From Lepidodermella squamata (Eukaryota > Animalia > Gastrotricha), in contig JBLDXI010000001.1 of assembly GCA_047495785.1 (NCBI GenBank), positions 4,278,001 to 4,342,000 on the forward strand: a stretch of DNA of 64,000 nucleotides, read 5' to 3'. Below the pieces are notes generated by a model. That model was not told the origin of the DNA. It saw nothing but the letters and a program-made list of their open reading frames with translations, and did not search any database. This document shows, piece after piece, positions 1 to 64,000 of the stretch (position 1 is the first letter of the stretch; each line of letters begins with the position of its first letter). The position numbers and the translations under genes are program-made.

Positions 1-3000
1 CATTTCCGTCGTTATGTTGACCTTGTCTTGTAGCGGCGCCTGGCCTGGGGCGAGGCGCGACTGTTGCCGGCTAAAAGCGGCGGCCGACGCTGAACAACTC
101 GGAAGTTGCGTCGACGACATTGCCCGCTTAGCCTCGGGAGAATCCTAGCAAATAAGAAAAATCAAATTTAAACCAGGGCATTTCAGGTTGGATTCGAAGC
201 ATCCAAATTCTGTAAAAATAACTTGAAGAACCAAAAATTTTAAGATAAATCTTAGATAATTTCCCATTGAAATCGGTCTGTTTTAGATTTTACGATTTTC
301 ATCAACTACCCAGTGAAACGAGGATACATCTTTTCTCGATCTGAGCTTAGCGAATCACGGCCAATCTGCTGTGGTGTACCCCGAGGTTTGTCGCTTTTAA
401 TTTTCTACGCTGCAGATGTGCAGCCGAAGGATTCGAGACCCAACGATGGCTCCCTTCGAGTTGAGAAAGGCACATTTGCCGATTAATTTTGAATCGAATA
501 TGTTTCGGGTAATTTTCTAATATGGAGTTATCTGTGAACGCTTATAATAGCCGCAACGGTTCAGAAGATAACTCTTTCCCGTGGATATATATAAATACGA
601 AGTAAAGCTGACCCATTAAAATCGCAAAAAAATTTCAACGCCCTTTTTAGGGTCAGGTTCCTATTTTAATTAGGATACTGGGCTGAAAAATCAAGTCGAA
701 GTTGTTGGTTATTTTATGCTTACCTTGTGAGCAGGCTGCGAGCCTTGAATAGCCAGCGGATTCTTCGGCAGCACGTCGTCGACCCAGCGCAGTTCGTCCT
801 GCGTGAACACGTAGTCGAGCAGTTTGCGAATAATCACCATTATCACGAGCTGGCGAGAAAAATTGGCAAAATTAATGATCGATCTAATTTTTTCATTCGA
901 CAAAAAAGTCCAAACAATTGCACCAATAAAATGTGGGTTTTACTTATACATCAAGCGTCTTGGCGCTCACTTTTCCGAATGTTATTTCAAATTTTTCCGC
1001 ACAAAATCAAACAATAAACGGAAAATCTCAAAATCTGCAAGTTTCTTGCTGTTTTCTTCAAAATAAAAGAGAAAAACTTCATTTCCCCAACAATTCCCTC
1101 ATAGATAATGAAAATTAGCATTTTTCAAAGGTAAATTTCTTATGAAAATTCCAATTTAAACAATTTGAAAAAAACAGTGTGAAATTTTTTCCGATTTTAC
1201 CGAAATTTTAGATTTGTCGATCGAAGCCCAAATTTTGCGCTTCGATAAATCACTAATATTTTATACAATTTCTGTTTAGCTGGAATATTTTCTTGTTTTG
1301 TTGTTTCTTACCATGAGCGGGAAGGCGATCGATATCTCTTTGATTTGCTTGATGATCCACAGGAAAGCGAACGACGCCAGCTGGATGGCGGTGAACAGGT
1401 GCACGCGCCACGTTTTCATGTGCCGCAGGTACGGCGAGTCCGGCTGGTACTTGACCGGCATGAACACGAGCATGATTCGATCGAAAAACTGCGAGCATTT
1501 GAGGGCGGAGACGCCCATGAACAGAAACACGCCGTACAGCACGGGCATGGGTATGTACTCGAGGATGCCCTTCAGCGGCACCGAACAGCCGATTAGCAGG
1601 AAAATGCAGAAGCCGGTCATGCGTTGCTCGCGGATGCCGAGGAATTTCGGCTGTTCGCCTGGTGCTGAGGTTTCGGATTGTTTCCGCAGCGAATTGACGT
1701 GGTTGATTGCGAGAACGGTGGCTGCGACGAAGTAGGGCAGGCCGAAGGTTGCGCAGAACATGATTTGCAGCGTTAGGACGAAAAAGTCCAAGTGATAGCC
1801 ATTGCCTTTCTGAAAATGAAAAAACGGATTTTTTATTGACAAAATATGAGAGTTTCATTGAATATACTTAATATTTCAAGCCTACAAGGTAAAAATAGCC
1901 GAGTTTTCAGCAAACCCCAGCCAAAATTAACCTAATAAAACCCGTCCCAGCCCTCTCATCAGAAAGGCAATTTTCTTCAAGCTGATTATACATTTGAATT
2001 ATTTAGGATTCAAAAGCTCCTAGTTTAGTCAATCGAAATGAACCAAATAACGCTTCTAAAATCTACCTATTAATTCAGCCGAATTTTTTTCATCGAGCAA
2101 GTCTAAAAAGCCAGTATGTTTTACAGTGGGTTTAAATCCTTTATCAAGTAAAAATTTCACAAAGAGAAATTTATTAAAATACGACTTTCGAATTGCGAGA
2201 GAATTTTATACTCAAATGAGAATACGAAAAAGCTTACACTTGCGAGTGAATGTTTCAATCCTTCAACATAAATTTTTTAAATATTTAAGACAAAAAATTT
2301 CACTTTTTCACGATCGAGACGATCAGAGTTGAACTATTTGAGATCTCATAGCCTAATTACTAGCATAGCCTAATACTTAATTAGAAAATTGAATTTTTCA
2401 CGATAATACTGAAATATCTTGCTTTCCAAGGGTGTAGACTACCACCAATTTTGGGGTTTTCACCAACATTCCGGGAAATTCAAATTTCACCACTAATTCC
2501 GAGTTTTCTACCATCAGATTAGAGTTTTCCCCAACGAAACGGAATTTGGGTACTTTTGCCAACAGAATGGAATTCTCTCCAAATCCAGCGGGTATTTTCG
2601 GATTTTTGGGGAGAGAATCCGTTTTGTTGGCAAACGTACCTAAATTAATGGCGGTTACCATTTCGTTGGCGAAAGCTCCAAATTGATGGTAGAAAACCCG
2701 GAATTTATGATGAAATTGGAATTTTCCGGTTTGTCGGTGACAATCCGGAAATTGATAGTTGAAAGCTATTTCCCCTTTTTCCCAATAATAATGACATTAC
2801 TCACCTTTAGTTTATGCTCACGCCTGTTGACAATAACTGCCGTAATTTGCTGATCCATAAACAGCAGAATCGACAGCAAAGTCGCCGGAGCAAGCGCAGC
2901 AAACACCGTCCAAACCGGATTCGCAAACGGCTGGACAACCCAGCCGCGGCCGTCCAGAGTCGGCGTGAATTTCTTCGGCACGCTCAGCTTCGGCGTATCG

Positions 3001-6000
3001 AGCCCGACAATCAAATCGAGCGCAACCATGATCATAATCGAAATGGAAACCGCAAAGTCTGAGACGATTTCGCGGACTCGATTCGGGAAAAACGGCGTGA
3101 ATCGGAAGGCCTTCAGAAACGTCGACAGGCCGAAAGTGCCGGCGAAAATCAGGCAGGAGAAGAAAAATACGTCCGGCTTCGGTTCCTTCAAATCGCAGCC
3201 TGGGCCGAATCTTGCGCATTGTTTGAAATCGCTGCAAATCGAAGCGTTCAGCTCGCGGCAATTTTCGGTTAGCGACACTGTGGAAAGCGTCGAGGGCGCG
3301 ACGGTGAAGCTGGAGGTAGCGGCGCTGAATGGCAGCGGCGATGAGGAATTGCTGATCGGGGCGTAGTCGCACCAGCAGGTTTTGTTGAGGCCGTCCCAAC
3401 CGGCGCTGATCGGATTCAGCTGGTAGATGCCGTAGATGGCGAGGAAAGCTTCGAAGATGAAAATTGTCGAGATTAGAGCGGCGAAGGATTCTTCGGTGAA
3501 ACGCGTGATGACCTGCAATTACACAGGATATAAAAAAATCACAAAAATACAATTTAATTTTCGGAAGTGGAAATTCGGCGTTTCAGCTATCAGAAAATTT
3601 AAATCCTGGTAAAAATGATTTCTTGCTTTTCCAGCAAATTTTTTTCAAATTTACACCTGATGAATTCGGAAGAGGAAATTAAATCTAATTTTTAGATTTT
3701 CGATTGAAATATCGGATTAAAGTATCTAACAAAAAATATGAAAAAGTGTCTAATACATTTTGCTAGCTCACATCAAGAATGTCCCAAGTTGACGCAATTT
3801 CGAAATTTTCAGCTAAAAATTACTGATATATTAAGGAAATGTGCTACAAGATGGCCTATCCTAGAAAATATACAGAATTAATTGCATGCACTCATCTTTC
3901 CACTTTGTGTTCAATCGCGAAATTCCCTCTTAAATACGCGAGTCGAAGTGAAGCCGCCTTCAATTTCAATACTTCGGCAATTCCAGCTCTATTCTCAAAC
4001 AATTATCCTTTCTCGCGTCATTTTTACGGGGCAGCGGGGCTCATTTGAACGTTAATTTTATATTAATTTATTTCATTTCTTTTACACCAGAAGGTAAAAC
4101 CGGGGTAAGATCGCTTAGTAAACAAGGAGCCATTGTTTTTTCATTCATCACCGATGCGAACGGGTATTCGCAGCTGAAATGCCGAGTGACGGCCGAACTG
4201 CGTCAGAAAAAACGACGTCATTCAACGGCAGATGTTTAAATCACAAGATTGAAAGATGGAAAACAAATCTACTCCGTCATCAAGCTATTAAATATCGCCA
4301 TCGCAGCCTAGCGCCTTCATTATTTTGTTTCGATTTTAATACAACTAATTTCACTCAATTCAATGGCCACCACTGGCAATATCGCGATTTTCTTGGTTTT
4401 CGCCGTTGTGCTGGCTAGTGCAGCCGCCCAAATTCCGAAGGGCTACCAACGCGCACCAGGCGGCTGTGACGGATTTATGGGCACTTCAACAGCCAAGAAC
4501 ATAGACGCATGTAACACGCTGTGCAAGCAAAAGGGCTGCCGCGGTTTTCTATTCTCAGGAAGCTCCTGTTCGCTCTACTCGATGTGCAGCAGCTACATTC
4601 TGAACAAACGACAGCTCCCTTTCTTGAGAAAAAGCAGCTAAATTTGAATATTTGAGCGACGCGTAGCTGAGAATTTCACAGAGTGCAGTTGAGGATTTTT
4701 TCGTGAGATGATTGGTGGAAATGGATTTACTGCTAAATAAATCAGTTGCATTTCAGGCAACGCATTGTAACTTTTTATCACGTCTTCGAATTCGTAGCAC
4801 AAATAAGTTTGAAGCTCATACCTATGCCGTGCATGTCATACATGAGCGCGCATTGACGCGATTCCACTATGGCTGGGTCTAAGCCATGGCCGGAATCAGG
4901 CTTCCCAGGTGGTGGCAATTGCAAGGTGTGATTCGTCCATGGAGCGTGCCCACCGCGAGATCGCGAGGTTTTAAACCTGCACGATCTGTCATTGGCTGAA
5001 ATTCTCTGATAGACTACGACACGTGCATTAGCATTAGAGCGACCACATTCCGAGATTATCGTAAAATGAAAGGGTCAAATAATTGATGATTGAGATTTTT
5101 CGGTGGTTTCCGCACATTTCTCGACTATGAATATTCTTTTATCTATATAAATCTATAAGCCATTGCAGCTGATCGCAGCCGCAATATCAAATGACAACGG
5201 CGATATATGATATTTACTGAAAGTATGGCATTATTAAGAACGACTTTATTCATACTTCATTCAATTTTATGACCCATTATGATTTAATCATGCTTCTGAA
5301 GAAGTTAGAACTTGACGAGAACTTGTATGAGCATTTAGGGTCTATTTCACCGCCCTGAAAATAAATGTTTTTGCATTGTGAAATTCCATTTTTATTTAAT
5401 TTTGGGGTCGAAAAACTCGAGCCAAAAGCATCATATTTCCAGGATCTGGTTATTAGAACTTTCGTCCGAAAATTCATTTTTTGCCCGTGTCGCCCACCAC
5501 CCCCGACACGTTCGGAGAGGCTGAAAAAATCGTGTGGCGCCACGTGCATCGCAACTTAATTCCGTTGTCCGTCTCATTTGGGCACCATCCACCCGTAAGA
5601 CAACCCAGAAGCCGCCCAAATCACGGCTTAAAAATTCGTCAGAAGTGCGTCAGAAGTGCATCGGAGCGCATCGACAGAGAAATTGGAGGGTGCCTAATAC
5701 CGGGTGGTGCCCGTTTGGCAAGAATTAAGACGCGAAAAAACAGCTTGGCAGAATTTTAACAAGTGTGTCGATCGTATTTCACTATTTTTTATATAATTGT
5801 TAAGGCGGTGAAATAGACCCAAAGACTCTACTTCTGACCCTCCTTTAGCCGAATCATCCAGAAAATTAGGGTTTTCAAAATGTTTCCAAAATTGCTCTAC
5901 TTCGTTTGTAACGAACTTTGCTTATAGCGAACATTCTTATGATGTGGCACCGTAGTGGTTCGTTATAACGAAAGTGCTTTGTATTAGATTATTGTATTAA

Positions 6001-9000
6001 ACCGAAAATTACCGAACCAGTTACCGTCGGGGTTATCAGGGTAAAATCGTTGATGAAGGATGGAAGATTCCCCCAGTGGGCTGAATTTATTTAAAAATGT
6101 CGCGAAATACACAATGGTTCTGCAACTTGTGGGACACGCTGTAGTTATTATCACAACTCCGCTTGTGGCTGAGGTGCAGCCACTGCAGGAATAGCGTTAG
6201 AATTTTGTTGCCAAGGAAGCTATTTCATGCACTAATTATCATTATAAACAATTCTTGATTTGTAGAAAAAATAGCGAGGGATTGGAATTATCGAGGGAGC
6301 ACTGTATGAGAGCACTTGCCTTCGGAATACATTGCTCTCGTCAAATTTATGATACATTTCAAATGATTCAAGAGGTGCTAGGCATGCAGCCAACACGCAT
6401 GAATATTGTAAGTGCAATAACTCTCATAAGAAAAGTTGACACGACTTCTTCCGATATTTATTTGATTTATTGAGAAGCGAACCCTTCACCAAAATCATCT
6501 TGCGAATAACTCTTCAATCCTCAACTCTCCGCTGCGCATCGTCGTGGCAACCAAATATTCCAATTCAGTTGCTCTTTCTCAAGAAATCGGTGCCTCGCCA
6601 GTTCCGAATGTCCATACCGCACTTCGAGTAGAGTGAACAGAAGACGGCCGAGAACCGGAAACCTTGGCAGCTTTTTTTGCTGCACAACGTGTTACACGCG
6701 TCCAAAGTCGTGGATGCTGAAATGCCGAGGAGTCCTTCACAGCCGCCGACGCGTTCGTAGCCTTTAGGAATTTCGGTGGCTAGTGTACTAGCCAGCATAA
6801 CAGCGAAAGCCAAGAAAATCGCGATATTGCCAGTGGTTGCCATTTAATTGAGTTATGTCAATTCAACTTGAATTTTAAAATTGAAACGAAATAATGAAGG
6901 AGCTAAGCTGCGATGGCGATATATAAAAGCTTATGGGACACGCATTTTCTCGACTTTCTGACGTATGATTTGAACATCTGCCGTGAAATGACGTCAATTC
7001 TTGTATTTTGGCCCGCACTCAACATGACAGCTGAAGACACCCGGACACATCGTAAATTATGGATGAAATAAACAATGGTCTTTTCAACACTGGGCGCATT
7101 TTTACCCGGCGTACAAAATAAAACGAATATCAAATTGATGTTCATATGACGGAGCCACCGGGCATAAAATTGACAGAGAAAGGGCTCGAGTCGATTACCC
7201 CGGGTTAATACAGGACAAACCGATGAGTGTTGAAAAGACCATTGTTTTTTCATTCGTCATTTAACATGTGACCGGGTCTCTCTTCAGCCGTAATGTTAGT
7301 GAGGGCCAAAATTCAAGAAATTACGTCATTTCACGGCAGATGTTCAAATCATACGACGAGAAAAATGCGTGTTCCATAAGCTTTTAAATATCGCCATTAC
7401 AGCTTGGCTAGTTCATTGTTTCATTTCAATTGTAAATTTCAGTTCAAGTTACTTCACTCAATTCAATGGCAACCACTGGCAATATCGCGATTTTCTTGGC
7501 TTTCGCTGTTGTGCTGGCTACTGTAGAAGCCCAACTTGTGAAGCGTGTCGATGAAGTACAAGGCGGCTGTGAAGGAGTCCAAACCTTTCCAGGAAAGACC
7601 TTGCGCACTTGTGTCAATTTATGCGATCAAAAACGCTGCCAAGCTTTCCGCTTGAAAGCCGGCGCCTGTTCGCTCTACTCCAGGTGCAGCAAGTTCATTC
7701 CGAACAAGTCAGGTGAGCCTTTCTTCAGAGCCATATTCTGAGCTAAATTGGAATATTTGGGTGCAATGGCGATGCGCAGCGGAGTGTTCCATATCAGTGA
7801 GAAGTTGACGATTGGTTCACAAGATGATTGTGGAAAATGGGTTTTCTGCTAAATAAATCAGTTGCACTTCAGGCCAAAAAGTGTTTTGTTACTTAGGTAT
7901 ATCACCTTTACTTATCCATTGCTCATTCATGTTGATCAGTGGTGCAATATAGGCCTCATTTTAATCTTGAAAATCACGAATGATAGTGAAGCTGCTCTCT
8001 AACGATCCTTAATTCATAGTGCTAAATTTTGTAAATTATGAAAATCGAAAAATCAGAAATAACAGGCAAATGAAAATAAACAATGGTCTTTTCAACACCA
8101 GTGTAAAAAATGAAATGAATGCCTATCAAATTAATGTTCGAACGACGGAGCTACACAGCGTAAAAATGACGGAGAAAAGGCTTGAGTAAATTCGATTAAT
8201 GTATTATGCATCCGATCCCATATCAGTACCAAACTCATGAACAGATGTGAACAGCTATTTGACAAAAATCGTATTTCCACTCTAATCTATCTTTCATTGA
8301 TGTACAAGTTCGATTAATTCTTTACTATCAATCAATGTATTCTACCGTCTGTTTCCATCAACAAAACCGAGGTTGGCAACAAATCTTGATTTGTAAAATT
8401 ATTATTTCAACAATCGGCTTTGGTAATTTTGGTAATTTTCAAGGTTAAGGGGATTGAGGAAATATTTTTTTACCTGAACAAGAGCGCTGAGATCGAAAGC
8501 TACCAACAGCATCATAATAGCCGCCGTCCACATGCCGATCCAAAATCGGAAGGTCAAATAATTCAGCTCATTATCAACAGAAAACGAGTACAAAATCTTC
8601 TCAAAAACCAAAACCGGCCCAGTCGATCCGATGATAGTCAACGGCTGCCCAGCGAATAAATGATAAGTCGTGCCGCAAACCGCGCCGGTTAAAATCGACT
8701 CAAACGCCGCCATATTGTTGCCGGTCGCCATGCCCAACAGCCCGCCAAACGTCACAATAGGCGACAGACACGCGAAGAACAGAAAAATAGTCGACGCCAA
8801 ACACTGAATATGCATCGCATCTTTGATGTCCGACAAATAAAACGGCGTTTTCCGCTTGATATCCGCGATTAAACCGCCGAAAATGCGCCCGGTCCGCTGC
8901 AGGGTCGGGTCCAACTCGTGCTCACCGCCCTCTTCTTCGTCGTTTTCGAGCTGCTTCTTCAAAATCAGCTCATTCAACGCAGCATTCGACTGATTCTCCG

Positions 9001-12000
9001 GCAGTTTCGGGTCGCCGCTTGACTCACCCTGCGAATTTGCGGTCATGACTAACCCGCCCAATTTCGCACTCGAGGCGACTCGTTCCATCGTCGCTGTATC
9101 CCCCTGCTCCTCGGCGATTTGATTCAACGCGTTCAGTTTTCGCTCCTCCTGCGTTGGCACGGATTTAGGCGGCTGGATGCGGATAGTCGGGTCCCACTCG
9201 CCCGGCGGTAGGATCGTGACTTCGTCCAGGAACTCGTCCAGCCCAGCTAGAACGTCCGCCCTATCCCGCGCGCGATAGGCCACGTCGCGGAAAATGTCGT
9301 CCGACATGATGGTCGCCATAGCGCGGCCGATTTCGTGGAAGTCTTTCGCGCGAACTGACGGGCCGAGCATGACGAAGACGAAGCGCGTTGGCACGGCGAC
9401 TTCGGTTAAATCGTCGAGGATGATGGTGTTAGACAAGCGGATGAACGCTGACACGGCGTGGTTCAAATACTCAACCGCGCCGACCATTGTCGAGGACGCC
9501 TCAGTTCCAGGGGCGAGTTTCTTCGCAAAATGCTCGTTCGGCTAAATGAATGAAAAAAAATTCAATAAAATTTTCAAAAATCAAACATCAAAAATTAAAT
9601 GACCAGGTGATGAAACTAAAATTGAGAAGCAGTTTCTCGAAAAACGTGAAAATAATTTTTGGAATATTTGCAATCAATGATCATATAAGTGAAACAAAAG
9701 TGAGTGATAAGCCCGTCTACGAGATATAGCTGTTTATTTAGGTACCCGAACGTGGACGGAATTCGTACTGCCAGCACATGGGCCTTTCGTATATAATCTG
9801 TTTTGGGACTTTGGAAGGACATCGAAGCATAATTAGAACATGATTGATAAAGCACACAGATTTCGTGGAACCACAAAAGCTAAAAAAAATGGTCGAAGCA
9901 CGCGACTGGGTAGATTTTCTTGAAATTTTGAAAAATCTTCGAAAAAAGCTAATCGAACACGGGAATTTAGGATTTTCTTTTTCTCAGGAGAAAATTTACT
10001 CATATGCATGCTTTGACCATTTTTTGAGGAGTTGATAGTTCCACTAAGCATTTGAAATGGACAATAGGCCTAGTCTCTCACAATTTTCTCGAAACTTTCA
10101 AATTTCTCAACAAATTTCAATTTTCAACTTTGAAATGAAAAATTTAGGAAATTGAAATAAGACAAAAAATTACCTTGTGACATGAAGTGCTTTCAGCCGC
10201 GCCAAGCTGGACTAGCGAGGGCACTGATGGCACAGACAGACCGCCAGCACCCCCAAAACTGCTCGCAACTTGCGACGACGGATTCAGGCCTGATGAAATT
10301 TGCGCCTTATCCGCATTGTCTTCTGTAAAGGAAAAAATACAAAATTAGACTGAAATTTTTATCACTCTGGCAACCACTCAAAATACAACAGAATGAATAA
10401 TACAAACCGGCAATTGATAAAATTTGAAATTCGTGAAAACTGAATAATTCTAAAAAGCGGCCTTGTTGCTTGATAGCGATTATACTGAAATAACTATAAG
10501 CGCTAAGCAAAATTTAATCGGAGCTTCACGCGCTTAAAATTCGTTTCTCTCATACTGGCATTATATTCGAACCTGGAATGTTCATGCAAACGGCTATTGA
10601 ATGTGATCGGTCGCGATCACTGCCCGACACGCTCGATCGGATACCTTTTTATACGCATTTTATACGATGAAATGTAGATAACAGCGATTGCTTCAGGAAA
10701 GGATAATATCTTTTTTGAAGTTTATTTTGAAATTAAATTAGAGTCAAAGACCACAGCTGCTCTGAATTCAGGAAATATCGAGTTTTATCTTCGAAAAAGC
10801 TCTTCGATGAAGACTTGCGAATAGATGGATATTGGACTCTCGCGCGAAAATTGCAAACGAAAGTTGCAAATTTACAAATCTGATATTGTCTGGTTTAAAT
10901 CCTTTCCGATAATCAAATTCATTCGAATTATAAACGCCAAATCTCGATTAAACAATTTTGGTTAGTTTCGGCATCAACTTCAAGGCTTGGTCCACGTTTT
11001 ACGTCAGATTAAAAATTGACCTAAACATGTTTCTCGATCATATGGACACTTTGGGTTTGGTCGGCGTTGGAAGTGACATTGAATGACCCAAAGCAAAACA
11101 AAAGAACACCTATCTACAAGAACTATCAGTGCATTCAGCTAACCATTAAGAACGAAACCATGACATGTAACGAGAAAAGTCAATCTTCATATATAAAAAA
11201 CTCCACGAAAATGCATTATTCATCTACTGACTTTTCTAAGGTGCAGTTGAAATTTCAGTGTTGAATTAGATTTTCTAGTAATTTTCTAAAATATGCAAGC
11301 TTAACGCCTCACCTTGAAGGACAGGCAGAGCTCCGCCTGAGTTAGTTGAATGCGTAGCTATTTCACAACAATGCAGTTAAAAACCCAGAATTTTCCGGAA
11401 AAATAGCTAATGACGCATGCAAGCTTGAAATCGAGGTTAGAGATGAAAAAATATCAAATTAAGCCAGAGTTTTTCGAACTCAGCAAACAATTAGTTATAT
11501 TCAATTTTTTGAACTTTTCAATTCAAATTTGAATTTTCAAAATTACCTTCATCCATGCGTCGAGACGAAAATTTCTTGCCAATCTCCGACAATCCGCGTT
11601 TAATCGGCCCCTGGGCGTGTTCGTGCTGGTGGATGTGTTTAGCCATCAGCGTATTGATAACTTCTTCCCTGAGGGTCGCCTCCAGCTGATTGTGGCCGAT
11701 GAGAGCGTCGACTAGCAGGCCGACTAGTTCTGGGTAGTTGCGTGGTTCGATGTCGAGCAGCACGACGCCGAATGAAAGACACTGCCGTAGTTCGAACAGG
11801 GCGTGCAAAGCGAGCGTGGCGACAAATGGCTTCGACCACCGCCCGCCGCCTTCCTCCACATCTTCTTCGAATCGCACCTTTAACAGAAAAACGACATTTT
11901 AATAGAGCTATTATTAATGTTTCATTTTTTTCTTCGACTTATGATCACAGGGGCCTTGCTTTATTTAGCTAATAGTTCCTTGCAAAATCAAATCTTCAAC

Positions 12001-15000
12001 ATTTTCGTAAATTGACTCCGGTACATTTATTGAATTTGAGTAAATAAGCTGTGTGGTTGAATTCGGCTTCAATTCAATTAATTTGGTCCGAATCCTTCAA
12101 ATGCAGCATAGAAATGGAACTGGATTCTATGTTGGCCATTTGATGACTCTTCGGAACTAGGTCCCGAAAACAGACCTAGATTTGAACCGCAGAATCTAGT
12201 TTTCCCTCAATTTCTCGATTAGGTATAGGCAGAGGGGAATGTAAAATAATAATCTGCCGCTACACAAAAGTTGTGGGGTCCGAATAGACTGAAAAAATTA
12301 GGCTAGGCTTGAACTTAGCGATAATTCAGTCACTCATCACTTCGGCGTATTCACACATATTCGCAGCTGATATTCAACATTATCTCAAAACACGCAAGAA
12401 ACTACGTCATTCCACGGCAGTTGTTCAAAGCCAAGCGGAAATACGCGCGTCATATACAGGCTAAATAGCACGGGTGAAGCGCTATTTCTCACTGCACTCC
12501 GTGAGTTCAATCAATTTGGAATAATTTCTCTTTTTGTCATGGTAAATCAAGCAATCATCCTGGGTTTCGTCGCTGTGCTGCTGGCTAGCGTAGCTGCGCA
12601 AGTTCCACAAGGCTACCAACAAATTGAGAATGGTTGTAAAGACTCGGGCTGGAGGTTTCTCACCGGAAAAAATGTTAAAGCGTGCAACTCGATGTGCACC
12701 AAACGACCAAATTGCCGTGGATTCTTAATGCAACGTAACGAGTGTGTTCTCTTCAAAAATTGCGATCTTACCGCCAAAGACAAGAGAGAAGGCGTTTTCA
12801 TAAAGCCGCGCTACTAAGTTCGAGTGGCGAGCGAGGCGGTATCTACTGCACTGGTTGAGATATAATCACTATTCAAGTGAGAAATTAGCTAAAATTGGCA
12901 CCTGAAGCAGTTGAGGCGTCCATTTAATTCAGTGGTTGAGGCATTATATCATTTTTCTTATATTCATAATATCAACTGAGTGACTTTGGTAAAGGTTCGC
13001 ATTTATAAGCAGTAATAAATCGCGTATACAAGAAAATAGTACCGTATTGCCGCGCTTCCTACGACACGTCGATTTAATTTTCCGGCGAGGATTTTTCCTT
13101 CGCCAGTGAATGAGTGAAGCTAGCTCATATCGACAACCCAACACGCTGCCACCAGGGGGCACGCGACGGCCAATAATAAAAATTTAACACCGATAGATTT
13201 ACAAACATTGACATTTTGAAAAATCCTCCAATACCTATGTCCAAAATCCAATTTTTCAACCCTGAGGAATTTAGAACATTAACTTAGATATTCTGAATCA
13301 GCGGGAAAGTTAGGGCGGATTATCTTGCAAAATGGGGGAGAAACAGGGCAACGAAAATATCAATTCTCATGTGAATTCATTACGGGAATCAGCGATCTCT
13401 CGCAATTAGCGATGTGAGCGCGCCTTAAACGTAGAAGTAGTTTTTTGTAAGGCTTATTATTACTTTTAAGAATCAGTTATCAAATACTTATTTATGAATA
13501 TTCATATTTTCGGAATCAACTCCGGTTGAGTTTGAAGTTTTATATTTAGCTTCGGCTTCAGTTTAATTTCTTTCCGAAAAATATCTGAACCTTCAAATCA
13601 CGTTAAATAACGGAACATAGCTAACGCATACGAATTTGGCCCTGAAAACAGCAACAATCGGGTTTCCCTAAAAGAAGCATTGCTTTTCACCCATCTTTCA
13701 AGAGCCCACTAAACTATGCTAGATATCACCAATAAAAGTGTAGCCGCCCTTTATTTCAAGAAATTTTACTTCGTTTTCTTCTATCTCTACTTGAAAATTT
13801 GCGCAGCTGGTGGTTAGTATCATGTCAAATGAAAACGTAAACACGCAAGAAAAAACGACATTCAACGGCAGTTGTTCAATTCCGAGCAGAAATTCGCGCG
13901 TTCTACATTGCCTATTACTACAAGTGAAGCGCTCATTTCTCAGTGCACTCAGAGTTTTCATATAATTCAAGAAATTCCGAATTTTCTGTCATGGCAAATC
14001 AAGCAGTCGTCCTGGGTTTGGTCGTTATGCTGCTGGCTAGCGTAGCCGCGCAAGTTCCGAAAGGCTACCAACAAATTGAAAACGGGTGTAAAGGAGTGGT
14101 CGGAAAGCCTCGAGCCGGATCCGTTGACGCCTGCAACGCGCAATGCACCGCACGAAAATTCTGCCGTGGATTCTCATGGGAGAGTAACGAGTGCAGCATC
14201 TTCTCAAAGTGCGATCTTACCGCAAATGACAAGACAAAAGGCGTCTACCTGAAGCCACGTTTCTAAATTGGAGTGGCGAGCGGGGTGCTATTTAATTCAC
14301 TGGTTGAGGCATCGTCACTATTCAATTCTAATTCATCGGTGGAGGGTGGAGGCATTAGATTAATTAGCTTAGACTCATAATATCAATTGAATGTTTTCGG
14401 TGAAGGTTAGAAGTATAGTATAAAATTATATATAGTAAAGTATATCGCTGTTAACATTTTACGGCACATGTTTTCACTGAATATTTTATTGGGGCCAAAA
14501 AGATTTACTCAATCCGATGCGAATCATGGTCAATTTGAAGAAAAACTCGCGATTTCGGACGCGGAAGTTAGACATGAATTGGCTTCCGCTGAAGCACTGT
14601 TTTTCGAGAAATAAAATTTCATGACTTTCAAGGGCCCACTAAGTTAAGATAGATTTCCTAAATTATTTCAAAGCAAAAATGTATTCATTCTTACTTCCTG
14701 CAATTTAGCTTTGTTTGACGTCATTTCTATTTGAATTTTGTTCAGCTGATGGTTGGTATCATGCCAATTGCCGAAAGCAAACACACAAGACGAAACGTCA
14801 TTCAACTGCAGTAATTTTCATTGATCCTCACTGCGATATTCGATTTTTCAGAAAAATTATCGAAATAATCGCAAAATCACTGGCTTTTCCAATTGGGTGA
14901 CGGTAAATTTGTATGAAGAAAATCACGGATTGTTAGTACTTGATCACGAAAGGGCGAAACGATTCTAAAAATAAGGCTCCACGAAAGTCAGACCTAAAAG

Positions 15001-17153
15001 CTATCAAATTTTCTGAAAATTAAGTTTCAATTTCAGGTTCACGCCTCTCGGTTCAATTTTTCAGCAATCACGTAGCTTTACAAAAAACTACCGTAGTAAT
15101 TCGCACTTCATTTTTTGAATTTCATAAGTTTTCACCCTAATCTCGCATATAATGAAGACGCGATATTTAGCCCAAAGCGGCTAATTACCTACGTAAAAAT
15201 AGAGCTAATGGGCTGCAATGTAAAGTCTTACCCATCGAGCTCTCTCGTGCCACTCGCCGTCTTGTAGCTCCTCGAGTTCGCAAAACAGAGCGTGCGAATC
15301 TTCATCACTGCCTAATAACAGCTCTCTCAGTCGATCGGCAGCTGCAGGGTCTAAAATTAAAAAACAAACGGATTAATTCAATTTATTTAATCCAGAAAAT
15401 TCTTCTAAAACACAACCAAAGCATATGATTTTGTTAAAACTGAAAATTCACAATTTAGATGCAAATAATAACTAGTCTTCGAAATATTTCTGACAAAAAA
15501 AATGTTGCAGCTACAATAAATGAAACGCATGCGCTAATATAAGAAGTAAAACTGATTAGACTATCAAAATCATGCTTCACAAAAAATGTCTACGATTCCT
15601 AACGACTGGAAAAAATGACTTGAGGGCGCGTGTGGCAAACCTGGGTTCAGGCCCGTTTCAGGATCGCCGCTGTGTCGACGCGCTATACATGCATAAAGTT
15701 TTGATTCAAAAAGGCTGGACAACTCAAATTCGTAACCACATTTCTACCCACTGACCAAAAATTAAAAAAATCGAGGCCGGTGATTTTATTGAAAATTAAT
15801 CGAAATTTAAAAGTAAATTTACATGTATAATAAAAACAGAAAATTGTATAGAGGTGAAATCGATAACTCTCTAGCCACGAATATTTTTATGAATAAACAA
15901 TAAGCCCACTTACATATAGCTTCCGCATTTCGGTTCAACGTCAAAGTTCGTTCTGAAATATAAAAAATTGAGATTATGCATAAAACTAAGAATCAATACT
16001 CCGAAAAAAGACATAAAAAACCATTATTTATTCTACAAATAACCGTCCTAAATAAGGCCCTAGGGTAAAAATTACTTAAGAAAATAGTCGATTCATGTAT
16101 AAATAATTGAATGAACAAATTCTGAACCGGAGGATTGCCCCAAATTCTAAAAAAAATAATGTAATTTGCCAGTCAATTTTACGCCATTTCTGGGCCATTT
16201 CAATTTCGAATTTAAAAGGAGCAGAAAATTCAATTTCAATAGCTTAGAATTTAAAAAAATTATCATTAAATATCTCAGGAAAGACAGCAATCGAGTTTGT
16301 TTTGTCCAGATCTAAATTCCGGAAAATATGCGTATTTCTTAGAGCTTGATAATAATAGCTAGATCTAAACTACCGAGTAAACTCAAGAAAATATCGTGCT
16401 GAAAAAATGATTTTCAAGATTAAACTAGCTACACATTTAACGATATAGGAAATAAAAACAAAAAAATCACCTGAATCCGAAGTGTCTGATCCGTCGATAA
16501 CGCGACTTTGCCGCCTCCTTCGCTTGCTGTGATGCTTCGGGACGTTGACCCCGACGAGGACCGTTTTATCGCCGGTGCGGTGACCTGTCGGCGAATCAAA
16601 ACCACGTTGTTTAAAACCGTCTGGCGGCGACAATTCGCCCATTAGCTCGTCATTTTCGTCGCCGGCCGTGAACGAAACTCGCGAGTTCTGATCACCGGCC
16701 TCTTCTTCCTCGGCTTTAAAATAAACCACAAGCGTATCGTGGCTCATTTTACGCGACTAACTCAGCGCCAGAAAAGATTTCATAGAGAAAGAATGGACGT
16801 AAACCAATTTTTACGATTTGTATTACGAAAAGAATCAGTGCATATGTATGAAGAAAAAATCAAATCAAGACTGCTATGCGAGGGGGAAAAATCAATCGAA
16901 AAACTACATTTCCGCTGTATTGCACGCAAAAAATACTATACTACGTAGCTTTTAATATCGCGTAATTATACGGCGCCGTGATTTTTTAATCCCTTTCCTC
17001 ATACTTACTTTCAATGTCGGTGTGAGCCTCTGCAGATGCTGATCTCGTCGCGTAGAACTGCTTGTAGTCGACCAACGCCTCGATATCCTTGTTACTTGAT
17101 GATGGCGAAGAGTGCTCGAGGGGCTCATCAGCATCCCCAATAACGAAAGCCAT
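1..17153 (-). CDS. SLC4: SLC4 Na+-coupled bicarbonate transporter, copy 1 (intron-expanded, 3' end beyond window)
   Basis: Exons 17153-17009, 16713(or 16584)-16471, 15350-15232, 11877-11547, 10322-10174, 9541-8474, 3512-2805, 1809-1312, 849-724, 144-<1 join in frame at GT-AG sites. Motifs: RWVRFEEDVEEGGGRWSKP, LPPGEWDP, GQPLTIIGSTGP, TRFTEE, MDQQIT, GYHLD, REQR, KYQPD, C-terminal VNITTEM. Symbol is family-level only. Confidence 0.95.
2438..2760. mobile_element. Foldback/MITE-like long imperfect palindrome in a copy-1 intron
   Basis: Left arm (aatttgggtacttttgccaacagaatggaattctctcc) is mirrored by the right arm (ggagagaatccgttttgttggcaaacgtacctaaatt). Pairing extends over about 150 bp per arm. 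Confidence 0.6.
4363..4641 (+). CDS. Small secreted PAN/Apple-like 6-Cys protein A (nested, antisense to host)
   Basis: 92-aa intronless ORF; signal peptide MATTGNIAIFLVFAVVLASAAA; pattern C..CxxxC-x4-CxGF-x6-CxLYxxC; TATA-like tattaaata near 4286; AATAAA near 4736; four paralogs nearby. Confidence 0.85.
   Translation: MATTGNIAIFLVFAVVLASAAAQIPKGYQRAPGGCDGFMGTSTAKNIDACNTLCKQKGCRGFLFSGSSCSLYSMCSSYILNKRQLPFLRKSS
5338..5820. mobile_element. Non-autonomous TIR element (PIF/Harbinger-like MITE)
   Basis: Perfect 17-bp TIR GGGTCTATTTCACCGCC / GGCGGTGAAATAGACCC. Left flank TTA, right flank AAA (imperfect 3-bp TSD). Confidence 0.55.
6565..6843 (-). CDS. Small secreted PAN/Apple-like 6-Cys protein B (nested)
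   Basis: 92-aa ORF with the same signal peptide and Cys spacing as A; homologous promoter and 3' UTR. Confidence 0.85.
   Translation of the reverse strand: MATTGNIAIFLAFAVMLASTLATEIPKGYERVGGCEGLLGISASTTLDACNTLCSKKSCQGFRFSAVFCSLYSKCGMDIRNWRGTDFLRKSN
6844..7465. promoter_or_regulatory. Divergent promoter region of PAN genes B and C
   Basis: Mirror-image ACGTCATTTCACGGCAGATGTTCAAATCA modules (about 6967-6995 minus, 7323-7351 plus) and a perfect 22-bp inverted repeat at 7070-7091 / 7226-7247. Confidence 0.7.
7466..7741 (+). CDS. Small secreted PAN/Apple-like 6-Cys protein C (nested)
   Basis: 91-aa ORF; signal peptide MATTGNIAIFLAFAVVLATVEA; six Cys conserved; 3' UTR homologous to A, with AATAAA near 7852. 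Confidence 0.85.
   Translation: MATTGNIAIFLAFAVVLATVEAQLVKRVDEVQGGCEGVQTFPGKTLRTCVNLCDQKRCQAFRLKAGACSLYSRCSKFIPNKSGEPFFRAIF
12539..12817 (+). CDS. Small secreted PAN/Apple-like 6-Cys protein D (nested, second subfamily)
   Basis: 92-aa ORF; signal peptide MVNQAIILGFVAVLLASVAA; QVPQGYQ..GC..CxxxC..CRGF..CxLFxxC. Confidence 0.85.
   Translation: MVNQAIILGFVAVLLASVAAQVPQGYQQIENGCKDSGWRFLTGKNVKACNSMCTKRPNCRGFLMQRNECVLFKNCDLTAKDKREGVFIKPRY
13991..14266 (+). CDS. Small secreted PAN/Apple-like 6-Cys protein E (nested, second subfamily)
   Basis: True start is probably ATG 13991 (MANQAVVLGL...), giving 91 aa. Close paralog of D, including flanks. Confidence 0.85.
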   Translation: MANQAVVLGLVVMLLASVAAQVPKGYQQIENGCKGVVGKPRAGSVDACNAQCTARKFCRGFSWESNECSIFSKCDLTANDKTKGVYLKPRF

Positions 17154-19023
17154 CTTATTTGTGTGTGTCTCTCAGATAAATATCGCCTTTTCGCTCTTCA
17201 ATCCACCGACCATATTTCAATAATATAAAAATATTCCTATTAAATAATTTTTCTAAATTTTTCCACGATATATCAAGGACGCTGCAAAATTTGTTCCCAG
17301 CAATATTATTGCTAAAAATAAAAAAAATAATGCGATCTATAGCTAGCATTGGCATTGATTAGCACTGGCGCATGATGAATTTTTCGTTAAGAGAATGCAC
17401 GCCGCAGTCTCAATCGATAATTTTTATCGATTCATTTTTTTTTTACAACTCTCCGTGTCATTTTTCAGAGCTCACTTGAACGGCATGGCTAAATCAATTC
17501 GATCTATAAGTACTTGAGTCCCTGTTTCATTCATCGGCGCGTGGCAAATTCGATTAGAGACAATACTTCTTCTACAACTTCTTCGGTCATCGTCTTTTAG
17601 CGATTAGCACTTCGACGTAACAAGGCAGCTTTTTATTGCTTTTCATGGCCTACTTCCTAGGAATAATAATAATAATAATAATAAATGAGAAAAATGCGCC
17701 TTCTTGTTTATAGCGCTGCCTAGATTTCGCGCATAGAAACAAACACATAGCGGAGGGCGGTAAGAAGGCATCGCAGAATATAACCTATGATTATTTGATT
17801 CCACGCGCTTACATAACCCACGCTTAGAGCTTGTACTATGCATAGCCAGAGTGCATAACTTACGGTGAAAAATAGCGCGTAACGATAACGGTGCAAAAAG
17901 AAAGATGCTGATACATATATTATAATAATAGTATCTATCATTGCAACATATGTAAAAATTGATATGCCATGATTTCAGTATTCATGAATGAGCAAAAAAT
18001 GTATCGAATTCCATAATATATTTCAACCACCAAAGATGAATTTTGAGTATATGAATTGTCGACTGAAAAGTGAAGCAATTGTTAGAACGAACGTGTTGAA
18101 AAATACTTGGGATTATGTTTGCACATATAGCTATGTTTGTTGATTGAAAATCTAAACTAGAAAATTAAGTGTTATACCACCGGTGGCTATTTAAATAGGA
18201 CCTAATATTCACAATCAAAACATAGCAGACGGAACGTTATTGATGGAGATTACTTAGCCGCAGTGAGTCCAACTGCGAGGAGAAAGATAAAAATTGTTTT
18301 AGTATTATGAAATAATCAGCTGATATCAAAAGAATTATAGATCGAATTGCCAATGCAAAATCGACTAGCAAATAAGCTTGCGTTATCATGAAAGGCAAAA
18401 GGTGCTATTTTACTGAAAAATGAACTCCTGAGTGAGTGAAAACTATTGGAAAATACGTCACATTAATCAAAATTATGATCCTGAAACTTGAAAAACCTAG
18501 GCCGTAAGTGTTGATTAAAAAAACTAGCATCGGTAACTCGAAGCTTCGGTCAATGTGAATGACGGTTCAAAATGCTTTTCAATCAAGCTCACTATGAAAA
18601 ACGCTGAGTAAAGTTACCAAGATATTTTAGGAATAGAGGAAAGGGATTAATCATTCATTCATGCAAGCCTCGTCAACGGCACTCTGCAATGAATATTTTT
18701 GTCCGCAATATTTAAACGAAAGCATCGGCTTGTGTTAATTAAAAATACAATCCAAGTTGACTAGAGATAGCACTTGAAGAACTTTAGACAGGACTACCAT
18801 AGGCCAAGAGCTGTAAGGATCAAAATAGGCGAAACGGTGCATTGGCATAAGAGTCTGCTATCTATAAAGCGGCCGGACTTATATAATGAAAAGCACCAGC
18901 GGGGTTTTCCGATCTCATCTCACATAGCCTTGCTATCGACAATCGACAAGACGCCGTGCAACAAGCAATCGACGATAGCAAAATGTCGGTGAAGGATTAG
19001 AGCAATATGTCTGCATTGCTCGC

Positions 19024-19204
19024 TAGCGTCGTTGAATAACTCTGATTTAGGCTTGTTTACATCCTTTTCATGCCGACGGGTGACAAGTTAAAAGCGGCTT
19101 TTTTGACGCGAACGAAGCGGCAAAAACGAATGACTTTTTAGTTGTCGCAAGTCACCCGGAAACTGACGTAAACAAGCCTAAATCCGAGTTATTCAACGAC
19201 GCTA
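19024..19204. mobile_element. MITE with about 37-bp TIR and TA ends (Tc1/mariner-like)
   Basis: tagcgtcgttgaataactctgatttaggcttgtttac pairs with gtaaacaagcctaaatccgagttattcaacgacgcta (1 mismatch). Confidence 0.65.
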
Positions 19205-19771
19205 ACGCTCAATTATTTGACCACGAATATGAAAATTGATTGTCCCTCCATACAGCCCGACTGCTATCCATAGCTACGACAGCGTTACGTCTTACGAAGA
19301 AGGCCCTACAGATTCCAAAATCTGGAGCGCAATGGTGGGGCCTGAAATAATTCAACGTGGAGAGTTTTAAGTTGAAAATATGCGTATATCACAATGTGCG
19401 GCACCATAAGGACCCGATAAACTCAATGGCCCCTCCGTGCGAATAACTGGAACAAAGTGACCTATGACAGTAACGTTAAGGTAGACACTTGATAAAACCT
19501 TGGTTGAGAGGGCGACAAAATTAACGATGTACGATTTTTCCAGACAGCTTTGTGGCCAGGGCTCGATGGATGACGCATTTATCATCAGGTTCAGACGATA
19601 ATAATTGAATCGGGGACCGGTAACGCAGAATCGCAACAGCTACAAGCATTACCTGTGCCATCGAAATTTCAAAGCGAGTTTGCTGGTATCTGAGATTTTG
19701 AAATACTTAACTATTATTCAATCGGTACGCGTAAACTTTAAGGAAATCTCAAACTTTACCCTGACACCGAC

Positions 19772-19795
19772 CAACCCCTAAACCTAACCCTAACC
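19772..19795. repeat. Degenerate (CCCTAA)n telomere-like tract
   Basis: caacccctaaacctaaccctaacc. Confidence 0.4.
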
Positions 19796-20445
19796 ATGGT
19801 CAATCATGCCAAAAAAATTAACATCAACACCAATAGTGCACGACTGCCCGACTAAATACGAGAGGTATCTTCCACGGCAACAAACTGGAAGTCACCGGTA
19901 GGCAAGTTTAACCGCGTCTTTGCCGCACCGGCTAAATCCCAGCCGAAAGCAGTGCACTCGCGGTAAATGTCACGTGACGTATAGGTCAATGCCACTAAAC
20001 ACAATTTCTTAGATCGATATCAATAAGAAAACAATTTTTCACTATATTTTAAATATTTATGCATTATTTAAAGCTTAAGATTAGTTGCATGACATTGAGG
20101 AATGTAGCGTTCGAAGTTTTGAAGTTTTAAGTCTGAGCGAGATATTTTCTGATCTATTAGCAAACCAGCAACAAACAACGCCAATGATAAAGCTTCCCAA
20201 AATATCACCTGGCATGAAAGTTCTGCGAAACCTAAACTCATTTTTACTTGTGGACGAACAAATTTTATGAGCAGTAAAAATAATTCTTTTAACATTGTTC
20301 TCGCCAGTTAATAAAAAACCGAGGATTGACAGCAAAGAAAAAGCATCTGCATATGGACGTGCATAATCGTATACGTTTTTACGAATTGTAGCAAACATAA
20401 CTGCTGATCATGAATTCTGACTGGTCGTTCGTTGATCCTAGGCTT

Positions 20446-23400
20446 TTAGACATTAGTATCAATTGCGATAGGAACTTTCTCTGTCTTGCTACCAGGGCCT
20501 CGTTGGCGAATGTGTCGTGCTGATTTCGCTGTCATTACTATTCCACTCTATGGAGGGAAATGGCATCCATGATCGTCAGAGATAAATTAAGCTGTAACAA
20601 ACCCCTCTCGCTTCATCTTTCTCTTTCACTGGAACTTTGAGAGGATTCGCCGGCAACAAATTGTCTAGCCATCTGAGCTCGTCTTGTGAAAATATGAATT
20701 CTAAAAGTTTGCGCATTACTACCATGACAACAAGCTGTAAAACAATCATAAAAGTACTATAATTTTTCAGAAAAACTGTGCTTACCATCAGGACGAACAA
20801 GATGGACACCATTTTAATTTCTTTTACTATCCATAGCAAAACGAAGGCAGTTAGTTGAATGAGCGTGAACATATGGACGCGCCAAGTTTTCATGTGACGA
20901 AGGTAGGGAAGGTCTGGTTGGTATTTAACTGGCATAAAGAATAGCATGATTCGCTTGTAGAGCTCTGAATTTTTCAATGCAGCCAATCCCATGTAGAGAA
21001 AGATGCCGAATAAAACTGGCATCGGGATCAAGTTAAGGACACTTTTCATTGGGATAGAGCAGCCAATGAGAACGAAGACGAAAAATCCAGTCACACGCTG
21101 CTCAATGATGCCGAGGAAACTAGGCTGCTCACCAGGTGCAGAAGTGGAAGACTGTTTTCGCAGTGAATCAACGTGAGTAATTGACTGGACGGTGGCAGCA
21201 ACGAAATAAGGCAGTCCGAACATGGCACAGAAAATGACGTGCAAGGTGAGTATAAAAAGGTCCAAATGATAGCCCTTGCCCTTTTTCAATTTATGTTCGC
21301 GCCGGTTGACAATGACCGCTGTAATTTGCTGATCCAAAAATAGGAGAATTGCCAGAAGTATAGCTGGAACAGCTGCGGCAAAGCAAGTCCAGACAGGGTT
21401 TAGGAATGGATCAGCAATCCAACGGCGACCTGCTTTAGTTGGTGCGAAATCTTCGGGTACGTGGAGCTTCTCAGTAGGAACACCGACAAGGAAGTCGAGC
21501 AGCACCATGAGGAAGATAGCGATGGAAACTCCGAAGTCGCTGATGAGTTTTCTAACAATTTGAGGGAAAAATCTAGTAGAGCGGAAGTTGGTGAGAAAAA
21601 ATGCGACCGAACATGTTCCAAGCACAAGCAAGGTTGAGAAGAAGAACACATCAGGAACTGGCTGATGCATTCCACAGCCTGGTCCGATCTCAACGCACAT
21701 CGGAGCTATTTCGCATTGATCCATATTCAAAGATCGGCAGTCAACAGAAGAAGTGTTCAAATACGTTCCATTGATCTCTAGATCAAGGTCTGATTCGTGA
21801 ATTTCAGCTGTTGCATTTCCCCAATCGCAGAAGCACGTGTAATTTCGAGCAAGAGCTTCTGGTGTCGAAATGCCTTTCATACGATAAATTCCTTGGAGAC
21901 CAACAAAAGCTTCGACGATGAATATGACTGAAATCAGGGTGGCAAAACAATCCTCCGTGAATCGAGTAATCAATTGGACCAATGAGCTTAAATCGAACAT
22001 TACAACGATAATTAAAAAGATGGCAGTCCACACTCCGACCCAGAATCGCAACGTCAAATAATCCCAATCGTTGTCAACAGAGTAGCTAAAGAGTATCTTC
22101 TCGAAAATTAAAACAGGTCCAGTTGAGCCAAGCATGGTTAGAGGTTGACCGGAAAATAAGGCATAAGTCGTACCGCAAACAGCTCCAGTTAAAATAGACT
22201 CAAAAGCTGCCATGTTGTTATGAGTCGCAACTCCTAACATGCCACCAAATGTTACAATAGGCGCCAGAGTAGCGAAGAACAGGTAAATTGTTGAGGCTAT
22301 ACATTGAGGGCTAAGAGCGTCGCGGAAATCTGACAAATAATGCGGGATTTTCCGCTTAACATCCTCGACCAAACCGCCGAAAACCCTGCCGGTTCTTTGC
22401 AAAGTTGGGTCAAGCCAGTGATCATCATTGTCTTCGTAATAGGCCGCTGCTTGCTTTTTGACAATGGCTTCCAGAGCGACTGAGGTTGATCTTTCCTTCC
22501 CAGCTGGCTTATCCTCGCCATGCTCATCGGCGTCAGGGACAGGAGCGAGCTCTGTTTTTCCAATAGCATCGGATGCACTTATTTGGCTGATACGTTTGAC
22601 AGGCTGGATGTTTTGGTTTGTATTAACTGACAGCTCACTGGACCAAGATCTCAACAGAGATTTACGACGCGCAACTTCGCTTGGAGGAATTTTCTTCGGA
22701 GGCTCGATTCTGATAATAGGATCCCATTGGCAGGGTGGAAGAGCCGTCAACCGGTCTAAAAATTTGTCATAAGCTGATAGGAGGTCAGACCTAGTCGAAC
22801 TTCGGTAGGCTAATTCTCGAAAAATGTCATCTGCAAGCAAAACTTGCATCGCTCTACCAACGTCTCGCAAATCTATAGCAACCTGGTTTGGTCCGAAGGC
22901 AACGAAAGCGAATCGCGTGGGAATGGCGACCTCTAAACATTCAGCCATTACGGTTTTGCTTGAGAGTCGAACTAAAACAGCCACTGTAGTGTGAAGATGG
23001 GGGATGCTTCCAACCATAGCGACAGATCCCTCGTAATCTGGAGCTAATTTCTTCGCGAAATGTTCGTTTGGCTTGAATTTTTTGCTACTTCCAGTCTCGG
23101 CTGTCATTTCGTTGGCTGAATTTCCTCTATGATAGGAATGAGATTCTAAATTCAGAAATTAAGCTGTAAAATATAAAGATTGCGTGCTTGGACTCACCTT
23201 TTCCCTGGATCAATTTTCCGATTGAAAATCCTCGCCTAAGCGAAGCAATGCCACGTTGATGTTGATGGATATGAGGAGCGTAAAGTGCATCGACCAGTCT
23301 CTCGCGAAAGGTTCTCTCCAAATGATGAGCTTCCATAATGCCATCGGCAGCAACTTGCACGAGCTCCACAAAGGTTTGCACTTCAGCATTGAAGTTCATG

Positions 23401-23818
23401 CCGCATTTATCTAACAGTTTTCGAAGCTCGATAAAAGCTCTCATCGGAATTGAAGCCACGTAGGGTTTCGACCATCGACCTCCGCCAGCTTCGACGTCTT
23501 CTTCGAATCTAACCCAACGAGCCGATTCATACCAAACTTCGTCATGCAGTTCTTGAAGCTCACAGAATAGGCGGCAAGTTTCTGGATTTTTAGGCGCCTC
23601 AAATTCCATGAGTTCATCAAGTCGAGCTTCTTCATCTGTCGAAGATTCATTAGAGAAAATTAATCTCGAAATGTGGAAACTTACGGATATCCACTGCATC
23701 TTCATGCTCATCATGAGGCATGTCTATAGTTGAATTATGAGTAGTGGAAAATTAATGAATAAGATTCGTGATGAGAAGATTTACCATCGTCCCGCCTTGC
23801 CGTGTCGCTGCTCATCAT
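20446..23818 (-). CDS. SLC4: SLC4 bicarbonate transporter, copy 2 (compact)
   Basis: Exons 23818-23785, 23723-23685, 23635-23198, 23124-20786, 20734-20603, 20547-20446. Core SLC4 motifs present; ends ...DTNV*. Confidence 0.93.
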
Positions 23819-24833
23819 TATAATACGATCAGCTTTAATTGATGCACTCAGCTTTTGACTAATAACAACGTTATATCAGTGTTCCAGAAAAGGCGTTGAG
23901 CAATACAAGCTTAATTGCTTTCTACACTACAACACCGGCGCTCATTAACTGCTCTAGCAGGCAGAGACTATTCACGTAATATGCAACGTGAATGCGTCAC
24001 GTGTGAAGTGTTGCAACAACCACCTTTTTCTTAGGCCAGGGAGGTGCGAAATGTTTTTTCTACTCAACGCCTTTAAATATCATAAAAAACGGCTTTGAAC
24101 GTGACTGTATTACACATGTGGTGTTTGTTAATGCCATTTTTTCCTGTTAACGAGGTGCCGGCTCTTTCTCATTTGAACACAATACGAAACTTCTTGCTTT
24201 AATTCCAAGCTTTCGACCTTTCAAATCCCCTCTCTTTATGATTTCATCCACTTTCTTATGACGCAATTGCTGTGTTGAAAATAACATTGCTTTCAACGGT
24301 TGGTCATCAAAAATGTGGGTGTTGAAGTCAATTTTCGAGGTTAAATGTTTGATATACCTGCTGGCGTGGTAAACAAGTCGGTAGCGGCTGCTGAAACGCA
24401 CCAAAGATTTTAAACGCCACGTTAGAGTAATTAACAAAATGGACGAGTAAACAAATTGTGTCTTTTATGATCGAGTACCATGTTTCCCCGAGGGCAGGTA
24501 AACTTACGCCTAGCCATAGCAACCGTTGTTGTGCCGGTCTTACATGCGAACTCCCTGTTCTAAATGTATCTCATTGATTTTCCAACGTGTCAAATCTTCA
24601 ACCCAGTTAAAAAATGAAGGAAGAGTGCTTCTTTTATAACTGAATGAAGATAATGGAGTATTATATATAGGAAATTTTACTACAACCTGCAACAAAAGCG
24701 TGAATGAGGAAAAACAATTTAAGTAACTCGTCATCACGTAAAGCTCAAGTGTCTAAAGTAACTACTGGTAATATGACAGTGCATTCTTCACATTTTGCTG
24801 CTTATAAAGCTATTAGAGGAATGCCAATATGAA

Positions 24834-26656
24834 ATGGCGAAGTCAACAGGCCTCGTAAAAATTATCGCATTTTTGTCCATAACCTATGTCTGTCTCAAGT
24901 ACACGGCTCCTGGTAAATATCTAGGAAAGCAACTGCTCGCCCAGCTGCATCGGAGCCCTGCGACCGTCAAACTCTTGAAAGCAGTAAAGGCCCATATAAG
25001 CCAAAGGCAGCATGAGATCGGCGATGAAGGGGCCCTTTTCTACGAGGGCTATCGTCTCAGCCAAGTTGGCCAATTGAAAGACGCTGTTTCTCTATTGAAC
25101 GAGTCATGGCGGGTGTACAATCTGTCGAAAGAAGCCGGTTCAATGCCAACCATATACCTGTACAGCATTCTCGACCATTTGCAGTACAACTTGTATCGAC
25201 AATCTGATATTCAAGGAGCTGTCGCAATGTGCAAAGCGGCTCTTGATTCACCCGAGTTGGAAAATGACGAAGATCAACGCCGGTTTTTTACTACGCGTGC
25301 TTTGAATATGGACGTCGAAGTTGCTATAAAGAAATCACAAAATGATCTGCTGAATCACTCTATTCCTGTGATTTTCAAACCCGGCGATGAGAAAATCGTG
25401 CTTGAAATGGCAGAAATTTACGACAAGCATAAACATTTCATTTATGCATATCGATTAGGGTTGGAGGTTTGGCGGATTTACAATGCTTCGATAGACCATG
25501 GCCTGGAGCCGAAAATCATTTTGGTCGATTTGCTTGAGTCGTTGATAGACTTCACGCAAGGGTTGCAGCTTTATAGAGAAAGCAAAACTTATTCGGAAGT
25601 TTTGAAACAGCATTTGAAAGGCCTTAGCAACGACAGACTAGCTAGTTTGGAGAGAAAATTCAGATTTGTGGATGACAACGTTGTGCTCGAATATTTAAAG
25701 GTAAGCCGTACTTTCTTTGAATTTTCCTTATCTGCTGATTTTTGTAGAAAAATGGAACACAACTTGACACAGCTCCAGAAGAGATTCAAGTTGAGAAAGC
25801 AAAGGAGCTCGAAAGGATCATGCGGTACGATCTATGTCGGGATGATTCTGACCTTGTGAAGAGTTTAAAGAAACTGCATGAGGACCCCAAACTCTACTGC
25901 CGATATTCGAACCGCGGGAGGCATCCTTTACTAATATTAGCTCCTGTGAAGGAAGAAATTCTCAACTACGACCCTATCGCTGTCATATTCCACGACTTTG
26001 TTCGACCAGAAACTGCGAAGAGGCTGATGAAAGAAGCTGAGCCACAATTAATGCAAGCAGGCACGATAAACCATCAAATGGGCGGTTCGAATTTCAATTA
26101 CAACGATAGAAGGTCGCGCCACACCTGGATCAAGTCACAGAATTACCCTGATTTCACGCGACGAGTTGAGGCTGTCCTCGCGCTGGATCCAACTGACAAC
26201 GTTGGTTGTGAAATGTATCAAGTTAACAAGTATGGAATAGGTGGTCATTACGGCGAGCATCCCGATTACATGTTTCCGACAGTTCATCCTGGCGGGGACA
26301 GGATAGCTACCCTGTTACTCTACTTTAATGATGTTGAGAGTGGTGGATCGACCATTTTCACCCGACTAGGGCTGAGAGTAGCACCGGAACAAGGCTCTGG
26401 GCTGTTCTGGTACAATATTCACCGCAACGAAAGCATCGACCCCAGAACTCACCATATGGCCTGCCCCTTGAAAAGCGGCACGAAATGGGTTGCTAACAAA
26501 TGGTTTCATTTCCGCGGCCAGTTCCACCACAAACCTTGCGGTTTGACCGAATTTGAGCCGTTCTCTCTCAAGGATTTCGTCCTACCAAAATGGATGCGCA
26601 TGAAGCCCACAAACTTCAAATATGTAGGGCAATTACCCCCTGAATATACCTTCTGA
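24834..26656 (+). CDS. P4HA: Prolyl 4-hydroxylase alpha subunit-like (2OG-Fe(II) dioxygenase), about 591 aa
   Basis: Exons 24834-25700 and 25748-26656 in frame. N-terminal hydrophobic segment; LILAPVKEE, GGHYGEHPDY (HxD), RIATLLLYFNDVESGGSTIF, THHMACP..GTKWVANKWFH. AATAAA immediately after the stop. Confidence 0.92.
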
Positions 26657-26707
26657 AATAAAAATAGCCGCCGTACTCATGTTTATTCATGAACTATATT
26701 CAGGGCA

Positions 26708-29700
26708 CTAAGCTATCACGGTTAAGGCCTGTTTTTCTGCGTGGCTACCCGGTCCATTTTGTCTCGAATGTCTACTCGCCTCAACATCAGTTCCGGAGCC
26801 TGATAATTGAGTCTGTAAAATCCATAATAATTCAAATATCCTAGTTTTTTTCAAATAGACCTACATCATTTGTAGCAGAATCGTCGTCCTTACGAACTGC
26901 GAGGGGATTTTTAGGTAGTAAATTGTCCACCCACATCAGTTCTTCTTGCGTAAAGACGAAGTCGAGCAGCTTTCGAATCGCAATCATGACGACAAGCTAG
27001 TATAAAATAAGAAATTGACTAATTACGGCAATCCTCTTTTGAATGACTCAACTTACGACTAGGACAAAGCAGATAGACACAGCTTTGATCTCCTTTATCA
27101 CCCAGAGGAAGATGAACGCTGAAAGCTGAATCAGAGTGAATAAATGAACGCGCCAGGTTTTCATGTGTCGAAGGAAGGGTAAATCAGGCTGATACTTCAC
27201 CGGCATGAAGAACAGCAGAATTCGTCGAAATAAGTGTGAAGTTCCAAGGGCAGACATGCCCATGTAAAGGAAGATCCCGTAAAGCACCGGCATTGGGATG
27301 AAATTAAGTACACTTCGAAGAGGAATAGCGCAGCCAATTAGAATGAAGACGAAGAGGCCAGTAACCCGCTGTTCGATTGTTCCTAAGAATTGTGGCTGCT
27401 CACCGGGAGCAGATGTTTCGCTCTCCTTCCTGAGGGCTGTGACATGAGTTAGGGACTGAACTGTCGCCGCTACGAAATAGGGAAGTCCGAAGCAGGCACA
27501 AAATGCAACATGGATTGTAATCACAAATAGGTCTAAATGATATCCATTCCCTTTCTGAAAAACAACAATTTCATTCGATTGAATAAATTTATGAATCAGA
27601 ATTTACCTTCAGCTTATGGTCTTTTCGATTCACAATTACTGCGGTGATTTGCTGATCCATGAAGAGTAGAATTGAAAGTAGAAGAGCGGGCAAAGCAGAG
27701 GCGAAAATGGTCCAGACTGGGTTAAGGAAAGGATTGGCAAGCCAACCCCTACCGTGCTTCGTCGGAGCAAAATCAGCCGGTACAGCTAGCTTTTCTGTGG
27801 GCAGCCCAACAAAAAAGTCAAGGGCGACCATTGAGAAAATCGCAATAGAAACCCCGAAGTCACTTATCAAGCTGCGAATTTTCTGAGGAAAGAAAGGTGT
27901 ATTCCGGAAGCTTGTCAACAGAAACGATAAAGAACAAGTTCCAATGAAAATAAGGCACGAAAACAGAAAGATGTCAGGAACCGGTTGCCTGAAGCCACAA
28001 CCCTCTCCAACTTGTATGCATACAGTATTGTCTGAAACACATTGAGTAAGGTCTAGCAGTTTGCAGTCTTGAATAGTCGCATTCTCAAAGACTAATGATG
28101 CATTTTTGTAGTAACTAGTTGCATTTTGGGGCCAATCGCAGTAACAAGTGTAGTTTCTATCCATGGCTGTAGGCGTTGATAGGCCATACTTCTTATAAGT
28201 TGTTCGAATTGATATGAAGGCCTCAGCAATGAAAATTACGGAAATCAAAGTTGCGAAACACTCCTCGGTGAAGCGTGTAATCAGCTGGACTAAACAGCTC
28301 AAGTCGAACATTACAATGATCAGCAAAAACAGTGTGGTCCACATTCCGACCCAAAATCGGAGGGATAAGTAGTCCAAGTCATTCGGGATCGCGAATTCAT
28401 ACATGATTTTCTCGAAAAGCAAAACAGGCCCAGTCGAGCCAATCATTGTCAATGGCTGGCCGGAAAATAGGTGATATGTTGTCCCGCAAACTGTTCCGGT
28501 TAGGATTGACTCAAATGCAGCCATATTTTGCCCGGTTGCCTGACCTAACAATCCTCCGAATGTAACAATAGGCGCCAGGGTTGCGAAGAATAGGTAGATT
28601 GTAGCCGCAATGCATTTCGGACTGAAGGCGTCGCGGAAATCAGATAAATACCATGGGACTTTCCGCTTGATATCAGCAAGAAGGCCACCGAAAACCACGC
28701 CAGTCCTTTGCAAAGTTGGGTCGATGATGCTATGATTTTCGATTTCATCGTTCTGACTCTGTTTCTTCAACAGCTCATCAATCGCATTAGCACTTGAGGA
28801 CGGTGGTGATCCGCCTGGTAGCTGCAGTTCATCTTTACCCCTGAATCGCACCTGGTCAGATTCAGGCACTGAAATTTGCCTATTATGCAAAGTTGGCTTG
28901 TTGACTGAGAGAATTCGCTCCGACGAGGCGGAGTGGCGGAGAAGGTTTACTTTTCTCTGATCACTGCCGGGCACTTTTTTCGGCGGATCGATGCGGATAT
29001 TCGGGTCCCATTCACTCGGAGGTAGGGCGATTAGTTTGTCCATGAACTCATCAAGGCCCGCTAGTAAATCTTCACGATTCGCGCTTCGATAAGCAATGTC
29101 TCGAAAGATATCATCGGCCATAAGAGTTTCCATGCTTCGACCAACGTCCCTTAATTCCTTAGCTCGCGATGTTGGGCCCAACACTATGAAAACAAAACGA
29201 GTAGGCAAGGCAACCTCGGAACATTCTGCGAGTGTAACGCGGGTTGAAAGCCTGAGGAAGGCCGCGACAGTGGTTTCCAAGTAATCGACACCTCCAACTA
29301 AACAAGTCGAAACCTCTGAGTCTGGAGAAAGCTTTCGAGCAAAGTTTTGATTAGGCTTGAATTTGTGGTGGCTCTCGACGCTGATTGTATCACCAGGGTG
29401 TTCAGAATGGGTCTCTAGAGGTGCATCTAAAGGAAATCATAAAAGAAAAGATGAGTAAGGCCAATCAAGTTTACCTTCATCGATTCTCCAAGCCGAAAGC
29501 TTCTTCCCTATCTCGGATAAGCTTCTTTTGATCATCGGGCCTTCCCTTTCGTGTTGATGTACGTGTTTGAGTTGCAAGGTCTGCGCAACCATATCTCGCA
29601 AATCAGGATTGAGAAGTTTCATATCAACCATGCCATCAGCCACCACATTAGCGAGTTGAGTATAAGACTGTACATCAACATCTAGCTGGATGAGACCGTG

Positions 29701-30186
29701 CCCAAGGTGCTCGTTCAACTCAAAAAGAGCCCGCATAGGTAAGGCAGCTACGAACGGCTTCGACCAACGCCCTCCGCCTGCTTCGACATCCTCCTCAAAA
29801 CGGACCCATCTCGCAGATTCGTACCAAACCCCATCGATGAGCTCTTCCAATTCACAGAATAACCGGCATGATTCTTCGTTGCTCGTGCCGTCTTCGTTGA
29901 AGAGAAGTTCCGCCAATCTTTCCGCTCCGGGATCGTCAGCGAGCGCAAATGAGCCGGAGTAAGGGAGACCTACATGGTTACTAGGGTTAGTAGCCTCCCC
30001 TTCCACTATCACTGTGACTCCATGATTTATAATTTTTAATTGGTGGTCTAATATTCAAGTTTAATGATAACACAACGGTTAATGAATGAGTTGTAGCATA
30101 CCTTCTGTTTTCTCAGCTCGATTTGGATTCTTGCGATCGACCATCGGGCTGGATGTCGCTGAGTCGTCGATGAAAAACGATGCCAT
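26708..30186 (-). CDS. SLC4: SLC4 bicarbonate transporter, copy 3 (compact)
   Basis: Exons 30186-30102, 30047-29475, 29426-27607, 27554-27057, 26996-26865, 26812-26708. Starts MASFFIDD; core motifs present. Confidence 0.93.
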
Positions 30187-31148
30187 AGTCAGCACAAAAC
30201 AGGATGACTGTCTGGTCGAGTTCTTTTGATAACGTTGTCATTAACTAGAAATCAACAAATAATTCAAAAGACAGGGATTTTTGACGTTTTAATAATTAAT
30301 GTGGCCACTACAGGGCCAGTCTTATTCATAATCAAGCACGGAGGTAGTAAAATAGACACATAGAGCTATAAAATCAGCTTTCATTCAGTATGCGGCGCAA
30401 TTTCCGCACGCAATTTATGTCGAGAGCTGTAGGCAACATGCCGGCATTCAGCCGCGTATTAGTTCATTTAAATCAAAAGCCCTTCTTCTCTCACGTTTTA
30501 CGTGCTTAAGAGCGATCAATTACTCTTAGTCGCAATGTTTATACTGTCTTAGCTCTACTACCCACTGGCCTATGACGGACAATTATCCAGCTCACTGAAA
30601 TGGCGCGTATACTGCGTGGTGTATCAATGGCGTGGCTATTTTCCTCCAATATCGCACCTCAAATTGACGTAAAACGGTGATAAAAAACTACGTGGTTGAG
30701 ATAAAAATCCGATAACAGCACGCCTCAAAGTTGCAAGAGGCAAGTTCCGGCAGAATGGATGAAAAAATAGCCACCGAAATCGGGCGTGTGTAGCTCTAGT
30801 TATTTCTAACTAACGAGCCGAAGCTATTGATGATTGCCGCTATGCATTTGTTTGCTGGTTGTCTACCTACCAACCAGCCATATGTGTGGCAAGTTAATTA
30901 ATTCAAACGTGTGATAAAATCGATACATTCCAGCAAAGTCACACATTACAGCAGGCTTTTCGCCTTAGCTTTCGGCTAACTCAATTAAGTAAAATTGAGC
31001 CAGATTACCGCAGGCAAAAGTAGACCTGATTTTTTTCGCTGCATATTTATTTTCGGCATACATGTATCAAGCTTATTTACAAACTAAACCTAGAAAAATT
31101 GCAGTGGAACAAAAAAATAGGATAATTCAGTCATCGGTATGAGTTCAT

Positions 31149-34100
31149 CTAACTTTCCGGCTCCGCTCGAGGCGCTTCTCCTTTCTGACCTGCTTTAGCC
31201 TTCTTCTTCTTAAATTTCTCCTTCGCGGTTTTCGTTTTTGATTGTTCCAAAAGCTTCTCCTGAAGTTGAAGTAGTATTATATGGGAATGACGTCTTTTTA
31301 TTGAAAAACTTACTTCCCCTTTGTCCTCAACGTTCGTCGCGACTGCTAGCGGATTTCTCGGCAAGACATCATCTACCCATCGCAGTTCATCTTGAGTGAA
31401 CACAAAATCGAGTAATTTTCGCACAATGACCATGATGACAAGCTGAAAATTGCAAAACATTTATATTACATTCATCTAAATTAAAGACTGGCCTCACCAT
31501 CATAATAAAAAGGATTGAGATCGATTTGACCTGTTTAATCACCCAAAGGCCGATGAAAGCTACGAGCTGTATCAACGTGAAGACATGAACCCGCCAGGTC
31601 TTCATGTGCCTTAGATAAGGAGCGTCTGGTTGATACTTGATGGGCATGAAGAAAAGCAGCAGGCGTTGATAGAACTGAGACGTTTGAAGAGCTGCTAAAC
31701 CCATGAAGAGGAATACACCGTACAACACAGGCATCGGGATGAATTTAAGGATGCCTCTCAGAGGGACTGAGCATCCTATCAGGAGGAAAACCAGAAATCC
31801 GGTAACCCTTTGCTCGATTAATCCAAGGAATCGAGGTTGCTCTCCTGGAGCAGAAGTTTCGGACTGCTTTCTCAATGCATTGACATGGGTAATCGACAAT
31901 ACTGTGGCCGCAACGAAATACGGCAGTCCAAAGAAGGCACAGAAAATGATATGAAGGCATAGGACAAAGAGGTCCAAGTGGTATCCTTTCCCTTTCTTCA
32001 GATGGAACAAACTTTATGCAACCGGCCAAAATAAAACACAATCCTCACCTTAAGTTTGTGCTCCCGTCGATTGACGATCACAGCCGTAATTTGCTGATCC
32101 ATGAAGAGTAAAACAGCGAGTAGACTTGCAGGAGCGGCAGTGACGGGAATCGTCCACACTGGATTGGCGAATGGGTCTGCGATCCATGGTCTGCCGGGTT
32201 TAGTCGGGGCGAAATCTTGTGGCACCCTGAGCTTATCAGTAGGTAACCCTACAAAGAAATCCAGAGCTATCATAGAGCAGATCGAGATCGATACAGCAAA
32301 GTCTCCGACCAAGTTGCGAACCTAGAAAACAATTTGAATTTGACGTGATTGACCTCGGAAAATCTTACGGATGAGGTGAAGAATGAAGTGAATCGAAAGC
32401 TCCTGAGGCCGAAAGAGAGCCCACACGTTCCGATAAATAAGAGGCAAGAGAATAGGAAAACGTCTGGAACCGGTGGTGCCAAACCGCAACCTGGGCCAAC
32501 CTTCGCACAAAAAGGATCCATAACTTCACACTGAGTCAAATTTAGTAAGGAACAGCTCAGCTCAGCTCTTGATACATTGGCCAAATGTTGAGGAATTGTC
32601 GTATTTGGTCTAACAGGCTGATCAGAGCATAGGCAAGTATAATTCCCAGCCAATAGCTCTGGAGTCGAGATTCCGTTCTTCTTGTAAATTCCATGAATTG
32701 CGACAAACGCTTCGAAGATGAAGATAACTGAGATCAGAGTCGCGAAGCACTCTTCGGTGAATCGAGTGATCAACTGAACGAGGGCACTGAGGTCGAAGGC
32801 TACTATCAGGAATAGATAGAATGCCGTCCAAATCCCGACCCAAAAACGTAGGGTCAGATAATTCATGTCATTCTCACTAGCGAATGTGTACATGATCTTC
32901 TCGAAAACTAGGACAGGACCTGTTGATCCGATGATAGTCAACGGCTGACCAGAGAAGAGATGATAAGTTGTGCCACATGTTGCCCCAGTAAGGATGGACT
33001 CAAACGCTGCCATATTGTTGTCAGTTGCCAGACCGAGGAGGCCTCCGAATGTAACAATAGGGGCGAGGCATGCGAAAAATAGGAAAATTACGGCGGCAAG
33101 GCATTGGGCACTGAAGGCATCGCGATAATCTGAAAGGTACCAGGGGAACTTTCGTTTGACATCCGCTATCAAACCGCCGAAAATGCGCCCAGTTCTTTGC
33201 AGGGTTGGATCAACTCCATGGGCTTCGTGTTCTTGCTCTTCCTCTTGTCGCTTGCGGAATTCCTCCAAAGCTGCACAGACAGATTGACGAGCTCGTAACT
33301 GGGCCGGGACGTCATAATCTGCCTCGGAGTCTTTTAGGTGCAAATCAACTGAGCTGATTTTGTGGCTTGCAGGCTGATTTGTTGGGATAGACATGTCGCT
33401 TGGCCACTGTCGGATCACATTTACCTTTCTAGTATCGCTACTCGGGACTTTCTTAGGTGGCTCGATCCTAACCTTAGGATCCCACTCACTTGGTGGAAGG
33501 GCTGTCACTTTTTCCATAAATTCCATTAGGCCTGTGAGGTAATCTTCGCGACAAATGCTTCGATAAGCTACGTCTCGAAAAATGTCATCAGCCATAACTG
33601 TTCCCATTGCTCGACCCAATTCGTGGAGTTCCTTACTACGAGATGTAGGTCCGAGAGCAACGAATACGAACCGTGTTGGCAATGCGACTTCAGAGCATTC
33701 TTGAAAGGAAACTTTAGTCTTAAGCCTTACAAAAGCAGCTACAGTGGTTTCAATGAAATCAACAGCTCCAACCATTGACGTAGATGCCTCCGAGTCTTGG
33801 GCTAGTTTTTTGGCGAAATGCTCATTTTTCTTGAAACGGCGCTGAGCTGATCCATCTGCTGCAGGCTCAGCCATACTTTCAGGGTTACTAGGCATTGTTG
33901 CATCTAGAGTCAACATAAATTATAATTTACTTTGAATTAGCTCAAGGCATTCCCAACTCACCTTCCTCGATTCTCCATGTCGAAAATCGTCGTCCTATCT
34001 CTGATAGGCCTCTTTTAAGCAACGGACCACCTCTTTCATGTTGGTGAATGTGACGTAGTTTTAACAGCTCGGCTATGCGATCCTTATGCTGTGGAGTAAC

Positions 34101-34745
34101 GAGTTTACTCTCAGCCAAGCTCTCGGCAATTAGAGCGGTTAGTTCAGCAAAAGATTGGACCTCTACATCAAGCATAACAGCTCCGTGATTGAAGTGATGG
34201 CGGAGTTCGAAGAGAGCTGACATGGGAATTGAGGCGACGAATGGCTTGGACCATCTATCGCCCCCAATTTCGACATCCTCCTCAAAACGGACCCATCGGG
34301 CTGACTCGTACCAGACACCATCGTGTAGTTCTTCCAGCTCGCAAAACAGCTTACATAACTCTTCTTGAGGACCATCAGGGAACAAAAGCTCAGCTAGACG
34401 TTCCTTATCGGCCTCAACTGGGGGTCAAGTTCAGGGATGAGTTTAATGACGAAAAGTTCAATCTTACTCGTATTCACGCTGTTGGTAGATCCCAGACCAG
34501 CATCGCTCCCACCTCGCCGCTGCCTCCTCAAGTTTCCCTCTGGAGTTGGAGGGGCCAGTAGGTTGCGGGAGGCTAGAAATTCTTTATAAGGAAACTCAAG
34601 GAAAGCTCAAAGCCTCACATCTTGTATCTCCGCATTCTTCGGTGAGAATAGCTTGTACCCGATTCGGGAGAGGGCCAGTAGCCTTCCGCTCGTTCGGAGG
34701 ACTATGATTCGGCGAGTCCGCATCATCGATAAAAAAATTTGCCAT
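31149..34745 (-). CDS. SLC4: SLC4 bicarbonate transporter, copy 4 (compact)
   Basis: Exons 34745-34619, 34572-34468, 34417-33962, 33903-32369, 32321-32049, 31995-31498, 31442-31314, 31259-31149. Starts MANFFIDD; Lys-rich tail. Confidence 0.93.
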
Positions 34746-35466
34746 CTTCAAGAAATTGAATCATTTAATAAGTCTTCCGTCTCCAGTCCTAATGAAGTAT
34801 TATTGGACAAACTCTCAAGTTCAGTTACCGGCATTGCTTTAATCAATCATAGAGAAGCCTGGAGCGTATCAAAACAAATCGTTAAGAAAACACTGAGCAT
34901 GTGATTATTTCTGTTAAATTTTTATGCCAAAAATACTGGAAATTATGTAAAAATGCTAGTTTTCCTCCTTACATCGCGCGAAGTTCTTGCAAGGTGATAT
35001 GTACATCGCAGCTTCACAGCGAAGCATCGATTGCAATTGAATGCTGAATATTAATGAAGGTAGGATCAAATCGACGAAATATCAAGTAACTAACAACCCT
35101 ATATTTTGTGTACTCAACACTGGGACTGGTGTTTTTACTACCACGCCGGTAGTGTTTGCTTTAGGTCCCCATCGATCAGCACCAAATAGGAAAAATTAAA
35201 CGCACCTGAGATGAAAAAATTTCATATTTTTATTATGTACTTGTGCGGTTTTCTCTACGCTGAGTGATGAATGATGAAATAAGAAGTTTTTGACGATCAC
35301 AACACCAGCTTTTTGCATGCTAAGATGTGGCTTCGTTAAAAATAATATACCAAGAACCGGTATTAAATCTCGATAGTATCAGAATACTCTATAGCAACGA
35401 AGATTGATGGGAAAAACAAGGATGCTATAGGAATTTTTCACGATCTATTGACAAATTGCACCAAAC

Positions 35467-38400
35467 TCAAGCAGGAGCCGGCTCAGATTGCAGAGGTATC
35501 GATTCATGCGTTGATTTCTCCGGACTGCCTCTTTTACGGATGACATTGCCATTCTGCTGAACACTTGCCTGTAAATGAAGATTATGAATTCAAGCCTTTT
35601 AATGGTGATGGGATTCTTACCTCTGTGTCCTTAGGCGGTTTGTAAACAGCCAATGGGTTTTTCGGAAGCGGATCATCAACCCATCGCAGTTCATCTTGCG
35701 TGAAAACAAAATCCAGCAGTTTACGTACTGCAACCATAATAACGAGCTAAATAATAAACGTTAGTGATCAAAGATCATTTAAATAATCAGAATTTACCAT
35801 AAGAATGAACAAAATGGAAATTGATTTGATTTCTTTGATAACCCACAGCCCTACGAAGGCTGCGAGTTGAATTGCAGTAAACATGTGAACTCGCCAGGTC
35901 TTCATATGCCTCAGGTAGGGAGCGTCCGGCTGGTACTTGATCGGCATGAAGAAAAGCAAGATTCTCTGGTAGAACTGCGAAGTCTGCAACGCGGCGAGGC
36001 CCATGTAGAGGAAAACGCCGTACAAAACGGGCATAGGGATGAACCTGAGGATTGCCCTCAGTGGAATCGAGCAGCCGATTAGAGCGAAAACGACAAAGCC
36101 AGTGACTCGTTGTTCGATCAAGCCGAGGAAACGAGGCTGTTCACCAGGAGCTGATTCTTCCGACTGTTTCTTCAGTGAGGTTACGTGGGTGATTGAGAGG
36201 ACAGTGGCTGCTACGAAATACGGCAGACCAAATGTGGCGCAGAAGCAAACGTGAAGGGTGAGGAGGAACAAATCCAAATGGTAGCCTTTCCCCTTCTAAA
36301 AACACGGAAAATCCTGAGAACAAGCTGCAAAAACGTAACTAATAACATACCACAAGCTTATGCTCCTTTCGGTTCACAATGACCGCTGTGATTTGTTGAT
36401 CCATGAACAGAAGCACTGCTAAGAGAATAGCTGGTAGGGCTGCTCCAAAAATCATCCATACTGGGCTGTCCATAGGTCTGACGATCCACCCACGGCCAGG
36501 CTTAGTTGGGGCGAACTGATCTGGCACCATGAGTTTTGGCGTTGGGAGTCCAATGAAGAAATCAATCAGAACCATTGAAAGGATGGCAATCGACACAGCA
36601 AAATCACTGATAATATTACGAACCTATGAAATGATTCATGATTAAAAGAAATTCTAGGGCGGAAATAATTTTTCTTACTTTAGCTGGGAGGAATGGCGTA
36701 GTTCTGAATCCACGAAGTTGAAGGGCAAACCAGCAAGTTCCGACGAAAAGCAGACACGAGAAGAAGAAAACATCTGGAACAGGCTGGACCATGCCACATC
36801 CAGGGCCGACCTTGCCACACCCAACAACTTTATCACATTCACCCAGACCTATCGAGCTACAATTTCCTGCGGTTCCATTCACCAGTGAAGTGACATTCGA
36901 CCCATTTGCAGCTCCGCAGAAGCAAGTGTAGTCTTGCTCAAGTCTACCTGGAGTTGAAATTCCGTTCTTCTTATAGACGCCATATATTGCGAGGAACGCT
37001 TCGAAGATGAAAATGACGGAAATCAGAGTGGCGAAACACTCCTCGGTGAAACGTGTGATAAGACTGACTAGAGCGTTCAGGTCTAGAGCTACGATCAACA
37101 GCAAGTACAAAGCCGTCCAAGCTCCGATCCAAAATCTCGTTGGCAGGTATTCGAGGTCGTTTTCACTAGTAAATCGGTACAAAATCTTTTCGAACAAGAG
37201 CACAGGGCCAGTTGAGCCTAGAACCGTAACAGGTTGGCCGGCAAATAAATGATAAGACGTGCCGCAAACCGCACCGGTTAAAATTGATTCAAAAGCGGCC
37301 ATGTTGTTGTTGGTCGCAATACCGAGAAGACCTCCGAATGTGACAATAGGGGCCAAACACGCAAAGAACATGTAAAATATCGAGGCAACGCATTGGAAAT
37401 TGAGAGCGTCCTTGAAATCGGAAAGAAACCAAGGGGCTTTACGCTTGACATCTTCGATCAAACCTCCAAACAATCGACCGGTTCTTGACAAGGCGGGGTC
37501 CATCCCATGGCTTTCGACTTGGTATTCAGCCTGCTTTTTTAATAGTTCATCCATAACTGCGTTCAGGGGAGGAGGACTTGACCTATCGCCTTCAGCTGGC
37601 GCAGCCAAAGCTGGAGACGAAGGTGGCTTTGCATGGAAAGACCTTTCTGTGGCTATTTTACGAATTACACTTGCTTTCCGACTTTCAATAGTCGGAACGC
37701 TTTTCGGCGGCTCGATACGGATCTTCGGATCCCATTCACTTGGAGGTAGCGCGATGATTTTGTCCAGGAATTCGTCCAAACCCGCGAGAATGTCGGCCCT
37801 TGTTGAGCTGCGGTAGACAACCTCGCGGAATATATCATCGGCCATCGCGGTCTGCATAGCTCGCCCGATCTCGCGCAGGTCTTTTGCCACTGCTTTCGGG
37901 CCAAGGATCACGCAGATGAATCTCGTAGGGACTGAAACTTCGGCACATTCTTTCAGGGTGATGCGCGTCGCCAGACGGATGAAAGCTAGGACTGGGGCTG
38001 TTGCGAAATCGACCCCTCCGACTAGAGCGGTTGAAGCCTCGGAATCGGGCGAGAGTTTCTTGGCGAATCGAGCGTTTTGCCGGATTTTTCCGTCTCCCTG
38101 GAGTTGAGGACTATCCGATGGATTCTCACTCTCAACGTTACGACTCGATAGCTTCTTACCGATCTCAGACAAACCTCGCTGGATCAGAGGTCCAGATCTC
38201 TCGTATTGATGGATGTGACGCAGTTGTAGAGTTTCAACGACTTGTTTCCGGATCTCCGAAGAAATCAAATTGCGTTCGATGAAATTATCAGCTATCAGCT
38301 CGACAATCTGGTGGAAGGAATCTGCCTTCGCGTCTAACAGAACCACCCCATTTTGTAGGTGGGAGCGGAGTTCGAATAAAGCTCGCATTGATAGCGCAGC

Positions 38401-38689
38401 TACGAACGGTTTCGACCATCGATCGCCGCCAACTTCGACATCCTCTTCGAATCGAACCCATCGAGCTGATTCGTACCAAGAGCCGTCGGTCAGTTCTTCG
38501 AGTTCGCAGAACAACCGGCATGTCTCTTCAACAGGGGTGTCAGGGAATAGCAGTTCCGCTAAGCGATCGACCCCTCCCTCCTCAGTTTTCTCACCAGGAG
38601 CTTCCTCTGACAACGTAAATAATGTTGACATTGCGGATGAAAAAAATCAACTGCGATGTGTTACCTATCGTAAAGCTGACCGGTTCCAT
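35467..38689 (-). CDS. SLC4: SLC4 bicarbonate transporter, copy 5 (compact)
   Basis: Exons 38689-38665, 38606-36679, 36623-36351, 36295-35798, 35746-35621, 35568-35467. Confidence 0.93.
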
Positions 38690-40527
38690 GTTGCTCGAGA
38701 TAATGCTACGTGCAATTAAAAGTTACCGATTAACATTCTAGTTGATAATTACAGAGCGAGATAACAGTTACGGTTTTAACCCAGAAACAACACGGCGGGT
38801 TTATTGAGGGTCACAGATCCGCGCTACCGTGACAAAATGCAGACGCCGTACTTTTGCTATGAATCGCGGCGCTGCATAATTGCATTGGCCAGCAGCGCTA
38901 CGCTTTTTTCTAGAAGGAGCGTACCGAAAAGCAACGTATGGCCTCATTCTGCAGACAACTACTACTACGCCGGCTTTTTGTGTATATGTGATTATAATAA
39001 TAACCACATATAAATATATATATACGGTACAGCATATTACGCGAGCAGGAAAAAATGCACCCATCCTGCTTGTTATCGATTTTCGTGAGCCGGCGTATTG
39101 TGTGTATATCAGCGGTAGGCTAGTACGGCGGCAGCGGCGGCGGAAGATCGCGCGCATCGATAAAAGGAGGCGTCGCAGCCCTATTCATGAGTTGGCGCTT
39201 TCATTCCGCTGAAAACACATGCGAGCATAACGATACTTGGAGGCGATAAACAAGATTTCTTTGACTGCGGTTACGATGTAGCAAATTCGACAAGTGTATC
39301 GTGCGAAATCTCCATGGATATACGTGGCGCTGACTTTATAAGCGGAAAAAGGCCCCATCCAGATTTATGTTACCCAACTACGGATGAATGCAATAAAAAA
39401 CGTGTTACATTCTATGTGGGACATGGCGTAGTGCCAGAATTGGCGTTCTTAAGAGCGTGAGACCCACGTGATGTGGGACCCACGCAAAAACACTTGCAAA
39501 TTCAAGGGCTAAATACCGGGTCAAGCGGGGGTCGATAAGCATTTTCGAAAAAAGCCGATTCCTTAACCAGAAATAGTAACTAAGATAAACCTTACTAAGC
39601 CAATAGGGCGCTGTCGCTCGATAAAGGAATTTTCTCGGTGTAGAGGATTTCCCTGATATGGATGGTTGGGACATTCAATGTCTTGACTTATCCTAAAAAA
39701 AGCACAAAAAGACTTTTTGAATCGCGTGATTGAGACTTTTCGCGCGCCTATGGGCCATCAATAATCTCTCTAAATACTCCTTTTGATGAAAATCTGTCGG
39801 CCACGTGCTCGTCATTTGATGTAAGAAGTTGAGAAGAATGTAAGTTGAAAGGAAGCAAAAGTGTGCCCGCATCTGTGCGCAGCGATTTTGTCCCGTCTTA
39901 ACCCCAAAAAATCCGCCGTAATGCAATTTATTTCGCGTCTGAAGTGCTTATTCGGCAGAAAAAACAATAATGTATCCGCCGCTCATAAATATATATGATC
40001 GATCGAAGTCGTAAGAGAATGAGACAACTCACAAGCTGTGAAGATTGAATTATTTTATTGCATATTAAACGACGCTCAGCAAAAAAATCTAGAAAAAAAA
40101 CAAACTGAAACGAGCCGGTTAATTAAATATTTATGCATTTAAATTAAGCCAAAAAAGCCGGAGATGGGTCCATTTTTACGAGTTTAACTTGGCAGTGAAA
40201 ACGATAGGAATTTTCCAGCAGTTTCGCTCCTAGGCTTGCACTCAATGTAATGAGAAATTCAAAACCTGGCGAACCCTTCAGCTGTTTACGAGTAATTTGA
40301 GTTCCATCGATCGATAACTTGTCTCATAAGTCTGAAGTCACGAACTTAATCTGAAGCTCGGTGCTCATATAAATTTCACTTGATATGACCTGGTGTCGCA
40401 AAAGTAGTGCGAAAGACGCGGGAACCGATAAGAAAGCTGTTTCCAAATTTGCATAAAAAACACGTGTTGCACCAAACCTTTAGTCACGTTTATTCACAAG
40501 CTTTTCTAGTTCAAATTGAGCAATTTA

Positions 40528-43500
40528 TCAAGCTGTTACTTGGTCCTTGTTCAATGGTTCAGCCTCCTTGATTCTTTGTTTGATTTCCCGAGACGATGGA
40601 GCATTTTCCTGTTAAATCAATGTCATAGAAAAATCCATGAGTAGAATCAAATGTTACCTCAGGTTTCGGAGATTTCCTGGGAACAGCTAAAACATTCTTA
40701 GGCAGCGGATCATCGATAAATCTCAACTCTTCTTGGGTAAAGACGTATTCCAACAGCTTACGAACAGCTATCATCACAACAAGCTTTAAAGAGGGAAATT
40801 TGAAAATTTTAGCAACGCAAAACTACTGTATTATCCTACCATTAAAATGAAGAGGATTGATATAACTTTAATCTCTTTGATCACCCAAAGTGCGACAAAA
40901 GCTGAAAGCTGGATGAGGGTGAAGAGATGGACTCGCCAGGTTTTCATATGCCGCAAGTAAGGAACATCAGGTTGATACTTCACGGGCATCAAGAACAGCT
41001 GGACTCTTTGATAGAACTGCGAGGTCTGTAAAGCAGTTAGGCCCATGTAAAGAAAAACTCCGTACAAAACTGGCATCGGAATGTATTTCAAAATCGCCCT
41101 CAGCGGAATTGAGCAACCTATTAAGGCGAAAACAACGAAGCCGGTGACCCTTTGCTCGATGAGGCCGAGAAATTGCGGTTGTTCACCAGGAGCCGAGGTT
41201 TTGGACTGCCTCTTCAGGGAAGTCACGTGACTGATTGTTGGAACAGTAGCGGCTATGAGGTATGGCAGTCCGAAAGTTGCGCAAAGTGCCACTTGGATTG
41301 TAACGACTAGCATATCCAAATGATATCCCTTTCCCTTCTAAATTCACTAAAATTATGCCATGAATCCGAAAAATGTAGTGGTATGCGCACCTTGAGCTTG
41401 TGCTCTTTACGATTGACGATCACAGCAGGAATTTGTTGGTCCATAAATAATAACACAGCCAACAGCATAGCGGGTATAATCGCTGCGAAAATGACCCAAA
41501 TTGGGCAGTTGAATGGTTGAACGATCCATCCGCGATCTGGCTTTGTTGGCGCAAAATGGTCTGGAACGATCAGTTTCGGGGTACGAAGACCCATGAAAAA
41601 GTCGATCAGCACCATGGCAAGAATGGATAGTGAAACAGCGAAATCGCTGATTGTGTTTCTTACCTTAAAAAGAGAAAGTGATAATTAGAAAATGTTACTC
41701 CTCATTCGTAAAAGATGTTGAGTTTTGAGTTCAAACATCTTAGAATGGAAATTTCCTTATTTTCAACTCGAAGAACGCTTGTAAAAGATGGGATTAGTTT
41801 GAACAAACTAATTAGAAACTAGGTCTTACCATAACAGGGAAGAATCGAGTTTCTCGGAAATCAGTCAATTTCAAGGCGAGCCAGCACGTTCCGGCAAAAA
41901 TCATGCACGAAAAGAAGAAAACTTCAGGTACAGGCTGCGTGAGACCGCATCCAGGGCCAAGCTTTGCGCAGCTAGCGTTAACTTCGCATTGATCAACTGT
42001 CAAATTACTGCAATTGACATTGGTAAAATTGATTGGATCTGTCCAATTTTTCGGAGAGCAACTGCAGCTGAAATCTGTTTTCAAAGCTTCAGGAGACGCG
42101 ATGCCATTGATTTCGTAAATCTCGTAGATGGCTTGAAACGCTTCGACAATGAAAATGATAGAAACAAGCGTTGCAAAGCACTCTTCCGTGAATCTTGTGA
42201 TCAACGCAACAAGCGCGCTCAAATCGAACGCGACAACCAGTAGGAAGATGAACGCGGTCCAAATGCCGATCCAGAAGCGCGTTGGTAGGTATTCAAGCTC
42301 GTGATCACTCGTGAACCCGTAGAGAATTTTCTCGAAAATCAAAACAGGCCCAGTTGTTGCTAAGATCGTAATTGGCTGCCCAGCGAACAAATTATAAGTT
42401 GTGCCGCAAATTCCGCCGGAAAGAATCGACTCGAAAGCTGCCATGTTTTTGTTTGTCGCCATGCTTAGCAGACCACCGAATGTGACAATAGGGGAAAGAC
42501 AGGCGAAAAAGAGGTAAAAAATCGAAGCAATACACTGAAAATTGAGCGCGTCCTTGAAATCGGACAAATACCAGGGAGCTTATCGTTTCAAATCTTCCAC
42601 TAGACCACCGAAAAGCCGCCCAGTTCTTTGGAGAGCTGGATCTAATTGAACAGCAGATTCGTCTTGCTCGTAATTTTCCCGCCTTTTCAACAGCTCTTCC
42701 GCATATATATTGGGCTGAGGCAGGCTGTTTGAACTTTGCGGGGCCTTCAAGGATCTTGTTGTCGCTATTCTCTGAATTAGGCCAACTTTCGATCCTCCAA
42801 AGACGGAACTTGACTTGGCGGCTCAATGCGAATCTTCGGATCCCATTCACTAGGAGGTAGTGCGATGATTTTGTCCAGGAATTCGTCCAAACCCGCGAGA
42901 ATGTCGGCCCTTGTTGAGCTGCGGTAGACAACCTCGCGGAATATATCATCGGCCATCGCGGTCTGCATAGCTCGCCCGATCTCGCGCAGGTCTTTCGCAA
43001 CCGCTTTCGGGCCAAGAATCACACAGATGAATCTCGTGGGAACTGATACTTCAGCACATTCTTTCAGGGTGATGCGAGTCGCCAGACGGATGAAAGCTAG
43101 GACAGGGGCTGTTGCGAAATCAACCCCTCCGACTAGGGCGGTTGAAGCCTCCGAATCGGGCGAGAGTTTCTTGGCGAATCGAGCGTTTTGCCGGATTTTT
43201 CCATCACCTTGAAGTTGGGGGCTATCCGACGGATTCTCACTCTCTACATTGCGACTCGATAGCTTCTTACCAATTTCAGACAAACCTCGAGTGAACTTTT
43301 CGAAGTGATGAATGTGGCGAAGTTTCAAAGTTTCAACAACGCTGTCACGAAACTCCTGGCTGATCAAACCTTTCTCGATCAAAGCGTCAGCAATTGATGA
43401 TGTTAGCTGGTTGAAATCATGGGCTCTTCCATTTAGCTCTAAAGCTCCGTGTGACAACAAAGAGCGAAGTTCGAATAGCGATCGCATGGAGAGGGCTGCG

Positions 43501-43995
43501 ACAAATGGTTTCGACCATCGTCCGCCGCCACTTTCGACACATTCCTCAAAGCGAACCCATCGAGCTGTTTGTTGCCAAAGATTATCTGTCAGCTCTTGCA
43601 ACTCACAGAAAAGCTGGAACGGTTGGTCAGTCGGGTTGGCGGGGAAAATGATTGCTTCGAGACGATCAATGTCCACACCATCTTCCACGTCCGGACCTTG
43701 GACAGGCGGTTCTGAAATTAAATGAGAAAAATATTCGGCTTTGATGACGGCGGTACTATGGGCCTAAGTCAATTGTGCTACGCGGACGCGCTACACGCAT
43801 ATAGCACGCAATTTATTGAGAGGAACTTCTTAAATAACAAGATTCCTTGTTAGAATGCCTATAAATTTGTATGTTTATGCTTAAATTTAAATGAGAATAT
43901 AATTATGACTTCGATGATGAAGTATCGTCTGGTGGACAATAGAAAAGGTATAAGGTAAAGTGTGTCATACCTATTGAAAATCTCGCCATTTCCAT
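40528..43995 (-). pseudogene. SLC4: SLC4 copy 6, disrupted (frameshift plus nonsense codon)
   Basis: Exons 43995-43971, 43711-41830, 41663-41391, 41337-40840, 40783-40658, 40608-40528. An apparent 1-nt loss near 42781 gives RKLA* and homology resumes in another frame (LIQRIATTRS). A second in-frame TAA lies at 42580-42582 (LKR*APWY vs VKRKAPWF in copy 5). Confidence 0.8.
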
Positions 43996-44641
43996 TACAA
44001 AGCAGCTACCAACGCTTTGAACAGTCAAAAAAACCTAGAAAATTAGGGCTGACAAAAATAAAAACCAAATTGATCTTTTCTTGGGACTACTTGGTACTAT
44101 AGGAATTTTTTCCCACAGCCGGATATTTACAGATTCAAAAGAAGCAATGGGAGTTGCATCTAATCTCAGATGCATAGCTAGTGTATATATAGGATTTACT
44201 GATCCACTACATGAGGAGCGTACGCGATAAGAAAAAATACCCTCGTTGCGTATCGCGTATATCGATTATTCACTGCTTTCTGTGTACAAGATACGACCGC
44301 GCACAGACCCATTCATAATTTTTTGCGATGCACTCGACTTTCGGACAAACAGTAAACAACATCGCCATATATTCAGTACGATGCTTAAAAACGATCGATT
44401 TTCGGAAATATTAGAATTAAAAAAGTTTCAATTAACTTTCAAGTCGTCATTTTAATGCAAACTGCATAATTTACAGAAGTTAGTACATTTGAATGATCAT
44501 CGAAAAACGTAATACAATTATATTAATTTTATCAGGAAAGAGAAGAAATTAAGTATGAAGGATGAATGGCAGGAAAAATGTCGCCGATAGCTGGGCTCGA
44601 GTTATAATGATGCATAAGCCAGGAAAACCGAAAAATGTGGC

Positions 44642-47600
44642 CTAGACCTGATTCGCCACTGCAGAATTGCTGAGCTGTTTCTTATCGGCCTCACTGCCGG
44701 AACTCCTCTTCCTGAGGTTGGAAGCCGAAGCTGTTTTACTCTTAGAAACCTGAATGGGAATAATACGAATGACAAAAATTCAGGAAAATTGTTTTGGTAT
44801 TACAAACCTCAGGTTTGTTAGCTTCTTCCTTTGAATCCGGCGAAGCAACTGCAAGGGGATTCTTTGGCAGCACATCATCAACCCAACGAAGCTCTTCTTG
44901 TGTGAAAACAAAATCTAGCACCTTACGTAGAGCTACCATGATCACAAGCTGAAATGAAAATAAACATCGTAAAACAACTTAGTACTACAGGAAGTTCAAA
45001 CCATGAGTATAAAAAGGATAGAAATCGACTTGATCTGTTTTATAACCCAAAGGCCCATGAAAGCCACCAATTGGATAACGGTGAACATGTGAACTCGCCA
45101 AGTCTTCATATGCCTCAGATAAGGAGCATCTGGTTGGTACTTGACTGGCATGAAGAACAGCAGGCATCTCTGGTAGAACTGCGATGTCTGTAGAGCAGCT
45201 AGACCCATGTAAAGGAACACTCCGTACAAAACAGGCATAGGGATGAACTTAAGCACTCCTCTCAACGGGATGGCGCATCCAATAAGGACGAAAACCATGA
45301 AGCCAGTGACTCGCTGTTCAATGAGACCAAGGAATTTTGGCTGTTCGCCCGGGGCTGATGTTTCGGACTGTTTTCTCAGAGAATTAACGTGGGTTATCGA
45401 TAGCACAGTGGCTGCGACAAAATATGGCAGTCCAAAGAAGGCACAGACAACTACATGAACCACCAGCACCAGTAAATCGAGATGATAGCCCTTTCCTTTC
45501 ACCAATTTATGCTCACGACGGTTGACAATAACCGCCGTAATTTGCTGATCCATGAACAGCAGCACTGCGAGAAGAAATGCTGGGAAAGGAGCGGCTAAAA
45601 TAGTCCATACAGGATTGGCAAATGGTTGGACAATCCAACCGCGATCCGGTAGGGTAGGTCCGAAGTCCTTGGGGACAGTCAATTTCGGAGTTGGCAAATC
45701 CACGAAAAAGTCAATCGTCACCATCGTAAAAATTGAAATCGATACAGCAAAGTCGCTGATGATATTTCGAACCTTATTTGGGAAGAACGGGGTTGTTCTA
45801 AAGTCCTTCAAGGAGAAGGACATGAAGCAAGTCCCGACGAAGATCAAGCAGGAGAAGAAAAATACGTCAGGCTTTGGTTCTAGGGCCCCGCATCCCTCGC
45901 CAGCCTTCACACAATCCGGGGTGGGACAGTTAGAGGAGTTAAAAGCCCAGCAATTCAAGCTTGAGGTGAAATTAAGAGGTTCAGGGTTAGTTTCACACCA
46001 ACATGAGTAATTCTTCGCAAGATTCCAACCGCTGCTTATCGGGTTAGCCTTGTAGATGCCGTAAATTGCTGTGAAAGCTTCGAAGATGAAAATTACTGAA
46101 ATCAGGGTCGCGAAACATTCCTCGGTAAATCTGGTGATGAGCTGAACGAGGGCACTTAGATCGAACATGACAATTAGGAGCATGTAAGCAGCAGTCCAAA
46201 CGCCGATCCAAAAACGGAGGCATAGATAGTTGAAATCTCTACCACTTGCGAAGTTGAAGACAATCTTCTCGAAAAGCAGAACTGGCCCAGTTGACCCAAT
46301 AATTGTTACAGGCTGGCCTGCGAACAGATGATAAGTCGTACCGCAAATCGCTCCGGTAAGGATGGATTCAAAAGCAGCCATATTCTGCCCAGTTGCCTCG
46401 CCCAGAAGGCCTCCAAAAGTGACAATAGGAGCCAAACAAGCGAAGAATAAGTATATGATAGACGCGACACATTGAACGCTTAGAGCATCTGTGAAGTCTG
46501 ATAGATACCATGGTGCTTTTCGGCGAATATCAGCCACGAGACCTCCAAAAATTCGACCAGTTCTTTGAAGGGTTGGATCAACTCCATGGCCACATTCTGC
46601 TTCAGGCTCTGGCTCAGGTTCTGGAGGTTTTGGGGTTACAGAACCTCCCTGGTCCACCCCGCTAGTTTCACCAACATCCGAAGTACTCGGGACCTTCATG
46701 ACTAAGCCTTCTTGCAAATGTCCTGAGGAAGAGGTCGCCTCGAGACCGCTATTTTCGCCTAATTCTTCCGCAATTTGGTTCAGAGCGTTCATCCTCCTTT
46801 CATCCTGAGTTGGGACAGATTTCGGAGGTTGAATTCTGATACTAGGGTCCCATTCCCCAGGTGGGAGAATTGTGACTTCGTCAAGAAACTCATCCAATCC
46901 TGCCAATAAATCCTGCCGATCCCTAGCGCGATAGGCCACGTCCCGGAAGATATCATCTGACATGACTGTAGCCATTGATCGACCGATTTCCAAGAAATCT
47001 TTCGAACGGGCCGATGGTCCTAATAGCACGAAGACAAATCTTGTCGGGATACTAACCTCAGTTAAATCGTCAAGGATTAGGTCTTTTGACAGTCGAACAA
47101 AAGCGCAGACAACTTTGCTCAGGAAATCGACCCCGCCTACCAGGGTAGCTGAAGCTTGGGATCCAGGTGGCAGCTTCTTAGCGAAATGCTCGTTTTGCTT
47201 ATGCGGCTCCTCTGGAACAGGCTGAGGTTTAGGAACTGGAATCTGCGCTAGACCTGCAATTCCTCCAACAATCGCAGCAGATGCGCCGAGTCCTGTCGCC
47301 AATTGCGCAGACATCATCCCAGGTGAATTGTCCTCTGCAGAAAATGAAATAAAATTTGTGGATTTTTCATATTAAGAGAAACTTACGAGATGAAAGCTTT
47401 TTGCCGATTTCGTTCAGTCCGCGTTTAATTACACTTTGAGCATGTTCGTGCTGATGGATGTGCTTCAAATGCATAGTCGCGATGAATTCGTCCCTTTGGC
47501 CGACTTCCAGCAAGTTATTCCCAACCATTGCATCCGCAATGAGGCCGAAAAGCTCTCCGAAGTGACGAGGTTCCATGTCGAAGAGAATTACTCCGTTATT

Positions 47601-49221
47601 GAGGTTTGAGCGCAGCTCAAATAGAGCGTGAAGGGCTAGGGTTGCTACAAAGGGTTTCGACCATCGCCCACCGCCTTCTTCGACATCCTCCTCGAAACGA
47701 ACCCAGCGGGCCTTTTCGTGCCATTCTCCGTCTTGCAGTAGCTGGAGTTCGCAGAATAGAGCGTGAGACACTTCCTCGCCATCTTCTCCACTTATCAACT
47801 CCCGGAGTCGATCAGAGGAAACTGGCTCTGAATTTCAAAACAAGATAAACCATAAAATTCGAATAGTAGCTTTCTCAATAGTTAATTTCACACACCATTT
47901 TCATCCATAGTTATTTGCATTCAGGAGTTAGGAGGGGAAACGTTGAACGTTAAATCTGACAACACTTCTCGGAAAATTATGCTGGGGGGTAGTATATAAG
48001 ACCAGCCTTCCAAAATCGATTTCGACTCAGAATAATTTCTTGAGTAAACGATGGAAAATCAATCAAAAACCAATTTTCTCCAGATTAAAAATGCTAATTT
48101 TATGCAGCATATCATAAAGTCATAGCCCAATTTTGATCTTTTAGTCAGCTTTTGTTAGTCATTTGAGCACTATTCGAGGTTAAGTGACTTTGGGGTTAGT
48201 AAAATTCACAATAAAATCACACGTATTTCTCGGTACCTTGCCCGAGTGAACCTGCAGAAGATTCCCTATCAATGCCTAACAATTAATGTAAGATAGCAAC
48301 GTATAAACTAAGAAAGTCAACTCACTAGTAGAAAGATCCGGCACTCGTATCGAATTCTCACTCGGCGGCTTAGTCAACAACGGCTTCTCTTCTAAAGATT
48401 AGAGTGGTCAACAAAAAAATCAAACCATGCAATTCGAACTACAACAAGGGATTTTTCATACCTCCGGATGGCGTTGTAATCCACTCAACTTCCGGTGTTG
48501 GAACCTCCGCCCCTTCCACCATCTGGCTGCGCCTTCGTTGCCGGTTCCGGCGCTTCGCAGTCGGCATTTGAATGACCGTTGTCGCATCCTCGCGATGGCC
48601 TGTTGCCAAAATAGGAGATGGAGGGCATGAAGTTGTTGAAATCAAGGTACTCGACTCGCTAGTGCGGCGCCGCAATGTGCTAGGGGTGCCGCGTAAGCTA
48701 TCCGGCTCATCCTCGCCCGAGATGGTGCTATCAATGTGGCGCAGGCGCACCCGCTTGTTACGCAATAGGTACTCGGCCATTAACTACTACTACGCACTCG
48801 AAACTGCAGGCCGATGGCACAATGCTAGTCAACGTCGCTAATCGATTTCATCTCGTGCCGCCTGCTGATATTATTACGTCCCCCCATTATTGTTTGACAG
48901 CGGGCCAGGACCAATATATTTATTTAAGCGCGATAAAAAATTATTACTATTATTTTGCCTGATGGGACACGAAGTCATATACTGGCGGATATACGCGTGG
49001 TCGAAAAAGTATAAATAAAAACCGGGGAACAATGGCGGGGCGGAAATCGCGCTAGACCTTATCCGAAATATTAAATCGCTGCACAATATAATAATAATTT
49101 TTTGCGACAAACTTTGAATGTCCTCAGGGCCGACCAATAGATTGGCGTAGTTTTGCTTGTAGTCGACAATTACCGCCTCGTGAGGCGCAGCTGATGATTC
49201 TTCAGTGGGCTGGGCTGACAT
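44642..49221 (-). CDS. SLC4: SLC4 bicarbonate transporter, copy 7 (full N-terminus)
   Basis: Exons 49221-49113, 48599(or ATG 48780)-48462, 48391-48326, 48275-48237, 47827-47387, 47334-45002, 44948-44808, 44749-44642. Exon 1 VDYKQNYA matches copy 1 VDYKQFYA. Confidence 0.92.
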
Positions 49222-50494
49222 TACCCTGGCTGAATGCTGAATTCATAAAATCCAAAATTTTCAATCTTCTAAAAATGACTGACGAAATCGAAAAAATATT
49301 GTCAATTGAACTACAAAATGATGAAATTCCCTATCAAAAAGCTGAAATAAGACTCGGGGCTCTCTGAAATCGAGCGATTTAAGAATTTTGTGACCACGAA
49401 TAAACAGCGCGTATTATATCCAGTGATGACGGACGGCGACTATTTTATTGAATAATAAAACGCGCAAAAAATGCGAGTGGATTTGCAATCGAAATCGATA
49501 TTTTTCGCCGTCTTCATCGCACATGAAGTCGCCGTCCGTGCGCAAACGGCTAATGTTGCATTTTCTATATATACATCGACGAGTGGCTAAAAATAAGGAC
49601 CCGTTTTTTCAACGGAAACATTTTTCTATCGCGGGTGGATTTTTATTAGACGTGGTATAACCTTGGAACGTGCAAAAAAATATGATAATAAAATTGTTGG
49701 TAGACCGGTAGTACTTATATAAGATATTGATGGTATAGGCCGGCCGTTCATCAGAGTGTCTAGTTCGTATTTTTTCCTTCTCTCGCGTCTTTCGCCGAAT
49801 GAAAACGGTAATAAATGCTGCTGATGGTATGCTATTACGAGCTGCTCGATTTTCTTCTTCCTGCGTGTAATAATGTGTATACCGATGAGTGCGATGAGGG
49901 CGGCGAATTTATATTGGTACTATTTACTTCGCCCATTGTACCCAGCACGCTTTGAATCATGTTTTTTGGTACCGATTTGACCTTTCGTCCGGGCCTATGT
50001 CGGAAATTAGGATGAAGAAAATTAATGAGAGGGCTTTATAGCCGCTGTAATAACGCTTCCTTTTCGGGTTTTTGCCACTGTAATTTCGCTCGGAATATGG
50101 TCGTTAAATTCGCGCTCGAAAGAGGAAACAGTGAGGCCTGAATATTAAAGCAGCAATGCAATATTCCTACAGATATTGCGACATTCACTGCTGAGAGAAA
50201 CGGAGTTGCCGAACCCTTCTCCTTCAATCGCTTTCGAATTGGAAAATAGCCGATGAATTTCACCCTTGTCTATCACAGCTGAAGAGAAAAATCTTCTCCG
50301 GCTACACAAGAGCCAAGTTCCGCACAATAATATCCGAAATGCAATTCGTTATTAATTCGTTATTATCTCAGTCTCAATCGAGGTTAGACGGGTCTGAAAA
50401 CCGGTAGTGTGAATGATCTGTTCGCATTTGGAGTGAAAAATGGCATGGAAGGATCGCTTAGTCGGTCTGTTCTGAACTTCTTACTACAGATGAC

Positions 50495-52465
50495 ATGTCT
50501 ACAAGTGCTTCGAATATCATTTCGTCATCATCGAGCGACGATATGGCTGATTTTGTTGTGTTGAGAACCACCGATGAGCAATTTGAGGAGGAAGAATCAG
50601 ACCAGATTTTGATTCAAAACCCATTGAATCCCTCGTCGATGAATTTCGGACTCCAGGGCGGCTTGCAGGAGGTGGTTTCAGTCCTGCTCTGCATACGAGG
50701 CACGACGGTATGCGTTGAAACCACGATGGATGGAGCTTCGAAAATCGACCGGTTAGCCCCGATCAACAAGCCTAAGGTCATACCGCGTCGAGATGTGTAT
50801 TTTCCTCTTGAGCTACCACTGTCTTATAACGATATCACGATATGTTAAGCATATGTTAAGGAGGCAGTATAGAGTAACGATTTCTGAAATTCCGGTCGAA
50901 GATGGTCAGGATCAATCAGCAGCTATGCCACGGCAGTATATCAACGTATGGCTGGCCCGCATGATCTGCCGCTTATTAGCATGTCAGCCATCAACGCGCT
51001 GGCGCACTTCATGTCACCAGATGCCCCTGTCACAGATTTGACGAGCGCTCCTCTTTTTTGATACAGATACATTCTTCAGCAAATATTCACGCCTTTCTCA
51101 TTATTTTGAGTCATTATTTTCACCGAGATAAAATTTGAGGAATCCTAGTAGTATTTGGAGAATGAATCACTTTTTAAGCTCTGATAACGGATTGGTAATT
51201 TTCGAAAACCTGAAAAGAGTATGGAATGTGACACATCTTGTGCTCCCAAGTCATTGAAGATTTTATTGCTTGTGTTTTCTTCTCCTAAGTCTCAAATTTA
51301 GCAAAATTTTACTAAAATCACGCTTGTTTTACTATCAAACTTGGCAGACTTGACTTAGATAAGAGTTATTTGATTATTCAAGATAAGTAATAAAAAATCC
51401 TGGCGAATGCTGGAATTAGATCGCTAAAGAGAGCCAGAGCTCCATAAACAATGCTCTAGGATGAGGAAAAATTATGAAATCTTGTTACCAACACATTGCG
51501 GAACCGCTGGTAAGTTGAACTTTGGCGCACTCGCTTATTGGTAAATTTATCGTTGCTAATGACTCCGGAATGAAACAATTTAGTCGTGCGATCCACTAAT
51601 AAATTATTTCATATTTATGCAAAAATGACCTTGCCACACCCTCTGCGCGGTTTCCATTGACCGCAAGCGTAAACTCCATATTAATGGTGGTAAATTGCTG
51701 CGGCAAAAAACACTTGTTGCAAAAAATCTTATGAATCGCACGACCATCATGTTTCATCCGGGAGTCATAGCAACGATCGATTGACCAATCAGCGTGCGTA
51801 TTGGACTGGATTGGTCACACAATGCATTTTTTTAATTGATCGACCTTAATTTTCGTTTCAACTAAACCGCTCGCTACTTCAAAACATTATCTCTGAATAT
51901 GCGGAATGCAACCGAAATGTTGGAAGCAAAATCAAAGCTTAAATTTCATTAAAACAAGCTAAAAACTGGTTATTCGTCCAATCAAATACGATTTTTTTAC
52001 CCAAATTGACCCCCATTTTTAATGGAAAAGATCTTTTTCGAACTAACAAACTGAAAATCCAGCATGATTTCTAGCTTTCAATGCCTCAAAACATCATTTA
52101 ATAAAATTATATATTATATAAAATTTATTATAATTTTTCTAAAATAAGCCAGACTAATATATTTTGCACTTTGCTTTCAGATGGATACGCCTAACGTTTT
52201 CGACCACCTTTCCTCGGATTTGATCCATTTCGTTCCCCCGCCTGTCGAGGAGAAAACCATGTCGCTTTCCGTGTTGAGCTGCCCTACGCTGGTGACACAA
52301 GATGATTTCGGCGTAACAAGCACGCCCGCCCTTGCTTCAGAGCAAATCAACAGTCGTCAAGCGGAAATACCTCGGCTCATGGCGGAAAACTCAGCTTTGA
52401 AAGGCCGCCTAAAGAAATTCGAAGAACACTCTTCCAGTGTGCCTCACTTTTTTAGTAAACATTAA
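50495..52465 (+). CDS. Possible small two-exon gene or gene fragment (acidic N-terminus with LIR-like DFVVL; short coiled-coil)
   Basis: Protein-like ORF from 50495 with a phase-0 donor GAG|gtggtt at 50671; strong acceptor ttgctttcag immediately before 52181; downstream LMAENSALKGRLKKFEE. Confidence 0.3.
51526..51798. mobile_element. Decayed MITE with about 70-bp imperfect TIR
   Basis: atcgttgctaatgactccggaatgaaaca..gtcgtgcgat is mirrored by atcgcacgac..tgtttcatccgggagtcatagcaacgat. Confidence 0.55.
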
Positions 52466-53554
52466 TGTGTAATGCTTTTGATCGCGGAAACTTTGGTCTT
52501 GAGCGCAGTTCCATTTTTTCTCTCGTCTGTGATAAAGAAAACATTGCTAATAACGCGAGCCTTGTCTCTTCGGTTATTTCCGCACCTAATTTGCTTTAAA
52601 AATATTACGCTAATATGCAAACACGCAGCGCGGTCATTACATTACAGCTTTATTTCTGTTTCGACGTCACAACACGAACTATACCTTTTAATTTTGTTTT
52701 AACATAATTTCAGCAATGAAATAGGGAAACTATTGCCTTGTCACGTTTTTCATTGAGTGGTGACAGGTTTGCCTGAAACGAGAGCGATGCTTGAAATTGA
52801 TACACTCACGCTATTCTTTTACAGCATCTGAATTCTACATTATCGAATCGGCCTTTGGTTTGAAATCTACGATATTTTCCAGCTAATGAAACAAGAAAAA
52901 CTAATTTGTTACAGTGGAAACGAAAACGTAGCTGGTATTCGCTCTCGTTTTATATTGAATTAAAATGGTATAATAGCTTTTCATTTCTTCCCAGAAGCTT
53001 ATAGTTAAAATATATTTCTCATTGTGCAATCGATTCATCATTTTTCTTGAAAAATATTACATTGAAACAATATGTAAATAGTTGCGTTGAATTTGAAAAT
53101 AAAAATTCATGTATTTTGATGATTTGCGGTTTTGACGAGTGACATTGCGGATTGGAAGTCAATTGGGCAGAAGTAGCACGTGTTTGATCGTATCAACTCG
53201 ACGTGTTGTGACGAGAGCTGAGAAATGTGGTAGCTGACTCAACTGAAAACGTATCAAACGCCCGTTCACATTCTTTAAGTCGGGAGTTCCTCAGTTTAGC
53301 CATTTGAATGAATCATCTTAAGTAGTGAATTTAGTCATATGTTTCAATGACTATTCTATAAATACCCACGTCCCAGAAAGGCCCAGCAATTTCTTTAAAT
53401 CCTTCTTGAGAAAAGACCTTGAAATAATAAGCTATGGCTTTCCCCATGCATCAAATTTTGAAATTTGTAGTTGCCTCTCTTTTCATTGTTGCCAGCCGTT
53501 GTTGTCTGCCGGCTTACGAAGTAGAGGAATACCCAACAATTCCATCCGTGGAAG

Positions 53555-54437
53555 TTGACTTCGACGAAATATCGTAAGCTTGATTTCAACTCATCTGACT
53601 CCTCATCAGCAGCTTATTACATTTCAGTGAAAGAGATTGGCAACGAATTCAGTGCTGCTTTAACTTTGAGCCTCGAAGCAACCCAACCGCTAGCGCTGAA
53701 TGTTATCCAGCATTTCAAAAAGGCGACAAAGTTGTGTATAAGAATCTGCTAGAGTCAATGTGCAATTTTTATTCATCGATTGGGTTCATGGTGAGGCACG
53801 TGGTAAGCTCTTGTTCGCGCTTACAATTGCTTAAACAACAACACTTTTCATTCACAAGGGTAACCACCCATCTCTCAAAGCGACTAATTTCGGCTATAAC
53901 TATTGTGATATCTCGCACAAAAGTTCCAACATATTTAGTCCGCTGTGGAACATAGGAACTGGTTATATTCGAGAATCCCATTCCGAATCGAACTTCACGG
54001 AAATTCTAGGTGACTTGAATATGTTTAAACGCACCGTGATGGAACGGAAGCATGAACATCTGAGTAGGAAGCGGCCTGAGTTCTTGGACTTCCTGCTCTC
54101 TGGAGAATACTTGCACATCTTTCATATCGCCGACGTGACCTTCAACTACTACGTTCCAGCGCCCTCTAAATTAAACAGTCATTTCGATTGGGCAAATGTC
54201 CTCGAAATAGCGACAAAGCAACTGACTGAAATCAGGCATGAATTGGATTATTTCACTCCTTCTGATAGGTCATTGCTAATCAGCAACTTTCGTTATCACC
54301 AATCCCGTTTGTACGTATCTTTTGAGGATAGAGCTTGCTTAGCGATAGGTAGCAAAGACCTACTGAGGTCTTTTACTTGGCTGTATTTTGCGATCACCCG
54401 AAACGACATGAGGGAAATCGTCAACAAGGGATGGTGA
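53555..54437 (+). pseudogene. Possible decayed coding sequence of unknown family
   Basis: Three consecutive plus-strand protein-like ORF pieces in different frames (65, 73, 140 aa); AATAAA near 54635; no recognisable motif. Confidence 0.25.
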
Positions 54438-56523
54438 TGAATGACTTCACAGAATATTTATAGCGAATGATGATAAAACTTACTCCAATACCTATACTCC
54501 AGCTAACTTTTATCTTGACTTTGTACATGGATGTCTATGCATTATATCACAGCACGTAACTGGTAACTGCCATCATAATTATTTGGCGCGCCCAAAGTTT
54601 AATAATGACCGATGCTTTTATACATTTTGTACCTAATAAAACGAGCAGTTCTCTATTTCCACACTAAGCGCTTTATCTTGCCGTATAAATTTCAATGTTG
54701 GAAGTGTGCTTAAGTTGGATCAAGGTTTTAGGTTTAAGTTTTTGTCCTAGCTTTAGGACAATCATTGTTGCGTATTGGGACATATCATTGTTTGCGTCTA
54801 TTAAATGGGACAGGTTAAAGGAATTCCTATGTTCGAAACGAAGACCTATGTTCGAATGAGAGCAAATTTGTGTTTTTTCGACGGTTTTTTCCACTGAACC
54901 TTGTTTAAACCACGGCTTTGGTGATCTTGGTAGGGTCAGGTTTACATAAAAACCGGGAATCACGAGCTGCACATGTCAAGAAAGTCAAAAATATAGGAGC
55001 AATGTAGCAAGCGTTCCATGGAGGAATAGAAACCATGGATTCTCCATAGAAACCATGGAGGAATAGATGGAGGAATTTACTATTCCTCCATGAAGCGATC
55101 AGTGTTGTTTCTTACATGGACATTTTTATGGACATTTAAGTTTGTAGTTCGAAATTTGAATCTCGATGTTTAAGTTCTTTAATAAATTGCAATATTTCGT
55201 GCAAATTTCGATTGAAGGCCTCCTTTAATAATTTTAATAATCATCAGTAAATAACAATAAAATAGCCTATAGACGCGCAGTGAATCCTTATCAATTTTTA
55301 GATACCTTAATAGCAGCAGTTATTTTTTATTAGTCCTGCTCGTACATATTCATGTACGCGAAAATCGCTGCTCGTACATAGTTTTTCGGTGTTTTTCTGG
55401 AAGGCATAGACCAGTCATTTTTTCTGATAACTTCATAAATATTTACAGGTAGATGCGCGGTAATGAGTCCCATTCGTGGGTAAAATATCTTAATCTCAAC
55501 TATCATCTGGCGCGAAAAGCGGTTTTCCTTTTGCTTTTTTTTCCGACTGTTCAATCGGGAATACGAGGTCGACACTTTCAGGGAAGGTAGATATGACTGT
55601 AAGCCATCTGCCTGCAAAAAATTAGACCAATGTTGACTGATTTGACATAAACAGTAGGAAAAGTATGTACGAGCAGACACTCCGTTTTTTATTTTGGACA
55701 ACATTTTTCAGCTCTCTAGAAAATCAGGGAAAATTAAAAAAAGTTTAGCAATTTCATGGAATGAGGGGGACCCCATTCCCATGTCTGTGAAAAATTTCGT
55801 AATTTCTCCATGTTACCCTAATTTTATAAAAAAAAACGGTGCAAGGATAAATTTAGACTCTTGTGGGGTAATTTTGGATACGTCATTAGCATATTCATAA
55901 TCGTAGGGATGCAATCAGAAATTGAAGCTTTTCTTGAAATTCCGAAAAAATTGAAATTCCCGCTGTTTTTAGCTCAACCCATTTATCATCACGTGGGGCC
56001 TAAACATAGAGCTCACCTGTAAAAGATTCCCTGTGCCTGATGTCCCATTATTTTATTAAAAGTCGACAGTTTATGATGTCAACTACTGATGGTAAATTTT
56101 TCAGAGCAATCGACTTTCAGGTTGACCGAGAATACATAATGGCTTAATAAGGGTTCCCAAGTCAACGTTTCGAGAACACCTTTTTATTGATTAAAAAAGA
56201 GGTAACTTACAGAATACCTTTAATTTGGTACCGTTGGAAAGCCCGTCTTTCAAGTTTCAAAGCACCTCGAGATTTTAATAGGAATTTTTTAAACCTCACT
56301 GATAGAACACACATACGCGTAGAAGTCGCTTTGTCCAAATTTAGCCTCGAGGCTCGAAATAAAGGTATGACGGATTTAGCGCAACGACAGATGATATGAT
56401 TTCATCAATTCAATTTTCAATTGGATATTTCGTCGTTGCGTCTTTTTTTACTCTCGTTGCTCTAATTTCACTTTAATGCCCTTTTTTCTTCGCGCAAATT
56501 TCGCTCTGTGATGTTATAATTAC

Positions 56524-56696
56524 TAGCGTAAATACCGAGATACTAGGCATCACCTATATAGAAGGCAGGACCGGATTGAGGGCAGAGGTTTGAGGTGAAA
56601 AAAATAAATATAAGGCAGACCCTATTTGCAAGGCAGGAGTTTTGGGGCGTTCAAAAATATTACAAGGCAGTGCCTAATAATTCGGTATTTACGGTA
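56524..56696. mobile_element. pogo/Tigger-like MITE, copy a
   Basis: TIR resembling TACCGTAAATACCGAATTATTAGGCA at both ends; TA termini. Confidence 0.55.
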
Positions 56697-57490
56697 ATTT
56701 AATTTTCTCGTTCATTCAGCTCTCGATCGTTGCTCAATCGATTATTATTCGCTGTTTTCGTTCATGCGCAACTAAAAGCGTATAAGCCGTTGACTTATAC
56801 AGGTTTTTCATATCGGAAAATAAAACGCCGAAAATAATCGAATTTTGAAATGTCTGATTTTTGGCCTGCAATGATTTGACCGACCATAAAACCAAATAAC
56901 CATGTCGTTACAACCCTTTTCTCGTCAGTTTTCAGTCAGTATATTGAAAACTAATACTATAAAAAGCATTATATATTATCGTGGTATCTGATACTATATT
57001 AAATTCGGCATTCGAACCGCTGATTGAAACAAAACCGACCGCTGACGCGCACCACCCGGCAATCATTATAGCACCCTTTCGACACCGCTGTAGCAAAAAG
57101 CGCGCCGAGAGCGCGTGCGAAATTATCACGCATTCGACATGTGTGCGATTCTTGGCGGTCTCGGTCAATTCCCACGGATTAATTGCGTTATTGCGTAACA
57201 AAAGTTCCGCGCATGTTCCGCATATCTGATTTCTTTACCATTTCAAGGCGGATCCATACCAAAGGCGGATCCGTATGCCGGCTATCATTTTTCGCGCCCA
57301 TGTGGCGCTTATCGTCTGCGATTGTATCCGGCATATCGCCTCGTGCCATTGAACAGTTTTTCGCTTTATGAAACACTTCCATTGTATTCACTGTTAAGCG
57401 ACTTCGCATTCATTCCTTTTCTTCATTTTTCTGCAATTTTTCCAAGTTCCGCAATCGGAAAATGTCGCTCTGCCTGAAGCTTTTTGAAAT

Positions 57491-57629
57491 ACAGCTTGTT
57501 GCCCAAATAATTCCGCATAAGGCGAATTCGATGCGCATCATTCTAATACGGAATTATTCAATCTTAAAACTCCTCGTTAAATTGATGCGCATCGAATTCG
57601 CCTCATGCGGAATTTTTCGGCCACCCTGT
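57491..57629. mobile_element. Hairpin MITE (Tc1/mariner-like CAGGGTG end)
   Basis: 32-bp near-perfect IR aattccgcataaggcgaattcgatgcgcatca / tgatgcgcatcgaattcgcctcatgcggaatt; right end caccctgt. Confidence 0.55.
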
Positions 57630-58174
57630 GGTTAGTATTACATCGCCACCTTAATATTTCTCTTAGTTTTTCGATAATCTAGCTGGGAAAATTGTGATCT
57701 CTCTGCGGATATTTTTCATCATTTTTTCGAAATTTTGAAATTTTTTCTGATCTCTAGTAACCTAGTAATTTGAGCCGAAATAACGTAGGCCAGAAATTTG
57801 GAAGTTAAGGCGCGTGGCTGACTGTCAAAGTTATTGAAACAGTGGGAAAATATTCATGGGACGGTTTTTGAAAACCAAGCTCGTACCCGACCTGTACACG
57901 ACTTGGCCCGTGGACGACTCTGCTTGATGGTAAACTAGGGCGAGCTTCTTGGATCGCACGGGGAACAAAATTTGCGAAAATTCTTTCAAGTTAGCCCTTC
58001 TAGGAATTTTTCATCTTCCCTAGAAATCAATTTTGTTGAAATTCAACAAATATTATATTGAAATTTTTCGCTATTATACGCCGCATAGATTCAGCCATAT
58101 AGAGACAGGAATACAGTGAATTCAGTCCCAAATTATTCAAATCAGTTCCAAATCATTTCGATTTTAAGTCCTAG

Positions 58175-58219
58175 CCTCTAACCCTATCCTTAACCCTAAC
58201 CCTAAACTAACCCCAACCA
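58175..58219. repeat. Degenerate (CCCTAA)n telomere-like tract
   Basis: cctctaaccctatccttaaccctaaccctaaactaaccccaacc. Confidence 0.45.
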
Positions 58220-59441
58220 ATTAAAACCGAATAAAATGGTCAGGTATATTGAATTTAATGAAATTTGGTACGGCCCTAAGAATTTCCCTAGAAACAGAAA
58301 TTACCGCGATATTCTAGTCGAAATTTGTCATTCAATTTTCAAAAAAAAATATTTTTCTATCTAACCGATAATTTCCAAATTTATTCATCACATTTATTGA
58401 TGTATTTATTCGTTTTTTTATCCGTTTCTGAAGGGCTGAAAAATGGGTTCTCCTTTTACCGGAACGTTTACGGTGAGCGAAACCAAAGTTTGGAATTTTC
58501 TATAGTGGCCTGAAATTATTTTTAGCATAAATCTCGCGCGTGAAGATTGAGCACAATATTTCTACAAAAATCACTAGTAAATTCAGCATAACATTCTTTA
58601 TAAGGCAGAGTGTTCGATTTAGAAATCATAATTCGCCTGAAATTCGTAGAATTGTTTAAAAAATGGATCATGGTATATTTCGAGTTTGGTTCCGCGAAGT
58701 GTAAATTTTTTTCCGCTCACCGTAAATTTGGTTAAAGATATTGCGCCTAAAAATCACATTATTTTTAATAATTCGGCGAGAATTTGAGCGTTTTTTTTTT
58801 ACTTTTATTTTCCGTTCCGCAAAGAATATTCTGCTAATATGGTGGAATCAGCGGCATCATGGTATAATTTCATAACGGGAAATTTAATTTCTCCCGCCAA
58901 TTTTTGAGATTATTTGAGATTATTAAATTTGGCTTAGGGGGTTGTGATCGAAGAGTGCATAATTTAGGTCATTTTTTACCTTTTTCGAACAAATTATACC
59001 TTTTTGAAACAAATTTGTTTCAGATTTGCACCGCGCAAAATGAATGTTTTCTTCAAGGGTAAAAGCAAAACTTTTCTAACTGCCTTGTTGCGTAATAGAG
59101 CTAAATGGTGTAACAATACCGAGGCTAATCATAGAGGCTCATTTTTTAGCATTGTGGACTGGCGAATAACGATGAGCCAACACTTCAAAGCCTCTCGAAT
59201 TAAAAAAATGGCGAAAAATCTCACTTGAAAATAATAGTGACAAAATTGAACTACGATCAAACTAAAGCGGTTCAAGATCTAAACCAGGTGTCTACATCAT
59301 CGTCACGGCCTGATTAATGATTCGGTTTCAAGTATAGTTGTCATTCGATTTCACCTTGGTTTCAAGTGAACACCGCTTCATAAGATCACGATCGAAAAAG
59401 GATTTTATCATCTCTATAGGCTGATATTTGATAGGCTAATA

Positions 59442-59742
59442 CAGGGGCGTAACCAGGAATTTTTTGGTTGTTCTTATGGGTTCTTATGGTTCTTATGGAT
59501 CTGATAGTGAAATTTGCATTTTTGTTAGGATAATCCTAGGTCGGCGATTGCCGATTTTCAAATAGGAGGAATAATAGGAAATATTGAAAATATCGAGATT
59601 TCGAGCGAAGCAAAAAATGTCCTCCACGTTTTACAAGCAATTTTTGCCATTTTGCCAGAAATAATAGCCCGAAGATGGGATTTTGAGTTTTCGTTTTGGT
59701 AGTTGTTTGAACAGCCAAAATAACCAGCTGGTTACGCCCCTG
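59442..59742. mobile_element. hAT-like MITE
   Basis: Perfect 15-bp TIR CAGGGGCGTAACCAG; 8-bp flanks ggctaata / ggctagga (decayed TSD). Confidence 0.65.
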
Positions 59743-59815
59743 GGCTAGGACAGAGGGCTAGGACAGAGGGCTAGGCAGAGGAGACATTCGCCATTTCGCT
59801 TGCCCTCAAATTTGC

Positions 59816-59996
59816 TACCGTATAATACCGAATTATAAAGCGGAACCGAAATAATGGGCAGGGTTAGTCATTTGACCCTCCTAAGAATTTAATGCCTGTT
59901 TTACATCGATCTCTGCTCTCAGGTGAGCAGTTTCTTTTTCCTAAAATGTTCTTCAAAAAGCAGAGGACAGTGCCTAATAATTCGGGATTTATGGTG
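59816..59996. mobile_element. pogo/Tigger-like MITE, copy b
   Basis: Ends taccgtataataccgaattata ... agtgcctaataattcgggatttatggtg; same TIR family as 56524-56696. Confidence 0.5.
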
Positions 59997-60109
59997 ATCT
60001 ATTCTCACCTTATCTACTACTACCGATTTTCTAAAAAATGGGACAGCATCGGAATGAAAGCAATCTAGTTCTATTGTAGCTGTGCCATTGTAAGTGTATG
60101 CCATTTTAG

Positions 60110-62731
60110 GATTCATTCAACTTTCCCAATGCAACTTTCCCAATGCAAGTTTACCAATGTGTAAAACACGCACCAGGTGTGCACTTAATGCGCGTGCGTG
60201 GAGAATCGCGTGAACATGCGCACGCTTACACTAGCAAATCATGTGACTACCATCTAAACAGCGCGCGCCAAATTAATCAAGACCAGGGGGCAGTTAATCT
60301 TTCATTCACCTCTACCGATTCTTTTGTAACACTCTACTTAATCATCGCTGTTGTAAAAAATGATTCGTAGTAAATCTCGTAATGAACCGAACATCAAGTG
60401 CCAGAAGTGCGGCCGTAAATTTCGTGACGGCCGAGGGATAGCCCAGCACAAGCGTGGTAATAACTGCAAGCCGACGTCGGCTAAGAAGCGTCGCATGGCA
60501 TCACCGCAGTCAGGTAATGAACAATATTCTTAGATATTATCGTAATCAGCTTTTTCGTCAAATCTAGGCACCGAATCCGCGTCTTCATCGTCATCATCAC
60601 CGGCCGCTTCCTCTTCCTCTTCAATCCCCTCGCCGCCTGAATTTCGACCCCACGCCGTGTCAACAGCCAAACCGCAAACAACTGCTAAGCGCACGAAGGC
60701 ACCCGCTGCGACTAACAACGTCATAACTCCTGTCCAACTGTTCAGTCCTCCAAGGATTCCGAGTAGCACTGAGGCTCGTTTGGCCGCTGAAAATCGTGAA
60801 CTTCGAAGGCAGCTCGAGGAGAATCGTCGGCAACTGGCCGCAACCCAGGCGTTACTGAGTGATGAATCGTCGAATCGAGACTCGGCTAATTCAGATGTAG
60901 CGGATTCTTCGGCGACTTCGACTGTTCCTTCCGTTATTGAGACTGCAACGGTCAAGAATCAATACCTCAACACTAAGAAGACGCAGACGATCGTCACCGA
61001 CGATTACCAAGTTTACACCTTGGACCTATTCAGCGACTACTTCCAAAATCGTTACTACTGCGCTAAACGTCGCGAGACCGGATGCCTGGGGTCCTGTGTT
61101 GAGCAGGATGGCGTAGTCGAATTGCTTCAACACCATGACCATCACGGTGTAGACGAAATTTCCGCTGAAATCGAAGTTACACTAGCAAAATTTCGCGAAC
61201 TTGCTAGAACTACGAAGAAAACTGGTCCTGAATCCTACCAAGAGGTCAGAACTGCCCTCAAGGATAGATACCCGGCCGCTTTGATGAAACTTCCGCCCTT
61301 CGAAAGTTGCAGACAGTCGTTCTACAACTGCCGCAAAGAGGCTGAACCTCCGAATCCCAAAACTTTGACCGAGTTGGAGAATATGTTGGCGGCGTGGTCA
61401 CTTGCTGACTCGGATCTTTTGAACGAACTACATCCCGATCTCGACTACGACCCGCATCTACTCAACCGGTACCTGAAAACCAAGCGAGGCGCAGAATTCT
61501 TTAAAACTTTCGAAAAAACCGATAAAGGCCACTTCCTAATTTTCGCTACCGTCAATGGCTTCATTCGGTTAGCCGAAGCCAACCGTTGGTTCATCGACGG
61601 TACGTTCAAAATCGTGCCCAAGTTGTTCATGCAGCTGTTTACGATTCATACCCTCCAAGATGGTGTGATGACCGTCGCCGCATTCGCCTTGCTTGAAAAC
61701 AAAGAAGGTGACCTCTATTCGGCCCTCTTCAAGTACTTGACTAATTACATCACCGTTCAAACAGCAAGCTTCGAGTTGGAGGAGGTTACTTGTGATTTTG
61801 AAACCGGTATCTTAGCTACTCTGCGGAAAATGAAGGTAAACGGAAATCACATCCGCATTATAGGGTGTTTTTTCCATTACACAAAAGCTGTGCTTACCTG
61901 GATTAAGACGAAGGGGTTGAAGGGTCGGTATCAAAAAACTAAGTCTCGATTTCGACGTTGGGTTAGGCGCCTAATGGCTCTTGCTCTACTACCCATTGCT
62001 GATATCAAGCTAGTCGGCCCGCACATTATTGAACGGATGAGGCGAATCTTCCGGCGTGATGATAAAATAGTCGAATTTTGCAAGTACTGGGAGAAGCAGT
62101 GGCTGACGACTGTTCCGCCCGAGGAGTGGTGCGTTTACGACGAGGACGTGCGGACGAACAACGGTGTTGAAGGCAACAACAGCCGATACAACAGAGCCGC
62201 GCGTTGTAGCCACCTCGCCTTTTGGCGCTTCTGTCACCTGATAATCGCGATCGAAGACGAGACTGACAGTGATTTGCAGCAGCAAGACGCCGGCCAGCAA
62301 ATCAAGAAGCAGAAGGCGAAATACCGCCGCATCAACGACGCGATTAATAACCTCACGGCGAAATACAAGAAAAAGCGTGCTCTTCTCGTCAATAGTGATG
62401 CGGTTAAGAAACTGGCCCTCAACACGCTGACCAAGTTTGAGTGTTACCTTCATGATATGAACCGCCAAATTTGACCTGATTACCTCACTACTCGATTGCT
62501 TTAATAGCTTTAATCCATTTCTTTTGTGCGTAATAAATCCTCACCATGCAAGGTTACTCAATAAAATTCGGCTTCCTAAACAGTTGTTCTTGGTAAACTT
62601 GAATAAAACCAGAGGATTAGGGAGCGGATTAGGCATAAACGCGAGCTAACCGCTTCAAGTGCATTCAAGTGGGAGTATTTCGCATTGGTAAACTTGCATT
62701 GGGAAAGTTGCATTGGCAAAGTTGAAGACAC
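60110..62731 (+). mobile_element. Mutator-like (MULE) DNA transposon, apparently full length
   Basis: 44-bp TIRs 60116-60159 / 62683-62726 (1 mismatch, built from 14-bp CAACTTTCCCAATG units); perfect 9-bp TSD CCATTTTAG at 60101-60109 and 62732-62740. Confidence 0.93.
60360..62474 (+). CDS. MULE transposase (C2HC finger, FLYWCH-like finger, DDE core), about 686 aa
   Basis: Exons 60360-60513 and 60568-62474 in frame. CQKC-x12-H-x5-C; YYC..C..HDH; WFIDGTFK, TCDFE, GCFFH, RTNNGVEG. Confidence 0.9.
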
Positions 62732-62859
62732 CCATTTTAGCGATCGGATAATTTCATGTGTTTAGACACAATCGAGGAGTTTCAAGAGAAATTAATTAGG
62801 TTTCTATTGTTCGCGTGAATCATACATCAAAACACCATGATTTTACTATTTCTGGGGGT

Positions 62860-62893
62860 AATTTGACCCCCAGTCCGGACTGGGGGTCAAATT
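62860..62893. repeat. Perfect 34-bp palindrome
   Basis: aatttgacccccagtcc|ggactgggggtcaaatt. Confidence 0.8.
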
Positions 62894-63928
62894 GTTTCAC
62901 ATTTGTTACGATATTCCAATTATTTGAGCAGAAACATCACTTATTTCAGTGAATAAACATATACTATAAGATACTTCTAATTACTTCTGAGAGTAAACGT
63001 GAAATTCGCGTAAAACTTTGAGAAAATCCCTTCGATCACCTCATTTTTGGGCAAAATTTCAACTATTCCGTATTAATTCAGATGTATTCCCAGAAAAAGT
63101 GAAACAAACTGAAACAAAGCTCGAACATTTCGAAACAATTTGATGCACCTTTCGATCACAACCCCCTTAGATTTTTTTACTACGGAGAGGCTCTGCGTTT
63201 ACCAGTCGAAATCGAGCCCATTATCTTGACAATTTCAGAATTTTAAATAGAATTCTGTCGAAATGATTGTCGCGCTATCGATGATGTCAGCATTTTATGG
63301 TAAGATAATATATTGCTGAAAAATAGCTGAGATGAAAACATGTTTCTTTCAACCATTTTTTAGCGACATCTTCGCTCCACTGGCATTGCGCGTTCGTTGA
63401 CAAGCAGCGAGCCATCGATACTCGGCGTCACTGATCGGCGAAAACTAGACATAATAGACCTTAGAATTAGAAGTAATACACGCTGGTCCGCCAATTTATG
63501 CTGGCTTTTATCAGGTAAATTTTGAATATTCACTCTTCAGCTCTTTGAAAACGGCTGCACTGCGTCACAAATCTTGATTAATTTTCTCAAAAAGTAGTAC
63601 ATGAAAGGTTTTCACGGCTTGTCCCATTAGTTGTGCAACCATTTTTTGATTTCGCATATTTCGCAAAGGAATTCAACTAATTTTTCAAATTTAACCCAAC
63701 AAGGGGAACCTTCTTTATTTTTCCGAATTCAAAATTTACTCGACAAAACCGTGAAAACCCGAAACTACAAAAAACTACAATGTCCCATAAATATAAATAT
63801 AGATAATAATTGAACATTTCAAAAACGTCATTGAATAGTAATCAAGTATCCCACATAGAATCTACAAAAGATGAAGAAATCGGGCCCAACTATTTATTGT
63901 TGATGATCGTCCTGTTATTATTTTTTAC

Positions 63929-64000
63929 TTGCGTTGCAACCGGCAGGGGCGGCGAAGCTACCGGCATTGGCGATATCGGCTCGAACACTGGCGTCTGAGG
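63929..64000 (-). CDS. Possible exon of a gene entering from beyond the right edge
   Basis: GC-rich open frame PQTPVFEPISPMPVASPPLPVATQ ending at donor CAA|gtaaaa. Confidence 0.3.

What the first reader, a model, noticed from the sequence alone, without database searches (positions are those of the whole stretch)
1..49221. Tandem array of seven SLC4 bicarbonate transporters
Seen: seven same-strand, head-to-tail, clearly diverged paralogs, six of them intact. All have the Asp of DQQI and lack the AE1-type Arg in TM10. Known: these are marks of Na+-coupled SLC4s, and invertebrates usually carry few such genes; SLC4 duplication has been tied to calcification in stony corals (SLC4-gamma). Inference: a lineage-specific bicarbonate-handling expansion, for example for biomineralisation, carbon supply to symbionts or acid/base secretion.
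Basis: partly seen in the sequence, partly recalled or inferred. Interest (0 to 1): 0.8.

Follow-up and report, generated by a model that had tools for sequence, protein, structure and literature searches.

The report
Tandem array of sodium-bicarbonate transporter genes
A small freshwater invertebrate, very probably the gastrotrich Lepidodermella squamata, carries seven neighbouring copies of a sodium-coupled bicarbonate transporter gene; six have intact core reading frames, at least three are transcribed, and one is recently broken, which makes this a real but ordinary gene-family expansion, probably used for acid-base and salt balance.

Summary
Seven SLC4 genes lie head to tail on the minus strand between about 0.7 and 48.8 kb. 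One unrelated prolyl-hydroxylase-like gene sits between copies B and C on the other strand.

- **Intactness:** six copies have stop-free core reading frames of 949-976 codons. Copy F (40.5-43.7 kb) has a 1-nt frameshift, an in-frame stop and changed ion-site residues.
- **Transporter type:** the six intact copies keep the Na+/carbonate site residues of rat NDCBE. They have Asp where anion exchangers have Glu, and Leu or Gln where AE1 has Arg730.
- **Phylogeny:** the seven copies plus four genes from unidentified metagenome contigs form one clade (support 100/99) inside the Na+-coupled branch. One of those contigs also carries a tandem pair. Monophyly of the seven alone is rejected (AU p = 1e-10), so the oldest splits predate this species. 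Copies B-F form a younger block in which chromosomal neighbours are sisters.
- **Expression:** RNA contigs from two runs skip the predicted introns of D and E, and one of these runs holds all sampled words of G's main exon.
- **Function:** nothing supports biomineralisation or symbiont carbon supply. Acid-base and ion regulation in a freshwater animal is the likeliest role, untested.

This is a new member of a known kind, of modest interest.

The parts
709..16747 (-). Copy A, the most conserved copy. Core exons: 15345-15232, 11877-11545, 9541-8474, 3512-2805, 1809-1312, 849-724. Putative first exon starts at the ATG at 16747. The terminal exon was not identified.
   Evidence: tblastn and junction search. 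Stop-free 949-codon core. N-terminal exon with a basic cluster like other Na+-coupled SLC4s. Shortest branch in the tree, 0.11. Introns of 0.46-5 kb, unlike the other copies.
20446..23714 (-). Copy B, the most divergent intact copy. Core exons: 23633-23198, 23145-20786, 20734-20603. Predicted short terminal exon ends near 20449. The 5' end is unresolved.
   Evidence: Pfam. Stop-free 976-codon core. Gln at the AE1 Arg730-equivalent position. 34 private changes at columns invariant in the other copies. Sister to C with 100/99 support.
26708..30186 (-). Copy C. Core exons: 29937-29475, 29426-27607, 27554-27057, 26996-26859. Putative first exon starts with an ATG at 30186 (MASFFIDD...).
   Evidence: Gln at position 849, as in B.
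31149..34745 (-). Copy D. Core exons: 34415-33958, 33887-32369, 32321-32049, 31995-31498, 31442-31313, then a terminal exon ending near 31149. Putative first exon starts with an ATG at 34745 (MANFFIDD...).
   Evidence: Models. RNA contigs of run X1 skip 31442|31498, 31995|32049 and 34417|34468; run X3 skips the first of these. The loose end at 31313 continues into the predicted terminal exon.
35467..38631 (-). Copy E. Exons: 38631-36679, 36623-36351, 36295-35798, 35746-35621, and 35567 to a stop near 35467. The 3' UTR runs to about 35250.
   Evidence: Models. RNA contigs of X1 skip all four predicted introns (35567|35620, 35746|35798, 36295|36351, 36621|36677); X3 skips two of them.
40528..43697 (-). 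Copy F, a disabled copy. Pieces: 43697-42790, 42771-42601, 42597-41830, 41663-41391, 41337-40840, 40783-40655.
   Evidence: Frameshift and stop. Ion-site changes G536A, S537T, T804P, V844I, L849P. Sister to E with 100/100 support, on a branch three times longer.
42772..42790 (-). 1-nt frameshift in copy F, in the variable linker before the membrane domain.
   Evidence: Three-frame translation. DNA alignment of E against F.
42580..42582 (-). In-frame stop codon (TAA) in copy F, where copy E has AAA (Lys) in the conserved KRK-APW motif.
44642..48780 (-). Copy G. Core exons: 47813-47387, 47334-45002, 44948-44820. Predicted terminal exon ends near 44645. Putative first exon starts with an ATG at 48780.
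   Evidence: Pfam and models. Runs X1 and X3 hold 100% and 27% of the sampled words of 44996-47317, and one search showed both runs to be RNA. N-terminal basic cluster as in A.
37705..38164 (-). Tract of copy E shared with copy F (F 42816-43275), encoding part of the cytoplasmic domain.
   Evidence: The two copies are about 93% identical at DNA level here, against about 70% elsewhere. All 32 differences fall at third codon positions, with no amino-acid change.

Best explanation
This is a tandem array of Na+-coupled bicarbonate/carbonate transporter genes. They belong to the SLC4 family, on the branch that holds NBCn1, NDCBE and NCBE.

**Origin (shown).** The array grew by repeated local duplication in the lineage of this animal, very probably the freshwater gastrotrich Lepidodermella squamata.
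- Copies A and G, at the two ends, are the oldest and most conserved.
- The middle block B-F is a younger expansion in which chromosomal neighbours are sisters, as unequal crossing-over produces.
- Copy F received a stretch of E-like sequence. It stayed under purifying selection afterwards and was disabled only recently.

**Gene state (shown).** The six intact copies keep the residues that bind Na+ and carbonate in the solved NDCBE structure.

**Function (inferred).**
- The six intact copies most likely move Na+ together with HCO3-/CO3(2-) across membranes.
- They differ mainly in their N- and C-terminal tails, the cytoplasmic linker and the large outer loop. The likeliest division of labour is therefore by tissue, membrane side or regulation.
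- I infer roles in pH control and transepithelial ion and base transport, in excretory tubules, gut or epidermis.
For: - **Family:** Pfam HCO3_cotransp plus Band_3_cyto.
- **Subfamily:** the best solved relatives are NBCn1, NCBE and NBCe1, ahead of the anion exchangers.
- **Ion site:** the six intact copies have D800, T804, T847, T538, G539, K970 and R879 in NDCBE numbering, and no copy has Arg at 849.
- **Constraint:** synonymous sites are saturated while pN is 0.20-0.31, which means long-term purifying selection.
- **Trees:** an 11-gene clade has 100/99 support. Inside it the branching is ((E,F),(D,(B,C))), which matches the chromosomal order B-C-D-E-F.
- **Relative:** it also has clustered copies. 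L003 carries two same-strand genes, with the 3' end of a convergent third at its edge.
- **Expression:** intron-skipping RNA contigs cover D and E in two runs, and G's words are present in the same runs.
- **E/F tract:** 32 synonymous and 0 non-synonymous differences.
- **Analogy:** planarian slc4a genes are expressed in protonephridia, and knock-down acidifies the intercellular milieu (PMC4500094).
Against: - No transport assay exists. Na+ dependence, Cl- dependence and electrogenicity cannot be read from sequence.
- Expression of A, B, C and F was not tested, and no tissue data exist.
- The whole clade lacks a TM5 lysine (K612 in NDCBE). Mutating it to Cys impaired rat NDCBE, so transport properties may differ from the mammalian proteins.
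- The 5' ends of A, B and G and the 3' end of A are unverified, so 'intact' applies to the core only.
- Species identity rests on earlier agents' notes plus circumstantial agreement with the published assembly.
- The F lesions were seen only in this assembly.
Confidence: 0.8

Rival explanations
1. Some copies have changed their coupling mode. Candidates are B and C, which have Gln at the AE1 Arg730-equivalent position, or the whole clade, which lacks the TM5 lysine. Possible new modes are Na+-independent exchange, K+-driven exchange or electrogenic transport. The array would then hold functionally different transporters, not regulatory variants.
For: - B and C share L849Q in the central ion site.
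- The 11-gene clade has Ala, Gly or Ser where nearly all other SLC4s in the alignment have Lys612.
- K612C impaired rat NDCBE, and the paper names central-site residues among the determinants of Na+ dependence.
- B has the longest branch and 34 private changes at otherwise invariant columns.
Against: - The residues that coordinate Na+ directly (D800, T804, T847) are intact in all six copies.
- L849C did not affect rat NDCBE, so position 849 tolerates change.
- No functional data exist.
Confidence: 0.12
2. The expansion serves biomineralisation or carbon supply to symbionts, as the first reader suggested by analogy with coral SLC4-gamma.
For: In stony corals a tandem SLC4 duplicate was recruited for skeleton formation (PMC10268325).
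Against: - From my own knowledge, not checked here, the probable source animal has cuticular scales, not calcified ones, and no known photosymbionts.
- Nothing in the window links the array to mineralisation genes. The only interposed gene is a prolyl-hydroxylase-like gene.
Confidence: 0.04
3. Most of the array is redundant or decaying. Only one or two copies matter and the rest are drifting towards the state of copy F.
For: - F is already broken.
- A metagenomic relative (L006g) also carries T804P and G536T.
- The word depth of D's contigs is far lower than E's in run X1, although the tool warns against ranking genes by depth.
Against: - Six copies have kept roughly 950-codon open frames although their synonymous sites are saturated. 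That cannot happen without selection.
- The ion-site residues are intact in all six.
- D and E are correctly spliced in two runs.
Confidence: 0.04

Closest known systems
Vertebrate electroneutral Na+-coupled SLC4s: NBCn1 (SLC4A7), NDCBE (SLC4A8), NCBE/NBCn2 (SLC4A10)
   Same: - Two-domain build: a Band 3 cytoplasmic domain plus a 14-helix membrane domain.
- These are the best sequence matches among solved structures (782 and 779 bits).
- Identical Na+ and carbonate site residues, with no insertions or deletions between TM8 and TM13.
- An N-terminal basic cluster in copies A and G.
   Different: - Only about 50-56% identity.
- The TM5 lysine (K612) is replaced in every copy.
- The C-terminal tails are short and unrelated to each other.
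- The copies are not one-to-one orthologues of any vertebrate paralogue; the gastrotrich clade branches among spiralian sequences.
Squid Na+-driven Cl-/HCO3- exchanger (Doryteuthis pealeii, UniProt Q8I8G6) and related mollusc and insect NDAE1-type genes
   Same: These are the closest named invertebrate proteins, at 51-56% identity over 95% or more of the main exon. They lie in the same Na+-coupled clade and have the same ion-site residues.
   Different: The array described here has seven adjacent paralogues. I did not count gene copies in those species. Intron content here is very reduced and differs between copies.
Coral SLC4-beta/SLC4-gamma tandem duplicate
   Same: An SLC4 gene duplicated in tandem within one animal lineage, followed by specialisation (PMC10268325).
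   Different: The coral case has two genes, not seven, and has a demonstrated role in calcification. Here there is no link to mineralisation, and the copies belong to a different SLC4 lineage.
Planarian slc4a genes (slc4a-6, slc4a-7)
   Same: Flatworms have been suggested as close relatives of gastrotrichs (abstract of PMC6468455). The planarian paper uses slc4a names up to -7. Two are expressed in protonephridial segments, and knock-down of one acidifies the intercellular milieu (PMC4500094). This is the best functional analogy.
   Different: Neither genomic arrangement nor orthology to the array was examined here. The flatworm sequences in my tree (cestode) fall outside the 11-gene clade.

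Membership tests
SLC4 bicarbonate transporter family | HCO3_cotransp membrane domain (PF00955) preceded by the Band 3 cytoplasmic domain (PF07565) | tested here: met
   E = 3e-209 and 2.5e-210 over the full profile for B and G, with partial hits for the A and E exons. tblastn finds all seven copies.
Na+-coupled SLC4 branch (NCBT) | Asp (not Glu) at the TM8 position equal to NDCBE D800 / NBCe1 D754 / AE1 E681 | tested here: met
   Asp in all seven copies and Glu in the two anion-exchanger controls. Residue mapping follows PMC8478935.
Na+-coupled SLC4 branch (NCBT) | Non-basic residue at the TM10 position equal to AE1 Arg730 (NDCBE L849, NBCe1 I803) | tested here: met
   Leu in A, D, E and G; Gln in B and C; Pro in F; Arg in the anion-exchanger controls.
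Na+-coupled SLC4 branch (NCBT) | Na+-coordinating Thr804 and Thr847, and carbonate-coordinating Thr538 and Gly539 | tested here: met
   all are present in the six intact copies. Copy F has T804P.
Na+-coupled SLC4 branch (NCBT) | Placement inside the Na+-coupled clade when rooted on anion exchangers | tested here: met
   the split between the AE and Na+-coupled clades has 100/100 support, and the window copies fall on the Na+-coupled side.
Na+-coupled SLC4 branch (NCBT) | Na+-dependent HCO3-/CO3(2-) transport measured experimentally | not testable with these tools
   This needs heterologous expression with pH and current recording.
NDCBE-type (Na+-driven Cl-/HCO3- exchange) versus NBCn-type or electrogenic NBCe-type | Cl- dependence and stoichiometry | not testable with these tools
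   I know of no sequence motif that separates these modes (my own knowledge). The copies score slightly higher against NBCn1 and NCBE than against NBCe1 and do not group with the NBCe-type sequences.
Lineage-specific tandem expansion | The copies are each other's closest relatives compared with all other sampled taxa | tested here: met
   An 11-gene clade (seven window copies plus four genes from unidentified metagenome contigs) has 100/99 support against representatives of 150 clusters and named mollusc, arthropod, flatworm, nematode, echinoderm and vertebrate sequences.
Lineage-specific tandem expansion | All seven copies arose within this species alone (strict monophyly of the seven) | tested here: not met
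   The AU test rejects it, p = 1e-10. Copy A pairs with metagenome gene L009p at 99/95 support.

The most novel reading that the evidence does not exclude
The array may be a natural series of coupling variants. The whole clade has lost a TM5 lysine that is nearly universal in SLC4s and is needed for rat NDCBE activity. Copies B and C also carry a polar Gln at the central-site position where anion exchangers have the anion-binding Arg. If these changes alter ion coupling (cation choice, Cl- dependence or stoichiometry), the six paralogues would be a ready-made comparative set for the still-open question of what sets transport mode in SLC4 proteins. They might also mark an adaptation of a mostly marine phylum to fresh water.
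Probability: 0.12. Interest if true: 0.6.

Novelty: new member of a known kind. Interest (0 to 1): 0.35.

Why it matters
- **First described SLC4 genes for the phylum, as far as I could find.** The published genome paper for the probable source species does not mention SLC4 or bicarbonate.
- **A clean example of stepwise tandem duplication.** Chromosomal order mirrors the tree. Intron content differs between copies. One stretch of sequence was exchanged between neighbours. One copy died only recently.
- **A testable ecological lead.** The probable host is a freshwater member of a mostly marine phylum. The expansion could therefore relate to ion and acid-base regulation after the move to fresh water.
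- **A small natural data set for transporter biologists.** The substitutions at K612 and L849 could inform work on SLC4 coupling.

None of this overturns current knowledge.

Tried and rejected
- **Close orthologues by word search.** Searching with G's main exon gave nothing above 56% identity. The exhaustive representative search gave nothing above 60%. The source genome's own proteins appear to be absent from both libraries.
- **Exon-sized query.** Searching with the exon-sized C-terminal ORF of E did find three closer metagenome proteins, which led to the related contigs.
- **A 32-nt intron to bridge F's frameshift.** I rejected this. It is far shorter than any other intron here (47 nt or more), and it would not remove the stop codon.
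- **dN/dS between paralogues.** This was uninformative as a ratio because synonymous sites are saturated, so I report only pN and pS. My first run had a 1-nt error at the start of F, corrected.
- **Shared first exons.** A motif search found the MAxFFIDD first exon only in C and D. tblastx of G's upstream region against the other copies' upstream regions, and blastx against reference N-termini, found nothing.
- **Pfam on flanking and interposed ORFs.** Scans of 6903-7253, 20081-20398, 50495-50848 and 54015-54437 gave nothing.
- **Joined spliced models.** Joined models were built only inside local scripts for alignments and trees. No database search with a joined model was done.
Full report
**What is in the sequence**

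Long minus-strand ORFs between 1 and 48 kb match the bicarbonate-transporter membrane domain and the Band 3 cytoplasmic domain. For the two longest ORFs the Pfam E-values are about 1e-209. tblastn with the window's own ORFs and with the squid Na+-driven Cl-/HCO3- exchanger finds seven copies, all on the minus strand:

| Copy | Span in the window |
|---|---|
| A | about 0.7-16.7 kb |
| B | 20.4-23.7 kb |
| C | 26.7-30.2 kb |
| D | 31.1-34.7 kb |
| E | 35.5-38.6 kb |
| F | 40.5-43.7 kb |
| G | 44.6-48.8 kb |

A prolyl-4-hydroxylase-like gene on the plus strand (24,795-26,656) lies between B and C. No SLC4 remnant was found elsewhere in the window.

**Gene models**

A junction search for GT..AG introns that preserve frame and alignment gave clean models. 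Six copies have stop-free cores of 949-976 codons. In copies B-G the introns are mostly 47-73 nt; F has one of 166 nt. Copy A has introns of 0.46-5 kb. Intron content differs between copies:

- Two intron positions occur only in A.
- One occurs only in D, E and F.
- One is missing in B and G.

Each copy appears to end with a short, unrelated C-terminal exon after a conserved phase-0 intron. RNA confirmed this for D and E only. N-terminal exons also differ:

- A and G have an upstream ATG exon with a basic cluster, as in other Na+-coupled SLC4s.
- C and D start with MAxFFIDD.
- E starts inside its main exon.

The 5' ends of A, B and G and the 3' end of A are unverified.

**Copy F**

F has four kinds of damage:

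- It changes frame once in the linker, near 42,772-42,790.
- It has TAA at 42,582-42,580 where E has AAA, inside a motif invariant in the other copies.
- DQQIT has become DQQIP, which removes a Na+-coordinating Thr.
- It carries G536A, S537T, V844I and L849P.

Even so, F is not an old wreck. Its branch is only three times longer than that of its sister E.

Over a 460-nt tract (E 37,705-38,164, F 42,816-43,275) the two copies are about 93% identical at DNA level, against about 70% elsewhere. They differ at 32 positions, every one a third codon position, with no amino-acid change. That pattern means sequence was exchanged between the neighbours, or with a similar donor. Both versions then stayed under purifying selection. 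So F was disabled recently.

The probable source assembly is built from HiFi reads, so I take the lesions as real. I could not check them in independent reads.

**Which kind of SLC4**

Among solved structures, G's main exon scores highest against NBCn1 (782 bits) and NCBE (779 bits). NBCe1 follows at 707 bits, AE2 at 537 and SLC4A11 at 207.

The NDCBE structure paper gives the binding residues (PMC8478935):

- Na+ is bound by Asp800, Thr804 and Thr847.
- Carbonate is bound by Thr538 and Gly539.
- Lys970 lies at the entry site.
- AE1 Arg730 corresponds to NDCBE Leu849.

The window proteins align to this numbering without indels from TM1 to TM5 and from TM8 to TM13. All six intact copies carry every one of these residues. 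Position 849 is Leu in A, D, E and G and Gln in B and C. Anion-exchanger controls in the same alignment have Glu800 and Arg849.

One clade-wide difference stands out. Lys612 in TM5 is Lys in nearly all other sequences in the alignment, and the K612C mutant of rat NDCBE was impaired. In all seven copies, and in the three metagenomic relatives that cover this position, it is Ala, Gly or Ser.

**Phylogeny**

No protein in either large library is more than 60% identical to G. That is about the same as the identity between copies (55-74%), so a tree was needed.

An exon-sized query and cluster look-ups led to ENA metagenome contigs from an unidentified related animal:

- L003 has two same-strand SLC4 genes with the same exon pattern as D, E and F. 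It also has the 3' end of a convergent third gene at its edge, which appears to be the L006 gene.
- L009 has a partial gene.

I built three trees:

| Tree | Rows |
|---|---|
| FastTree | 130 |
| IQ-TREE, site-heterogeneous model, quick search | 66 |
| IQ-TREE, careful search with bootstraps | 34 |

All three place the window copies in one clade inside the Na+-coupled branch, with anion exchangers as outgroup. In the careful tree:

- The seven window copies plus the four metagenome genes form a clade at 100/99.
- A pairs with L009p at 99/95.
- The remaining nine form a clade at 100/98. It holds G, the three L003/L006 genes (99/99) and ((E,F),(D,(B,C))) at 100/100.

An AU test rejects monophyly of the seven window copies alone (p = 1e-10).

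So the A-versus-rest split, and probably the G split, predate the divergence from the relative. B-F is a younger block, and the relative expanded independently. Within B-F, sister genes are chromosomal neighbours, as sequential unequal crossing-over predicts.

Cluster names identify the outside clades. They include molluscs, arthropods, a brachiopod, a cestode, a seisonid rotifer, nematodes, echinoderms, vertebrate NBCn1/NDCBE/NBCe2/AE4, and AE2 and band 3.

**Selection**

Synonymous differences are saturated (pS about 0.8) for every pair outside the E/F tract. Non-synonymous differences are 0.20-0.31. Keeping roughly 950 codons open at that depth requires purifying selection on all six copies. 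G and E have the fewest private changes at otherwise invariant columns (7 and 10), A has 13 and B the most (34). By branch length in the careful tree, A (0.11) and E (0.10) are the shortest and B (0.44) the longest.

**Expression**

One read-laying run of 6 kb was allowed, and I used it on 31,301-37,300, which covers D and most of E.

- Contigs of run X1 (2015) skip three predicted introns of D and all four of E; contigs of run X3 (2014) skip one of D and two of E. All joints have GT..AG ends on the minus strand, so both runs are RNA.
- Run X2 (2024) covers the stretch in one unspliced piece, so it is DNA and may be the source.
- X1 and X3 also hold 100% and 27% of the sampled words of G's main exon.

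D, E and G are therefore transcribed. A, B, C and F were not tested.

**Source organism**

Earlier agents of this scan concluded that the genome is very probably Lepidodermella squamata. Three things agree with that:

- The published assembly is 122 Mb in 157 contigs and was built from HiFi reads.
- The same study also sequenced C. elegans. This could explain why the second organism listed for X2's study holds none of the words; that identification is my inference.

The paper does not mention SLC4 or bicarbonate.

**Interpretation**

Shown:
- The array, its intactness and the ion-site residues.
- The clade structure.
- Transcription and correct splicing of D and E, and presence of G in the RNA runs.

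Inferred:
- The six proteins carry Na+ with HCO3-/CO3(2-).
- Because they differ mainly in their tails, linker and outer loop, they have divided roles by tissue, membrane side or regulation.
- They serve acid-base and ion balance.

The best analogy is the planarian. There, slc4a genes mark protonephridial segments, and knock-down of one acidifies the intercellular milieu (PMC4500094).

The coral SLC4-gamma case shows that tandem SLC4 duplicates can be recruited for calcification (PMC10268325). Nothing here points that way.

**Verdict**

The finding is real and carefully observed. This is a new member of a known kind and of modest interest. There is a small chance that the K612 and L849 variants make it a useful natural series for studying SLC4 coupling.

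Public searches used single-exon ORFs by reference. Joined models were used only in local scripts, and no joined-model search was run. F was joined only with X at its breaks.

Noticed in passing
window 24795-26656 (+): A prolyl-4-hydroxylase-like gene (TPR_P4H peptide-binding domain plus a 2OG-Fe(II) oxygenase domain) lies inside the array between copies B and C, on the opposite strand. Its two ORFs overlap at 25820-25859, so it has either a small intron or a frameshift.
   Followed up: partly
window 4130-7874 and 12388-14325 (introns of copy A): Repeated 0.5-0.65 kb segments, direct and inverted, 69-75% identical, lie inside copy A's long introns. One plus-strand ORF (13943-14266) matches the PAN domain (E = 3.7e-5). 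This agrees with another first-stage note about intron-nested PAN mini-proteins. Copy A is the only copy with long introns.
   Followed up: partly
window 60657-62474 (+): A 605-aa ORF with a MULE transposase domain, probably a Mutator-like transposon or a domesticated copy. An acidic ORF on the opposite strand overlaps it at 60530-60955.
   Followed up: no
L003 1-9333 and L006 4356-10134 (ENA metagenome contigs): An unidentified related animal in ENA metagenome assemblies has its own SLC4 cluster: two same-strand genes plus a convergent third, next to trypsin-like genes. The third gene (L006g) carries T804P and G536T, like copy F, yet is called as one long ORF.
   Followed up: partly
window 47814-49221 (-): Two ATG-initiated minus-strand ORFs lie upstream of copy G (48439-48780 and 48874-49221). 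The first has a basic cluster like the N-terminal exon of copy A and is probably G's first coding exon. The second has no detectable similarity to anything tested.
   Followed up: partly
all seven copies, TM5 (NDCBE position 612): A lysine that is almost universal in both anion exchangers and Na+-coupled SLC4s is Ala, Gly or Ser in all seven window copies and in the three metagenomic relatives that cover this position. The Cys mutant of this residue impaired rat NDCBE.
   Followed up: partly
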